The notes under the pieces: model-generated
Told to the model about the DNA's origin: nothing
Database searches by the model: none
The model's input: the letters and a program-made list of their open reading frames with translations, nothing else
Source: Rhodosorus marinus CCMP1338
Lineage: Eukaryota; Plantae; Rhodophyta
Reading direction: 5' to 3'
DNA length: 64,000 nt
NCBI GenBank assembly: GCA_029953675.1
Contig: JAMWBK010000006.1
Coordinates: forward strand, 1,054,001 to 1,118,000
Shown here: positions 1 to 64,000 of the stretch, one piece after another
How the letters are laid out: every line of letters begins with the position of its first letter
Numbering within the stretch: the stretch's first letter is position 1
Program-made: the position numbers and the translations under genes

Positions 1-81
1 TACTGTGGATACAGGTGCGATGAGGACATTGTCGTTTTGGATGACTTCTTGTACGCGGAGCCACAGAGCATCTTCGGTTAA
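1..81 (+). CDS. Secreted 266-aa tandem-array protein, copy 1 (3' end only, truncated by window edge)
   Basis: Frame 1 reads YCGYRCDEDIVVLDDFLYAEPQSIFG*, identical to the C-terminus of copy 2, followed by the same 3' flank with AATAAA at 157-162. Confidence 0.93.
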   Translation, partial: YCGYRCDEDIVVLDDFLYAEPQSIFG

Positions 82-2450
82 GAAGGATTTTTGATAGAGA
101 ACATCCGATATCCTACAAGTATCTAGTAGGGACCCTTTCAGTGGGTTGTACATATCAATAAATCGGAAACATCCTACTTGCTACAGAAACTTAAGACTCG
201 GAAATTCAGAGCAGAATGAAACAAGAGCTCGGTTTCTCGTCCTTTGGTCATACACTTAACCCAATCGTAGCGCTGTGTTCAATAGGAGTCAGTAGAGTCC
301 TACACTACTGTAGAGCTCTCCACAGTATCGAGTAAATACCAGAAACTAGGAACTAGCATTTGTGGCAAGGCCTGTGCACTTGCACTTGAACTCATTGGAA
401 CGAGAATAATACTGCGCTGCAGAGTAGAACGAAGAGTAAACGATGCCTTTGGCGTCGTTTTCTATTTCGACAGGCAGGCTCGAGAATAATACTGCGCTTG
501 CAGAGATAAACGAAGTGAAGCCGACGGCGTTGATGAAGTTTTCTACCTCGATAACGAGGCTCTAGACACGTATTTTCTTCTCCTATTGATCTTACTTCCT
601 GTTTTGGGTGGCGGTGGATCGGGTCTGTCGGTGGAGAAACGAAGTTGAGATTTCGTCGGCCGTTTGGAAATGGAAAGGGGAGAAGAGGGGCAGGGGCGTT
701 CCGGTAGATAGACGAGTATGGGATTGAATTTCGCCCAACGGAGTGTTGAGATAATTTGCTGCGCGTTCAAGCGGATCACCTCACCTGTCATGCTAAACGG
801 GGGATTTCCTTACATGCAAAAATTTCGCGAATCTACGGACTGTGTTCTTGGGGACGAGCTCCTTCGACCGAGAAACGTCGAAAACCTGCCAAGGGCCAAC
901 GCTAATTCGAATAATGTTGACTCGAGCTAAACGAAGCTTTCAGTAAGATTTGCGCAGCATGAGCCCCATAAATTCTGATTCCCATATGCAACCTAAAACA
1001 TGAGCAGATCCGCTGAACAGGTTGGGGAATTGGCGAGGGCTAAAAGGAGTCGGAATCCATATGTGACGGATTCCCGTCGGATGCATTTCGCGAATACGAA
1101 CGGTTCCAATTTAATAATCGGCTTGTTCACATGCACACCTCGCTTATGGAAAGGGTAAATACTATTTCAGAACTACTCTCCAATTAATATTTTAAACAAT
1201 TCAAGACAAGGTTGACGAAAGGAGCTTTAGTTTTTGAGCCAATACACTGATTTTTCCGTTTGTATTTTATTCGCAACTGGATTGGCTAGCAGTTTTTTTG
1301 TTTTTCTTAAAACGTAGTCGGAATTCGCTCTTTTCGAAGCTAAATTTTTTCTTGTCGACCAATTGTTATACCGAGAAAGAGTAGGCCCCTTTCAAAACCA
1401 ATCCAAATTTTAGCCCCAATATTTTTATTAAACAAATTCATTCAATATATATTGCGCGCTTATGTACTGCTGTCGATGTTGGAGCGCGCGATCTTCACTC
1501 GCGTGGTCTTTTTTTCGCTTCGGGGGTTTTTTCTTCAGTTTCCGATTAAACAGATTCATTCAATATTTTTGCGATCAACTATTAAACACACACAAGGCTT
1601 GCGTAATTATTCCCTCTAACCTGTGTTTCAATGTTTTTTGAAGAATTACGAGCCCGGCTAAGCGTCAGGATCAGCGGGGGGATCTGTCTTTGATTACAGA
1701 TTACATATGCTGATTAGCAAAGGTGACACGGAAAGGTTGAATGCATCATTTTTTTTTGTTAGCGTATTTTATTTTCTATTTACGTGCGGGAGGTTAGGAT
1801 TTCACCCCTTTTGCTACGCGTTTTTTTCATTGAGGATTGGATTTTTTTTGTAGTCCGTTCTAACACAGAGGCGAGGGGATAAAACGGGTAAAGGCCGGGA
1901 AACACAGTGTAATTCTGTCCTGGGATGACACCTCGCCCACGAAGTATGCATTGATGTCCGCTGACAAGGCGAATGTTGCCCCTGGTAAACGGTCAATCAG
2001 GTTTACACGGGAAAAAAATCGGATAAATGAAATGTCACAGATGTTGGGCTGTCCTGCTCAGGCCCGGTTTTCGGGGCTAGCTAACTTTTGAACATTTTCC
2101 AAGGGCCAATGATGGTTTCAAAAATTTTTACTGGGCACGAGTCCCTGGATTCCGGTGCTTGTAGGCAACCAGAACTTTCGACAGATCTGAAAAAGTTCAA
2201 GAAATCCGGCGAGGGCTAAGCCGTGGGAACCTGTATGGGACAGACGTCTGCCGTTTAGTAACGGAAGTCTTTGGGTCCCCTCCTCGCAGGGAAAGGGGAC
2301 GAAAATCAGTACATTCTGTGCTCCTTGTGGATGCAACAAATGGGGCGAACTATCGCAGAGTGCGACGGTGGAAACCTCGATTCCGTTTACCTTGCGGATG
2401 CCTTACTTGGCCCACCACTTTGTCATCCCTATTGTCATCCCTATACAGAC

Positions 2451-2459
2451 TATATATAG
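2451..2459 (+). promoter_or_regulatory. TATA box of array gene (same position in all six complete copies)
   Basis: TATATATAG starts exactly 137 nt before the ATG at 2451, 7606, 12495, 16845, 20175 and 23585. Confidence 0.8.
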
Positions 2460-2587
2460 CTGATCCTCCTGCTCCTTCTACATTCGGGTACTCGAAACTC
2501 ATCAAGCACCAGAGACAGTAGCATTGACGGAGACCCAGAGAAGATCAGCAAAGAGACTGTTAGAGAAGACTACATTCAAGGAAGACC

Positions 2588-3388
2588 ATGAAGACTGCTG
2601 TGTATATCGCACTTGTGGCGGCATTGGTTGCCGTTCTCGGTGTAGCAGAGGCGGCGCCGTTCGTCTGCAAGGACCCACACTTCCAGAAGCCCAACTTCAG
2701 GACCATCACTCACGGCCAGAGCCACAACGCACACGGTTTGAAAACCGCCTTCGACTACTTCAAGGATATTCTTGGAGGCAAAGACAACGGAAGCAACCCG
2801 GGACCACTCAGGAAAGGACACCGATCTATCAACTGGGATGCTCCAGTTGTTCCCTTTGAGTTCCCGAGGAAGTTCTTCGAAGAGACCGTCACTCGTGGAC
2901 TCGCTGTCGCAAGCAAGAACAACAAGTTCCGTGTGAGCAACCCGGAACCCAACCACATCGGTGACGACAAGTTCTCCACCATCAACCACCGTGAGTCCAA
3001 GAAGTTCCAGACCTTCAGCCCCAAGAGACTCTTCACACCGATCAAGGACAACGAGTTCTGGATCCGATTCACGGTCCCTGGAAAGAAGACCAAGGCTGTG
3101 GTGAGAGGATTCGGAGCGGTGTTCGTGGGCGTTGACTTGGAGAGAGTGACCAAGATGACTGCCTACGACATCAACGACTGTGTGATCGCGACCGAGTACG
3201 TTGAGGCGAAGAGGAACGGACTGTCGTTCCTTGGATTCTACTTCGAGAAGCCGATCATTGCCCGTGTTGCGATTGAGCTTGGCAACTTCGAGATCGATGC
3301 GAGGAACTACTGTGGATACAGGTGCGATGAGGACATTGTCGTTTTGGATGACTTCTTGTACGCGGAGCCACAGAGCATCTTCGGTTAA
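2588..3388 (+). CDS. Secreted 266-aa tandem-array protein, copy 2 (bacterial PEP-CTERM-associated-like domain, no sorting tail)
   Basis: Intronless ORF with signal peptide MKTAVYIALVAALVAVLGVAEA. Strongly C/G-ending codons, TATATATAG 137 nt upstream, AATAAA 76 nt after the stop. Motifs GGKDNG..PGP..G.RSINWD, FQTFSPKRLFTP, GFGAVF.GVDL, LSFLG, DIVVLDDFLYAEPQ. Confidence 0.95.
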   Translation: MKTAVYIALVAALVAVLGVAEAAPFVCKDPHFQKPNFRTITHGQSHNAHGLKTAFDYFKDILGGKDNGSNPGPLRKGHRSINWDAPVVPFEFPRKFFEETVTRGLAVASKNNKFRVSNPEPNHIGDDKFSTINHRESKKFQTFSPKRLFTPIKDNEFWIRFTVPGKKTKAVVRGFGAVFVGVDLERVTKMTAYDINDCVIATEYVEAKRNGLSFLGFYFEKPIIARVAIELGNFEIDARNYCGYRCDEDIVVLDDFLYAEPQSIFG

Positions 3389-3463
3389 GAAGGATTTTTG
3401 ATAGAGAACATCCGATATCCTACAAGTATCTAGTAGGGACCCTTTCAGTGGGTTGTACATATC

Positions 3464-3469
3464 AATAAA
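3464..3469 (+). terminator. Putative polyadenylation signal of array gene
   Basis: AATAAA in the conserved context catatcAATAAA, ~75-95 nt after the stop in every copy. Confidence 0.65.
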
Positions 3470-6400
3470 TCGGAAACATCCTACTTGCTACAGAAACTTA
3501 AGACTCGGCAATCCACAGTAGAAAAAAACAAGAGCTCGGTTTCTCGTCCTTTGGTCATGCACTTAACCCAATCGTAGCGCTGTGTTCAAGAAGAATCAGT
3601 AGATTCGTACACTACTATAGAGCTCTCCACAGTATCTTGTGAATACCAGAAAGTAGAAAAAACTACCCATCTCAGCAACGCTTGCGCACTTACAGTTCAA
3701 CTCACTGGACGAGCGTACTACTGCGCTGAAGAGTAGAACGAAGAGTATTCGATGTCCTTGGTGAGGTTTTCTATTTCGACAGCAAGGCTCAAGACGCTGT
3801 TTAAAACGCTTGCTGAACTGACTAGAAGCAAACTGCACTTCGCAAACTATCTGGCGGTCCCTAAACCATAGGCTGGAATATCCCAGGAACCATCGGCGTC
3901 CGGGTAGCCTATGGTCGGTCCCTGACTGCAAATGAACGTGTTCATTCGGAGACTGGAAAAGCAAGCCGAGGGGAAAAACAAGACTACTACTGAAGGCGAA
4001 GACCATGGCCTCCAACAACCAAGCAGCGTATATAGGAAGAAACTTGAAGTCGATGAACGTATAAAGTTTGTTGGGAGGCTGAGAAGAAAAACCGAGGGCG
4101 AAAAAGGACTAGTGAAGGCGAAGGTCACGCGCCTCCAACGTCAAAGTAGCGTTCATACGCCTGGACAGGAAACTCAAACGGGCAAATAAGGTGGAGAGCC
4201 GGTCGGAGCGGTCGCGGAACCTTTCAGACAAGGTGAACGGGAACCAACGGAATCCCTTAAGCCAATGCTAGAAGTACCGAGTGGAATACCCAAGGATTCC
4301 GGTACCCGAAAATCAAGTATTCGATTGTGATGCCCGGGTAACCCAGAATACTCCTGCACAGTGTAACTCTTGTTGAGAGTGTACATACGTAGAGCGTGGG
4401 ATATGTCTTAATATGTATGGCTATGAGTTCAAGATGCTCCTATGATTTAGTACTCAGGAAATTTTGTGAGGCTTGGCGCTGTTGGTGGTTTTGAGTTCTC
4501 GTCTACAGTAGTAGAAATGCTTTTGGGTCCTGGGGTCACGTAGTTTAGCCACCCGGCGAGTTTGACTTGTTGTTTGGCGAGGGATCAAAGGGGCTTTTGC
4601 AGTGAGCGAGAAATCGTCGACCCGGAAGACCCATCAGCTGTCCCAAGTTCACTTGCATAGCTGATCTGTAGTATTTTTGAGGTCCGATCGGGAAGACACA
4701 GGCTCCAGGTGCAGAATGGATTCGCGCCCGATGTTTTCCGTGGATCTTACAATCCGCGAGGAGACGATTTGGAAAGTTTGACGCGTGAATCTCTCGAGAG
4801 AGGATTTGGTGTAGAGGACCATCTTGCCAACGACGCTGGTTGGTAGTCCGGTTGTTGTCGGGGGGTTCCGTTAGCTAAAAAAGTGTAATTTGTGGTAAGT
4901 TGCGAGGATGGGTCAGGGGGCACATGTATTTTCTTGATAGCCGCACGAACTGAGAGATTTTGGGTAGGGGAGGTTGTGCTGAGTGGGAAATACCTCGTTG
5001 ACCTGGGGTTGTAAGGCCTCCTGACGTGATGGAATGTGCGTTGTTGCCCTTCCACAAGCCCTGCAATATGCCCGGTCTTGGCTTTTGGCACCCCTCCCCT
5101 CCTGATCTAAAGTGATCCAAAAAGAAGGGTGAGGTATCACGAGCCCAGTACGCCACGGAAAACGGAAAAGTGTTGAATCCAATCGCAGTCATCAGTTTTT
5201 CCCTAGAATCTTGGAACCACCGTAAGCTAGGTTTGCACTTGCATATAAAATTAGACGATCTTACGCTGTTCGACACTGTTCGATAGTGGATTGGCCAAAA
5301 CAGTTTGAGTTTGTCATGAGAACCGAAAGTTGCAATATATTCAAGAATATCTTCACCAAATTATTGCACCTGTTGAATTGGACCTCTCAATCCTGCCTCG
5401 AATTGTTTTCGCCCCCTTTTTTGAAAAATGAAATGGTTTATAGGTTGTGCAAAGCGCCGTCCACGCAGCCGTCAGCAGCCGAGACGAGCTCGGGTTCGGT
5501 GCAACCCGCGCCATAAAGGTCTTCAAGTCTGTTTTGATTCAGTCGGGAATTTACTGGTCTCCATATGCAGCAGATGAAAATTTGTAGTTACTATTATTTG
5601 TTTTTTAGGTTTACATATGCAGACTCCCAGGCTTTTCGTATTGAGCTGACTTCCTTTTTTGTTGAGGGGTGGATCGCGTATGTCGGTGGCGAAACTAAGT
5701 TCAGATTTGGCGGGCGTTTGAAAGGGGAGGGGGAAAAGAGGGGAAGGGGGGTTCCGGTAGATCGATGAGGATGGGATTCTACTCGGTAAACGACGCGTTG
5801 AGAAAATTTGCGTCACGCTAAATGGGGATTTCCTGACACACGAAAATGTCGCGAATCTACGGACTGTATTCTTGGACGGTTCCTTCGACCGCGAAACGTC
5901 GAATATAATGTTGACTCGAGCCAAATGCAGTTTTCAGTAATATTCGCGAAACATGAGCCCGTGAATTCTGGCTCACATATGCAACCTGAAACTTGGACAG
6001 ATCTGCAGAACATTGGGGAATTAGTACAGCTTGAAAGGTATAGGAATCCACACGGCACAGCCGTCTGCCGGGTCGTTTCATAGCCCAAGTTTTTAGGGCT
6101 CTCATCACGGATAACGGAAGAAATTCGGCAGGGTCTGTGCTTATGAAAGATGTAACAAATATGATATACCTTTACAGCGTGCAATAATCGGAATCACGTC
6201 CCAACGACTTCGACACTAACCCATTTCCCTCCCGACTGCCCTCCCCGTTAAACTTGCCTAGCCCAGAACGTCTTGACTCTGCTAAAGTGGTGGTTTGAAA
6301 TACTTGCGTTCCAGGTAGGCCTCAACTAGGTCACGCAGAGGAAGCGTTTAGAGCTAGCCGCTCCACCCGGCGAATCCAAACTCTTAAAAAGCACCTAATT

Positions 6401-6715
6401 CGCCAACTTCTACACCTTCCGCAAGGGGCCCGCGAAAACGGTTAATTCGATTGAACCAAGCATGCTCTGACCAACATATTTAAGTAATTCAAACAACGAT
6501 TCTCACAAGCCCTTATATTTATATAAAAACACACACCTTTTTGTATGCTTCTTATTTATGCTTAATTGGCAGACGGGGTCTGTTTTTCTTAAGAAGCAGT
6601 CTAAATCTGATCCTTTTTAACCTTTTTGGTCTTCTTTTGGCCACGACTATACCTAGAATAGTGGGTCCTCCCAAGTCCCATATGAATTTTAGCCCCATTA
6701 TCTACTCAGAGGTCT

Positions 6716-6763
6716 GAGGGTATTGATTAAGCCTCAGATCCCTGAGGCTTAATCAATACTCTC
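6716..6763. repeat. Perfect 18-bp inverted repeat with 4-nt loop
   Basis: gtattgattaagcctcag (6720-6737) - atcc - ctgaggcttaatcaatac (6742-6759); extends 3 more pairs past one mismatch. Confidence 0.9.
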
Positions 6764-7742
6764 CTGATGGATGCCGTCCGATGCGACGTGGAGGACCTAC
6801 TAGGCTCGGTGTAACCTCAGGAGCGGCGTGCTGATCTGCTTTGATTGTTGCTTACACCCCTTGTTTAGCGAAGGTGACAATGAAAGATTCAATGGATCGT
6901 ATTTTTCGGTGAGTTTATTTTTCCTTAATAAAGAGACGGGGGAAAGGGGGGTTAGATTTAGATTCTATCACTCTTGTCAAGCGTGGAGCGTTTTCATGGA
7001 TTGGGCTTTGTGTCGGGTCCATATACAATAAGACCGCGGCGAGGGGCGAAAACGGGTTTGGGGAGGTGGAGAGTGAGAATCTGCCTCGTGCATGGGCACC
7101 TCGCCCAACGCAGTGTGTGGGTAGGTTTGATGTCCGCCGCAAGGTGACTGATGTCCCTATAACAATCAATCAGTTTTGTTCTGAAACAAAAATCGGATAA
7201 ATCAAAGGTCACGGAAGTCGGGCTGTGCTCCTCAGCTCGGTTCTAGTCTAGCGAACTTTTGAACATTTTCCAAGGGCCTACAATGGTTTCGAAAATGTTT
7301 ACTGGGCACGAGCCCCTGAGTTTCGGTGCTCGTAGGCAACCTGAACTTTGGGCTCTGCGGAACTTCAGGAGATCCGGCGAGGGCTAAAAGGTGTGGGAAC
7401 CTATGTTGGACAGCGGTTTATCTTTTAATAGAGGAAGTTTTTCGGTCCCTCGTCCCAAGGACTAAACGAAAATCCGTAGATTCCGTGCTCCTTGCGGGTG
7501 CAACAAATGGGGCGAACTATACCAGAGTGAGATGATGGCAATCTCGATTCCGTTTACCTTGCGGATGCCATGCTTGCCCACCACTTTGTCACCCCTCTTG
7601 CAGACTATATATAGCTGATCCTCCAGTTCCTTCTACATCCTGGTACTCGAAGCTCATCAAACACCAGAGACAGTAGCATTGACGGAGACCCAGAGAAGAT
7701 CAGCAAAGAGACTGTTAGAGAAGACTACATTCAAGGAGGATC

Positions 7743-8543
7743 ATGAAGACTGCTGTGTATATCGCACTTGTGGCGGCATTGGTTGCCGTTCTCGGTGTAT
7801 CGGAAGCGGCGCCGTTCGTCTGCAAGGACCCCCACTTCCAGAAGCCCAACTTCAGGACCATCACTCACGGCCAGAGCCACAACGCACACGGTTTGACAAC
7901 CGCCTTCGAGTACTTCAAGGATATTCTTGGAGGCAAAGACAACGGAAGCAACCCGGGACCACTCAGGAAAGGACACCGATCTATTAACTGGGATGCCCCA
8001 GTCGTTCCCTTTGAGTTCCCGAGGAAGTTCTTCGAAGAGACTGTCACCCGTGGACTCGCTGTCGCAAGCAAGAACAACAAGTTCCGTGTGAGCAACCCTG
8101 AACCCAACCACATCGGTGACGACAAGTTCTCCACCATCAACCACCGTGAGTCCAAGAAGTTCCAGACCTTCAGCCCCAAGAGACTGTTCACACCGATCAA
8201 GGACAACGAGTTCTGGATCCGGTTCACGGTCCCTGGAAAGAAGACCAAGGCTGTGGTGAGAGGATTCGGAGCGGTGTTCGTGGGCGTTGACTTGGAGAGA
8301 GTGACCAAGATGACTGCCTACGACATCAACGACTGTGTGATCGCGTCCGAGTACGTTGAGGCGAAGAGGAACGGACTGTCGTTCCTTGGATTCTACTTCG
8401 AGAAGCCGATCATTGCCCGTGTTGCGATTGAGCTTGGCAACTTCGAGATCGATGCGAGGAACTACTGTGGATACAGGTGCGATGAGGACATTGTCGTTTT
8501 GGATGACTTCTTGTACGCGGAGCCACAGAGCATCTTCGGTTAA
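7743..8543 (+). CDS. Secreted 266-aa tandem-array protein, copy 3
   Basis: Intact ORF, 4 aa differences from copy 2 (A20S, K52T, D56E, T202S). TATA at 7606. Confidence 0.95.
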   Translation: MKTAVYIALVAALVAVLGVSEAAPFVCKDPHFQKPNFRTITHGQSHNAHGLTTAFEYFKDILGGKDNGSNPGPLRKGHRSINWDAPVVPFEFPRKFFEETVTRGLAVASKNNKFRVSNPEPNHIGDDKFSTINHRESKKFQTFSPKRLFTPIKDNEFWIRFTVPGKKTKAVVRGFGAVFVGVDLERVTKMTAYDINDCVIASEYVEAKRNGLSFLGFYFEKPIIARVAIELGNFEIDARNYCGYRCDEDIVVLDDFLYAEPQSIFG

Positions 8544-11500
8544 GAAGGATTTTTGATAGAGAACATCCGATATCCTACAAGTATCTAGTAGGGACCCTTT
8601 CAGTGGGTTGTGCATATCAATAAATCGGAAACATCCTACTTGCTACAGAAACTTAAGACTCGGAAATTCAGAGCAGAATGAAACAAGAGCTCGGTTTCCC
8701 GTCCTTTGGTCGTACACTTAACCCAATCGTAACGCTATGTTCAATAGGGGTCAGTAGAGTCCTACACTACTATAGAGCTCTCCTCAGTATCGTGTGAATA
8801 CCAGAAACTAGGAACTAGCATTTGTGGCAAGGCCTGTGCACTTGCACTTGAACATTGGAACGAGAACAATACTGCGCTGCAGAGTATAGCGAAGAGGAGC
8901 CGACGGAGTGGATCAGGTTTTCTATCTCGACATCAAAACTCGAGAAGCCTGTTTAAAGCACTTGCTAAACTGCCTGGAAGCAAACTGCGCTTCCAAACTA
9001 TGCAGCGGTCCCTAAACCGGCTGGAATATCGCAGCAACAGTCGGCTTCCCGGTAGCTTCTGGTCGGTCCCTGACTGAAAATGAATGTGTTCATTCGGGGA
9101 GACTGAAAAAGAAAACCGACGGGAAAACAAGACTACTGAAGGCGAAGACCATGCGCCACCAACATCAAAGCAGCGTTTATATATAGAAACTTGAATTCAA
9201 TGAACGTGTTTATCAGATACTGGAAAGAGGAAGCCGAGGTGGAAAAAAGACTAGTGAACGCGAAGATCACGCGGCTCTGACGTCAAAGCAGCGTTCATAC
9301 ACCAGAACAGGAAATTCAAACTGGTTTACAACGAGGAGAGCTAGTCGGGGCGCTCGCGGAACAATTCGCAACGTCAACGGGCACCAACGGAATCCATCAC
9401 GGCCATTCTCGAAGTATCGTAGTGGAATAAGCCGGAGCAACGATCCCGCTGTGCGAAAATCAAGTATTCGGTTGTGATGTCCTAGTAAAATGGATTACTC
9501 CTGCACAGTAAAGCTTTCCACTTGTTGAGAGTGTTCATCGGTAGAGCGTGGAATACGTCTTTGGCGCGAGGTCAACTGGGCTTCCGCCGTGAGCGAGTAA
9601 TTCTCGACCCGGAAAACCCATCAGCTGTACCAAGTTCACATGCATCGCTGTTCTGGTTATGTTTTTTTAGCTCCACCGAGAAGGCACAGGCTCCAGGTGC
9701 AGGATGGATTCGCGCTCGATGTTTTTGGTGTTCTTACGATCCGCGACCAGCCGATGTGGAAAGCTTGAAGAGTGAGCCTCTCGAGCGAGGATCTGGTGTA
9801 GGAACCCTCTTGCCAACGACGCTGGTTGGTAGTCTGATTGTTGTCAGAGGTGTCCGTTAGGTGAAAAAGGGTTGCTAGTGGTAAGTTGTTCGGACAGGTC
9901 AGGGGGCGGATGTATATCTTGATTACCGCACGAGCTCAGAGATTTTGGGTAGGGGAGGTCGTCCGTGAGTGGGAAATACGTCTTGGACTTGGGGTTTCAA
10001 CGCCTCCTGCCGTGATGGATTATGCGTTGTTGCCCTTGCACAAGCCCTGCAATATGCCCGGTCTTGGCTTGGCACCCCTCCCTCCTGATCTAAAGTGATC
10101 CAAAAACAAGGGCGAAGTATTATCAGCTCACTCCGCCCGTACGGAAAACGGAAAAGAGCTGAATTCAATGAATTCGCACTCACCAGTTTTTCCCTAGAAT
10201 CTTGAAACCACCATAAACTGCGTTCGCGCTTACATATAAAATTGGATGGTCTTTGTGAGAAACTAACAGTCTTATACACACTTGGACACTATTCGATAGT
10301 GGATTGGCCAAAACATTTTCAGGTTTTCACGAGATCCGAAATTTGTAATATATTCAAGAATATCTTCACCAATTATTGCAAATAGCTGATTTGAACCTCC
10401 CAATCACGCCTCGAATTGTTTCCCGCCGCTTTTTTTTTGAGAAGTGAAATGGTTCGGGTGTTCGCGCAGAGCTTCAAGCTCGGCAGCCGTCAGCAGTCAG
10501 TGAAGAGCTTGGGTCCGGTACGGCCAGCCCCATTGCGGTCTGCAAGTCTGTTTTGATTGCAGCCGGGAGTTTACGAGTCTCCTAAGCGACGATGATGCAA
10601 CAGATGAAAGTTGGTGGTTACTACTATTACTTGTTTTTTAGGAAACCAGATGAAGACTGCCAGACTCTTCGTATTGACCTGAGTTCTTTTGTTTTGAGGG
10701 GTGGATCGGGTATGTTGGTGGAGAAGCGAAGTTCAGATCTCGGCGAGTGCTTGAAAATGAAAGGGGGAGAAGAGGGGAAGGGGTTTCTGGGGTAGATAGA
10801 TTAACTGGGATTGAGCCTCGCCCAACGGTGCGTTTAGAAATTTTCTGCGCGTTGTAAGCCGACCATCTCACCCGACACGTTGAAGGGGGATTTCCTGACA
10901 CATGAAAATGTCGCGAATCTGCGGACCGTGTTCTTGGGGACAAGCTCCTTCAACCGGCAAACGTCGAAAACCTTCCAAGGGCCAACAACAATTTCAATAG
11001 TGTAGACTCGAGCAAAATGAAGATTTCAACAATACTTGAGTAGCATGAGCCCCTGACCTGTCGTTTTCGTAAACCACTTCCCCCTTGGGCGATCTGCAAA
11101 ACATTAGGGGAATTAGTATGCCTTAAAAGCTGTAGGAATCCCTTCGGCACAGCCGTCTGCCGGGTCTGTTTTCGTAACGCAAGTTTTTGGGGTTCTCGTC
11201 ACGGATAATCCAAGAAATTCGGCAGGGCCCGTGCTCCTATGACATGTAACAAATGGGATATTGATACCATTGCAGCGTCCAATAATGGGAATCTCGGTCC
11301 AACGATTTCGACATTAATCATTTCCCTCTCGGATGCCCTTCCCGTACAACCTGCTAGCCCAAAAAGTCTTGAATCTGCTGAAGTGGTGGTTTGAAATACT
11401 ATCCGTTCCACCTAGGTCCCAACTAGGTCACGATGAGGAAACGTTTAGTGGTGGCCGCTCTTCTCCGCGAATGCAAAACCCTTAAAAAGCGCCAAATTCA

Positions 11501-12631
11501 CCACTTCTCCGGGCGCCGAGGCCGACTATGAAAACGGGTTACTGCTTTTCGTTTTTCTTAAGAAGTAGTCCTAATCTGATTCCTTCTGAAACTGTTTGGT
11601 CTTCTTTTGGCCACTACAATGCCTAGAACAGAGGGTCCTCCCAAGTTCCATCTGAATTCTAGCCCCAATACATCTAAACCAATTCTTTAGATCTGAGGCT
11701 TAATCAATACTCCTCCGCTCTATAGATACGGTCCAATGCGACGTGGAGGATCTAGTAGGCTCGGTGCAACGTCAGGAGCGGAGCCGCGTGCTGATCTGTT
11801 TTGATTGATACCTTAAACGTAAGGTTGCACCGAAAGATTCACCGGATCGTATTTTTCGGTGAGTGTGGAGCTTCGTGGAGCTTCGGATTCCTCCAAGCGT
11901 TTTCATCTGGGATTGGATATTTGGCTGGGTCCATCCAGATAAGACGGGGCGGGGGCTAAACGGGAGAGGGGGAGGTGGAGAATGACATCTCCCCCAAACG
12001 GAGCGAGTACGACGCTTGATGTTCGTCGTGCGAATAGTTGTCCCTGATAAACAATCAATAAGTTTTATTCGGAAACAAAAAAAATTGGATAAATGAAATG
12101 TCACAGATGTCGGGCTGTGCTCCTCCGTTCTAGTCTAGCGTACTGTTGAATATTCCCAAGGACCATTGTCCGTTTCAAAAATATTTACAGGGCACGAGCC
12201 CCTGAATTCCGGTGCTCGTAGGCAATTTGAAAATTGGGGAGTCCTGCAGGACTGAAGGAGATCCGGCGAGGGCTAGAAGAAGCCGAAATTATATGGGACA
12301 GCCGTCTGCCGCTTAACAACTGAAGTTTTTGGGTCCCCTTCTCACAGGGAATGGACAAAAATCCGTAGATTCCGTGCTCCTTGCGGGTGCAACAAATGGG
12401 GCGAACTATACCAGAGTGAGATGATGGCAATCTCGATTCCGTTTACCTTGCGGATGCCGTGCTTGCCCACCACTTTGTCACCCCTCTTGCAGACTATATA
12501 TAGCTGATCCTCCAGTTCCTTCTACATCCTGGTACTCGAAGCTCATCAAACACCAGAGACAGTAGCATTGACGGAGACCCAGAGAAGATCAGCAAAGAGA
12601 CTGTTAGAGAAGACTACATTCAAGGAGGATC

Positions 12632-13432
12632 ATGAAGACTGCTGTGTATATCGCACTTGTGGCGGCATTGGTTGCCGTTCTCGGTGTATCGGAAGCGGCG
12701 CCGTTCGTCTGCAAGGACCCCCACTTCCAGAAGCCCAACTTCAGGACCATCACTCACGGCCAGAGCCACAACGCACACGGTTTGACAACCGCCTTCGAGT
12801 ACTTCAAGGATATTCTTGGAGGCAAAGACAACGGAAGCAACCCGGGACCACTCAGGAAAGGACACCGATCTATTAACTGGGATGCCCCAGTCGTTCCCTT
12901 TGAGTTCCCGAGGAAGTTCTTCGAAGAGACTGTCACCCGTGGACTCGCTGTCGCAAGCAAGAACAACAAGTTCCGTGTGAGCAACCCTGAACCCAACCAC
13001 ATCGGTGACGACAAGTTCTCCACCATCAACCGCCGTGAGTCCAAGAAGTTCCAGACCTTCAGCCCCAAGAGACTGTTCACACCGATCAAGGACAACGAGT
13101 TCTGGATCCGGTTCACGGTCCCTGGAAAGAAGACCAAGGCTGTGGTGAGAGGATTCGGAGCGGTGTTCGTGGGCGTTGACTTGGAGAGAGTGACCAAGAT
13201 GACTGCCTACGACATCAACGACTGTGTGATCGCGTCCGAGTACGTTGAGGCGAAGAGGAACGGACTATCATTCCTTGGATTCTACTTCGAGAAGCCGATC
13301 ATTGCCCGTGTTGCGATTGAGCTTGGCAACTTCGAGATCGATGCGAGGAACTACTGTGGATACAGGTGCGATGAGGACATTGTCGTTTTGGATGACTTCT
13401 TGTACGCGGAGCCACAGAGCATCTTCGGTTAA
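12632..13432 (+). CDS. Secreted 266-aa tandem-array protein, copy 4
   Basis: Intact ORF; differs from copy 3 by INHRE>INRRE. TATA at 12495. Confidence 0.95.
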   Translation: MKTAVYIALVAALVAVLGVSEAAPFVCKDPHFQKPNFRTITHGQSHNAHGLTTAFEYFKDILGGKDNGSNPGPLRKGHRSINWDAPVVPFEFPRKFFEETVTRGLAVASKNNKFRVSNPEPNHIGDDKFSTINRRESKKFQTFSPKRLFTPIKDNEFWIRFTVPGKKTKAVVRGFGAVFVGVDLERVTKMTAYDINDCVIASEYVEAKRNGLSFLGFYFEKPIIARVAIELGNFEIDARNYCGYRCDEDIVVLDDFLYAEPQSIFG

Positions 13433-13607
13433 GAAGGATTTTTGATAGAGAACATCCGATATCCTACAAGTATCTAGTAGGGACCCTTTCAGTGGGTTGT
13501 GCATATCAATAAATCGAAAATATCCTACTTGCTACAGAAACTAAAGACTCGGAAATTCAGAGCAGAATGAAACAAGAGCTCGGTTTCCCGTCCTTTGGTC
13601 ATACGCT

Positions 13608-13697
13608 TAACCCATTGTAGCGCTGTGTTCAATAGTTGTAACCCATTGTAGCGCTGTGTTCAATAGTTGTAACCCATTGTAGCGCTGTGTTCAATAG
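13608..13697 (+). repeat. 31-bp tandem repeat, ~3 copies
   Basis: taacccattgtagcgctgtgttcaatagttg repeated without spacers; single copy in the other units. Confidence 0.92.
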
Positions 13698-13972
13698 GAG
13701 TCAGTAGAGTCCTACACTACTATAGAGCTCTCCACAGTAACATGTGAATACCAGAAACTAGAACGAACTAGCGTTTGTGTGGCAACGCTTGTACCTTGTA
13801 CTTCAACTCATTGGAACAAGTTTAATAACCCTGCTTCCGAGAGAACGAAGAGTATCGATGTCCTTGGTGAGATTTTCTATTTCGACGGCGAGGCTCAAGA
13901 CGCCTCCTTGAAACACTTGCTAAACTGACTCGTGGCAAACTGCTCTTCGCAAACAATCCACAGTCCCTAAAC

Positions 13973-14930
13973 GAATTTGTTGCCGATAGCTTCGTACAAG
14001 CATCCTGCGAACGAGTTTTGTCTCGGCAACAGCAGTTGGCAGATGCCATTGAGCACCTTCCTGGCGGATGCAACAATCGGCTTACTTGCTTTCTCACTTT
14101 TGTGGTCCCCGGCTCAACTATTGGCCGCAGCAGTCTTCTACCACAATGGAGTGCGCGGATCGCTGCTAGAGCGGACGAGGCGACGACTACCCACTGGGCA
14201 CGCTGTTGGATGAACCCCTTGCGCTGGAGCCACCACCTGATAGGGACTTAAGTCGGGCCCAGCTCGCTCTACCCTTGGGCTTGGGCGAATTTGGCGTTGG
14301 GGACGGGCGTCTTGTATATGCTCGCCTGCGGCGGTAGCGTCCTCGGCCAGCGTGCTTCGTACCTTGGTGACCTTTATGTTACGCCGTGCCTGCATTTTGA
14401 CTCGGGCACGGACCACCGAGGACCCCGTCACTCTTCCACCCCCGCCGCTGAGTATCTATGATGGCCTGCAGCAGGCGTTCAGTAGGTGCAGCGCCGTGCC
14501 GGACGAGAATCGATCAAATTTTAGTTCCTGGAGGGAGATGTTATGAGGACGCAAAGAGGCCGTCGTGGAATCCACCGTCGACCGAGTGCGGGCCGACGAT
14601 GGGGAAGCCAGCCCCCGGACACCGGCGGCAGATTACCCGGGTACCAGCAGAACGCGGAACTCACGCACTGATGTGATTCATCATAGCCTCACCTGTGGCC
14701 AACACATTGCAGCGCACGGCATCTTTCTCATCTCCGACCTCACACCGCCCACAACCAGGGCTCGCCTACGGGAGATGAGAGGTCATCTGTCTCACCTGTG
14801 GTTTACCACTCTGCCCTTGTCACCGGGCCATGTCTGGACGCCTTCCAACTCCGCACTGCCAGCATGCTCGCCGAGGCGCGCCATCGCCGGCTGGGTTTGC
14901 ACCCTTTTTGCCCCTAGTTTCTAGTTCCCT
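13973..14930 (+). mobile_element. Degenerate non-LTR retrotransposon fragment (CRE/RLE-clade-like, C-terminal RT region)
   Basis: GC-rich segment unique to this spacer. Frameshifted peptides LADAIEHLP, RAQLALPLGLGEFGV, SPAAVASSASVLRTL, RARLREMRGHLSHLWFTTLPLSP and HRRLGLHP follow the order of CRE-like motifs I recall (QA.LP.R.GGLG / PAAY.AS / RARL.S..G..AWL.A.P / R.RLGL). Confidence 0.7.
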
Positions 14931-16010
14931 TTCAAGGGGGCGTTCGCTCCATCCATCTTGTCAACAAGACTCGATATTCGTATTTCTTCTGTTGAGGTTT
15001 CTTCCTGTTTTGGGTGGTGGATCGGGTTTGTCGGCAGAGAAACGAAGTTCAGATTTCGGTGGGCGTTTGAAAAGCGTTCGGGTAGATAGATGAGTATGGG
15101 ATTGAACCTCGCCCACCGGAGTGTTGAGATAAAATACTGCCCGTTGTAAACGGATCACCTCGGCCTGTCATGTTAAAGCGGGATTCCCTGGCACAACAAC
15201 TGTGGTGAAAACAGCGGAATCTGTTTTTTGAGGACAAATTCCTCGGTCCAAGAAACTTTGAAAACTTTCCGAGGACCAATGATAATTTCAATGATGATGA
15301 CTCGAGCTAAACGAAGATTTCAGTAATATTTGCTCAGATGAGCCCGTGAATTCTGATTCTGATTCCTGTATGCAACCTTAAGTTTGGACGGAGTTCCGCA
15401 GAACAACTTGGGAAATTCGCGACGGCTAAAAAGAGTCGGAATCCATGTCACGGCGGTCCGGGCGGATGCATTTCAATGCGCTTGGTCGCGGATACAAACG
15501 GATCCATTCTTACCCGCTTGTTCAACAAGCTCAATTCGCCTATGGAAAAGGTAAATTCTATGCAGAACTACTCTCTGGCTAATATTTTACACAATTCGAA
15601 CGAATGGTTAATATTTTACACAATTCAAGGCAAGGTTGACGGGAACACCTCTTCATTTTTGGGGCAAATACACCGATTGTTTTGTTTCGCATCTTGGTCA
15701 CTACTGGATTGGCTAGTAGGTTTTTGTTTTTCTTAAAACATAGATAGAATCTGTTAAGGATTCTATTTACCTCACACAATCCTTTCTTTTTGAAGTTAAG
15801 AGGTTTTTTTCGACCAATTGTTACACCGAGAAAGATTAGAGAGTAAGGGCCTTTCAAATCCAATCGATTTTTTTGCCCCAATGTCTTTGAGGCCTGAGCC
15901 ACTATATAGCACGAGGCTTTCATAAATATTCCCTTTGGCTCAACGTCAGGATCAGCGGGGGATCTGTTTTGATTTCGGTTTACAAACGCTGATTAGCAGT
16001 GAAAGTGACA

Positions 16011-16226
16011 CCGAAAGGTTGAACGAATCAATTTTTTTTAGGTGGTGTATTTTATCTTTTATTTACGGGTGGAGGTTCGGAATTTTTATCCCCATTGGTT
16101 AGCGTTTTGAGGATTCGACCCCGAAAGGTTGAACGAATCAATTTGTTTAGGTGGTGTATTTTATCTTTTTATTTACGGGTGGAGGTTCGGAATTTATCCC
16201 TTTTGGTTAGCGGTTTGAGGATTCGA
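16011..16226 (+). repeat. ~110-bp tandem duplication in spacer 4
   Basis: ccgaaaggttgaacgaatcaattt...gaggattcga at 16011 and again at 16121. Confidence 0.9.
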
Positions 16227-16981
16227 TTTTTTTGTAGTCCGTACGATACACAGAGGCTGAGGGGCTAAAACAGGTAAAGGCGGGGAAATAGAGTGCAAAT
16301 CTGTCCCAGCATGACACCTCCACCAACGAAGTGTGCAGGTAGCTGGATGTCCGTCGCAAGGCGAATGTCGTCGCTGATAACTAGAACAGTCAATCACCTT
16401 TTTTCGGAAACAAAAAGAACAAAAAATTGGACAAATGAAAAGTCACAAACGATGTCGGCCGGTGCTCCACAGCTCGGTTCCGGTCCAGCTAACTGTTGAA
16501 CACTTACCAAGTCCAATGACGGTTTCAAAAATGGTTGCTGGGCATGAGCCCCTGAATTCCGGTGCTCGTGGGAAACCTGAACTTTGGGTAGATCTGCAGA
16601 ACTTCAGGAGATCCGCCGAGGGCTAAAAGGTGTGGGAACCAATGTTGGACAGCCGTCTATCTTTTAATAGAAGAAGTTTTTCGGTCCCTCGTCCCAAGGA
16701 GTAAACGAAAATCCTTAGATTCCGCGCTCCTTGCGGGTGCAACAAATGGGGCGAACTATCGCAGGGTGCCATGATGGCAATCTCGATTCCGGTTACCTTG
16801 CGGACGCCTTACTTGGCCCACCACTTTGTCGCCCCTCTACACACTATATATAGCTGATAATCCTGCTCCTTCTACATTCTGGTACTCGAAGCTCATCAAG
16901 CACCAGAGACAGTAGCATTGGCGGAGACCCAGAGAAGATCAGCAAAGAGACTGTTAGAGAAGACTACATTCAAGGAAGACC

Positions 16982-17782
16982 ATGAAGACTGCTGTGTATA
17001 TCGCACTTGTTGCGGCATTGGTTGCCGTTCTCGGTGTTTCGGAAGCGGCGCCGTTCGTCTGCAAGGACCCCCACTTCCAGAAGCCCAACTTCAGGACCAT
17101 CACTCACGGCCAGAGCCACAACGCACACGGTTTGACAACCGCCTTCGAGTACTTCAAGGATATTCTTGGAGGCAAAGACAACGGAAGCAACCCGGGACCA
17201 CTCAGGAAAGGACACCGATCTATTAACTGGGATGCCCCAGTCGTTCCCTTTGAGTTCCCGAGGAAGTTCTTCGAAGAGACTGTCACCCGTGGACTCGCTG
17301 TCGCAAGCAAGAACAACAAGTTCCGTGTGAGCAACCCTAAACCCAACCACATCGGTGATGACAAGTTCTCCACCATCAACCGCCGGGAGTCCAAGAAGTT
17401 CCAGACCTTCAGCCCTAAGAGACTGTTCACACCGATCAAGGACAACGAGTTCTGGATCCGATTCACGGTCCCCGCAAAGAAGACCAAGGCTGTGGTGAGA
17501 GGATTCGGAGCGGTGTTCGTCGGCGTTGACTTGGAGAGAGTGACCAAGATGACTGCCTACGACATCAACGACTGTGTGATCGCGTCCGAGTACGTTGAGG
17601 CGAAGAGGAACGGACTATCATTCCTTGGATTCTACTTCGAGAAGCCGATCATTGCCCGTGTTGCGATTGAGCTTGGCAACTTCGAGATCGATGCCAAGAA
17701 CTACTGTGGATACAGGTGCGACGAGGACATTGTCGTTTTGGATGACTTCTTGTACGCGGAGCCACAGAGCATCTTCGGTTAA
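16982..17782 (+). CDS. Secreted 266-aa tandem-array protein, copy 5
   Basis: Intact ORF with variants SNPKPN, VPAKK, DAKNY. TATA at 16845. Confidence 0.95.
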   Translation: MKTAVYIALVAALVAVLGVSEAAPFVCKDPHFQKPNFRTITHGQSHNAHGLTTAFEYFKDILGGKDNGSNPGPLRKGHRSINWDAPVVPFEFPRKFFEETVTRGLAVASKNNKFRVSNPKPNHIGDDKFSTINRRESKKFQTFSPKRLFTPIKDNEFWIRFTVPAKKTKAVVRGFGAVFVGVDLERVTKMTAYDINDCVIASEYVEAKRNGLSFLGFYFEKPIIARVAIELGNFEIDAKNYCGYRCDEDIVVLDDFLYAEPQSIFG

Positions 17783-18229
17783 GGAGGATTTTGCTACAAA
17801 GCATCCGATATCCTGTAGTAATCCATCGCCAGCGCACTACAGTAGGCGCCTTTTCATTGGGTTGTCCATATCAATAAATCGGAAACATCCTACATGCTAC
17901 TGAAATTTAAGATTACCACATTCACAGTACAAAAGACCGATACGTTTCGTGATTTGATCAACCCTTACCCCATCGTGGCGCTGTGTTCAATAGCGGCCTG
18001 TAGAGTCCCAAACTACTATAGAGTTAATTCTCGAAAGTGGGGTCTTCAGAACAGGAAGTAGAAAGAACAACAGCAGTTGTGGCAACGCTTGTGCACTTAC
18101 AGTTCAATTCATTGAGGCTTCCTATCTTGACAACAAGGCTCGAGAGGCGTATTTTCTTCTTCTTCTATTGATCTTACTAATTGTTTTTGGTGGTGGATCG
18201 CGTGAGAAAACTCGCTGCCAATTGTAAGC

Positions 18230-18777
18230 GGATTACCTCGCCTGGCACGCTAAAGGAGGAATCCGGACACATCAAATGTGGCGAAAACAGCGGGTTTTGT
18301 TTTGAGGATGAGCTTCCCAGGGGAAAGATACGCTGAAAACTTTCCTAGGGTCAATATAATTTCAATAATGTTGCTGGAGCAAAATGAAGAAATCAATAAT
18401 ATTGAAAAATGAATGAATTTGTTTAATCCGAAACTCAGAGAAAAAAAAGCGATGGGAAAAAAAAGAGTATTTGTGCAGTATGAGCCAGTGAATTCTGGTT
18501 CCCGCATCCAACCTAAGATTTGGACGTATGTACAGAACCTGTTGGAGAATTTTAGGGAACTAAAGGGTCGGAATCTATACGTCACGCAGCGACCGGCGGA
18601 TGTACTCCGCCATTTTGCAACAGGCTTTTTTGGGGTCCGTCGTCACGAGGAACGCACGGAAATCGGTAGAACCTGTGCTCTCCGGAGATGCAACGGATGG
18701 GGAGTCATCCTCAGCGTGCGATGACAGGAATCTGGAACCAACGATTTCACCGCCAATCCGTTTACCTTCTGGATGCC
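18230..18777 (+). repeat. TATA-less paralog ('shadow copy') of the array gene's upstream region; others at ~730-1085, ~5760-6240, ~10815-11340, ~15105-15470
   Basis: 18661-18777 (aatcggtagaacctgtgctc..gatgcaacggatgggg..ccgtttaccttctggatgcc) aligns by eye to true upstream 12359-12458 (aatccgtagattccgtgctc..gtgcaacaaatgggg..ccgtttaccttgcggatgcc). Other copies share cctcgcccaacg, ccaagggccaa, gcatgagccc and ggcgagggctaaaa blocks in the same order. Confidence 0.8.
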
Positions 18778-20311
18778 GCACCCGTTAACCCGGCTTGGCC
18801 CGGAATGTGTTGAGCTACATTACGCAGTAGTCCACTGAATGGCAGTTTTGAAGTACTTCCGTTAGGGCCCGGTGCGGAAACGTTCTTGGAGGCCTCCACT
18901 GCATTCTTGCGAATAGAAAACGATAAAAAGGACCAATTTCAACCCTTTTCACTAAATGCAAGTTCCCTATGAAAACAGTAAAATTTATACGACTAGTATA
19001 TTATATTGAATATTGTTAAAACAATTCAAGCAAAGATCTATATTAGCATCTGGATTTATCATTGTAAATACATCATCGTCTTGGCTTGCACCTTAATTCA
19101 CTACTGTATTGGCCAAGAGTTTCTGGTTTTTATTGAGGAATATTGAACACTTTGCGGTTTTAAAGCAATTAGGTTCATTTTTGACCAATCATCATATATC
19201 GAAGACTGGGTAGTTCTCGCTCAGGTCCGAATTTTAGCCCCAATAGTTCTGACTCTTAATCAATACGTTCCGCTCAGTTGCGGGCTGATGCAACGTGGTT
19301 GATTGCCGACGCCAGCGCGAAAGCCAGAAGCGGCGTGTGGATCTGTTTTGACCTAGCTTACATACGCTGTTCCGAATAAAAACATTATTTCGATTAGCGA
19401 ACATCGCTTAAAGCTTTCAAGATGACGCCGAAAGCTCCAACGGATCATGTTTTTTTTGGCTGAGTGAACTTTCCTTTATTGAAGGGCTGAGAAGCTTAGG
19501 CTGCCCGGGTTTGGATCGATTTCCTGCCTCTCTATTAAAGCGTTTCCGTTGGGGATTAGCTTTTTTTTGTAGGCCGTTAGGACCTCGGCGCGGGGCTAAA
19601 ACTGGTAGCATTAGACGGAGAGTGTAAATCCAGCGTGAAACCTCGCCCAACGAGGTGTGAAAGGTAGCTTGATGTCCGTCGCAAGGGGATTATTGCCCCT
19701 GATTAAACAGTCCATCAGTATTATTATTCGGAAACACACAACAAAAAAGGATAAATCAAAAGCCATAAAAGCTGTCCTTTTCAGGTTCGGTTCCGGTCCA
19801 GTTACTGTTGAAGACTTTCAAAGGGCCAAGGATGGCTTTAAAAATGTTTACGCGGAACGAGCCCCTGAATTAAGGGGCTTGTAGGCAACCTCAACTTTGG
19901 AAAGATCTACAAAACTGTTGCAGGAAAAGGGACGAGGGCTAAAAGCCGTCGGACGTTATTTGGGACAGCCGGCTGTTGTATAATAACGGAAGTTTTTGGG
20001 TCCCCTCCTCACAGGGAATGGACGAAAATTCGTAGATTCTGTCCTACTTGTAGATGCAACAAATGGGGCGCACTATCGCAGAGTGCGACGATGGCAATCT
20101 CGATTCCATTTACGCCGCGCTTACTCCGTGGATACCATACTTGGCCCACCACTTTCTCACCTTTCTAAACACTATATATATAGCTCATCCTCCAGCTCCT
20201 TCTACATTTGGGTACTCGAAACTCATCAAGCACCAGAGAGAGTAGCATTGACGGAGACCCAGAGAAGATCAGCAAAGAGACTGTTAGAGAAGACTACATT
20301 CAAGGAAGACC

Positions 20312-21112
20312 ATGAAGACTACTGTGTATATCGCACTTGTGGCGGCATTGGTTGCCGTTCTCGGTGTTTCGGAAGCGGCGCCGTTCGTCTGCAAGGACCC
20401 CCACTTCCAGAAGCCCAACTTTAGGACCATCACTCACGGCCAGAGCCACAACGCACACGGTTTGAAAACCGCCTTCGAGTACTTCAAGGATATTCTTGGA
20501 GGCAAAGACAACGGAAGCAAGCTGGGACCACTCAGGAAAGGACACCGATCTATCAACTGGGATGCCCCAGTCGTTCCCTTTGAGTTCCCGAGGAAGTTCT
20601 TCGAAGAGACTGTCACCCGTGGACTCGCTGTCGCAAGCAAGAACAACAAGTTCCGTGTGAGCAACCCGGAACCCAACCACATCGGTGATGACAAGTTCTC
20701 CACCATCAACCGCCGGGAGTCCAAGAAGTTCCAGACCTTCAGCCCCAAGAGACTCTTCACACCGATCAAGGACAACGAGTTCTGGATCCGATTCACGGTC
20801 CCTGGAAAGAAGACCAAGGCTGTGGTGAGAGGATTCGGAGCGGTGTTCGTGGGCGTTGACTTGGAGAGAGTGACCAAGATGACTGCCTACGACATCAACG
20901 ACTGTGTGATCGCGTCCGAGTACGTTGAGGCCAAGAGGGACGGACTGTCGTTCCTTGGATTCTACTTCGAGAAGCCGATCATTGCTCGTGTTGCGATTAA
21001 GCTTGGCAACTTCGAGATCGATGCCAAGAACTACTGTGGATACAGGTGCGATGAGGACATCGTCGTTTTGGATGACTTCTTGTACGCCGAGCCACAGAGC
21101 ATCTTCGCTTAA
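20312..21112 (+). CDS. Secreted 266-aa tandem-array protein, copy 6
   Basis: Intact ORF with variants MKTTVY, SKLGP, KRDG, IKLG, SIFA. TATA at 20173-20183. Confidence 0.95.
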   Translation: MKTTVYIALVAALVAVLGVSEAAPFVCKDPHFQKPNFRTITHGQSHNAHGLKTAFEYFKDILGGKDNGSKLGPLRKGHRSINWDAPVVPFEFPRKFFEETVTRGLAVASKNNKFRVSNPEPNHIGDDKFSTINRRESKKFQTFSPKRLFTPIKDNEFWIRFTVPGKKTKAVVRGFGAVFVGVDLERVTKMTAYDINDCVIASEYVEAKRDGLSFLGFYFEKPIIARVAIKLGNFEIDAKNYCGYRCDEDIVVLDDFLYAEPQSIFA

Positions 21113-23030
21113 GAAGGATTTTTCTACAGAACATCTGATATCCTATGAAGATCCATAGCCAGAGTGCTACCTTAGGCACCCTTTCGCTGGGATGTACATA
21201 TCAATAAAAAGGAACCATCCTGTATTGGTATTGAAACCATAAATTTCTCGCTCTCAGCTCGACACTTTTGTCCACATGCCCGAAAAAAGCTCCATACACG
21301 CGTTTCAGGAAGCACGCAGCTCGATCTTACTCTCGTTTCTCACGTGAAAAGCGATAAATGTTGTTTCTTGAGAAGGACATGTTCCTGTTTACCTTTCATA
21401 TAGAAGAATTATCTTCCTCTTTAGGTGCCGTAATTCAGTGTTCGTCGTTTCCCTGCTCAGGCATCGAACCTCGTCTCAGCCCTGCGGATGCGACGATGGA
21501 TAGGGCAGACTGTCTTTTCAAAGAGTACGCAAGATTCGACTGAAAAGCGGGACGACGGTTTCTTGTTCTCAACACGAAGGACGGTCGGGAAACAGAAAAG
21601 TTTCTGGATCCCAATTTTTTTTCTTGAATACTGTTTTTCTCTTTATCGTATTTTCTATTCAAGCGCGCTTGAACAACCACTTTCGCCTTCCGTCCAGTGT
21701 ACCATGTAGTACTTTAAACAGATCTGCCCTTTGAATAATCGTACCGTGTGCTCATACTCTAAATATCTGCTGGAAACTGCTTGGATGGGAGACTGTGCCT
21801 GTCCCCACACAGCTCGAGGTTCTGTGGATTCCGAAAACCCAAGAGAAATCAAGAACTATGACCTCCGAATGTTCCACAAAATCGCAGAATTATGCGGATG
21901 GAAACAAAGCTTCACAGATCTGCACTCAAAACAAAACGTCAGATTGCGAGGTAGCGAAGTTGGTCCCGGATGGATAACGTTTCCGTCGACTCCAAGGGCC
22001 TCCAGTTATCGTTTTCTTGCTTCCCCAACTCGCGCAACTCCGGGAATATGAAAACGATCGAAAAGGGGCCAAACTCACCAACTGTCACGAAGCGCTAGCT
22101 AGCCATGAAAACGGTTAAACATATGCAACAAATACTCGCCTCGAGTTTTTTTAACTGATTCAACAACAGGCTGCAAGCGTTTGCTTGCACAAACATCTAC
22201 GTCATCATCAAAAATACACAAAAACCTCTAAGGAGACTGAGAATACACAAAAAACTATCGGAACCGTCCAAATTTACCAATTCTTCACCAAACGCTTACC
22301 GCCGAATCGAAAACGGTATTATTGATACAAAGGACCACTAGTTTCTCATTCCTAGTTTTACCCAATATGCAAAAATCTTTGGGTCAAAACTCTGCATTTA
22401 TCATTGAAAATACATCTACACGTTCAAGAGCACCTCACTCCTTACTGGATTGGCCAATACGTTTTTGCTTTTTGAAGACTAATACATATTTTTGTGTTTT
22501 TAAAACTATTAAGATATACTTTGACCAATCATTGTACCCGTACGTGGGTCCTCCCAATTCGCAATTTTAGCCCCATTAATTCAGGAACTTAATCAATATT
22601 CTCCCGTGAGATATTGTGCCATGCAACGTGGAGGATTTACTAGGCCCGGAGCAACGGCAGGAGCAGGGAGCGGATCTGTTTTGATTGTTTGCTTACATCC
22701 GGGGCTTTAGACGACTGTGGTCCAATCTTCCTTTTACATCGAAAGGTTCAACGGATCCTAGTTTTTTGTGAGTTTTTCTTCTAAGGAGAGCGGGGGTTGG
22801 GATTCGAGACTCGGACTTGTGACTCTTGCGACGCGTTTTGATGGGGTATTGGATTTGTTGCGGGAACCCTGCGATGAATGATAAGACACCGGCGAGGGGC
22901 AAAAGCTGTGAGAATCTATCCGGGGATGGCGGAGTGTGCGAGGTCGATTGATGTCCGTTGCAAGGGAACAAGTGTCCCTCATACAGTCAATGGATTATTC
23001 TGTGACAAAAAAAATGTACAAATCAACTAT

Positions 23031-23300
23031 CGCAGAAGATGTCGGGCCGTGCTCGTCAGGCTCAATTCCGGTCCAGCTACTAGTTGCACGCATTCCGCGG
23101 GCCATCGAGAATTTCAAAAATGTCTACTGAGCGCAAGTCACTGAGTCCCGGCTCTCTGAAACGTCACAGAAGATGTCGGGCTGTGCTTCTCAGGTTCGGT
23201 TCCGGTCCAGTTAACTGTTGAAGACTTTCACAGGGCCAATGAAGGCTTTGAAAATGTTTACGCGGAACGAGCCCCTGAATTAAGGGGCTTGTAGGCAACC
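23031..23300 (+). repeat. ~134-bp imperfect tandem duplication upstream of copy 7 (likely out-of-register crossover junction)
   Basis: cagaagatgtcggg..gtgct..cagg..c.gttccggtccag....gttg..cgggcca..ga...ttt.aaaaatgt at 23031 and 23165; the second copy continues into sequence nearly identical to copy 6's upstream region. Confidence 0.75.
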
Positions 23301-23721
23301 TCAACTTTGGAAAGATCTACAAAACTGTTGCAGGAAAAGGGACGAGGGCTAAAAGCCGTCGGACGTTATTTGGGACAGCCGGCTGTTGTATAATAACGGA
23401 AGTTTTTGGGTCCCCTCCTCACAGGGAATGGACGAAAATTCGTAGATTCTGTCCTACTTGTAGATGCAACAAATGGGGCGCACTATCGCAGAGTGCGACG
23501 ATGGCAATCTCGATTCCATTTACGCCGCGCTTACTCCGTGGATACCATACTTGGCCCACCACTTTCTCACCTTTCTAAACACTATATATATAGCTCATCC
23601 TCCAGCTCCTTCTACATTTGGGTACTCGAAACTCATCAAGCACCAGAGAGAGTAGCATTGACGGAGACCCAGAGAAGATCAGCAAAGAGACTGTTAGAGA
23701 AGACTACATTCAAGGAAGACC

Positions 23722-24522
23722 ATGAAGACTACTGTGTATATCGCACTTGTGGCGGCATTGGTTGCCGTTCTCGGTGTTTCGGAAGCGGCGCCGTTCGTCT
23801 GCAAGGACCCCCACTTCCAGAAGCCCAACTTTAGGACCATCACTCACGGCCAGAGCCACAACGCACACGGTTTGAAAACCGCCTTCGAGTACTTCAAGGA
23901 TATTCTTGGAGGCAAAGACAACGGAAGCAAGCTGGGACCACTCAGGAAAGGACACCGATCTATCAACTGGGATGCCCCAGTCGTTCCCTTTGAGTTCCCG
24001 AGGAAGTTCTTCGAAGAGACTGTCACCCGTGGACTCGCTGTCGCAAGCAAGAACAACAAGTTCCGTGTGAGCAACCCGGACCCCAACCACATTGGTGATG
24101 ACAAGTTCTCCACCATCAACCGCCGGGAGTCCAAGAAGTTCCAGACCTTCAGCCCCAAGAGACTCTTCACACCGATCAAGGACAACGAGTTCTGGATCCG
24201 ATTCACGGTCCCTGGAAAGAAGACCAAGGCTGTGGTGAGAGGATTCGGAGCGGTGTTCGTGGGCGTTGACTTGGAGAGAGTGACCAAGATGACTGCCTAC
24301 GACATCAACGACTGTGTGATCGCGTCCGAGTACGTTGAGGCCAAGAGGGACGGACTGTCGTTCCTTGGATTCTACTTCGAGAAGCCGATCATTGCTCGTG
24401 TTGCGATTGAGCTTGGCAACTTCGAGATCGATGCCAAGAACTACTGTGGATACAGGTGCGATGAGGACATCGTCGTTTTGGATGACTTCTTGTACGCCGA
24501 GCCACAGAGCATCTTCGCTTAA
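23722..24522 (+). CDS. Secreted 266-aa tandem-array protein, copy 7 (last in array)
   Basis: Intact ORF nearly identical to copy 6 (NPDPN, IELG); shares ~500 nt upstream and ~370 nt downstream flank with copy 6. Confidence 0.95.
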   Translation: MKTTVYIALVAALVAVLGVSEAAPFVCKDPHFQKPNFRTITHGQSHNAHGLKTAFEYFKDILGGKDNGSKLGPLRKGHRSINWDAPVVPFEFPRKFFEETVTRGLAVASKNNKFRVSNPDPNHIGDDKFSTINRRESKKFQTFSPKRLFTPIKDNEFWIRFTVPGKKTKAVVRGFGAVFVGVDLERVTKMTAYDINDCVIASEYVEAKRDGLSFLGFYFEKPIIARVAIELGNFEIDAKNYCGYRCDEDIVVLDDFLYAEPQSIFA

Positions 24523-26089
24523 GAAGGATTTTTCTACAGAACATCTGATATCCTATGAGGATCCATAGCCAGAGTGCTACCTTAGGCACCCTTTCGCTGG
24601 GATGTACATATCAATAAAAAGGAACCATCCTGTATTGGTATTGAAACCATAAATTTCTCGCTCTCAGCTCGACACTTTTGTGCACATACCCGAAAAAAGC
24701 TCCGTACACGCGTTTCAGGAAGCACGCAGCTCGATCTTACTCTCGTTTCTCACGTGAAAAGCGAGAAATATTGTTTCTTGAGAAGGACATGTTCCTGTTT
24801 ACCTTTCACATAGAAGAATTATCTTCCTCCTTAGTTGCCGTAATTCAGTGTTCGTCGTTTCCCTGCTCAGGCATCGAACCTCGTCTCAGCCCTGCGCATG
24901 TGACACGTTCTCCATTAACGCGTATCGGTGATCCAAAACAATTTTAAATTCCCTTTTTGTTTTTATCTTTTTCTATCTTGGATACCCTCCTCCAGCTCTA
25001 ATCCTAAGACGGGAGGTCGTAACTTCCGTATTTATAGGCTTCCGGTTCATGTCCTGGGTTTGCTAGAGTACTATTATTAGCCTTGTTTTGGGCTGCACTC
25101 CTGACGGCTGACTTGTTCGGTCAGGACGTAACAGGATGCGACGATGGATAGGACAGACTATCTTTTCAAAGAGTACGCAAGATTCGACTGAAAACCGGGA
25201 CGACGGTTCCTCGTTCTCAACGTGAAGGACTGTCGGGAAACAGAAAAGTTTCTGGATCGCGTTTTCGTCAAAGCTGTTTTGCTCTTTATAGTATTTTCCA
25301 TGCAAGCGCGTTCGAACTCCCACTTTCGTGTTCAGTCCCCTCTAGCAAAACCAATCCAAAGTCCCATGTAGTGGTAGTTTTACTCGTGTAGTACTCTGAA
25401 CAGATTGCCGTTTAACTACTTGTATTGATAAATGTGCTCATATTCTAATTATCTGCTGGAAATACTTGGATGCAGGCCGTGCCTGCCACCACACGGCTCG
25501 AGGCCCTGTTCCACGACGACTGGAGTCTGATTTCTATTCCGGTATCATCACTTCCTGGTCATCACCATGGTCGCCCTTGACAGAAATCCTGATCTTGTTG
25601 AAGCAGTAATTGTGAGAATCCGCAGTAGGACTATAAAGCCGGCAAACACGTGCGGCTCGATGATGAGAGCAGGACCCCTGGCTTGTGTACACGTCTACAG
25701 CGACGAATGGATTGTTCCTGGACCAGAAACTGCTCTTGGGAGTACTCCCTGCTTTCTTGATCTGGATAGAAATAGTTCCACGCTCGTGTTCGCAACGATG
25801 CCCTGAGTTAGCTTGTTAGCAGCTGCAGTAGTAGGAGTTGTAGTTAGACTAGGGCTTGCAACTTCCACCATGTTTGACAGACCAGAGCTCACTCGCCAGG
25901 GCGTTTTGTTCTTCTCACACCCGACTTCGACAAGCTGGGGGATAGTCTGGAGGGTGAGTACGCAGACCTCGTATGATAACGTTAGTAGTTTACTTTCTTT
26001 TCCTTTGATGCAAAAAAATAACCAAAGTCATGATTCACTGGGCGCAAACCGTATCTAGTTGGACGGTTTTTCTTCGCGAGATTGTGATT

Positions 26090-26800
26090 CTATTTTCGTC
26101 GATCGAGGGCCTGGCTGATCCTAGCCTTGATCTCCGCGATGGCAACGTCTATTCGACTGGTTGAGTGTCCCGCTCGCTGCTGCGTGTCGCGGATTCTATT
26201 GGCTGCTTCCAATGCCATCGGCCATGAAGCAAGCTTCTCCTCTTCTATGAATCCGTCTATTCGTCCGAGCCACGCATAGAAACTTTCGTTGCTGGCCTCG
26301 AGTTGGGCTGCCACGTCCTCATCGAAATGGCTGCTTCTCCGTTTCCGAGGAGCAGACGGCGACGGTTGCGGTGATTGCACCGAAAACGGGCTTGATGCGT
26401 TTACGAGCGCCGTGCTCAATTCCGGAGTCTGCAGCATTCGCTCGAACAGGTACATCAAAACAACGTTTCCTCCGGCGAACTCCGGAAACCTCGACACATC
26501 GTTTGCTGCCTGACTGGCCCAACTCTTGTGAGAATCGGCGAAAGCTCTTCGAAGGTCCTCAAACTTTTCCCTCAGGACCTCTTCGGACCTCACTTCAAGT
26601 CGTCCGTTGAGACCGCCGTTGCCGTCCTTTGCCAAGAAAGAGGGGTCATTAAATTTCGCAGCCAACAACGGAGCACTGGTATTTCCCCCTAAGCTTCCAT
26701 TCCTCTTCCTCAGATCAACAAACTCCGAGACATATACATCGATCAGACGCTCAAAATCGCCCTGAGAAAAGCTAGAACTAGACACTTCTACGCTCATCAT
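26090..26800 (-). CDS. Myb/SANT(trihelix)-like domain protein, 236 aa, function unknown
   Basis: ATG at 26800 (the ORF track starts at a TTG). The pattern FERLIDV..F / LAAKFNDPSF / RSEEVLREKFEDLRRAF / FPEFAGG..LMYLF..M...PEL resembles a Myb/SANT-like family I recall from oomycetes and diatoms. NLS-like PRKRRS and a C-terminal helical segment. Confidence 0.7.
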   Translation of the reverse strand: MMSVEVSSSSFSQGDFERLIDVYVSEFVDLRKRNGSLGGNTSAPLLAAKFNDPSFLAKDGNGGLNGRLEVRSEEVLREKFEDLRRAFADSHKSWASQAANDVSRFPEFAGGNVVLMYLFERMLQTPELSTALVNASSPFSVQSPQPSPSAPRKRRSSHFDEDVAAQLEASNESFYAWLGRIDGFIEEEKLASWPMALEAANRIRDTQQRAGHSTSRIDVAIAEIKARISQALDRRK

Positions 26801-27286
26801 CAAATTCTATTAAAAGCCCACCTAGACAATCACAAAAGCAGAACCAGCAAGCCTTCTGTTCATAGATCCATCCACAGCTAGCCACCAGCAAATTCAAATC
26901 TCAAAAGAGGCCCAATCCCTAACCACCACGACAACGCACGATTTCATAATCTGCCTCTCCCGCTTCGCGCTTCTCATCTCCCAACCACTCCCACAGTAAA
27001 CCACAACCAACTGTCCTGCCCGGTCCAACAACAATCAGCACCCTGCATCCTATCTAAACTCACCAGCTCCCTTCCAGTGCGATCCGCCTTCCTCTAGCCA
27101 ACATCTCTAGACACCCCCTCCCAAAATCCCTTTCCTTCTCGCCAACATCCTTACCAAACCATGATCTATCTTTCTCGCTCGCCAATCCACCTCCTCCACA
27201 CCAATCACTCTCTCCTAACCCCTGGCCCAAGCCACCTACTACTCCTCCCAACCACCGCCTTCCCCCCCACCTTTCCTTCTCTACAA

Positions 27287-27490
27287 CCTCCTCACCACTT
27301 CCTCACCATCATCGACATTCCTTCTCCCCCACCCTCTCCCAACCTTCCTACCAATCCACCTTTCTCTCCCAATCCCCCAATCCGCCCTCCTCCTCACCAC
27401 TTCCTCACCATCATCGATATTCCTTCTCCCCCACCCCCTCCCAACCTTCCTACCAATCCACCTTTCTCTCCCAATCCCCCAGTCCGCCCC
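27287..27490. repeat. 102-bp tandem duplication in a C/T-rich tract upstream of the Myb-like gene
   Basis: cctcctcaccacttcctcaccatcatcga...atccgccc at 27287 and 27389. Confidence 0.9.
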
Positions 27491-29534
27491 TCCTTCTCAC
27501 CAATCTGTCTCTCCTAACCCCACAACACGAGGCTACCTAAGCTGTTCCAACAAACACCTACCAAAACCCTTTGAGGCCACCTCTCGCTTCCACCCCTCCC
27601 CCTTTCGCCATTCCGCGCGCTCTTCTCTCCAAATCATCTCCGCCATCCCATCCCGAAAAATAATTGTAAAACAACAGGACCAAACATCCTCCACAAGCAG
27701 TGGTACATAGTACACATGAAAATAAGTACTATAAATTACAATCTCATTCCCCACAGATATTGGCTCTTGTAATTTATTGTAATTAGCATCTGCTAGGCTA
27801 TAATTTTCAAAATAATCCGGAGCCTTATATCTTGTTTGTTAGTACATGATATTACTAACTGTACAAATATACTAAAAATAGTATTGTAATGTGTTATTCA
27901 AGAAAAACGATGAACGTTTGATCTTTCGAAAGATAGTCGTCTTGAAGAATAAATTAGTCAGTGGGAGCCGGTTCACAATTCTTATTAAAAAACAAATCGT
28001 GATACTACTCTGACCAATCTTTGCCAATGACCACCCCACAGGAGCAACCACTCAAATCCATGTGATTTTCTCCTTTAGGGGTTGGGGGGTTGCGGATTAT
28101 TTAAATCCTCGATTCTAGCCAAAGAAAGCCATTAAACGCAAAAATAAATCATATATCGATCTTGATCTAGACCGAAGAGACGATCTTTAGCCTACCTGGA
28201 ACTAAGGGTGCCAAGAATACGCCATGCATGCCTTAGAACAATCTTGAATCGTCATCGGACTTCCCTAACCTTTTTCTGGGCTAGCACAAGCGCAAACACC
28301 TGGCTTGGACACCGGTGAAGCTCCTAGCCTACCCCTCGACTTTTCGGGCACATCACTTTGCAACCGCCGTTCCAACGTATGACTCGATATATTATCGTAA
28401 TAAAGATACAAACCGTTTGTTTTTGTTGGCGCACGGTGCGCCAACATTTTTTCAAGTATTATATCAATTTAGTGTTGGGGCGTTGTCGATTTCGCGCTGG
28501 TTGCCTTTATTAAACCGTATTTATGTTTGTGTATATGCATTTTGGTAATATAATATCGTATATAACGGTGCTTCGTCCTGGGTTAGTCAAAAAGGAACCG
28601 GTTCTTTGAGTTATTGATTGAACAGTTATCTATGGCCGTTGGATTTGGCGGGTTGCCCTTGAGTACAGCTGACGTGTGTCTGCTGATAAGCGACGTTAAC
28701 TGCTTCGAAGGGATCGTGGACTGGTTGCAATCGTTCTCTTGCTAATTTAAAGTAGTTCTCGTTCATGTGCTCTCCCTTCGTCTCCCTTTTTCAGGTTCTA
28801 GCAGCTTCCCGTTGACTACATCCATTCCGATCGTTCGAATTTGATCCCGCATGTTCGTGTCAGCCAGTCCGTTCTCCTCTGAAGAGAAGAGGCCACGAGC
28901 TGATAAGACGGGATTTCCGCTGCGGTCCTTCGTTTATCGAGTAGTTGCACTGATACTACCACAAGATAAATTCAGCTGTCTGATCCGTTGTCTTTCGTGG
29001 AAAGGGAAAAGTCACTTCTAAGCTTTTGGTTTCCGTTTGTATGCGATCCATACAAAATCTTCGATTCGTAGAATCCGTTTCGTAGCCCGGCAGCTCTGCG
29101 GGCTTTTCGAACATGAGAGTCCCATCCTGCTGTCATGGAAGCAACGCCGAATTCATCCAACCCACCTTGCAACCTTTCGTCCGGATAGATGGCATGAAAT
29201 CCTTAGCGGAAGGACTTGTACGCCGTGCTGCAAAGGTCCAGAGGAACGCCTTTAACAGAGTCCGCTTGAAGGTCTTCTGTCGACTGAACGGCTTAAACTG
29301 ACTGTCCAGTAAATTCTCAGAGCTCAAACGGACCAGAAGATGAGTCCGAACAGACACCGTGCGTAGTGGATGGCGGGGAACATGCGACTACAGTTATCTA
29401 CATAAGTAGCAGACAATATCCGCCGTACTGTTTCTGAGCAACACAGTCGAAATGCAATGTACCTGAGGACAGTATTAACCCATTCAGCGGGAAAGGCGTG
29501 GTAAAACGAGCATTCCGAGGATAAAGTACTCACT

Positions 29535-31106
29535 ATGAAGATTGGCGTTCTATTTACGGGGCTTGGCCTGTTGGTGATCGTACAGATTTGTGGATCAACC
29601 TCCGGGTGTGTAGAGACAGAGTTCTTGCAGCGTCTCGCAGCTTCTGAAGCAAGCGATTCCCGCTTCTTGGGCGCTGGGGTGTCCGTTTGGGGAGACCTTT
29701 TAGTGGCCGGAGCATACGGATCGGAACAGTTTCAAGGCAGCGCCTATGTTTACCGGAAGGTGGATGGAGAATGGACGGAAGAGGCCAGACTGGTGGCACC
29801 TGACGGTAGACCTGGAGACGCATTTAGCTTCATGCAGCCAGTGGCTTCAGAGAACATGGTAGTCCTGAATGCTGTAAAGGGCCGCACTGGTGATGGGGTG
29901 CGAAGCGGTGTAGTGTTCGTGTTTGAGTACCAGGACAATGAGTGGCAGATGGTCCAGTCCTTGATTCCTCCTGTTCCCCGTGAAGGAGACCGTTTCGGGA
30001 TCTCCATGTCTCATTCAGATGGCAGTCTCATGATTGCGTCGGACTATGCCGGAGATTTTGCTCAGGGTGTCGTCTACCACTACCAGAAAGGCGATTCTGG
30101 ACTGTGGGAGGCAGTAGATGAGTTTGTCGGAGTTGACGAGGGCGATCAGTTCGGAGAAGAAGTTCTCGTCTCCGGACAATGGATGGCAATATCTGCAATA
30201 CACGGAGACTCAGATCTCGTCAAGGATGCTGGAGTGGTCTCGGTGTACCAGAAGGTCCACGGCAGCTGGAAAAAGGATGCGATTCTAATTGCGCCAGATG
30301 GGGAAACTGGGAGCAGGTTTGGGACTGGTCTCGCCATGACAGCTTCTGGGACACTTGTAGTGGGAGCTAATAGAGCTCAGGGACTCTCAGGCGAGGAAAC
30401 GGGAGCTGTTTTTGTATTCCAGCAGAGCGACTATGGATGGACGCTGACGGACAAACTGACTGCCAACGATGGCCATGCGCGGGATGAATTCGGTAGCCGC
30501 GTGACAATCGACCCTTCAGGATCTATTATCGCCGTAGCAGCGAGCAGGGACAGCACCCAAGGAAGTTGCTCTGGTGCCGTCTACATTTTTTCTCGATGCC
30601 GAGACTTGGTCTGGAAACAAGTGAACAAGCTCTATTCCCCGACGCATCCCCAGACCGGTGCCATGTTTGGCCTCGTCCCGGTGCTCACCCAGGACACGCT
30701 TTTCGTGCCATGCCCTAGGGAAAGCGTTTTGGGCCAGCAGGAGGGAGCATTGTACGCGTACAGCATTAAAAAATCTTCCAGGGAGCCGCATTGCTCTCTG
30801 GTGGTCTCCGACTTCAGAATTCTCAAGGGAACTCCGTTCACCGCGGGCTTTCAGTACACCAATGAGGAAAACCATGAAGCGATACTTTCAATCCTTCACA
30901 GCGGACACCACCTTCACACTCTAAGATACCCTGTTCCAGCTGGTTCCGGGTTTAGGCGCGTCAACCTCTCCGCGGATATGCTCGGTGAACTCGAGAAGGG
31001 ACTGTTAGTCCTCCAACTAGACATAGTTCCAGTCGGAAAAGAAACACTAGATTCGGTCTGTAGAGATGATACTTACCTAGTGAAGCTGATCGGCATCCGC
31101 TGGTAG
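29535..31106 (+). CDS. Secreted FG-GAP repeat (7-bladed beta-propeller) protein with C-terminal beta-rich domain, 523 aa
   Basis: Signal peptide MKIGVLFTGLGLLVIVQICG. Seven repeats of D.FG..V....LVVGA.....G(A/V)VY(V/I)(Y/F)....W....L.A.DG. Intronless; no TM segment seen. Confidence 0.9.
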   Translation: MKIGVLFTGLGLLVIVQICGSTSGCVETEFLQRLAASEASDSRFLGAGVSVWGDLLVAGAYGSEQFQGSAYVYRKVDGEWTEEARLVAPDGRPGDAFSFMQPVASENMVVLNAVKGRTGDGVRSGVVFVFEYQDNEWQMVQSLIPPVPREGDRFGISMSHSDGSLMIASDYAGDFAQGVVYHYQKGDSGLWEAVDEFVGVDEGDQFGEEVLVSGQWMAISAIHGDSDLVKDAGVVSVYQKVHGSWKKDAILIAPDGETGSRFGTGLAMTASGTLVVGANRAQGLSGEETGAVFVFQQSDYGWTLTDKLTANDGHARDEFGSRVTIDPSGSIIAVAASRDSTQGSCSGAVYIFSRCRDLVWKQVNKLYSPTHPQTGAMFGLVPVLTQDTLFVPCPRESVLGQQEGALYAYSIKKSSREPHCSLVVSDFRILKGTPFTAGFQYTNEENHEAILSILHSGHHLHTLRYPVPAGSGFRRVNLSADMLGELEKGLLVLQLDIVPVGKETLDSVCRDDTYLVKLIGIRW

Positions 31107-31870
31107 GGGACGCAGGGAGCGGAAAGAGGAACCTATTCACCCAAATACCCTTACAAGTCAATAAAAAGATGACAACCGTTGCCAAAAGAGATTAAAACTA
31201 GGGACTGAGACGTCACAACTAGTGAATTCTGAATAACACGTGTCCTAAACGACCAATTATCTGTGAGAACCTCGCCTGACAGCTCTGTAATACGTCTATG
31301 TTTTAGTGTCAGGCACCTACTTTTAGTTTAAGACGTCAATGTTTTAGTATCCACTAGTTTCTACTTTACTGCCAGGTACGTTTTAGTTTACAGTAACCAA
31401 GACTATATAAGGCCTAGCTTTGCCAGATCTTGAGACCTAGAATTGAGTAAAAGACAAGTTGGTTCGAAGAGTTCTAACATTAACTTTCATGGATTCACCG
31501 GTCAGGTCAACACCTACAAGACACCGTTCCGGAGTTGCTTTCGAAGTGCTTCACTGTTCCCGCGGCCGAAGCGCTTTACATGTCGGCTAATCCGAGAGCT
31601 CATAGCCAAATGTAACATCGTTGAAGGTTTGCGAGAAAGCGAATTGCCTTCACCGACTCTGGAGAGTGATACCGAACATCCTTTGTGTGAGGTATGAGCG
31701 TGTTCATGCGTTCTGAGCGCTAGAGAATGGGGTATTGAAAACGGGGCTAATTGCTCCTTTTTCCTTTATCCTTGTCGTCTGTTTTAAAATAGATCTTCTT
31801 ACTATACACTATAGGGCAGTTCTCTCTTCTAAAAGTCCGCCAGCCCAGTCCGGCTGAGGACATAACTTCC

Positions 31871-31959
31871 TTGCCGATTACGGAACTCTATTTGCAAAGT
31901 AGGCGTCCTTGTGGGTTGCCGATTACGGAACTCTATTTGCTAAGTAGGCGTCCTTGTGG
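31871..31959. repeat. 45-bp tandem duplication spanning the zinc-finger stop codon
   Basis: ttgccgattacggaactctatttgc(a/t)aagtaggcgtccttgtgg at 31871 and 31916. Confidence 0.9.
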
Positions 31960-32489
31960 ACGCGATCGGAACTCTGAGTGTTTCTGTGTCTCCTCATGAA
32001 ATGTCGCTTCACGCAAGCTTTTGTAGCAAACTTTTGGTTGCAGAATCTGCAGTTGAATGGTCGCTCCCTCACATGCACCATCCGAACATGCCTGATGAGG
32101 CTCGCCTTGGTGCTAAACTGTCTATCGCAGTCCTTGCACCTGAAGTCGTAGGCCCTGAAGTGCACGGTTTTCAAGTGCACATTCAGGTTGCCCTTTGTTG
32201 AAAACCCGGTGAGACATCGTTCGCAGAAGAAGGGCTTCTTCTCGTGCACGCCTTGTCCTTGCTCATATTCCGGTTGGGGGATAAAGTCCTTGTTTGTGTT
32301 GCTGTCTGAACTGCACACCATTGAAGAGACGCTATTTTCTCTTGACCTTGACGACAATGGGCTCCCGCAATCCGTAGGTGGCTTCCCCTCCTCACCATAG
32401 GATTTGGCCTCCTCACCATAGCTTATCTCGCTGCTCTGCGGGAGCTTTTCCCCGCCATTCAGGACGGTCACAAGCGACGCAATGTCCAT
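31923..32489 (-). CDS. C2H2 zinc-finger protein (3 fingers)
   Basis: FFCERCLTGFSTKGNLNVHLKTVH, FRCKDCDRQFSTKASLIRHVRMVH and FNCRFCNQKFATKACVKRHFMRRH, with an ERPF linker; first ATG at 32489. Confidence 0.92.
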   Translation of the reverse strand: MDIASLVTVLNGGEKLPQSSEISYGEEAKSYGEEGKPPTDCGSPLSSRSRENSVSSMVCSSDSNTNKDFIPQPEYEQGQGVHEKKPFFCERCLTGFSTKGNLNVHLKTVHFRAYDFRCKDCDRQFSTKASLIRHVRMVHVRERPFNCRFCNQKFATKACVKRHFMRRHRNTQSSDRVHKDAYLANRVP

Positions 32490-35400
32490 CTTCACGTCAC
32501 CAAGTGACTAGCAAACAAATCCAAACCAAGTTTCCACCCCCCAAATCCCAATCTACCCACCTTCAGCCCCTCCGACACGCACCACGCCCTGCACCTCGTC
32601 TCTCCGGCGGACTCTATAAATCTTCAACGAAGCGCTCATTCAGAACTGCTTCTCATCCTCTGGGAAGAATAATCATAGGCACCTCATGATTCAACTTACA
32701 AATCTCTCAAAGCTTTTACTAACAGAAAGTTTAGCACCGCGCAAAATCCTAAAACCTGCCCACAACTGCCAACAGCTTGAAACCCTCACGCCCAAACGCC
32801 ACCCTCCACAAACGGGCTATTTCACATACGCACACCCAAATATCAATACCAAGTCCAACCCCTTTGTGTCCATATCCATATCCAGTCCCTTTTCCTCACT
32901 CGCCATCACGAGCCCCAAACATTACCGTCCGGAAAAAGTAGATGAAAAAAAAACAAAAAAAACCGCAAACCACAACAAAACGCCCAAACACACAAAACAT
33001 TGCAAAGCCACCCCCCTCCCTCACCCACTTGCTTTGCCAGGAAAAGCAACAGGAACCCTTCCCACGGTCAAAAAACAAACACTAAACCAAAAAGTTGTCC
33101 GGAACTGCCCGACATTCTCCATATGATGTAACCCTTGAGCCGCCCCTGATCAAGACGACTTCTTCGCAACACACATTACTATGAAACGCACGGCGGAAGT
33201 TGTTTATTCCCGAAAAAAAAAAGATACCTGATCCTCCTTTTTCGCGATCAACCCTTTCATTATTCTAAAAAATATTAACGTCCTTAATAAAGCCATATTT
33301 TTGATCAACCTCAACAAATCAATACTCCTTCTTAAAATATCAATAATATATAATTTCAACTTCTTGATTTTTTGACTACCCCCTACGCCGTCACTCTGTG
33401 CTGTCTCCCCTACCCCCTCCGTTTCTTTAGCCAGCTTTATTTTAGTTGTGATAAGTTAGGGGCTATGGATCCTATACGGATTGGAAGCACTTTCTATGTT
33501 TATGTTTATTTCATTTCATTTCATGTATTTGTTTGATGACCTTACCCCCCCCTTAAGATCTCTACCCTAGTATGAGATTTTCGGATTGTACGCGCCGGGA
33601 TGATTCACAAGACCGGGAAAAAAGGCTGAACAAGTTTGGCAGAGTTGGGAAGGGGAACTGGAACAGAGGTGGAATCTTATCTGTTCTAATGAAACGGCAG
33701 TTTTTGTGTTTTTTTTTTGGTTTTCCTGAAGGTGTGTTTAAGTAGGACAATGACAAAATGTGCAGGCTCTGCTCTTATGTGAAGAGTTCCACGGCTGCTT
33801 GAAAGGGGGGTTGGGGGTAGTCGGGAAACGGAGGAAGAATTTGGAACGGGGGAGAAATATCTTTCGGGAAGCAAGGATATACATGCAGCATAGAAATTTT
33901 TTTCATTGACTGCATCCATTCTAAACTGAATTAGGCGAAAAATGTGAAAATCTGGAACCAGATAGGCCTTTCTTGGGGTGTGGGTGGCAAAAGAAAGAGC
34001 AAAAGAATTGTTTCCCCGTGCTTTGGTGGGCATGCGGAAAACTTAGCTTGTTAAAGTACCGCAACCCGAAGTCGAAAGCAGGCTCCAGGGGTGACGCGCG
34101 GTTCTCAAACTCAACGATATGGGTCAATATTGCCACCGTCTTGGCTACGCCCGTTGGGGGGGTACGGCAAACAAAGCAGAGTTGCGAATCTAGTTCGAAA
34201 ACTAAAAAAGAAATTCCACCCCCCTCGACTGCCATGCGCCAGTCTCAACCAAGAACGAGTTGGGATGTCTGTCCTGGTTAGCCCTTGGTTCGAAACAAAA
34301 TACTGTTCCGGATCAAATATTCCGGTGCTCCCCTGCTGACCCCATCCCCTCCCACCCCCCCTTTTGGTCGACCCGCGCAGGGTTGTTCATCGGCGTATCC
34401 GATCCTCGTTCGTCTTCGCCAACCCCTCCTTCGCAATCTGGGATAAGAAAACGAGAACTTTTGGGCGTCTATTCAGTTTCCTGTCCGCCGGTTAATGCTA
34501 GTGTGATGGTGATCCACCTCAGGTTTGGACCCCTTCTGATCCACCTTGACAAACAAACTTTTCGTGTGAAGAAAACTCGCAAAAATTGATACTCCTCAAA
34601 TATATTTACAATACCATAAATTGTAACCCAATGGAAAGGAGTATTGATTCCTATAATTGATGAAAACACTCAATCAGTCACAAAAGTATTATATTACAAT
34701 TCTTTTGCACCATATATTTGAAAAATTTATTCATCCATTTTCCAAGCGCGTTTTCATAGAAAAATATCGTTTTCAATTACATTTTGATTAGTCTGTTTGT
34801 TGGTTGGTTTCACAGTTGTTTTGATCCCAGCTAGGGAGGGTAAAATTATCGATCCCTATTTTTTGCCAAGATCAAAAATGGGTGGGTAATGTTGTAAAAA
34901 ACCAGAAAACCGCGTGAACGCCAATTTTTTTTTGGATGGGGAACCCATACAGTGAAACCAAAACAATCAAGGAGGGGTCGACAATAGCCACTTCTATTTT
35001 GCGTTGCACAAGTTCATCCCTTTCACAACCCCCCTCCCGGCCTTCCAGAACTGCACGAAACCATACAATATATTCAAAGAAAAATACACACAAGCAAACA
35101 GCCACTCAAGAATCTCCACAATTCTATATCTAAGAATCCTCAAATATTATTCGATAATTATCGAGCAATCTCCGAAGCGTTATCCAATCAAACTACCCTT
35201 CATAGTTTCCCAATTACAAACATCTACCCCTTGTAGACTAAGAGCAACTATGTTCTTGGTAAGAGTGTACCAATTCCGTTCGTCCGCACAAGAAATAAGA
35301 AAGAGGTGAATCAATTTTGCGATCAACCCCCTCATCGAACACGCACACCACACCCCACCCCCCCCCCTTGCCCCATTGCCAACCCCCGCTGTTAGGTTTT

Positions 35401-36154
35401 CCTATATTGATTGATAATTTAGATAGTGTCTGAGGTATAAGCCAGTGTTGCCCCTGGTCATTTTTGTCTGTGCTTCAATATCTCAGTGAACAGAGAAGAA
35501 AACAATTTTTGTCGATTGCTCATGTTCTTGAAGGGGAAATCTTCTCTTTTGTTTGTTTCGTCGAATGAAAGCAAGCTTGTGTCACACGTCTATCACAATT
35601 TCTGCCGTTACATATTTTTGAGGTTGGTTTCGTTTGAGAGTTTTGGTGGTTCGTTGTGAAGCAGAGAAGGGAAGGGGGGGGGGAATGGGGGGAGGAAGGA
35701 GCAGCACCACCGACCGTTTCGGATCACTTTGACACAAAAGTTCTTGGTAGTTTGTCTTTTCTAGCTGTTATGTGAGATTTTTTGAAATTTTTGGATTAGC
35801 AGGTGTAGAACACGGACAAGGGGGGATAGAAGAGAAGGGTGAGGGGTGTGTTTGCAGGTGGTTGTGGAGCAGGGTCGTGAAAAAGCAGTCGTGGAATAAA
35901 TTACTATAAGATCCATCGATGTGAATTATTGAAGGCCTATGCAGCTTTTTTCTTGGATTTTTACCAACAAGAAGACCACTTTCCGCAGCCAAACGCTGTC
36001 AAAAAAAGAAAAGTGATGGCTTGCTAACTAGCACTCGCAAAATGTCACAGTGCACTCTGTCAGTACCATTGACCAGAGAGTACTTTTCTTCTTTCGATCC
36101 ACATTGAGATAATTGCCCCTACCTCTCCGTCCTCTGCGTAACGGTCATGTTTGC

Positions 36155-36537
36155 TTAGGAAGCGGTGTCAACGTCCGGGCAGTTGACTTCTACTGTCTCG
36201 TCGAACGGCAGGCAACTGTTAGAAAGAGAAATTCGAAAGTCGGGTTGCCATTCGTCCATATCACATGTGTTTCATCCCAAATTTGCTTTGTTTATTGGCA
36301 AGGGTTTTTGTTAGTTGACGTGTGCAAGACGCGATTTTAGGCTGAGAACGTGAACGTCCAACGGGCAATAGATCGGTCAACCAATTCTGCTTTTGGGACA
36401 CGGTTTTGTAATAGTCCCATTTTAGAATCCCTTCATCAGTACCTTCGAATTTTAAGCATGAGTTTATAGACCCTATAGGCAGCACCGCGATCTGCAGCTT
36501 TGACAAAGCGGTCGAGGTAGCTCAAGCGATTGCCCAT
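36155..36537 (-). CDS. Candidate 51-aa two-exon small protein (exons 36537-36443, 36215-36155)
   Basis: MGNRLSYLDRFVKAADRGAAYRVYKLMLKIR joins in frame through GTACTG...CTAACAG to SCLPFDETVEVNCPDVDTAS*; N-myristoylation-like MGxxxS. No homology recognised. Confidence 0.3.
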
Positions 36538-38740
36538 TTCTTGCGGTATCACCCTCACTCACCCCTGGGCACGTGACAATGAACCATTGTTCCATAACCA
36601 GAAATCTGCTAGGCACCAGCACTTTCCTGGCCGGACAGATGGTACAACATCACCGTCGCAGCCCGTATTGAAGAAACGGCTGAAAATATATGGAGGTCAC
36701 GGCACATGATGTCACTGAGCCAGGTTTGCCAGTATCTGCATCCACATCATCATCATCATCATCATCAACAACATACGTGACAATTCGACTCCCCTGAACT
36801 CATCGAGCTCCCGTGCAATAGTGAGCTACAAAACAATTCAGTATAGCTGACTTTCCCTTGCAATACTCAAAATGTTCGATCAAAGAAATAAGCAGTCGGG
36901 GGGTTTATTCCACCGACCGGGTTGATCTCCGCGCAAAGTTTTACTTCCAACAAATGCTTTGGGATAAAAGAACCAGGTCTTGAGCAACTTCGGCGGTTCA
37001 TTGTGGCATATGATTCATCGTCATCATGGCTTTATTTGATGATGCAGAAACCTTCGGACAGTAGTTCAGTTTGACGATCATGCAGAAGCCTGAGAGCCGG
37101 GCAAATATACTAGCTGTAAACTCCAGCTGTAGGCGAAGGAGCAAGACGTCGATGAGTAGCGTTTTACACCGCCGTTCATGGAAAACTCATATCCCCGGGT
37201 GGGTGTCCTAGTACTGGGAACGGAGGAGTCATACACTTCTTACTCACTAGTTGTGACTCGCCTTTCCCTTAATGCTGTGGTGGCGTTCTACTGCCGCCTT
37301 AGTTTTAGATGCCCTCTCTCTCGGTTTCGCCTAGCCTTCTTCCTGTCCTGGTTGCTGCTCTGAATAAAAATTCGGAGATGAGTAGCGGCTCCGCTCCACC
37401 ACACAGCGAGGCTAAGGCGGACAGACAGCCCGAGCCCTTGGGCCAGGAGAACACCGGATAATGTCCATCCGAAAAGGACTCCATGAGAAGGGACTAAAAA
37501 AAATGCAATAAGCAAAGCTTCTTTGTTAGCAAAATAATCGCTCCGTATGCATCATCGTGACTGGCTGGGTCTTCTCCTGTTGTCATCCAAAAAACTCCAG
37601 TGCGCCTCTTCAGTTGTTCAGAAGTGTGACTTAGCCAAAGGTTTCTTTCGCTGGGTTCCACTGAACAAAGCCTTTTTCCGGCTGTGCTTTAGCTGGAACA
37701 GAAGTGAATCTCGAACCTGCCGCCCACGGCATAAAAAGTGAATCGTCACTGCCGTCGGCATTGGAGTTCCTGGATTTCCGAATTTTTTTCGAGACGGCTG
37801 GGGGGAGGGAGCGAGAGCGTTGGCTCTTTCGAGAATTTTTTATAAGTTTCGACTATAAAACCCCTCTCTCTCTTGGAGCCTGACCAAAACATCCCAAAAC
37901 GTCATCATTGGCCTACATGTCCTTGAGGAACCTCTCAAGAACGGGAAGTTCCCTGAATTCCATCCATTTTTCTCATAACTGGCCCCTCCTTTGTAGCGGA
38001 GGCCTTTGTTTGTTTGGCTACCAGCAGTTGTCCTTGTTTGAGGTGGTTATGTTGCCTTTTTGGACTCAGACTCTCCACCGTTCGGCTTTACTAACAAAAC
38101 GGCGAAGTTAATCCTCAGGGGAATGAGTAAACGACCTTGCCTCAGGAAATACGTCACTCCGCCCGAAGCCCAGGTCAGTGGGAGGTGCTCTTTGGAGCAT
38201 TAGCGTTTCGAGCAGTGTAGCAGCATATCTCGTAACTTCTATGTAAGTTCGATGCTATACAGCATTGTTTAACGGGCGATGCCCTATGGGCATGTGTTGG
38301 TGAATCATGCCACCTGTGCATCCGCATGACTTGGCCTTGTCATCAGTAAGGATAAATCCCGGCACTAAGAAGACGTAGCCGATGACTGGGAGGGGCATCA
38401 TCCGGTGGATGTGCTTTTGCGGGTCTTCGGAGAAGCTTTCTTATTCGTAGGCTCCCGGGTTGGAGAAACGATATCCTTTCGGCTGTTTTGCGTACTCAGA
38501 GTTTACCCTCCGAACCAGTTGAACTGCAAGATGTGGACGTAGTGGCATCTATGGTTTGGATCACCCCTCTTGCTTCGGATGAAGTTGAGGCTAACAACAA
38601 GAGCAGCTTGCTTATAACAGTCTACAGATTCACTTTTACATTCCTAGTTTTGCTCAAACCTCACACTTCCAAAATCTAGCGCCGTCCCGTAACACCTAGA
38701 CACACGCCAAAGATAGGGGGCGGCTTTGGGTAGGTCTGAT

Positions 38741-40468
38741 TCATCGAAGAGGTGTGCCTACCCTCGCCATAGTAAACTTTGGCGTATTTACATTTTTAAC
38801 GGAATAGCAGTTCCCACAAAACGGTTCATTCGGCTTGTGCGGAAGCACCCAAAACCTCTCGGCCGTGATCGCCTGCCCGCACCTGCGACATGTGAAGCAT
38901 ATGGGGTGCCACGTCTTGTTCAACGCAGTAGTAACCGTCCCCAAGATGCCTTCACCGCAAGCAGCGCACCGTGGTGCCACCTTGTTCTTGTAGCAGTTAG
39001 AACACAGCGCCTTCCCGGCGTTCTCGTGAAAAGTCCCCCCAGTTAGCGGGTTTCTGCACATCGCACAAACGAAGCACGACGCGTGGAAGCGCTTGCCCAT
39101 TGCCTTGGTGATTGTACCTTCAAGTTCTCGACCACACGCATAGCAAGGATCCGGGAGCTTGTACGCTTTGGCCACGTCCTCCTCTTCATCGCCGTGATCG
39201 ACGATTACCTCGTCCAGCTTCTTCTTGTAAGCAGTAGAGGAAGTTTGGCCAGGACCAGCAGGCTTAGCGGCCGCTTTCGGAGCAGCAGGACCAGGTGCCG
39301 ATCCGGGTGCGCCCTTTTTCTTCTTCTTCGACCCCTTCTTCTTGGATGAGCGACGAGCTCCACCTTTTGGAGCAACTGCCGACGCTCTAGCAGCATTCGC
39401 TTGTGGTGCAGCGTCCTTTCCGCCTTCGGAAGCTGCTTGGACCCCGGATTTGTTCACCTTCTGCGAGGCGGCTGTTGCTCCAGTGGCACCCTGCAGCGCT
39501 GCGCCGTAGTTGAATCCAGCCTTCTTTGCAGCCGCTTGATTCGCATTCTTGGTCGCCTTCTTTTCACCGTCCTTACTCGATTTAGAAGAAGGCGACGAGA
39601 CTCGGGCAGTTGTGACCTTGAGGGCAGCCGCGGCCTCCGCAGCATGGATCAGTTTTTCCTGTTTCTCAGCAATTTCCTTTAGCCCGGCGTTTGCACTCTG
39701 TTCTGTCACCTCGACTACAAATGTCTCCCAGTCGGAGATCTCACCTTCACGATCCGTCAATTCACCACTGCGTTCAGCGCGAAGGTATCTCCCGGCGGGA
39801 AACTTGTCGTCAGTTGCAAGTATCGCGACCTGGGCCATGTTCCATTTCCCAACTCTAAGTTTGATGCTGAGGGTGGATCCAGTCAAGAATTCCACGTCCT
39901 TTGGATTGGTCACCAGTAGCTGATACCTGTCCACATCTAGGCGCTTCCCCGTTCGGAAGAGAACGAACTTACTTGCGTCCTCTTCCTTTCCATTGCACCG
40001 ATTCCCGCCAAGCAGTATTCCACCGTGCACAGAGCGCAACCGGAAGACGCACTCTATAGATAGGAGAACTGAGAGCGCTCCGACTTTAGCGTCCACTGGG
40101 CGATTCGGCAGGCCCGCTATACTCACATCTTTCAACCGGAACTTTTCCCACGCCCGACAGTGTTCGACGAGCTTCAGCTCTCCGCTTCTCGTCGCACAGA
40201 GATTCTTGCTTTCCTTCTTCAACACCAGCTGTCCATCCGTGAGTACAGTTACTTCCCAGGGATTACGCTGCTCAACCAGATCTACTTTATATCCTTCAAC
40301 GATTCCAAGAAACTTGTGACTTTCCGGGTCACATATCGCACCGTCACGATCTACTCTCCATCGACGGGACAGCACCGTACCGTTATGGCAATGATAAAGC
40401 TCACCCGTGAAGCCAACTTTGAGCAGTGGCGTGAGAGAATAATCACTGCTTTTCGCATAAACCGCCAT
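38741..40468 (-). CDS. Fascin/beta-trefoil-like + low-complexity linker + two LIM domains, 575 aa
   Basis: Two paxillin-type LIM domains (CYAC..FHASCF.CAMC..CSNCY; CAAC..WHPICF.CRRC..CGNCY). The N-terminal half has trefoil-like motifs LCATRSGELKL...WEKFRL, FRLRSVHG and GRYLRAERSGEL....ISDWETFVV. Confidence 0.88.
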   Translation of the reverse strand: MAVYAKSSDYSLTPLLKVGFTGELYHCHNGTVLSRRWRVDRDGAICDPESHKFLGIVEGYKVDLVEQRNPWEVTVLTDGQLVLKKESKNLCATRSGELKLVEHCRAWEKFRLKDVSIAGLPNRPVDAKVGALSVLLSIECVFRLRSVHGGILLGGNRCNGKEEDASKFVLFRTGKRLDVDRYQLLVTNPKDVEFLTGSTLSIKLRVGKWNMAQVAILATDDKFPAGRYLRAERSGELTDREGEISDWETFVVEVTEQSANAGLKEIAEKQEKLIHAAEAAAALKVTTARVSSPSSKSSKDGEKKATKNANQAAAKKAGFNYGAALQGATGATAASQKVNKSGVQAASEGGKDAAPQANAARASAVAPKGGARRSSKKKGSKKKKKGAPGSAPGPAAPKAAAKPAGPGQTSSTAYKKKLDEVIVDHGDEEEDVAKAYKLPDPCYACGRELEGTITKAMGKRFHASCFVCAMCRNPLTGGTFHENAGKALCSNCYKNKVAPRCAACGEGILGTVTTALNKTWHPICFTCRRCGQAITAERFWVLPHKPNEPFCGNCYSVKNVNTPKFTMARVGTPLR

Positions 40469-43400
40469 CGGGCCTCCTTTTTAGTTTCCTCTTCTACTCT
40501 CTTCGACACTCCCAGAAAAATGCTCTTCTACTCTAGTTCCCGGTCCGCAGAACCGGTTCGGTTTCTCTCCAAGTTGCCTACCATCCAAAAACTGGAAGGA
40601 AATCGGTCTTCGGAGACGATCTCCACAGGCCAAAGAAGCCGGGGGGTTCTTAAACAAGAAAGGAACAGTCCAACGAACAAAAACAAAATTGGGTGAAACC
40701 CTTTCTTCTTACCCCTCCCTCTGTATTCCGAAGTCCCTCCTAACAATCTAAAGGGCTCAAACAGCTCCTTAAGTATCCTTCTACCCCCTCCTAATCATTC
40801 CCAACCGGCTCCTCACATCCATCTCCTACCTCTAGTCTTCCGCGTCCCCATACCGTATCTTTGAACTGTGGAGATAGCAAAAAAGTTCATCTCGGCCAAG
40901 CATACCTACCCCTAAACGGAAGACTACATTCTAATTTGAATATATAATAATATTAAAATAAAAGTATCTGTATGAGCCGGACTGATGAATCATTAGGGGG
41001 GATTCTTTAATTTCGGTTCTATATTATTAGTACGGCATTGCTGAAGATGACATTTGGGTCCCTTGTTCCCCCCCTTTCTGAAACCTTGAATCTACGCTTA
41101 TTGAATAAAAATAATTAAATGTACTCTAGTTTGTCAAAGGGGATCTCCGTCTTGAGGGGGGTATCATTTTATTGTGACAGTTAAAAGTGTATTTTGAAAG
41201 GATTCATGTTGTACTATTTTTAATGTGGAAATTTATATTATAGTACTAAGGACATCTAGTCGATGTATGAGTTTAAAAGTCACCGACGCTCGGCGCAATC
41301 GTAATTATGGGCTAAAGCTAATTTTTATACGATACAGCTATGCTTTTTTAAAATTTTATTTCGTATCTTGTGCGACGAGCGTATTTTCTACTGTATTTTT
41401 AAAAACAAAAAGGTGTTGTGAGCACGTAAGCAGCGGTGTTTTTTGTTCACACTTCTTCCTTTCCCCAGAGTGGCAAGCTCCAACGCGGCATCTGTTTACA
41501 AACTTTATAAACCCAAAACGGAGGACTTCAAAGGGTGTTCCCTTTGAACAGCCCTGCTATGCTAGCTAAGGAAGTAAGGGGGACGCATGGACCTCGCCTC
41601 CCTTTTCCAAGAACAAAAAGCCACATCTTGAACGCGGCCTATCCTGGTTTAGTTGGGTGACGATTTTAGCCAAGTCATAAAGCTTTGGCTTCGCTAACTC
41701 TCCATCCCTCAACCGCCTTTCAAGCACGGTTCGTCCTTCAATCACTTTTCTCAATCAACTTCAATCACTTTCAACGATCAGCTGAGCCTGGGCTCATAAC
41801 CTCTTCGGGCAGGTGTACGAGCAAACAATGTGTTTCGCGTATGCGACTCTTTTTACTACTTTTGCTTGGAGTCTATCCCTCACTAGTATGCCAACAAGCT
41901 CGGCTCGGATGGGTCTCGCATGGTCTCCTCCAACTCTTCTAAGTCATCTCAAAATCTATACGTGCATGTCTTGCTTTCACGCGTCTGTTTCTATCCAGGG
42001 TCTGCACGTTCATAGTTTGCTTCAACACGGAGGCACATGAATGCTGGGATGAGAGGTAATGTTAGGAAATGGTCTGGTAGAGCTGAGCATTGACCACGGT
42101 CCCCAACCTTGTGTCGCCTTGAGCGAAACACGGGGCAGGGGCTCTGATTTTATGTCGTACCCTGTTGAGAATTTTACAACTTTTTTAGACTTTTTCTTAC
42201 CGTATCCTAGGCAGATTACCCTAGAATACTCCTTTTATGCGCAGGTATTAACCATAATATTCCACATGCCCGGTCAGTACAGGCAAAAAACGGCCTCTCC
42301 GTAAATCTAGAAACTGTTTAGGTATTGTCTCCTACCAAGCCATCAAGGGCTGATCAATTCGATCTATCAGATTTGAAGACAATCTGTCCATTACCTTGAA
42401 ACGTCTGTTACGTCCTGCCCGAACAAGTCAGCCGTCAGAAGTGTAGCCCAAAACAAGGCTAATAATAGATAAGTCTAGATCTAATAATAGTACTCTAGCA
42501 AACCCAAGACATGAACCGGAAGCCTATAAATACGGAATTTACGACCTTCTGTCTTAGGATTAGAGCTAGAGGAGGGGTATCGAAGATAGAGAAAAAGATA
42601 AAAACATAAAAGGGAATTTGAACTATTTTGGATCACCGACACGCGTTAATGGAGAACGTGTCAACGTCGGTCCGGACCCTTGGTCATCGCCCGGTAAGCC
42701 TCATCTGACGACATGGACGTAACTTTAGAAAGTTAGGTAAATACAAGTGCGGTATTGTGAAACTGGGAACTAGCCAGCCTTGTGATCCGATCCAATGACT
42801 TTTTCATGTGGTACCCCTCCAGGTGGGAGCGTCGCCCCCTTGACCAGACTTACTAACTACCAAGACAGGTTTTCGCAAGGTGCACAAGGCAAACCATCCA
42901 TCACTGTGTTCAACAACTCATCAAACGAGGTGAAGGGCACCAGCCCAGAGTTACACCCTGGCCTTGAGCTCAAATTTCCCCGCTTCGGCTGCTTTGAGAA
43001 ATAATCGGCCTCGATATCAACCAGGCTCATATAGTGGAAACTGAGCGGAGATCTCAGTTTTTACCTTTATATGGGTGAGAAAGAATTTCTGGTTTTTTTG
43101 CAAAAGTGACTAGTAAAGCGAAAATAAACTGGGCAGTATCATAGTACAAAGCCGTTTATATCATCTTTATAAATTATAATTAAATAATAGCGTATCAGTA
43201 CGTGGTTAGTGATGCTCAGAAATATATTTAAGTGTCTTTACTGGGGGTCCGGACACCCTCCCTCTCCTCTCGCCTGGAAAACTCGCGCGGATTCTGTCCA
43301 ATACTTAACAGCAGCTATCTTGCTTCCATATTTCTCATCATACAGGCCAGACAAAGCATTCGACTCTCAGCTGCGGCGCGCCCATTCACGCGCCCTTGGT

Positions 43401-43793
43401 ATGCACCACCGCCGGGCGGTCTGTCGAAACAAATCTCAGTCTACCCATGCAGAAGCAAAACGCAGGAAAACAAACCCAAACTCAGTGCTGAGCAATTTAA
43501 GGCACCAGGAAACACTTCTCTGAAGGCTTCGTCTCGTTTCTATCCAGTTGACTCCGTACCCCACCGGCTAAAATATGCCGGCGGAGCCCTCACCCAATCC
43601 CAGACTCCGTATTCGCTACCGATTTCCGTCGGGACGGTGGAGATTAGGGTTTTGGTTTGTGTTAGGGCTAAGCCATTTGGACACATTTATAGAAACAGGG
43701 TTTGGTTGTTGGGGTGGGTGGGGTGTAGGTGACTGGTTGTTAAGGATAGAGGGAGAGGAAAGGAGGCAGTGGAGACAGGTTTGTATTTCAAGG

Positions 43794-45359
43794 ATGCTTG
43801 CTGAGGACATGGGGCTGTGTTTTGTCGTGGGAGGTGGCCTATGGAGGTTGCGGTCGCGAATTTCTGCGACGAACAAGGTGCGATGTTTGTCTAGTGGTGG
43901 ATGGGTATCAAGGGCATCTGGTAGTGGAAGACAGGATAGACCAGAGCGGGGAGCTGGTGGAGGCAGGTCAGAGGATGGATCTAGTAGAGGGTCTTGGAAC
44001 AGGTCTGATAGGACCGGACGTGGTCCTCGCGGTAGTGGTAGTGGTGGTGGTGGAGGTGGTGGTGGAAGATCATGGGATAAGTCTGGGGACAGCGGGAGAA
44101 CGAGTGGCGGATGGAATCGGTCGGAGAAACGCTCTGGGCGTCCTGAGTTCGGTAGATCAGGTGATAGCAGAAGAGGGGGGGACCTCGATGAATGGAAGTC
44201 TGAGAGGGGAAGATCGAGCGGTAGGTCAGGTGATAGCAGAAGAGGTAGGGAATTTGATCAATGGAAATCTGAGAAGGGAAGATCGGGCGGTGGACGGGAT
44301 CGGTCGGAAGCTGGCAACCGCTCTCCTCGGTTTGATGGTGAGAAGTCCGGAGATGCGCGGAGAGGGAATCAGGACGATGAATGGTACGCACCACGTGCGT
44401 TTAATGAACGAAGGGAGCGGACTGACGAGGAGGAGCTTAGCGAGCTGCAAGTTGCGCTTCGTTCTGGAAATGATTTCGTCTTTGGGGCGAATCCGGTCCT
44501 GGCGGCTCTGCAGTGCAAAAGGAGGAACTTGATGTATGCACTTTGGGTTGCGGACTCTGCTACGACGAGGGATAGAAGCGAGGCAAAGCAAATATTCGAA
44601 CTTGCATCACGGCTTGATATAGAGGTTAAGCAGCGTTCGAAGGGCGACCTAAACGCTATGAGCGGCAACCGCCCACACCAAGGGTTCGTTCTGGAATCGT
44701 CTCCGCTTGAAATGGTCCCGATTACTCAACTGGACAAGACGGAGGAGGGTTTCCCACTCTGGTTGGCGCTGGACGAGGTCACCGATCCGATGAACTTTGG
44801 TGCGTTGACTCGATCCGCCTTGTTCCTGCGCACTGCTGGGATCGTTGTCTCCGAGAAAAACTGCTGTTCCCTCACACCCACCGCATCAAAAGCATCATCT
44901 GGAGCTCTTGAAGTCCTGCCAATCCACTCCGCGAAGAACCTCCCTGCGTTCCTCAACAAGTGCTCGGAGAACGGATGGAGAATCCTCGGAGCCCATCTCC
45001 ATCCCAATTCAAAAGATGTAAAACAGTTTCAACTCGACCAGCCTACGGTCCTAGTCGTCGGATCTGAAGGTACCGGCCTGAGAACAAACGTAAGCGAACC
45101 CTAGCAAGACAAAAGACCGGCTTCAACTTTTCCTCTTCTAGCGAACGTTTCTTTGTGTTCGCAATCAAGGAGACCGGTCAGTTTCTCCAAAAATTTCTTC
45201 ACTGTGTTGCCTAAACGCCTTCGTCTTCCGTGTCTTCTCGAAAAGGTGTTGAACTGCTGCGATGAATACGTACAGATCGGAGGCGGATCAGTGGGAACTG
45301 TGGATTCGTTGAACGTAAGCGTCGCTTCTGGAATTCTCCTACATCACTTCCTAGGATGA
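43794..45359 (+). CDS. MRM1: SpoU/TrmH-family rRNA 2'-O-methyltransferase (RlmB/MRM1-like), exons 43794-45089 and 45246-45359
   Basis: FGANPVLAAL, RPHQG, LALDEVTDPMNFGALTRSA, KASSGA, LVVGSEGTGL, then intron GTAAGC..AAAG, then SLNVSVASGILL. Start ATG 43794 or 43809, with a transit-peptide-like and R/G/S-rich N-terminus. Confidence 0.88.
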
Positions 45360-45971
45360 GTTTCGGGTACGCATGCCCACTTTCTCTGCTCGTGGTCGTT
45401 TCCGTGTCATGAAAGCGCGCAGAGCTCTGCTGAACCCGGCCGAGCTGAACCACTGCGTTCGTTTTCTGCTCGCGATACAGAGCCCAAGCAGGTTGAGGGT
45501 TCTTGTACGACGTTGATGATGATTAGAGACGGTGGCGATGTCATTTTGGTTCTTACTTAGAGTTTCTCTAGTTGCGGCGCGTTGCTGGACCTTCCTCACG
45601 GGCTTCGCGGTTGTTATCCCACTTTGTGGGGGCCTTGCTGGAACTCTCTACCAACTCAAGAATATACAGACTTTGGATCGAGTTCGTACGTGATCTTGTG
45701 GTTGAGGCCTTCCGACGCTCTTGCTCCCAATAGTATGACGTATTTGTGACATGGAGAAGCTGCTCAGAACCCGAAGTGCTTATGGACGTTTAGCTTGAAA
45801 GTCCGGTGGTCCTGGTGTTTCGCCACCTGTATTTAAAAGTTTAAAATTGGGCTGAGTCCTGAATCGAGCGAAAGCTGTATCATATTGCTGAGGATTATAA
45901 AGAACAGTCGGAACAACAGTTCATATGGCACAGTGCCACCCAAGTACCTCTCCATGCTGACCTTAGTGGAC

Positions 45972-46681
45972 TCATTCGCATAAATCATGTTTTGTACACT
46001 TTAAACGGAAAGGCGCTAGCCAATCCCAGGGGCTGAAGTCTAGTGAGTATCCAAGTTTGTACCCCGAGAGGAACAAGCGGGAGAGCTGGGATAGAGCATC
46101 ACTTGCATTCGGCGCTCGAATCGGGTGCGCTCCCACGTGCGGAATATTTTTCATTAGATGATGATGGTTATCCCGCACTGCAGGCTGGACATTGCCAGCT
46201 CTGAGACCGAAGCGAACGAAGACCCGTTGTTTTCTTCTGTAGGCTTCAGCGCATCCTTTCGTTAGAAACTACAAGAGAAGCCAAAGGACGATGTGTGCGC
46301 TCTACCCTGGCATGGCTACTCCTTCACGGCAGACTATCCTGCTCGAGCATTTCCCCATTGCAGTGGTCGCCGTGGTGGGTTGCTGTTGCTAAGCCCGGCC
46401 TTGAAAGAGGTGAGAAAGCCCACTGGAGTACAGCTTCTTTAGGTACACTGTTGGAGTTCATCTCTACCCGTTCCCTGATCGTCGTCAAGCGCTGCTGAGA
46501 TATCTCGCTATCGGCGTAACAACGATCATCACACGCGACGACGTAGAAGAATTCGAACACCGGCTCCTCTTGTGGATCCCGGGAGCCTTTGATGCTTTTC
46601 CCTTCGCTGAGAAAAACAACGCGCGTCCGCGCCCACGCATTCAAACCCTTCCACCATTCGTCAAGCACGAGAGGAGGTAGA
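45972..46681 (-). CDS. Possible exons of an unidentified spliced gene
   Basis: A stop-free 98-codon frame starts exactly at a pyrimidine-rich acceptor (ttctcttgtag|46268, FLTKGCAEAYRRKQRVFVRFG...); an upstream open frame spans 46681-46324 (LPPLVLDEWWKG..EPVFEFFYVVACDD). Splicing not resolved. Confidence 0.3.
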
Positions 46682-49600
46682 CTGTCGTAATACGTGTAGC
46701 AGAGTCATCGCTCACGGCCCGGTGAACGTCTGCCGAAGTCCCAAAATACTAAAAATGCCTCCGATGGGAAACCCAGGCGCTGATGTACACACCAACCGAA
46801 GCCGCAACACCGTTTGAGTGGGTAAATGGCGAAAATGGCAACAATTCGGCTGCTGCTGAGTTTAGAGGCAACACTCGGGAGAGCGCAGTTTATGAACCTG
46901 CGGCCAGAAGAACGGCCCGAAGAATGGCCTGCTCAAAGATACCTACTGTAAGACATGAGTGTTCACGTTTCCCAATTGAGAAACTCCTCTAGACGAGGGG
47001 GGCGTGTGTGAAGTTCCGACTTGTACAATTCAATCCACTGATGGAAAATGCAAAGATGTTCGGAGGGATCTACCAATCGCCAGAACCAGCCCCCTCAGGT
47101 CCCCGCACAACGATTGAGTCGAACGTTTTGTTTGTTTTTGTACTGCTCAAAGCAGCATGCTGACTTCGTCTTAAGAATATTTGTTCGTGGCTTACAAGGA
47201 ATTGCCACAAGGAGGGGCAGGCAAGGTCCTGAGTTGGTTACACGCCTTACTCGACAAAAGTGACTCGCCGGCTCAACGAGAAGCCATTGGTGAAACATTG
47301 CTGAGTTCAGTCAGTAGGCTCAAGTGGCGTTGATAGACGGAACTGGAAGTCAGAGGCTGACCATGTGTTCGTCTTACAGAGGGCTATCGCCGGACAGGGT
47401 TTTACTCAGCAAATAGTTCTGAGCGGGGGTTTCCCGGCGATGCCATTCCTGGACGGACGGACATGAGATGTCATCTGTAATAGTCTTGGTTGGGCACGCG
47501 GACAATTAATGATTTCCAAGCAAAACAAAGTTCTCGTTTTCTCCCTATGATTTCAGCCATCAGAAAACCCCGAGGCTAGCGCCTCTCCTCCCTCACACAC
47601 ACGCCGACTCTAACGGACGGGACAGGCCCTGACGTTCAGCAAACTGGCCGCCCTATTCTTTGCGCCGGTCTCGAAGGCGTTTTGTGGGGGTCAACAGCTA
47701 AAAACCACCCAAAAGCAACGAGATGATCCAATCCATCCAATTATTTTGATAATTCAGAGTTCAGGAGGAGATTTACTTTCTTCCAAGGAGTCAGATAGAT
47801 CGACTATTTTCTTCTCTTTTTCGATATCGTCTATTCGAACAAATTTGCAGATGATAAAAATTCGTTTTTTTAACAGCAGTTCATATACCCCCTATCGGTA
47901 TAAATAATCACAGGTCTCGTCGCCACCCACAAAGTTTCAAAAATACAAGATCTGTTTTTCTTTTGAAGCGAAAAAGCTATAAAATAGGAGGTAAATATCG
48001 AACCTTGATTTGTTGGAATTTTTTGATTACGATCTCGTGGGTTTAAAAACAGTTCATAACACATGGGACACGTGTTAGATAGTATGTTGAGCAATAGCTC
48101 AAACGGTTTTTTAAAAAAAACAGAAGTAAATGTGCATATTGAAAAGTGCGTGACTGAATCTGCTTGCTTTCGTCCTCATCACGCAGAGTTTGTGAGACGA
48201 TCGCGCAAGAATGGCGAATTTTTTTTTCCTGCAATGATAATCTGAAGGCGTAGGTCTATATCCACAGGACACCCCAATGTGTGTACAATATTCTTGCTCA
48301 GTCATCGTGAACAGGAGGCTTGGAAACGTCCCTGGGGCGAGCATGGCCCCACTCGAAAACAGAAAGACACTTCTGTTCAATGGTGTCAAAAGCTATTGCT
48401 TGCCTGTCCCGGAATCCTCGAGGATTGCTCTTGAGTGATTCATCAACGTTGAGATGAAAGAATTCCTGAAGCGGAAGAAACCCTGAATGGATATAAGCTG
48501 TCAGGAGTTTTAGTAGCCCTTCCTAGGGATCTATGATTTCCGGGGATGGAGAAACCCGATGACGACTACGGGCTGAAGAACAGCAGGTCTTTGGTGAGAA
48601 CGAAGACTGACTGATGTGACTCCGCGTTAAGATTGTATCCGCACGTGTTATGTGTCATGAGAAGCGGTTAAGATCAAGGATTGTTTTCCATTCTCAGCTG
48701 CGGACCGCTGGAACCTGGGATTCACGTACAATAAGACTAGGAAAGTCTGCTGAGAACGCTTTTCCCGTGGAAAGCGCTGTAGAATCAGTGAAGGCGATTT
48801 CGGCTCCTCCTAGTAGAAGAATAGTTTTGCTCTGAAGGAAACACGTTCCACTTTCGTGTTGTAGAATCCCATCCGCCAGTTGAAACAACCAAGCGCTACT
48901 GATCAACTGGAAATTTGGAAAAATCTCCATCGGCCAAGGCTAGTCATCGGGCTCGGTCCTGACAGCACCTGCAGTGTTCCTCTCGATATCAAAAGTATAT
49001 GTTGTCTTGTAATTTTTTCTTGGTTCCATCGCCGGGAGCTTTCCGATGACCAGTCAAAGAGATTCAGCTTTTTCCAAGACAGCGTCCTCGACAACATCAA
49101 ATCAGCAACCCGGCTAGAAATAATGGTGGAGCACTAGTGTGACTGGCAGAGGTGACTTGTTTGGCAAAAATTCCGTGCCTCGAGCATCGTAAAAAACCGC
49201 TCTCAAACTGAGGCACAGAAAGCGATTTATCCTAGTCTGTCGGCAGGTTCGAGGCCCCCCCCGCCCCTGCACCGATGAAATTTGCCACAAATGGGCACTC
49301 GCATCGCCTGTGTCGACCAAGAGCTATAGAACAGCTCCCTCTAATGCCTTTCGCTTTCCGCTGATAACGACAAAAAAGAAAGAGTGAAAAACAACGACGG
49401 TCTTTCTTCTACAAATAAAAGCTCAATCAGTTAAAAAAGACATAATTTTCTAAAGACGTGCTGAACAATCCTGCTTTCTAATTTACTAGACCAATTACAA
49501 GGCCAATGAAAATACATCGTTCCGAGCCCGAATCAAAGTATTCGGGAAAGGAAGATATTTAGAAACCATACTAGTTGATTACTAACCACTGGAAAGTTAA

Positions 49601-50591
49601 CCTCTTCGCTTTTTCCTAAGGATTCGGAGAAACCTAGTCTGGTGAAAAACACATCATTTTCAAGCTGAACTGTTATATAACTTGATAACGTGGGTTTCCG
49701 TGAATTTGGGAGAAAATATATCACGGGCTGGACGCGCGCGTCCTATTGCCAATCCCTTACTAGGTTTCCATGATGATCACGGCAAAAAAAGGAATAAAAC
49801 CCCAAAAATCTTCTGCTGAGGAGGATGACCATGTGCTGTACTGCCTATACGCTTCATCTGCAAATATTTTTTTGGCAGATCCTTGAGGACGGTACACAAC
49901 ATGCCACCGGACAATGCTAGGCGATCGTCTTCTGCAATTATATCATCCACTACTTTGAACTGTCAGGCACCCTTCCTCAACGATAGGTACACCAGGCCCC
50001 CTCCGATTTTGACGAATCCATTTTTGGAATTTTCTTGAGGATATTATGGTAATAGTAGGTTTTCCTGAGGGGTAAAAACTAAGCTGTCTTGGATCTGCCT
50101 TACACCATTCAGAGCTTAGAGCCGACGTTCATTGGATGAACTAAAAGTTTTAAAAATATTGGTTATGTACGAAGTGATCGGGCGATCGTCTAGATCTTAC
50201 ACCTAGGTCGCGAGCGACAGAGTCGAAGTTCAAGCCCAATTTAACTCCAAGGTAAATTTATCATTAAAACCACCTCCACGCCAAAGCTCTATCTCGGCTT
50301 TAAGTCTCAATCAATTTTTGAAGTATTTTTTCCACCGAACGAAATCGCTCCTAGAACAACGTCGTAATAGGATGTGGGCGAATAGCCAGTGATGTATGCT
50401 AATTTGAAATTACGATGGAAAAAAAAAATACTACTGGGAAGTCAATACGCCTAGTTTTGGCGGCGCGGCGCTAGATAAATGTACGTGCAGAGGTTTTAGA
50501 GAGGAAATGTCACCCTTGGCGTCCTGGTCGTTTTCCAGAACGGATCTCATGCTAAAAAAAGGACAACAGCGGACTTTGTTCGAGAGCTTTT

Positions 50592-50616
50592 GGGGGGTGG
50601 GGTGGGGGTGGGGGGG
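50592..50616 (+). other. Canonical G-quadruplex-forming motif
   Basis: G6-T-G4-T-G5-T-G7, four G-runs with 1-nt loops. Confidence 0.6.
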
Positions 50617-53600
50617 TTCGAGGCACTCCCCGAAGCGCTCTTGGTAATCAGCTATCTCCTTGACGTGGGCCAACCAGGTTATCGAAAGATGCATTTCGGT
50701 TAATTTCTCGGGAAAACCTGCCACAAGTAGGATTTAGTTTCTACATGGCAGTCTATGAGTCCTTCCGGCGTTTTGCTACGGGATCAAAAAAGGGGGAAAA
50801 TTCTCGTCTAGATGCAGATTCCCATAATATAGAAAATATCAACCTTATATTATTTTCCAAAAAATAGTAAATTAGGGCGATCGTTGAGGTTTCTCCTCAT
50901 ATTGTTCTAGAAATTTGTCAAACCATGCTCATCTGAGATGAAAACGACCAAGAATTTTGATTGGAATACGAGCAGGTTCTTAAGAAAAATAGTCGCGTAC
51001 TCTCCTGCTCACTGATCTGTGAACGCATATCGTTTAAGCTGTATTTCGGCATTTATACGATAAAAGGCTGGCCATCGTGCAGGAACCACCTGTTCAGAAC
51101 TAAAAGCTCCTGAGCGCAAAACGGAGAAAACTACCGATTCCGGAGGTCCATCGTCAATTGTATAAACGATGATACAGGAGAATGAACTTTGGGAGGATTC
51201 TCCTCTCAATAGGCCGCTCCTCCTGTCTTTTTCAAGTCCGTACGGGATACTGGTCATCGGAAAACTTGATCTAGATTGAAACTAGATAAGATCTTGAAAA
51301 ACAATCATTTAAGGTGAAGGTCGATTCTTCCCCCCCCTGGGACGGAACAATTGCTCGGCGCAGACAGTTGGGCGTTTTTAGTGCGCAATCCCCTTACCAA
51401 AATATTTTCCAAAACATAGTTTTGGTAGCCCTCAAGATGCGAAGTTTTATCCGGTCGGGGCGCAATGGTATGGTAGTTACTTTTGGCTTAGAAAGTTCTA
51501 ATCACTCCAGTAATGACAGACAACTCGAGCGGGAGGCGTGATGGCGCAGCGCTCGGACAGTTGAATCGAAAAGGGCATCCGTCAGCAAGATTACAAATAT
51601 CCAAAAAACAAAACTATGGCTCTTAGACACAGATCTTATAGCTTCTCTTTCCACTACTTGAGTGTAAGCGACTGCTCAAGGATATGAAAAGTTAATATTT
51701 TTCGTCCCGGACGATCGCCTAACTCTATAAGAGCAATGAATCACCAAGAAAAAGTAGCATGTATTTGTATCTCACAGGCTAAACAGTCTTTATGTGGCAG
51801 GTTCCGCCGCATTGTCCCTAAAAACGAAGGTGGTTTGTTTCTGCGTAGTGACTGAGGCACAAACTGGAAGGAGGTGTCGCAGGCAGAGATTCAGAAAAGT
51901 TATCAAAGAAAAGCAAAACAGGGCGCTCAACCGGGGAAAGTCATCGAACTTGAAACTAATTTTCGAATTTCAAACTGCACGAAGAGCCTGTCATAGCCTT
52001 TCCTGAATGTAAGCCCAAAAATAACATCTGATCGAAGATCATGGGCTTAGAAGCATATTTGGAAGGCCCCCCCACCCCTCTCTCAAAAAAACACGAGCAT
52101 CTTGAGAAAATGAACAATAAAAGTCTCAAAAAATTACAGCTGAAAATCATTACTCACTTGATCTGTGCTTGGTAAATATATATTGTATAAACATAATAAA
52201 TATGCATTTTGTATTGTTAAAATGTGGACGATCACCCTTTGCGAAAAAGAAAGGAATTCACGAAGATCAGGAGGGAAGGCATTTTTGTTTTCTGGTAGAA
52301 AACGCTGGAGCCTGAACGTCGATGAGATATATTTAATATTCTAGATCCAGCTGCATAACCCCCACCGACCAAAAACAAAACTATTCGATTCTCCAACCAA
52401 TTTCCTTTTTTTTGGTAGACTTTAGATAGTAAACTTGGACCGATCCATCGAAATCATCCACAAACAGAGGGAAGGGAAAAATACAAACGAGTAAGACGAA
52501 GCAAACGTGAAACGGGCAGATAATAGGGCATAATTTTACGAAATTTAAATATACTTCCTTTGGCCGCGTTGGAAATGACGGACTTTTAGATCCTCAAGGT
52601 GGAACTAGGACCGGAGCAGTCTGAGGGGAAAAAACTTACTTTTCAATCATCACGGCTCCGTTGAAAATCTTCTTCTTTTTCATAGGTATAATGTACAGTT
52701 TTTTGAAAAAACTTAGCTCCATTCATGGGTCCCGCTCCTCGCTCTGTACATTCAAAACGTAAGCTTAAAACGAGCAGTAGACAAAAATCAAAATGCGAAA
52801 GGAAATATTCTAATTTTATTGAAAAACATATCTCAATACGAAACCAAAACCGGCGAGGGGGGGGAGGGGGAAGGAAAAAGGGGGAAGTGTGTCCATTCAC
52901 AAAACCGACGATCGTCACAAGAACATAATTTTTCGTATAAAAATATATTTCTATTTTAAATATATTTACAAGGTTTATATTTATGACGTATCCTATGCGA
53001 AACACGTTTGGGAACAAGAAAAAATAACCGCGACATCCATATTCTCGAATCCACGAAGAAATTACGAAGATATCTTGAACACTATATTTTCCAATTTAAA
53101 GAAAAAACGATAACCGACACGCTTTCTAAGAACTTATTTATTCGTATTTTTTCCGCGGAAGGGAATTTCCGCCTCGTCATATCACTACTACCCTAAAGCC
53201 CCCCTTAAAAGCCGTTTTTTCATCCCTCTCCGGTCTGTCTTTTCATATTTTTTTTCTTAACTTTGCCTCTTTTTATGGGTTTCTTTGAGGAGTGACGAGG
53301 GTGGCGGGGCAGGAGAGGCTGATTGGGGCCTTTGGTACTTTAGCTGGCTAACAACGTTAAGAATGTAATATGCTTAATAAAAAATATTAAAAGTGTTTGA
53401 GGAACATCTTGTTCACATCGCTTTTTCGGGGATCCGCTATCACCCTCATTTTTGTTTGATATTTCTTGTTGTTTAACAGGGAAATGAAGAACATGACAAG
53501 GGGAGGGGACCGGGGGACCGGATTTGACGGAATTTTATTTTTATTACTGTTTTTGCGTTTTGAAACTATACGACTCGGCTGGGCTGGGCTGGTGGGTTGG

Positions 53601-53853
53601 TTTGTTGGGGGTTTTGTACTATGCTTGCGGGTGAAAGAAATTGATCAGTTTCACCCACGTGGAAAGGGCCACTGTCCAAAAGCCGGAGGAGAGAATATAT
53701 GTATATATAGGTGGAGCCTTTCACGAGGATAGTTCGGTAGGGCGGGATGTTGGAGAGTAAGAGGAGTCAGCAGAAAAGGGATTGCGAGTTGGGCTATATA
53801 GGTTGGTTTGATCGCCTGTTTTTCTGCTTGTTGACATTTCGGGGTGCTTAGCA

Positions 53854-54489
53854 ATGGATTGTCTGCAGTTGGATATGGATTTGGATAGTTGGTGGGACGG
53901 AGAGGATAACTCGGCAATTTCCTGGATGTCGGATATGCAGAGTAAGGCTGTCATGGACGCCCCAAGGTATCAGGGCTTCGTGACCTCGTATGACTGCAAG
54001 AATGAGGGCAGGGTGATGGACAATCACCTCAAGCCTACTTCGCCGAAGACCCCAACGCGCGTTGTCGACTTGAAGACAACCACACCACTGGAGTCTGCAC
54101 CGCTGCAAAAGGTTCAGAAGAAGAAGACTGTCCGAAGGAAGAGAACTTATACCACGGCTGCGTGCCCGATCTGCCAGAAGGTGTTTTTCAGAAAATATGA
54201 GATGATGCGTCATCTCAAGGCTACCCACTTGCAGATGAAGCCTTTCCATTGCGATCTGTGCTCCAGCAGCTTCTCGAGGAAGGCACACCTTAAGCTGCAC
54301 ATGATCAAAATTCACAATGTTGATGCTGAACTGCATGAGAAAGGAAGCGACCTCACACCACAGCAGGAGGTTAGCCTGACGGCGGTGGACCAATGTGATC
54401 TGATCCCTGTGCCCATCGAAGAATCCGTTGAAGTGGAGGAGACTACCTCACAGTTTCCTCTTTTCGAGCAAAACTTCAGCTGGATGTAG
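53854..54489 (+). CDS. C2H2 zinc-finger protein (2 fingers), 211 aa
   Basis: CPICQKVFFRKYEMMRHLKATH-LQMKPF-HCDLCSSSFSRKAHLKLHMIKIH, preceded by a basic KKKTVRRKR. Confidence 0.92.
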   Translation: MDCLQLDMDLDSWWDGEDNSAISWMSDMQSKAVMDAPRYQGFVTSYDCKNEGRVMDNHLKPTSPKTPTRVVDLKTTTPLESAPLQKVQKKKTVRRKRTYTTAACPICQKVFFRKYEMMRHLKATHLQMKPFHCDLCSSSFSRKAHLKLHMIKIHNVDAELHEKGSDLTPQQEVSLTAVDQCDLIPVPIEESVEVEETTSQFPLFEQNFSWM

Positions 54490-56815
54490 GGCCAACCTAC
54501 CGCTAGATATTATCAACGAAAACTTTCGACTTCGACTTCGACTTGTGCTTCGATTGGCACGACAGAACGACTTAAGACTTGTAGAACACGACGACTACGA
54601 CTGCAGCTATGGCCATGGTGCAAAACCTTATTTGGGCCTTGTATTTGACCGGCAGAACGCACTTACTACGCGGTCCGCTACGTTTCGAAATTTGCGGGAT
54701 CTTACCGCGATCAAATAGCAGTCGCTATTTTATATCATGTCTATCCTATACATATTCCCTTCTGACACACGAGAAGTGTGCTGTTAATAAATTTCTAAGA
54801 GAATCAAATTGAAACAGTTTTCGCTCGGTGTCCGACTTCTGCAAAGCTGGTCTTGCTGCTCCGCGCACTTCGATGTTGAACGCTCTAATGAGGAATTTAA
54901 CCTTTAGCAAGCTCTGCATTTCGGCATCCTGCTTCAGTCAAGCTGAACTTTGCAACCCCGGGCGCTGCCGTCCCCGTCAGACCCCTTTTTCGACGTGCAT
55001 ATTTCTTTCGGCCTCGGGCACCTAGTTGGGACAGGGGCTCTTCGACCGCCAGCGGACCTTCCCTCTTAAAACCCCATTCTTGAAGGTACGAAAGCTCGCT
55101 GACATCGGCAATGCCCACAGAAGTCCGAAAGGCTCACTAAGGTCCAGGAAGCTGTGCGAAATAGTGGCAAAGCATCAAAATCCAGTCACGCGCGAGGCCG
55201 ACAATAATTCTACTAGAAACTACGTTCCTAAAACCCTTAAAACAGAAAGACACGCCCGGAACACGATCACGCCCCTCTCAAACGTCGGACTGCCAGGTTG
55301 TCACAGCCCTCATTACAATATGCTTGAACTACATGCCAAGAAATTTTCGAAGACAAGGCACCGATTCTACCGCAGTTGCTTCCACCCCCCCCCCTTACCT
55401 ATTTACTATCGGTTTCAGCGAACTTGAAGCAGCAAAAAACCCTCTGTTAGAAAAAATGATTGATTCAATCACCAGTCCTGCGTATTTGACTGCAGCGTAC
55501 ACCAGCTAGAAATCTAAGCCCAGCACCTGCAGAAACAGATCTCAAAACACCACGCTTGGCGGGGGCCGGCCTTCCATGCGTCGCGTCGATCAGAATTCAT
55601 GATTGCATTCCAACAGCTCTGGTCCCCTCCCCCTCCCTCACCAAAAAAAGCCAAAAATTGACTATCTGTATATAATTAATATCATGTAGATGGTTTTTCC
55701 TGAAATAACACAACTACCCATCTAGCGGTGCAAAAAGGAATTGCTACCCCCAATTATAGAAGTCTCGTACGACCCCTCTAAATTCACTGGTGGAAACCCA
55801 ACATCGCCAAAGAAAGGAATCTCTGCGAGGAGCTCTAAACAAACAGAATTCGGTCTCGACGCGCCCCAGACGTTTGAAATGTTTATGGAATATGAGTCTT
55901 TGGAAGCGAACGGAAACTTCTCGCGGAATTTCTGATTTTGTTTATTAAAAATTAATTTCAAGGGGCACAGCGTACCAAAATGTTCGACTCGTTTTATTGG
56001 TTGTCTGACACCTTCCACAACTTTATAATCCAATGATAAGATCCTCCATGTCAACCAGAGACATACTCTACAAATTTATTGGTCTACAAGAGTTCAATAC
56101 CAGAAAATTTTCATCTTTTTCAAAATATTTCTTAAAAAAGAGGGGGCAGCTCTTCGCCGCAGTGAATCTTGCAGGTTAGAAGCAAGAAAGAAGTAACCCC
56201 CTTGCCAGTTCCTTCAAAAATTCAAAAAAGGGTCAATAAGTTCTCAAAAATAAATATTCTTTTTTTCCAACATAGCATCTTCTACACTTTTCCGTGCAAA
56301 GATGGAAGAGGGGGTAGGGAAAAAAATGAAAACACCATACAAGATTTTTTTTTCCCTTCAAGAATGTTCGAACCCTATTTGGTTTTAGTATACGTAGAAT
56401 ATATACGGTATAAAAACTTCTATATTTGAATATGTTAGCTATATATATCGTTCTATCAAAACACAAACTAGCATAACGATGGCATGAGATGAAAACATGT
56501 ACAGGGCGATTATTTTTTTGGTTTTACAAGTATAACTATTCCGCTTTTTTTGTTATTTTGGAGGGAAGCCTGCTTTTTTTTTGTTATGATGGTGTGGCGA
56601 ATGAAAGCTTGTGGCAGTGGAAGAGGGAGGGCGTCTGCTTTTCGGAGCCTAGAGGTATTTATAGTGGAGGTTTTTCTGATTGGGGATGGGCCCTGTGCGT
56701 GGTGGAGGGGGGTGGGAAGGCTGGGATTTGGATTGAGAGGGTAAAAGCAAGGTTTATGAAGGGGAGTTGTTGTTCTTCTTCTTCTTTTTTGTTTTGAGTT
56801 GTTAAGAGGCGGAAG

Positions 56816-57223
56816 ATGGTGGAAATGATGAGGTGGTTTGGCGTGGGAGGTGGTGGGACCGGCATGGACGTCTGGGTTCGGATGAGCAACGGGCGTTGTG
56901 TCAAGGTTCGAGTGACTGGAGATGATGTGAGCTTTACTGATGTGATGGGTAGGGCTTTCAAGCTCGCTCCGAGGGCGGCACCGGAAGACATCGCGAATTC
57001 CGCGCTGTTTTTGGAGATTGCCCCCGGCATGTCGATGCCTTGCTTGAACACGGCCAAGCTTCGTGAATGTGGGGTTCGGAATGGCGATGTACTGATCTGG
57101 AAGGAAAGCATAGAGGACATAGGAGAGATGTCTCAGCTCTCAGTTGATATGGAATCCTTTGAAAAGAAGAGAACTTTGCTCTGGAACGAATTTGATACTG
57201 TTTCTATGCAGACTTCGTCTTAA
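56816..57223 (+). CDS. Small protein with probable ubiquitin-like (beta-grasp) domain, 135 aa
   Basis: MDVWVRMSNGRCVKVRV resembles ubiquitin strands 1-2 and LRECGVRNGDVLIW the last turn and strand. No terminal GG; ~40-aa tail. Confidence 0.6.
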   Translation: MVEMMRWFGVGGGGTGMDVWVRMSNGRCVKVRVTGDDVSFTDVMGRAFKLAPRAAPEDIANSALFLEIAPGMSMPCLNTAKLRECGVRNGDVLIWKESIEDIGEMSQLSVDMESFEKKRTLLWNEFDTVSMQTSS

Positions 57224-57624
57224 AAGCCCGTTGTTAGGTATCTGTTTGTCGAAGATACATGCACGCGCACATATATAAGAATATATATATATATATATAG
57301 TAGGAATACTGATTCATTGACATGAGCAAGTATTCCCATAGGTTATCGTGTATCTAGTTATGTCCTGTTGTATATCTCGCCTAGCTTCCAGCATAAAGTA
57401 AATATGAAGCCCTTTGTCGTTACTACATGTATTCCAGTGAGGTTGGAATTTGCTCTACCCCAAGACAGGGCATTCACTTAAGTCTCCCTGTAACACAGCT
57501 AAGCTTCTTCAGCGGAAAAATGACCCTACGGTTCCATCATTTGGTTATGATAACTGGCGGTCATGTCAATGCTTAGTGCGTTTTGCACATCCTCTGTCAC
57601 ATGCCAGTCGCACCATTAAGTTTG

Positions 57625-58607
57625 CTAAATTTCCTGGAGTCGATCCTCAATAAGCTTCTTCGCAACTATCGGATCTACGGCACCTTTCCGGCTCTATACA
57701 CGAGAAAGCATACGAAAAAAAATTTGAGGAGCGCTCAGCACGACTGACGAAAACGAAAGACAGAAGAGTCCCAAGACTCCAAAGGACTCTCCTCGTCCTG
57801 GGAATTCCATGTCAAACCTGCTGAACTCACCTTCATCAGCAGACCCATAGCCCTCCCTACGTTCACTTTGCCTCCTCCTAGCTCAGTCAAGACCTCGTCT
57901 ACCCACCTTGCAGACCAAGAACGATAGAAGAGGTAACCAAAAGTTAACAACACACTAGTTCGTGAGGTCGGTCGGTCGTGCTTGGCCCTTGAAGCACTCG
58001 AAAACTTCGACTGCATTCATCCCTATCGGACCTGAGACACCCGCCCACAAACTTTTCGTGTTCTTGATCATGAGAGTAACGATTTGTATCGGACGCATCA
58101 TCCGAGGCATGGGAACAGCTGGACGTACTTTTGTGTAGTCGCTTCGTCAGCGAGTTTCGGGATATAAATCTCTACGATCTTGAGCTCCGCCTTTTCTGAT
58201 GCGACAAGGTCCCGTCGCTTGGCTTGCTCGTACATCTCGATACTTTCAGAATACTGTTTGGCCAGGCTCTTTAGAACAGCGGTAGCGTCGTGGTCAGAAA
58301 GCGACTTCGCACCGGTTTCTTTCATTTTGTTCACAAAGCGAGCTCGGATGGCTCTCAACGGCTTTAATCGATCTGCGTCTCGACTCTTCATTGCGGCTTT
58401 CATATCATCTGCAGGCGAATGAAAGACACGAACAGGCTTCCTCAGGGCCAAAACCAAAGCTCTGTAATCTCCTGTTGCCAAAACATTACCTGAGATCTTG
58501 TCTGCTAAGCTCAAAAGAAGCGGAGAAGAGGTATGAAAACCAGCGGCACTGATGTTGAAGTTCGTTCTGAAACTTCGCAGACATCTGATCACCGATCCAA
58601 CCTCCAT
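57625..58607 (-). CDS. yqeY: GatB/YqeY domain protein (AIM41-like), 4 exons: 58607-58490, 58408-58129, 57906-57831, 57693-57625
   Basis: LADKIS|DDMKAAMKSRDADRL...KQYSESIEMYEQAKRRDLVASEKAEL..YIP..Q|KWVDEVLTELG..VGRAMGLLMK|SRKGAVDP..KKLIEDRL*; all junctions GT-AG and in frame; transit-peptide-like N-terminus. Confidence 0.9.
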
Positions 58608-59650
58608 GCCTTGCCTCCGTATCGCAGCAATTCAGTTCCAACTTCCTTTTACCTTTGTCCGCCGATCCGCCGCAGAACACTCCACTTCCCCTTCGACAAA
58701 GGCGATTAATAGCTGAACTAGGTCTGGTTGCTTGCTCCGTCTCACGCTTGGGTCTGCGATCTACTCACAATTCTGGTGACCGAAAGCTAGAGCTCTGGGG
58801 CTCGGGCCGCTCTATTCAAAATGCTCAACAAGCCACAGCTTTTGAATCCGGTTAACGACGTCTGTTTCTAAATCTGCTTCCGTTCACATTGAAGAACTTG
58901 AATCTCCTTGCCTGCGCGTAAGCGAGTACTCTCTGAGCCAGGCAAGACATGGGTGCAGACTCAACGGCTTTGGCTAGGGAGGAACCGCAGACGTGGATTC
59001 CATAGCTGCACCAGCTACCGTGGCTACTGCATTCTCCGTTCACAAAGATAACCTATATCTGCTGTCCACTGGAGGGCGGTGAACCATAGCGATGCTTTCT
59101 ACACTAAAACAGAATTGGCGTGGGCTTAGTATAATTTCTCCACGAGGAAAGCAAGTTCTTGTAGAACAACCTTGGGAGCCCAGCAGGTCCTGAAGAGCTA
59201 TCACATGTCCCGCTCGATGGATCCCCAGTCACATCCGCACTCCGTCAGAAGCGACGAAAGCGTACCTTTCCGAACCAGATGGTAGAAAACAAGAACGTCC
59301 TCTTACATTGCACACATGACGTTTTCCGTCACCACCACGGGAAACTTCTTCAGGGTCGAGTTTTGTGTATTTCCAGTCGAGGCGCTTGCCATCATGAAAG
59401 CAAACGCTTAGGATAATAGTAATGAAAATACAATGAATTTCAGGAAAGAGGGTTTGCAGTTCCAAGAAAAAAGCAGTAGTTTCCTATCATGACGGATGAA
59501 GCCGACCCCACCTCATCTCTGAAAAAAAAAGAGCGAATCTCTTATGAAAGTACGCGATGGGGACGTTGGAGGGGATATATACAGTGGAAGGGGTGGGGGG
59601 GATGGGGGGGGTTGAGGGGAAGAGTGGGTTGACTTGGAGCCTCGAGGGGG

Positions 59651-59837
59651 AAAGCTTTTTGCGTTTAGCTGGGTGTCGAGAAGGAACCTTGGGCGTTTAG
59701 ATGTGAAGGGCAAGGGAGGAGAAGGTTGATTGAGAGAAATCTAAAGCTTTTTGCGTTTAGCTGGTTTTCGAGAAGGAACCTTGTGCATTTAGATGTGAAG
59801 GGCAAGGGAGGAGAAGGTTGATTGAGAGAAATCTAAA
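59651..59837 (+). repeat. 92-bp tandem duplication upstream of PP2C
   Basis: aaagctttttgcgtttagctgg...gagagaaatctaaa at 59651 and 59743. Confidence 0.9.
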
Positions 59838-59985
59838 CTGACTCTGTGTTGGGATTTCCTTCGATTTTTTTCTTTTGGGTTGGCTGTTGAGTGGGCGACT
59901 GGGGATAGAGGGGGGGAGGAGGGAGCGTTTGGGTTCCTTTTGGGGGGGGGGGGAGGGAGAGAAGTCTTGGTGTATGTGTTGAAGA

Positions 59986-62248
59986 ATGTTGAAGCGTTTT
60001 CGGAAGCGGTTAGGGAAGGGGGAGGAAGGTGCCGGAGCGGCGGAGGATGGTAAGGAGGAAACTGTGCAGGATGGCGTGAAGGGGAGAAACGGGGGGGAGG
60101 AAGATCTCGTAGGTGTGGGGGAGCAAGGTCCTGAGCTGGCGGAATCCCAGGAAGATGATGAGGAGGCCACAGGGGCGATCGATGCAGACGGATTGAGAGC
60201 AGCGAGGGCCAGACTGTCTTTAGATGATGGAACAATCCGATCTCAGCCAAATGATGCCGCGACGGTCACAAGAAAGCCTACAGAAGGTATGATATTAACA
60301 CAGGTTGGTTTTTTTCCTGCGCTTGTACGTCATCTAATCTTCGTGGTGCTTCTGTCGCTAGAGGAGTTAGATAAACCCGAGAAAGCGGCCCCCGAGCCGA
60401 ACGTGATCTCAGAAGGGCCAAGCGATTCTGCAGAGGGCAGGGTTGCAAGGAAAAGTAACCTTGAGCTGCCGGTCTTAGTAGGAACCTCCGGTCTTGCAGG
60501 ATGGGAACCGTTGCAAGGACCGTATCGAAGACGCTCAGTTGAAATTCGCAAGGAGAATCAGGTATGTCGAACAGGAATCATAGAAAGAAGTTTCTCCGTG
60601 TACCCGTGGTTGGAGGTCGTACCACCTGCTTGGACTACCCTAGCTTCCATCACCGAATTGTGCGGGTATTGTTGTGCTCTTCCCATCAAAGCTTGTTCTC
60701 ATAGCACCCTTGTTTTACTTTGTTAGGACGCTTTCCTTGCCTTGCTACCTTTTAACGACTCACCACAGCAGCTCTTGCTCGGCGTATTCGACGGGCATGG
60801 GGCAGAAGGTCGAAAGGTATCTCACGTAAGTGGATTCGGAAAGCGAATCTGGAGTTGGACTGCCAACGCGCAACGGCTGAATCAGGAGTTGGCCTCTTTT
60901 GGACTAAAACATGCGTACCGTTTCCTCCGCATACTTTCTTTTGATTTCAATTTTTGTAGACGGTTCGTGATGCTGTGTGCAAATCCTTAGTGGAGTACCA
61001 TAGGGAGGAAAAAGATATGCAGCTTGGCTTGCGGGACTCTGAAACGGAGAAGTCGAAGACTGAGAAACACATGAAGAGAGCGCACGCTCTGAAAACAGCC
61101 TTTCACAGAGCGGAGCAAGAGCTGTACAATCCTTTTCATGGTAGGACCGGCACAAACCTGCGATGAACGCAGCTGACAGTTCGCACAGCACTGAACTGAA
61201 CTACCCCCTTCTGCGCTTGACCGGAAAAGGAATAGACCACAAGTACAGCGGCACGACTTGCGTCCTCATATGGATAATTGAAATGGATCTTTATTGTGCC
61301 TGGGTCGGTGATTCGAGGGCTGTGATTGGCAGAGGCAACGGACTCCGTGACACGAGATTGAAGGCAATTGAGGTATCTCACGATCAGAAACCATCGCGTG
61401 CGGACGAAAAAAAGCGTATTAAAGCTGCTGGTGGGAGAATCGCGAGATGGCGAAAAGACGTCGGTCCGCTAAGAGTCTGGGTACCTACGGAGTGGATCCC
61501 GGGCTTGGCGATGACCCGTTCAATCGGAGACACGGTGAGCGGTTGGCTTGTGATAATGGTCGTGATTGAGTTGAGCGAGCTCCGAGGCATCTAATCATCT
61601 GTTAACTTTGCCACTGGACAGGTCCTCAGCGCTTTTGGGGTAACACCGTCACCTGAGATTTCGTATACGAAACTATCTCCGAGTGACATGTTTCTTATTC
61701 TTGGTTCTGACGGTGTATGGGAGTTCATGACGTCGCAGGTGAGATCAAATGCCGCCCTCCAGCTACCCTGCTGTGCTGCACTCTGTGGTCCTAATCTGAG
61801 GCTGAAAAAAAGGAGTCCCGTATTCTGATATTGTCAAAAAAAGGAAGCCGTAGACTTCATTTCATCAAAGAGAAAAGAGAAACTCGACCCAGATATGCTT
61901 GCAGAAGGACTAGTTCGGGAGGCAATCAAGAGGTGGAGGAGAAACGAGGACGTCGTTGATGACACAACCGCAGTCGTGCTCTTCCTCAACTATGAAGCTG
62001 ACCAACCCAAGGACGCATCCAAAGGCTCGCTCTTCGGGACTTTTGGGAAACCTTCATCCGGGTAAGTCTCTTTAGTGTCAAAGTTTAACACGTTTTCAGT
62101 AGAGGGGATTATGTCGTCGTCTTTCTGTGTCGAACTATGACTGAGCGGAATAACTTGCCCCTCCTTTCAAATTGCGTTCAGCAGTGTGAGGCCTGTTCTT
62201 ATTTCCGAGGACGGAAAAACGGTTGGCTTTCAGCCAAAGAATGAGTAA
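59986..62248 (+). CDS. Protein phosphatase 2C (PPM family), 8 exons: 59986-60286, 60362-60561, 60727-60825, 60960-61140, 61230-61534, 61622-61738, 61844-62061, 62182(or 62185)-62248
   Basis: Motifs in order: KENQ|DAF, GVFDGHG, SGTT, WVGDSRAV, DQKP...EKKRI, GPLRVW, GLAMTRSIGD, LILGSDGVWE, DDTTAVV; all introns GT-AG with consistent phase. Confidence 0.93.
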
Positions 62249-63935
62249 GGTCTATTCCAATGAACACATCGCGAACAGACTTTGCCATACCGGCCCGTCA
62301 TGATCTGCCGTTGGGTGCTTGTTTTGTTCCCCTGAAGAGGAGAACGGTTCTCCCTAGGCCAGCAAAGAGTTGAGTGTTTTGTCCCTCAATGGCGAGTGAC
62401 CAAAGCGTTGTGCGCCTTGGTGGGTTGTGGGTTAGACGTATCTGACTCATCACTGCCCCTTTTGCGTTGTGTGGAAATACACAGTAGGCCGCCTAGGTAC
62501 GGGCCACCAATTTAGGAAGCTTTCTCGGCTTGATTCGGGTTTTCGAATTATTGGGGACGGTTGGATTGTTCCCAGTTGGTAGGCATCCAGCAGAAAGGCG
62601 TAACCTGGAGACGACGAGGACTGGCTTCAGACTGAATTGGTGATGGCGCTCTCGGCCGCGATGCTTCGCGGAAGGACAGGCCTGACAGCGCTCCGATCAT
62701 GATTTTCAAGGCGGTTTGCGTTCTAATTGTCGTGCTTGGAGGTACCACATGCTACGCTTTGGCCATTGCTCTCGGTGGAGAGGGCCGAAATTCTCCGTTG
62801 CGCAGCCTCTGGAGCCCCATAGTCGCGACTCTGCAGCTTTTGTGTAATCTATCCGGAACCAATACAGTACAATATTAAAGAAGCAGTTGCGATTCGTCTG
62901 AGGCCGAAGAACAACACTACCGGCGTGTGAAGGCGGGGCTCGACATGGTCGATCATCCAATGCTAGTCTGAGTTGGCAGCATGCACGATACCCACATTGC
63001 AAGGCTACCCTGCAAACGCATAGATGCAAACCAAACCACGCGATATCAACTGCCGAGCCGCTCCACAACTTCTTTCTATCGACGTCGAAAGTTATAGAAT
63101 ACGGTTGCTTCCTGAGCTCAGGGAAAAAACCTTGCTCCACTCAGATCACGGTGGACAAGCACAAACCCAAACAAGACACCAGTGCGAAGCAAGCACCGGT
63201 CCCGTCCCGGCCGCAGGTGTGGTGTAGGTCAATACTCCCAGATCCTCATCAACGGCGCACCTAGCCTCAACCATCCATCACCCGCGCACAGGGAGCAAGT
63301 AGTTAGCCTCTGAATAAACGAATGATGATGAGCAACTCCAAAAAAAGAATTGACTCGTGTACCGCTTTTGTCCCAAACCAAATTGTCCCAACCATAACTC
63401 AGCCCTCCCGAAAATAAGAAATTGACAATAAAGTAAAAGCCAAGGACAAAAAAGAAAATCATGTGCAAAACGATTGAAGATCAATCATCCCCACCGTCAA
63501 TCATTTTCTTCCACCCAGTCACACCGCGGCCGGCGACGCCCTGATGATGTAACATGGGATCATCTTCTAACATAGGGGTTCCGAGTTTGTTCTTTCATTT
63601 CCGAAAAACTGTTTTTCGGTGTGATCATAGATGGGGTTGATTTATTGATGTCACCAGGTTGCTAATAGTCAAACTTTGCAGGGGGGTAGGCGATTGGATA
63701 TACCAAAAACGTGGAAGAAGGGGGGGGGGTAAAATGGTGTTTTTAGTAAATTTTGGAGGACGTGGAGGGGTTTTTTTGCTTGGGTTCGGTTTTTCGTTTT
63801 TTTTTGGTGGTCGCGGGGAGGATGATTGAAAGGGTCGAATTTGGTAGGGGAACGGAGACGGGGGAGGCCGCAGGGGAGGAGTGCGATAGGTAGGTTTGGG
63901 TGTGTGTTGTTGAGGTTTGTGGTGGAAACCTAAAA

Positions 63936-64000
63936 ATGGCGCGTGGGCAGAAGAAGCATATGAAGCGGCTTGCCGCACCGAATCATTGGATGCTTGACAA
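63936..64000 (+). CDS. RPS4: 40S ribosomal protein S4 (eS4), 5' end only
   Basis: [21 protein letters not shown](K) matches the conserved eS4 N-terminus MARGPKKHLKRL.AP.HWMLDK. Confidence 0.95.

What the first reader, a model, noticed from the sequence alone, without database searches (positions are those of the whole stretch)
1..24522. Amplified array of a bacterial-type exported protein that stops where the PEP-CTERM tail would begin
Seen: at least 7 intact, intronless, signal-peptide-bearing copies with strongly biased codons and a fixed TATA position, suggesting a very abundant secreted product. Recalled knowledge: motifs GG..NG..PGP..G.R.INWD, F.TFSP.RLFT, VPG....A.V.GFGAVF.DVD, LSFLG..F and D.V..DDF.Y.EPQ characterise an uncharacterised bacterial family that often ends in a PEP-CTERM signal directly after EPQ; here EPQ is followed only by SIFG*. 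Inference: a horizontally acquired bacterial surface/EPS-associated protein, re-fitted with a eukaryotic signal peptide, given 4 Cys (possible disulfides) and an NGS sequon, and amplified for dosage as a cell-wall or mucilage component of unknown biochemistry.
Basis: partly seen in the sequence, partly recalled or inferred. Interest (0 to 1): 0.8.

Follow-up and report, generated by a model that had tools for sequence, protein, structure and literature searches.

The report
Amplified secreted bacterial-type protein genes
A unicellular red alga (Rhodosorus marinus) carries a head-to-tail array of at least seven nearly identical genes, missing from the gene calls I could retrieve for the public assembly, that encode a small secreted protein; its only domain belongs to a large uncharacterised family otherwise found mostly on bacterial cell surfaces, and red algae appear to have acquired it once, long ago.

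Summary
The observation largely holds. The window has six complete, intronless 266-aa ORFs on the + strand and the last 26 codons of a seventh, cut by the window edge. All have a signal peptide, strong codon bias, TATATATAG at exactly -137, and AATAAA 76-91 nt after the stop. dN/dS is 0.08-0.18.

The ~220-aa domain matches no Pfam, NCBIfam or PDB sequence, yet the family is large: 1220 clusters at 50% identity, and relatives in at least 562 stretches of bacterial species genomes. In bacteria it is an extracellular module, often followed directly after EP(Q) by a PEP-CTERM tail.

All named eukaryotic members form one clade (100/95). They are Stylonematophyceae, Bangiophyceae, Florideophyceae, plus Ostreobium and a diatom. 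The nearest bacterial group is PEP-CTERM-tailed. This fits one ancient bacterial acquisition, not a recent one.

Changes specific to the eukaryotic clade or to red algae are no tail, a conserved Cys27/Cys198 pair, and a shift from acidic to basic pI.

Function is unknown. My best inference is a soluble beta-sandwich protein that binds the polyanionic wall or mucilage, kept at high dosage by tandem amplification and gene conversion. High expression is not shown: the two Rhodosorus marinus transcriptomes held in the database contain no orthologous transcript.

The parts
1..81 (+). Copy 0: last 26 codons and the TAA stop of a further array member, cut by the window edge. AATAAA at 157-162.
   Evidence: tblastn gives 100% identity to residues 241-266. 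Its 3' flank aligns with those of copies 1-3. AATAAA offset.
2451..3469 (+). Copy 1 gene unit. TATATATAG at 2451-2459, inferred 5' UTR, CDS 2588-3388 (266 aa, ends SIFG*), AATAAA at 3464-3469.
7606..8624 (+). Copy 2 gene unit. TATA at 7606-7614, CDS 7743-8543, AATAAA at 8619-8624.
   Evidence: Three nucleotide differences from copy 3.
12495..13513 (+). Copy 3 gene unit. TATA at 12495-12503, CDS 12632-13432, AATAAA at 13508-13513. A perfect 31-bp tandem repeat follows at 13608-13697.
16845..17878 (+). Copy 4 gene unit. TATA at 16845-16853, CDS 16982-17782, AATAAA at 17873-17878.
20175..21208 (+). Copy 5 gene unit. TATA at 20175-20183, CDS 20312-21112 (ends SIFA*), AATAAA at 21203-21208.
   Evidence: A 98.8%-identical 1.7-kb tract is shared with copy 6.
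23585..24618 (+). Copy 6 gene unit, the last of the array. TATA at 23585-23593, CDS 23722-24522 (ends SIFA*), AATAAA at 24613-24618.
   Evidence: No further copy up to position 64000.
1..24904 (+). The whole array. Unit spacings are 5155, 4889, 4350, 3330 and 3410 bp. Each unit has a homogenised block (about 550 bp upstream, the CDS, and 50-400 bp downstream) set in a spacer that is 75-80% identical or unalignable and has no recognisable coding content.
   Evidence: Self-BLAST, identity by region, spacer ORFs without Pfam hits.

Best explanation
[quoted passage not shown] It has at least seven co-oriented, independently promoted, intronless genes.

**What each gene encodes.** A 266-aa pre-protein. 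After inferred signal-peptide cleavage (AEA|AP) it becomes a roughly 27.8-kDa, basic (pI about 9), single-domain protein with no membrane anchor, predicted to be a beta-sandwich. The domain belongs to a large uncurated family of bacterial extracellular modules, in which it is often anchored through a PEP-CTERM/exosortase tail.

**Origin (inferred).** A tail-bearing bacterial relative, in a group that includes cyanobacteria and marine proteobacteria, donated the gene once. This happened before the Stylonematophyceae, Bangiophyceae and Florideophyceae diverged. The eukaryotic lineage lacks the sorting tail and gained a Cys27-Cys198 pair, probably a disulfide formed in the ER. In red algae the domain also switched from acidic to basic.

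**Function (inferred, not shown).** The protein is released into the wall or mucilage. There it binds the polyanionic (sulfated or uronic) polysaccharide matrix, through its conserved polar surface and its positive charge. It would act as a lectin-like matrix component, not as an anchored surface protein.

**Why an array (inferred).** The copies supply dosage. They are kept alike by purifying selection, codon-usage selection and short-tract gene conversion centred on the promoter and CDS.
For: **Array and gene anatomy**
- Copies, promoters and 3' signals.
- Purifying selection: dN/dS 0.08-0.18 in 14 of 15 pairs.
- The CDS and its third codon positions (97.6% and 94.7% identity) are more alike than the flanking non-coding DNA (80%, 82% and 65%).
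- Tracts of 1.6-1.7 kb are bounded by diverged spacer. Copies 5 and 6 are 98.8% identical over 1725 bp, and copies 2 and 3 are 94.4% identical against 79% in the spacer.
- Adjacent copies are the most similar.

**Eukaryotic nuclear setting**
- The window lies on a 2.47-Mb contig of GCA_029953675.1, the R. marinus CCMP1338 assembly.
- Its neighbours encode LIM, C2H2 and SpoU proteins.

**The family**
- 338 word-index hits and 1220 hits among representatives.
- At least 562 confirmed stretches in bacterial species genomes, across about 14 phyla.
- No Pfam, NCBIfam or PDB sequence match.
- In long bacterial proteins the domain is fused to Calx-beta, CHRD, LTD, CWB2, RTX, dockerin, FG-GAP, a T9SS tail and others, which marks it as an extracellular module.

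**Structure**
- AF2 gives pLDDT 89.9 and pTM 0.86, mostly beta strand.
- The best structural neighbours are CBM and lectin sandwiches and phage tail-fibre or receptor-binding modules, all weak matches.

**Phylogeny**
- Eukaryotic clade supported at 100/95.
- Eukaryotes plus 15 tailed bacteria against the other bacteria at 100/99.
- 11 of 12 of those nearest bacterial loci carry a sorting tail directly after EP(Q).

**Changes specific to the eukaryotic clade or to red algae**
- The Cys27/Cys198 pair.
- Median pI 9.4 in the eukaryotic clade against 4.3 elsewhere (Mann-Whitney p = 1e-23).
- Named red-algal members have pI 8.6-11.5, with one exception.
Against: - No expression or localisation data were available.
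- Two R. marinus transcriptomes (MMETSP/EukProt) have no transcript above 58% identity to the array protein, yet they hold an 87% orthologue of the adjacent FG-GAP gene. The array may therefore be silent, condition-specific, or confined to the CCMP1338 lineage.
- Fold similarity to carbohydrate-binding modules is weak: TM normalised to the query is 0.25-0.41, and no PDB hit is below E = 1e-3.
- The many invariant polar residues (N67, R79, N82, W83, D84, R103, S144, R147, S213, D254, D255, E260) would suit an enzyme as well as a binder.
- Bacterial gene neighbourhoods gave no functional clue.
- The direction of transfer depends on where the tree is rooted, and that is not determined.
- The pI contrast is not corrected for phylogenetic non-independence. 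One red alga (Gracilaria domingensis), the green alga and the diatom have acidic members.
Confidence: 0.55

Rival explanations
1. The domain is an extracellular enzyme, for example a lyase, hydrolase, esterase or transferase acting on exopolysaccharide or another polymer outside the cell. The alga amplified it for catalytic capacity, not for a structural or binding role.
For: - About 45 invariant or near-invariant positions persist across phyla at only 35-45% overall identity. They include many polar residues clustered in loop motifs: NNGN.PGP, GRR.INWD, TRG, FSP.RLF, DDF.YGEP.
- Several polysaccharide lyases and glycoside hydrolases use beta-jelly-roll folds (general knowledge).
- A phage 'putative pectate lyase' and K2 capsule depolymerase tailspikes are among the weak structural neighbours.
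Against: - No match to any enzyme family by sequence.
- No conserved His or Tyr among the invariant residues.
- In bacteria the domain often occurs in 2-6 tandem copies within one protein, or beside adhesin-type repeats. That pattern is more typical of binding modules.
- No conserved neighbouring polysaccharide-metabolism genes.
Confidence: 0.15
2. The array encodes a condition-specific secreted defence or stress protein, such as an agglutinin against bacteria or grazers, or a nutrient-stress exoprotein. It would be expressed only on induction, not as a constitutive matrix component.
For: - No orthologous transcript in two R. marinus culture transcriptomes, although the neighbouring gene's orthologue is present.
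- Tandem amplification with homogenisation is common for defence and stress genes (general knowledge).
- A basic, secreted, lectin-like fold fits an agglutinin.
- Some bacterial homologues sit next to ECF sigma factors or response regulators, which hints at regulated expression there.
Against: - Very strong codon bias and a canonical TATA usually go with high, steady expression.
- dN/dS of about 0.1 shows no sign of the diversifying selection typical of arms-race proteins.
- The MMETSP strains differ from CCMP1338 (87% identity in the neighbour), so the array could simply be lineage-specific.
Confidence: 0.2
3. A recent, lineage-specific horizontal transfer from a PEP-CTERM bacterium into Rhodosorus, followed by amplification. 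This is the literal reading of the first-stage interpretation.
For: - Intronless genes in a genome that averages about three introns per gene (PMC10250338).
- Clear bacterial homologues, up to 45% identical.
Against: - Homologues in three red-algal classes, a green alga and a diatom form one strongly supported clade, separated from all bacteria by a long branch.
- Within that clade, the Pyropia, Florideophyceae and Rhodosorus groups track taxonomy.
- Codon usage, TATA and poly(A) signals are fully native.
- The window protein is closer to other red-algal proteins (58-46%) than to any bacterium (45% at most).
Confidence: 0.03
4. The array is an assembly artefact, or a set of decaying, non-functional repeats.
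For: - The copies are absent from the gene calls retrieved for the public assembly.
- No matching transcript in the databases searched.
Against: - The copies differ from one another (3-29 nucleotide differences), with dS up to 0.13 and dN/dS about 0.1.
- All six ORFs are intact, each with a conserved promoter, 5' UTR and poly(A) signal.
- The spacers differ in length and sequence.
- The assembly is long-read and chromosome-level (PMC10250338).
Confidence: 0.04

Closest known systems
Bacterial PEP-CTERM / exosortase-sorted surface proteins (Pfam PF07589 motif), e.g. 'PEP-CTERM sorting domain-containing protein' of Lusitaniella coriacea and Nitrosomonas sp.
   Same: - The globular domain is homologous over its full length: 42-45% identity, E 1e-42 to 1e-46.
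- Both have an N-terminal signal peptide.
- The motif set is the same and ends in DDF.Y.EP(Q).
   Different: - The algal protein stops 4 residues after EPQ. It has no PEP motif, no transmembrane helix and no basic cluster.
- No exosortase is expected in a eukaryote.
- It carries a Cys27/Cys198 pair that bacteria lack.
- It is basic (pI about 9), while the bacterial domains are acidic (median pI 4.3).
Red-algal orthologues and paralogues: R. marinus MMETSP transcripts (A0A7S3E8G5, A0A7S3A265), Chondrus crispus XP_005710290/XP_005716070, Pyropia yezoensis I4F81_001882, P. vietnamensis MMPV_006785/90/91, Gracilariopsis chorda BWQ96_03556, Gracilaria domingensis FGB62_193g053.
   Same: - One clade with the window protein.
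- Similar size (about 250-265 aa), a signal peptide, a short tail after EP(Q), and the conserved Cys pair.
- Mostly basic.
- Small local clusters also exist: three genes on one P. vietnamensis contig.
   Different: - Only 40-58% identical to the window protein.
- None of the ones examined forms a head-to-tail array of 7 or more near-identical copies.
- All are annotated only as hypothetical or unnamed proteins. The UniRef 'fibrillin' label for the Chondrus protein has no Pfam support.
Beta-sandwich carbohydrate-binding modules and lectins (CBM61, CBM4, CBM47 fucose-binding module, CBM22, CBM6, CBM29).
   Same: - Predicted mostly-beta sandwich.
- These modules are the commonest type among the top Foldseek hits.
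- Extracellular, and modular in bacteria.
   Different: - Similarity is weak: TM normalised to the query 0.25-0.33, sequence identity 6-15%, E above 1e-3.
- The domain is about 70-90 residues larger.
- No sequence relationship, and sugar binding is untested.
Tandemly arrayed genes evolving in concert, such as histone, rDNA or secreted-protein clusters.
   Same: - Co-oriented units, each with its own promoter.
- Adjacent copies are the most alike.
- High-identity tracts are confined to the gene plus promoter, within diverged spacers.
   Different: Unit length varies from 3.3 to 5.2 kb, and the spacers are old (75-80% identity). This is not a young, uniform amplification.

Membership tests
PEP-CTERM / exosortase substrate (PF07589, TIGR02595-type) | C-terminal PEP (or variant) motif, then a hydrophobic helix and a basic cluster | tested here: not met
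   All copies end EPQSIFG* or EPQSIFA*. Pfam finds no PEP-CTERM in the window protein, but does in 24 of 109 homologues.
PEP-CTERM / exosortase substrate (PF07589, TIGR02595-type) | An exosortase (EpsH/XrtA) encoded in the same genome | not testable with these tools
   Only the 64-kb window of the eukaryotic genome could be read. No exosortase-like ORF was noticed in it.
Unnamed ~220-aa 'INWD...GFGAVF...DDF.Y.EP' extracellular domain family (no Pfam or NCBIfam model) | Significant full-length sequence homology to family members | tested here: met
   phmmer E 4.6e-92 to 1e-30 against 120 or more proteins, with 80-100% query coverage. 1220 representative clusters at E<=1e-3.
Unnamed ~220-aa 'INWD...GFGAVF...DDF.Y.EP' extracellular domain family (no Pfam or NCBIfam model) | The conserved motif set and invariant residues (N67, G77, W83, D84, P89, P93, F97, G104, G174, S213) | tested here: met
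   All of them are present in the window protein, which is row 1 of alignment A1. One local deviation: VGVD in place of TDVD.
Unnamed ~220-aa 'INWD...GFGAVF...DDF.Y.EP' extracellular domain family (no Pfam or NCBIfam model) | Export signal at the N-terminus | tested here: met
   A hydrophobic N-terminal core is present in the window protein, in 44/53 eukaryotic-clade members and in 51/55 bacterial members. This was a hydropathy test only, with no SignalP.
Carbohydrate-binding module / lectin beta-sandwich | Clear structural match to a CBM or lectin fold (for example TM > 0.5) | tested here: inconclusive
   The model is confident (pLDDT 89.9). Best PDB matches have TM normalised to the query of 0.25-0.33 and E >= 1.6e-3. 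Best BFVD match has TM 0.41, to a collagen-like protein's C-terminal domain.
Carbohydrate-binding module / lectin beta-sandwich | Demonstrated glycan binding | not testable with these tools
   Needs recombinant protein with glycan arrays or pull-downs.
Bacterium-derived (HGT/EGT) gene in red algae | The eukaryotic sequences form a clade nested within, or sister to part of, bacterial diversity with strong support | tested here: met
   Careful IQ-TREE run: eukaryotic clade 100/95, and {eukaryotes + 15 bacteria} against 55 bacteria at 100/99. Caveat: the tree is unrooted, so nesting holds only if the root lies within the bacteria.
Bacterium-derived (HGT/EGT) gene in red algae | Not contamination: physically linked to eukaryotic genes and carrying eukaryotic expression signals | tested here: met
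   A 2.47-Mb nuclear contig. LIM, C2H2 and SpoU neighbours. TATA at -137 and AATAAA downstream.
Bacterium-derived (HGT/EGT) gene in red algae | Specifically cyanobacterial (endosymbiotic) ancestry | tested here: inconclusive
   The best bacterial genome hit is Acaryochloris marina at 45%, and cyanobacteria sit in the nearest group. That group also holds proteobacteria, Nitrospirales and a planctomycete, and its internal order is unresolved.
Concertedly evolving tandem gene array | High-identity tracts limited to the gene region within diverged spacers, with neighbouring copies most alike | tested here: met
   No formal gene-conversion test (such as GENECONV) was run.

The most novel reading that the evidence does not exclude
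The domain is a previously undescribed family that recognises or modifies glycans, widespread on bacterial surfaces as cargo for PEP-CTERM, T9SS, RTX and CWB2 anchors. Red algae captured it once, early, and remodelled it into a soluble, basic partner of their sulfated-galactan matrix by losing the tail, adding a disulfide and inverting the charge. On this reading, the Rhodosorus array reveals a major wall or mucilage protein that has so far been missed. It would also offer a first experimental route to the function of a whole class of exosortase substrates.
Probability: 0.3. Interest if true: 0.7.

Novelty: new variant of a known kind. Interest (0 to 1): 0.5.

Why it matters
**For red-algal biology.** Very few protein components of the wall or mucilage are known. 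Here is a conserved, secreted, mostly basic protein family present in unicellular and multicellular red algae. In one species it is amplified to at least seven copies that the gene calls I could retrieve for the assembly lack. That makes it a concrete candidate for a matrix protein.

**For microbiology.** The same domain is common cargo for exosortase/PEP-CTERM and other surface-anchoring systems across about 14 phyla. Yet it has no Pfam or NCBIfam model, no solved structure and no known function. The small, soluble, single-domain algal version would be a convenient form for biochemistry and crystallography.

**For evolution.** It is a clean example of how an ancient bacterial gene was adapted to the eukaryotic secretory pathway. 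The anchor is absent, a Cys pair was gained, the charge was reversed and codon usage became native. The gene was later expanded by tandem duplication with gene conversion.

**For annotation.** None of the six complete copies appears among the gene calls I could retrieve for the public assembly (five checked by look-up, one inferred).

Tried and rejected
- **Pfam and NCBIfam** scans of the window protein at E<=1 gave nothing.
- **Pfam on all 109 aligned members** hit only the C-terminal sorting motifs.
- **A profile search of PDB sequences** gave no hit at E<=10.
- **Foldseek against PDB and BFVD** gave only generic beta-sandwich similarity, too weak to assign a family.
- **Spacer ORFs** of 100 aa or more have no domain hits, so no second gene or transposon was recognised inside the units.
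- **Bacterial genomic context:**
  - two individual loci were inspected;
  - neighbouring ORFs from 80 loci were clustered;
  - no partner recurs in more than about 9% of loci, and those that do are ubiquitous regulators;
  - I therefore dropped the idea of inferring function from an operon.
- **Exact-sequence look-ups** of copies 1, 2 and 3 in public gene calls found nothing on record. This also prevented fetching DNA to the left of the window to see how far the array extends.
- **Literature searches** by homologue accession or locus tag, and for PEP-CTERM together with red-algal names, found no paper on this family.
- **The 294-aa antisense ORFs** over copies 1 and 2 were rejected as genes. 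They are absent from copies 3-6 and are explained by codon bias.
- **The N-glycosylation sequon** was rejected as an adaptation, because it lies on the invariant Asn and is rare in both clades.
- **The 'fibrillin/plastid lipid-associated' label** on a Chondrus homologue was rejected for lack of Pfam support.

Full report
**1. What is in the sequence**

The + strand of window 1-24,904 carries six complete 801-nt ORFs of 266 aa. They start at 2588, 7743, 12632, 16982, 20312 and 23722. The last 26 codons of a further copy occupy 1-81 and are cut by the window edge. No other copy lies between 24.6 and 64 kb. The array may continue to the left.

The copies are 95.9-98.5% identical in protein to copy 1 and differ from one another at 14 residues. 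Unit spacing falls from 5155 to 3330 bp.

Self-comparison shows a homogenised block in each unit: about 550 bp upstream, the CDS, and 50-400 bp downstream. This block is 88-98% identical between units. It sits in spacer DNA that is only 75-80% identical or unalignable. Spacer ORFs of 100 aa or more have no Pfam match.

**2. Gene anatomy**

- TATATATAG lies at exactly -137 from the ATG in all six copies, with no indel in between.
- The last 140 nt before the ATG are 93.8% identical on average.
- AATAAA follows the stop at +76 (copies 0-3) or +91 (copies 4-6).
- The ORFs have no introns, although the host genome averages about three introns per gene (PMC10250338).
- Codon usage is strongly skewed. 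Two-fold codons run C:T 412:58 and G:A 215:31, against roughly 55:45 and 62:38 in five neighbouring ORFs. GC3 is 0.72 against 0.51-0.65.

Pairwise dN/dS is 0.08-0.18, apart from one near-identical pair, so the copies are under purifying selection. Third codon positions (94.7% identical) are more alike than the flanking non-coding DNA (80%, 82% and 65%). The high-identity tracts are short:

- copies 5 and 6 are 98.8% identical over 1725 bp;
- copies 2 and 3 are 94.4% identical over 1606 bp, against about 79% in their spacers;
- adjacent copies are the most similar.

I read this as old duplication followed by short-tract gene conversion and codon-usage selection. No formal conversion test was run.

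**3. The product**

- The N-terminus (MK, a 17-residue hydrophobic core, AEA|AP) looks like a classic signal peptide. This rests on inspection and hydropathy only.
- The mature protein would be 244 aa, about 27.8 kDa, with pI 8.8-9.2.
- It has Cys at 27, 198, 242 and 246 and one NGS sequon at N67.
- There is no transmembrane segment or anchor. Every copy ends EPQSIFG* or EPQSIFA*.
- AlphaFold2 with a 109-sequence alignment gives a confident model (pLDDT 89.9, pTM 0.86). It has about 13 strands and one long helix.

**4. The host**

The adjacent FG-GAP gene identifies the window as NCBI GCA_029953675.1, contig JAMWBK010000006.1 (2.47 Mb). That is the long-read nuclear assembly of Rhodosorus marinus CCMP1338, a member of the Stylonematophyceae (PMC10250338). 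Neighbouring ORFs encode LIM, C2H2 zinc-finger and SpoU-type proteins. The DNA is eukaryotic nuclear DNA, not contamination.

The gene calls held for this record show nothing across copies 5 and 6. The products of copies 1-3 are not on record either. Copy 4 was not looked up. As far as I could check, the array is unannotated.

**5. The family**

- The window protein has no Pfam or NCBIfam match at E<=1.
- A profile of the family finds no PDB sequence at E<=10.
- Across 109 members, Pfam recognises only the C-terminal sorting motifs: PEP-CTERM in 24 and VPDSG-CTERM in 3.

Even so, the family is large. There are 338 hits in the word-indexed search and 1220 clusters at 50% identity in the exhaustive search, 740 of them at E<=1e-10. 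At least 562 confirmed stretches occur in bacterial species genomes. They span Cyanobacteriota, Pseudomonadota, Nitrospirota, Actinomycetota, Planctomycetota, Acidobacteriota, Gemmatimonadota, Bacteroidota, Chloroflexota, Armatimonadota, Ignavibacteriota and others.

The domain covers roughly residues 40-264. It has ten invariant and about 35 near-invariant positions. In long bacterial proteins it occurs in 2-6 tandem copies. It is also fused to Calx-beta, CHRD, LTD, CWB2, DUF4394, RTX repeats, Big_7, dockerin, FG-GAP, cupredoxin, RskA_C and a T9SS sorting tail. It therefore behaves as an extracellular module that different lineages anchor in different ways.

After the terminal DDF.Y.EP(Q) motif, about a quarter of the 120 closest members continue straight into a PEP-CTERM-type tail. 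The rest stop within 2-8 residues. These include actinobacterial members and all eukaryotic ones.

**6. Phylogeny and origin**

Named eukaryotic homologues come from:

- R. marinus MMETSP strains (58, 53 and 50% identical);
- Pyropia yezoensis and P. vietnamensis, the latter with three genes on one contig, two of them divergent and 2.6 kb apart;
- Chondrus crispus, Gracilaria domingensis, G. changii, Gracilariopsis chorda and Agarophyton chilense;
- the green alga Ostreobium quekettii, with two adjacent pairs whose gene spans exceed the CDS and so presumably contain introns;
- a diatom transcriptome, Grammatophora oceanica.

Three trees agree. In the careful IQ-TREE run:

- the window groups with the three Rhodosorus paralogues (100/99);
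- all 17 named eukaryotic rows, with 13 unlabelled metagenomic rows, form one clade (100/95);
- that clade joins 15 bacterial sequences against the other 55 bacteria (100/99).

The 15 bacterial sequences are from cyanobacteria, marine proteobacteria, Nitrospirales and a Phycisphaeraceae member. Of the 12 that are genome loci, 11 carry a sorting tail immediately after EP(Q), and the Acaryochloris one continues into RTX-like repeats.

Provided the root lies within the bacterial diversity, the eukaryotic genes descend from one acquisition from a tail-bearing bacterial lineage. I cannot prove that root position, but the family's breadth in bacteria favours it. Inside the eukaryotic clade, the Pyropia, Florideophyceae and Rhodosorus groups follow taxonomy. 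The acquisition therefore predates the split of those classes. It is not a recent event in Rhodosorus.

An endosymbiotic (cyanobacterial) origin is possible but not demonstrable. Acaryochloris is the best bacterial genome hit, at 45%, but the nearest group mixes several phyla.

**7. What changed on the eukaryotic side**

- **Tail.** No member of the clade has a sorting tail.
- **Cysteines.** Cys27 and Cys198 are present in 48/53 and 49/53 clade members, against 12/55 and 1/55 bacterial members. This suggests a disulfide gained for folding in the ER. Cys242 and Cys246 are confined to the Rhodosorus subgroup.
- **Charge.** Domains in the eukaryotic clade have median pI 9.4 (66% above 7.5). All other domains have median pI 4.3 (10% above 7.5), Mann-Whitney p = 1e-23. 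Named red-algal members run from 8.6 to 11.5, except G. domingensis at 4.5. The Ostreobium and diatom members remain acidic. The test ignores shared ancestry, but the pattern is striking.
- **Sequon.** The NGS sequon lies on the invariant Asn67 and occurs in only 10/53 eukaryotic-clade and 7/55 bacterial members, so I regard it as incidental.

**8. Function**

Nothing tested here identifies a biochemical activity.

- Structural neighbours are weak. In the PDB, TM normalised to the query is 0.25-0.33 and E is at least 1.6e-3. In BFVD the best TM is 0.41.
- They are nevertheless dominated by beta-sandwich carbohydrate-binding modules and lectins (CBM61, CBM4, CBM47, CBM22, CBM6, CBM29), and by phage tail-fibre, tailspike and giant-virus collagen-like C-terminal modules.
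- Bacterial gene neighbourhoods contain no recurrent partner.

My best-supported reading rests on five things: the extracellular modular use in bacteria, the conserved polar surface rich in Arg, Asp, Asn and Trp, the absence of an anchor, the basic charge in algae whose walls are polyanionic, and the codon bias with multi-copy dosage. Together they suggest a soluble, lectin-like protein that binds the wall or mucilage matrix. An enzymatic role, or an inducible defence or stress role, remains open.

One point counts against 'constitutively very abundant'. The two R. marinus transcriptomes in MMETSP/EukProt contain an 87% orthologue of the neighbouring FG-GAP gene, but nothing above 58% for the array protein. 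Either the array is specific to the CCMP1338 lineage, or it is not expressed under those culture conditions.

**9. Verdict**

The acquisition is ancient and shared across red algae, not a recent event. Expression and localisation are untested.

Three things make the finding moderately interesting. The domain family is large and has no curated model or solved structure. The eukaryotic lineage shows a coherent set of adaptations. The array is absent from the retrievable gene calls. None of this overturns current understanding.

Noticed in passing
window 29535-31106 (+): The gene just right of the array encodes a 523-aa secreted FG-GAP_2 repeat protein that also looks bacterial in type. Apart from an 87% Rhodosorus marinus orthologue, the named hits among the rest are all bacterial and none exceeds 34% identity. 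In bacteria, FG-GAP repeats are sometimes fused to the array's domain (P0243, P0249, P0221). It may be a second bacterium-derived secreted gene, perhaps functionally linked.
   Followed up: partly
window 2576-3460 (-) and 7731-8615 (-): Two 294-aa antisense ORFs span copies 1 and 2 completely. They are interrupted in copies 3-6. They look like a by-product of the sense strand's codon bias, not genes, and could mislead ORF-based gene callers.
   Followed up: yes
window 20312-24522 (L009 778-4988); copies 1-3: The gene calls held for the public record (GCA_029953675.1) contain none of the five array genes I checked: copies 5 and 6 by position, copies 1-3 by exact product. Copy 4 was not looked up.
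   Followed up: partly
window 26800-27700: A strongly C-rich, G-poor tract lies just beyond the array (GC skew -0.39 over 26-28 kb). It contains a 102-bp unit repeated 2.1 times at 27287-27502. Its function is unknown.
   Followed up: no
window 13608-13697 and 401-566: A perfect 31-bp tandem repeat (2.9 copies) sits in the 3' flank of copy 3, where the other units have a single copy. An 81-bp repeat (2.1 copies, 75% matches) sits in the spacer after copy 0.
   Followed up: no
P0009 (NCBI MEL7523080.1, 'Cyanobacteria bacterium J06553_1', 1146-bp contig): This 'cyanobacterial' MAG protein falls inside the eukaryotic clade, next to unlabelled short contigs. Its C-terminus looks frameshifted. It is probably mis-binned eukaryotic DNA, not a bacterial member.
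   Followed up: partly
P0302/P0309/P0310 and P0143/P0311 (Ostreobium quekettii); P0031 (Grammatophora oceanica): A green ulvophyte has two adjacent gene pairs whose gene spans are longer than the CDS. A diatom transcriptome also has a member. All fall in the same clade as the Rhodosorus proteins but remain acidic. This could reflect transfer between eukaryotes, or wider ancestry.
   Followed up: partly
L005 1462-4575 (metagenome scaffold, ENA ERZ23491218) and window 43575-45104: On a gene-sparse, eukaryote-like metagenomic contig, a family member lies about 1 kb from a SpoU methylase gene. The window also has a SpoU-type gene, 19 kb downstream of the array. This may be remnant synteny or coincidence.
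   Followed up: no
P0020 (Chondrus crispus XP_005710290, UniRef R7QRA9): UniRef names this homologue 'Plastid lipid-associated protein/fibrillin conserved domain-containing protein'. No Pfam fibrillin match was found for it or for any of the 109 aligned members.
   Followed up: yes
window 43575-45104 (+): The SpoU-type RNA methyltransferase ORF has a long N-terminal extension rich in Gly, Arg and Ser, containing 12-bp and 69-bp tandem repeats (44031-44066 and 44150-44291).
   Followed up: no

What the first reader, a model, noticed from the sequence alone, without database searches (positions are those of the whole stretch)
5760..6240. Most spacers carry a TATA-less 'shadow' paralog of the gene's own upstream region
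Seen: about 1.2-1.4 kb upstream of each real promoter is a diverged collinear copy of it (cctcgcccaacg / ccaagggccaa / gcatgagccc..aattc / gcaacc..aac..cagatc / ggcgagggctaaaa / acagccgtctgccg / gtgctc..atg.aacaaatggg / ttt.cct..cggatgcc). The fuller copies (spacers 2, 3, 5) end ~37 nt before where the TATA box would be, with no TATA, UTR or CDS after them. They share a private ~19-nt insertion (ccaacgatttc.....aat at ~6208, ~11299, ~18738), so the shadow lineage predates unit duplication. Spacers 1 and 4 hold shorter copies; spacer 6 is unclear. Inference: either scars of deleted gene copies, or retained enhancer-like duplicates analogous to rDNA spacer promoters but in a Pol II protein-coding array.
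Basis: partly seen in the sequence, partly recalled or inferred. Interest (0 to 1): 0.7.

Follow-up and report, generated by a model that had tools for sequence, protein, structure and literature searches.

The report
Decaying promoter-upstream copy in array spacers
Five of the six spacers in a red-alga tandem gene array carry an old, TATA-less copy of the gene's upstream region, and it looks like a decaying leftover of one ancient rearrangement rather than a conserved enhancer.

Summary
Window 1-24.6 kb is a tandem array of an intronless 266-aa secreted-protein gene, almost certainly in Rhodosorus marinus. A profile of the six true upstream regions (T) finds diverged collinear copies (S) in spacers 1-5, with E 3e-18 to 5e-33 and 59-108 bits against 4.5 bits at most in shuffles. 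The copies lie 1.14-1.36 kb upstream of their counterparts. Homology covers T -725/-670 to -174 and stops about 30 nt before the TATA. No TATA, UTR, CDS or 3'-flank relic follows. S and T form separate clades, and the S copies share private indels, so one event predates array expansion.

The evidence favours a neutral relic:
- In unit pairs of uniform ancestry, S diverges like the adjacent non-promoter spacer (77 vs 81%, 79 vs 79.5%).
- Columns invariant in T do not predict columns invariant in S (OR 0.64-0.99).
- The best repeated T motif is decayed in 3 of 5 S copies.
- S carries at least 8 indels of 15 nt or more, against 1 in T.
- S1 and S4 lack the 3' half, and spacer 6 has no old shadow.

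Spacer 6 instead holds a recombination junction that partly duplicated the promoter, which shows a plausible mechanism. Enhancer-like retention is not excluded (about 0.13). Interest is modest.

The parts
5791..6259 (+). Shadow S2, the finding's own block. It is a diverged copy of the true upstream region from about -700 to -174. It carries two internal deletions of 27-29 nt and the private insertion at 6201.
719..1091 (+). Shadow S1. It holds the 5' two-thirds only. The 3' part, which includes the GCAACAAATGGGG block, is deleted. It keeps a perfect GGCGAGGGCTAAAA motif at 1032.
10807..11356 (+). Shadow S3, the most complete copy (profile positions 27-528 of 701).
15098..15482 (+). Shadow S4, truncated like S1. 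The two share a 91-nt deletion.
18203..18796 (+). Shadow S5. It has a 68-nt A-rich insertion and a 125-nt deletion at its 5' side.
7044..7605 (+). True upstream region T2. Its counterparts are T1 1897-2450, T3 11959-12494, T4 16283-16844, T5 19613-20174 and T6 23157-23584. Length is conserved at 553-595 nt.
7606..7742 (+). Core promoter (TATATATAGC at -137) and presumed 5'UTR of gene 2. Identity among units is 93-100%. This region is absent from every shadow.
7743..8543 (+). CDS of gene 2 (266 aa, with a signal-peptide-like N-terminus). It is one of six intact copies; the others are at 2588-3388, 12632-13432, 16982-17782, 20312-21112 and 23722-24522. dN/dS is 0.08-0.19, apart from 0.56 for the near-identical pair 5-6 (three differences). 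dS is 0.006-0.13.
5632..5790 (+). preS, a block directly upstream of the shadow that is not promoter-derived but is conserved among units as well as the shadow is. It also occurs at 576-718, 10642-10806 and 14931-15097.
6260..7043 (+). 'post' block between the shadow and the true upstream region. It is present in all six spacers and is the most diverged part of the unit (54-61% in deep pairs). It is not homologous to the gene, the 3' flank or preS.
22930..23156 (+). Spacer-6 junction duplicate. The old unit-6 upstream region ends here and abuts a unit-5-like segment that starts at 23157. As a result, 23030-23144 and 23164-23278 are two copies at 69.6% identity of the same stretch of the upstream region, roughly -540 to -410.

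Best explanation
**What it is.** The shadow is a fossil of the gene's distal upstream region, from about -700 to -174 relative to the ATG.

**How it arose.** A single rearrangement created it in the ancestral repeat unit, before the array expanded. Two routes fit equally well:
- a misaligned exchange that duplicated the upstream region without the core promoter;
- a whole-unit duplication followed by clean loss of the core promoter, CDS and 3' flank.

The block then rode along each time the unit was copied.

**What has happened since.** It has drifted. Substitutions accumulate at the same rate as in the surrounding spacer. Independent large deletions and insertions have accumulated. It was lost when spacer 6 was rebuilt.

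**Why the genes still look alike.** Gene conversion keeps only the cassette from about -170 through the CDS and the first roughly 350 nt of 3' flank nearly identical. The shadow lies outside this cassette.

**Shown versus inferred.**
- Shown: homology, boundaries, single origin, rates and the indel excess.
- Inferred: lack of function, and which type of rearrangement occurred.
For: **Single ancient origin**
- S and T are reciprocally monophyletic. S-T identity is 51-59% in the joint alignment. No S copy is closer to the T of its own unit.
- The S copies share private indels.
- The 3' breakpoint is sharp and common to S2, S3 and S5, at T -174.

**No expression elements**
- Nothing matching the TATA, UTR, CDS or 3' flank follows any shadow.
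- There is no Rfam family and no tRNA.
- The TATA-like run at 6515 in spacer 2 is not conserved in the other spacers.

**Neutral rate.** In the two unit pairs whose whole spacers share one ancestry:
- Pair 1-4: S 77.0% against non-promoter spacer 81.0%, p=0.13.
- Pair 2-3: S 78.8% against 79.5%, p=0.71.

**No shared motif constraint**
- T-invariant and S-invariant columns are not associated: OR 0.79, p=0.21, and OR 0.64-0.99 when stratified.
- The longest run invariant across all ten aligned copies (T6 omitted as a near-duplicate of T5) is 3 columns. Permutation gives a mean of 3.8.
- GGCGAGGG(G)CTAAAA occurs twice in every T, but it is intact only in S1 and within two mismatches only in S4.
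- The T block that is invariant in all six units, GCAACAAATGGGGCG, is mutated in S2, S3 and S5 and deleted in S1 and S4.

**Relaxed architecture**
- At least 8 indel events of 15 nt or more occur in the five S copies with their short flanks, against 1 in five T copies.

**Dispensability**
- Spacer 6 has no old shadow, yet gene 6 is intact and its core promoter is identical to that of gene 5.

**A mechanism seen in action**
- The spacer-6 junction shows that misaligned exchange between diverged units makes partial duplicates of the upstream region.

**Concerted evolution limited to the gene cassette**
- dS is 0.006-0.13, against 16-27% raw divergence in T_up (6% for the recent pair 5-6) and 40-46% in 'post' for deep pairs.
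Against: - In deep unit comparisons (1v2, 1v3, 2v4, 3v4, 4v5), S is 5-20 points more similar than the 'post' block just downstream of it. In 2v4 and 3v4 it forms an island between unalignable and weakly alignable DNA.
- That pattern could reflect constraint. It could also reflect a mosaic genealogy, or homogenisation spreading from the upstream gene's 3' flank. The non-promoter preS block shares the island, which favours the regional explanations. This is not proof.
- T_up itself evolves at the spacer rate. A rate test therefore has little power to detect the diffuse kind of constraint that promoters are under.
- No expression, chromatin or cross-strain data were available.
- The array continues beyond the left edge of the window and was not seen.
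Confidence: 0.7

Rival explanations
1. **Retained distal regulatory duplicate.** The shadow would be enhancer-like or 'shadow enhancer'-like. It would still bind the same factors as the true upstream region and boost or buffer transcription of the downstream gene, or of the whole array. It would be kept by selection.
For: - The shadow is present in 5 of 6 spacers, in the same orientation and at a similar distance from its counterpart.
- It is more similar between deeply diverged units than the adjacent 'post' block.
- S-T similarity is still detectable although inter-unit 'post' similarity is near the floor.
- S1 keeps a perfect copy of the repeated T motif.
Against: - Its rate equals that of the neighbouring spacer in pairs of uniform ancestry.
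- The conservation island also covers preS, which is not promoter-derived.
- Conserved columns in T do not predict conserved columns in S.
- Candidate motifs are decayed in most copies.
- The half most conserved in T is deleted in S1 and S4, and there are many large indels.
- It is absent from spacer 6.
- Retention in units that descend from one ancestor is the null expectation.
Confidence: 0.13
2. **Upstream region of an unannotated spacer transcript.** The shadow would drive a non-coding RNA or small ORF starting in the 'post' block, using a non-TATA initiator.
For: The 'post' block contains short islands conserved in all six spacers, for example ttttagccccaat, cttaatcaatact, ggatctgttttgatt and cgaaag.ttcaacggatc.
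Against: - No TATA-like element is conserved downstream of S.
- There is no Rfam or tRNA hit.
- No ORF is conserved between units.
- 'post' is the fastest-diverging part of the unit.
- S1 and S4 lack the promoter-proximal half that would sit next to such a start site.
Confidence: 0.05
3. **Two copies of a mobile or dispersed element.** Shadow and true upstream region would both be copies of a dispersed repeat, for example a solo LTR, that landed twice. They would not be a duplicate of the promoter.
For: Dispersed repeats do exist in the window: 24901-25164 matches 42663-42376 on the minus strand at 82%.
Against: - Neither the T profile nor the S profile finds any copy outside the array in the other 40 kb.
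- S and T are collinear over about 550 nt, in one orientation, in every unit.
- S stops at a single breakpoint inside a continuous promoter rather than at element ends.
- The rest of the 31-Mb genome could not be searched.
Confidence: 0.03
4. **Chance or compositional resemblance** between spacer DNA and the promoter.
For: None.
Against: - E-values are 3e-18 to 5e-33.
- Shuffled controls reach at most 4.5 bits, against 59-108 bits for the shadows.
- The reciprocal profile hits all six true regions.
- The copies share private indels.
Confidence: 0

Closest known systems
Pseudogene inside each repeat of Xenopus laevis oocyte-type 5S DNA (own knowledge: Jacq, Miller & Brownlee 1977; Fedoroff & Brown 1978)
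   Same: - A truncated duplicate of part of the repeat unit sits in the spacer of the same unit.
- It was made once and then amplified with the unit.
- It diverged from its source while the functional copy stays homogenised.
   Different: - There, the duplicated piece is most of the transcribed gene, in a Pol III array.
- Here, it is only the non-transcribed distal upstream region of a TATA-containing protein-coding gene.
- Here, the array has few copies and its spacers are strongly diverged.
rDNA spacer promoters (PMC12326227; PMC1215480)
   Same: Copies of the gene promoter lie upstream in the intergenic spacer of a tandem array, in the same orientation.
   Different: - Spacer promoters keep the core promoter, initiate Pol I transcription and recur across vertebrates and flies.
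- The shadows lack the core promoter, occur once per spacer and show no sign of constraint.
Xenopus rDNA 60/81-bp enhancer repeats (Labhart & Reeder 1984, cited in PMC12326227; their promoter-derived origin is my own knowledge)
   Different: - They are short subrepeats reiterated many times per spacer, with demonstrated activity.
- Here there is one block of 350-570 nt per spacer, with decayed motifs and no activity data.
Shadow enhancers of animal developmental genes (own knowledge: Hong, Hendrix & Levine 2008)
   Same: A second, more distal block related to the primary regulatory region of the same gene.
   Different: - Shadow enhancers are defined by shared factor occupancy and overlapping activity, and their binding sites are conserved.
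- Here, site conservation was tested and not found.
- Activity could not be tested.

Membership tests
Intra-unit relic duplicate in a tandem repeat (5S-pseudogene type) | A partial duplicate of a unit segment lies within the same repeat unit. | tested here: met
   S lies 1.14-1.36 kb upstream of T in spacers 1-5.
Intra-unit relic duplicate in a tandem repeat (5S-pseudogene type) | It was made once and co-amplified with the unit, so the duplicate lineage is monophyletic. | tested here: met
   S and T form separate clades and the S copies share private indels.
Intra-unit relic duplicate in a tandem repeat (5S-pseudogene type) | It lacks the elements needed for expression. | tested here: met
   Homology stops at -174. 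No TATA, UTR or CDS follows.
Intra-unit relic duplicate in a tandem repeat (5S-pseudogene type) | It evolves without constraint. | tested here: inconclusive
   Its rate equals that of the flanking spacer in uniform pairs, there is no motif bias, and it has an excess of indels. However, S is more similar than 'post' in deep pairs.
rDNA-type spacer promoter | A promoter duplicate in the intergenic spacer of a tandem array. | tested here: met
rDNA-type spacer promoter | It retains the core promoter and initiation site. | tested here: not met
   No match to T -170 to +1 follows any shadow.
rDNA-type spacer promoter | It drives spacer transcripts. | not testable with these tools
   No transcript or CAGE data were available.
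rDNA enhancer subrepeats (60/81-bp type) | Short promoter-derived units reiterated in tandem within each spacer. | tested here: not met
   There is one S per spacer. No tandem array lies at S.
Shadow enhancer | Binding-site content shared with the primary element and kept by selection. | tested here: not met
   The association between T-invariant and S-invariant columns has OR 0.64-0.99. The repeated T motif is decayed in 3 of 5 S copies.
Shadow enhancer | Overlapping regulatory activity. | not testable with these tools
   This needs reporter or chromatin assays.
Dispersed repeat or solo LTR | Further copies elsewhere in the genome. | tested here: inconclusive
   None were found in the other 40 kb of the window.

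The most novel reading that the evidence does not exclude
The shadow blocks are retained distal regulatory modules of a Pol II protein-coding tandem array in a red alga. On this reading they are promoter-derived, core-less elements that bind the same factors as the true upstream region and tune or buffer expression of the array. That would make them a Pol II counterpart of rDNA spacer enhancers. The S-over-'post' similarity seen in deep unit comparisons would then reflect selection.
Probability: 0.12. Interest if true: 0.6.

Novelty: new member of a known kind. Interest (0 to 1): 0.27.

Why it matters
- **As a relic.** It is a clean, datable marker of how this array was built. One rearrangement came before amplification. 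Gene conversion is confined to a cassette from about -170 to about +350 past the stop codon. Spacers diverge 3- to 10-fold faster than synonymous sites. A present-day junction in spacer 6 shows the mechanism. This is useful for annotating the Rhodosorus genome and for teaching concerted evolution, but it is not surprising.
- **If the blocks proved functional.** They would be a rare Pol II analogue of rDNA spacer enhancers, in a lineage where cis-regulation is almost unstudied.
- **A practical point.** The array genes do not appear in the public protein collection, although their neighbours do, so the family may be missing from the current annotation.

Tried and rejected
1. **Relic of a dead gene after the shadow.** tblastn with the protein found nothing. 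nhmmer profiles of TATA-to-stop and of the 3' flank also found nothing. In-place decay of a CDS is rejected, because a CDS of the same age at about 60% identity would have been detectable.
2. **A larger duplication.** I tested whether 'post' is homologous to preS or to anything upstream of S. There were no hits; the best was E=0.13.
3. **ncRNA or tRNA in the spacers.** None were found.
4. **Conserved ORFs in the spacers.** None were found.
5. **Other strains or species for comparison.**
   - The exact protein is not in the collection.
   - The metagenome protein-pattern scan and the 28-mer 5'UTR scan found nothing.
   - The Pyropia homologue is a single copy with no array within 10 kb either side.
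6. **Family assignment of the protein.** Pfam and NCBIfam gave no match and PDB gave none with E below 0.4.
7. **Intra-unit S-to-T gene conversion.** I considered this as the reason similarity persists. It is rejected because no S copy is closer to the T of its own unit.
8. **Higher S than 'post' similarity as evidence of selection.** I considered this and did not accept it. preS shares the island. Identity falls away from both flanking genes. Pairs of uniform ancestry show no excess.
Full report
**Setting**

The first 24.6 kb of the window is a head-to-tail array of an intronless 801-nt gene on the + strand.
- ATGs lie at 2588, 7743, 12632, 16982, 20312 and 23722. The last 81 nt of a further copy sit at the left edge.
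- Unit lengths are 5155, 4889, 4350, 3330 and 3410 nt.
- The 266-aa product has a signal-peptide-like N-terminus. It has no Pfam or NCBIfam match and no PDB match with E below 0.4.
- Its relatives are uncharacterised proteins of red algae (Rhodosorus, Pyropia, Chondrus). Many relatives are cyanobacterial or proteobacterial proteins, some with PEP-CTERM anchors.
- A neighbouring gene, the SpoU-type rRNA methyltransferase at 43575-45104, is 100% identical to NDN08_000595 of Rhodosorus marinus on a 2.47-Mb contig. The window is therefore almost certainly from the R. marinus nuclear genome described in PMC10250338.
- All six copies are intact. dN/dS is 0.08-0.19, apart from 0.56 for the near-identical pair 5-6 (three differences), and dS is only 0.006-0.13.

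Yes.
- A profile of the six true upstream regions (T) finds five further, much weaker matches, one in each of spacers 1-5. E-values are 3e-18 to 5e-33, all in the same orientation.
- The profile scores at most 4.5 bits on 1 Mb of shuffled array DNA, against 59-108 bits for the shadows.
- A profile built from the shadows finds all six true regions in return.
- Segment-by-segment profiles place the homology at T -725/-670 to -174 relative to the ATG. No segment from -193 onward hits a shadow.
- The TATA (TATATATAGC) is at -137.
- The GCCCACCACTT box at -170 to -157, the best conserved proximal element (96% pairwise identity), is also missing from the shadows.
CCAACGAYTTC occurs at 6201, 11299 and 18738 and nowhere else in 64 kb.
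- All five shadows share a second private block of about 36 nt.

**Anatomy of the unit**

From the stop codon onward, each unit reads as follows:
- a 3' flank of about 500 nt;
- unrelated insertions in some spacers only (1.76 kb in spacers 2 and 3, and a GC-rich 1 kb in spacer 4);
- a block of about 160-180 nt that I call preS, which is not promoter-derived;
- the shadow S, 350-570 nt;
- a 'post' block of about 800 nt, found in all six spacers;
- the true upstream region T_up, 553-595 nt;
- the core promoter and 5'UTR, 137 nt;
- the CDS.

Nothing resembling the core, UTR, CDS or 3' flank follows any shadow. 'post' has no detectable relative upstream of the shadow.

**History**

- In a joint alignment, S1-S5 and T1-T6 form two separate clades. 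S-T identity is 51-59%, or 60-64% in local alignments. No shadow is closer to the T of its own unit.
- Together with the shared private indels and the common 3' breakpoint, this shows one event that predates the amplification of the present units. It also shows no later S-to-T conversion.

**Concerted evolution is confined to a cassette**

Inter-unit identity by block:

| Block | Identity |
|---|---|
| CDS | 96-100% |
| TATA to ATG | 93-100% |
| First 350 nt of 3' flank | 71-96% |
| T_up | 73-85% (94% for the recent pair 5-6) |
| S | 62-81% |
| post | 54-61% (75-77% for the two closest pairs) |

Synonymous divergence (0.13 at most) is far below spacer divergence. The genes have therefore been homogenised much more recently than their spacers.

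**Is the shadow constrained?**

Five tests bear on this.

1. *Rate.* Pairs 1-4 and 2-3 have spacers that are collinear and uniformly diverged. This removes the problem of mosaic ancestry.
   - Pair 1-4: S 77.0% against non-promoter spacer (preS plus post) 81.0%, p=0.13.
   - Pair 2-3: S 78.8% against 79.5%, p=0.71.
   - T_up is no better conserved than the spacer in these pairs, so the test has limited power.
2. *Motif bias.*
   - Columns invariant among T copies are not enriched among columns invariant among S copies: OR 0.79, and OR 0.64-0.99 in stratified versions.
   - The longest run invariant across all ten aligned copies (T6 was left out as a near-duplicate of T5) is 3, against 3.8 expected.
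3. *Candidate sites.*
   - GGCGAGGG(G)CTAAAA occurs twice in every T (about -705 and -366), only on the + strand and, apart from one two-mismatch match at 4576 in a spacer insertion, only in these upstream and shadow blocks of the array. It is perfect in S1, has two mismatches in S4, and is decayed in S2, S3 and S5.
   - GCAACAAATGGGGCG, invariant in all six T copies, is mutated in S2, S3 and S5 and deleted in S1 and S4.
4. *Architecture.*
   - The five T copies differ in length by at most 42 nt and have one indel of 15 nt or more.
   - The five S copies with their short flanks carry at least eight. These include a 91-nt deletion shared by S1 and S4, two deletions in S2, and a 125-nt deletion and a 68-nt insertion in S5.
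5. *Dispensability.* Spacer 6 has no old shadow. Gene 6 is nevertheless intact, and its core promoter is identical to that of gene 5.

**The one observation that points the other way**

- In deep comparisons (1v2, 1v3, 2v4, 3v4, 4v5), S is 5-20 points more similar than 'post'.
- preS shares this island although it is not promoter-derived.
- Identity falls away from both flanking genes toward a minimum just after S.
- The S and T trees disagree within units 1-4.
- I therefore read the island as mosaic ancestry, or as homogenisation spreading from the upstream gene's 3' flank. I cannot exclude weak selection.

**A mechanism caught in the act**

- Spacer 6 is a hybrid. An old, strongly diverged 'post plus distal T_up' (22251-23156) abuts, at 23157, a segment that from 23180 on is 98.7% identical to unit 5.
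- The two pieces overlap in register. As a result, 23030-23144 and 23164-23278 are two copies, at 69.6% identity, of the same part of the upstream region.
- The 3' flanks of genes 5 and 6 are 97% identical over 382 nt.
- Misaligned exchange between diverged units therefore does produce partial promoter duplicates in this array.
- The ancient shadow is most simply an older product of the same process. Alternatively, it marks a unit that lost its core-CDS-flank cassette. The data do not separate these two routes.

**Comparison with known systems**

- The closest structural and evolutionary parallel is the truncated pseudogene inside each Xenopus oocyte 5S repeat (my own knowledge).
- rDNA spacer promoters resemble the shadows in position and origin. 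They keep the core promoter and fire (PMC12326227, PMC1215480), and the shadows cannot on sequence grounds.
- The 60/81-bp enhancer repeats are core-less and promoter-derived, but they are short, reiterated and active.
- Shadow enhancers are defined by shared, conserved binding sites and by activity. The first was tested here and not found. The second could not be tested.

**Verdict**

The block is best explained as a decaying relic of one ancient rearrangement that was carried along in the repeat unit (confidence about 0.7). Enhancer-like retention remains possible (about 0.13). This is a new example of a known kind of feature and is of modest interest.

Noticed in passing
window 2588-24522 (six CDS), 1-81: The array gene encodes an uncharacterised secreted 266-aa protein with no Pfam or NCBIfam match and no PDB match with E below 0.4. 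Its relatives are in red algae and in many cyanobacteria and proteobacteria, and some of the bacterial relatives carry PEP-CTERM anchors. This distribution hints at horizontal transfer. None of the six array proteins is in the public protein collection, although the neighbouring FG-GAP and SpoU genes are, so the family may be unannotated in the Rhodosorus marinus assembly.
   Followed up: partly
window about -170 of each gene to about 350 nt past each stop, e.g. 7573-8895: Identity between units rises sharply from about -170 and the TATA and stays high through the first roughly 350 nt of 3' flank. dS (0.006-0.13) is far below spacer divergence. This indicates gene conversion confined to a short cassette. 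The shadow/true homology ends at -174, right at the cassette's 5' edge.
   Followed up: partly
window 22930-23290; also 21113-21494 vs 24523-24904: Spacer 6 is a recombination hybrid. An old diverged upstream region abuts a segment 98.7% identical to unit 5, which leaves a roughly 115-nt stretch of the upstream region present twice at 69.6% identity. The 3' flanks of genes 5 and 6 are 97% identical, and they continue into sequence related to the array's distal flank (21486-21825 vs 25134-25509, 74%).
   Followed up: yes
window 1870, 2208, 7038, 7376, 11948, 12265, 16256, 16615, 19587, 19931, 22891, 23341 (+ strand): The motif GGCGAGGG(G)CTAAAA occurs twice in every true upstream region (about -705 and -366). 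It is always on the + strand and is absent from the other 40 kb of the window. It is a candidate factor-binding site of this promoter.
   Followed up: partly
window 24901-25164 and 42376-42663 (-): A dispersed repeat of about 290 nt (82% identity, opposite strands). One copy is inserted in the flank just after the last array gene.
   Followed up: no
window 3867-5631 / 9019-10663; 13973-14990: Spacers 2 and 3 share a 1.76-kb insertion between the 3' flank and preS. Spacer 4 has an unrelated insertion of about 1 kb at 59% GC at the same place. Neither matches anything else in the window. Their nature (mobile element, organelle-derived DNA or other) is unknown.
   Followed up: partly
window 6716-6763: A 48-nt near-perfect palindrome lies in the 'post' block of spacer 2. 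The other units carry only one arm (cttaatcaatact...).
   Followed up: no
window 27287-27502 (27-28 kb): A C/T-rich 102-nt tandem repeat (2.1 copies, 95% identity) lies inside a 1-kb stretch with extreme GC skew (-0.61).
   Followed up: no
window 401-566; 13608-13697; 15978-16167: There are small unit-specific tandem duplications inside the spacers: an 81-nt repeat (x2.1) in the 3' flank of gene 0, a perfect 31-nt repeat (x2.9) in the 3' flank of gene 3, and a duplication of about 105 nt in 'post' of spacer 4. They show ongoing slippage or unequal exchange.
   Followed up: no
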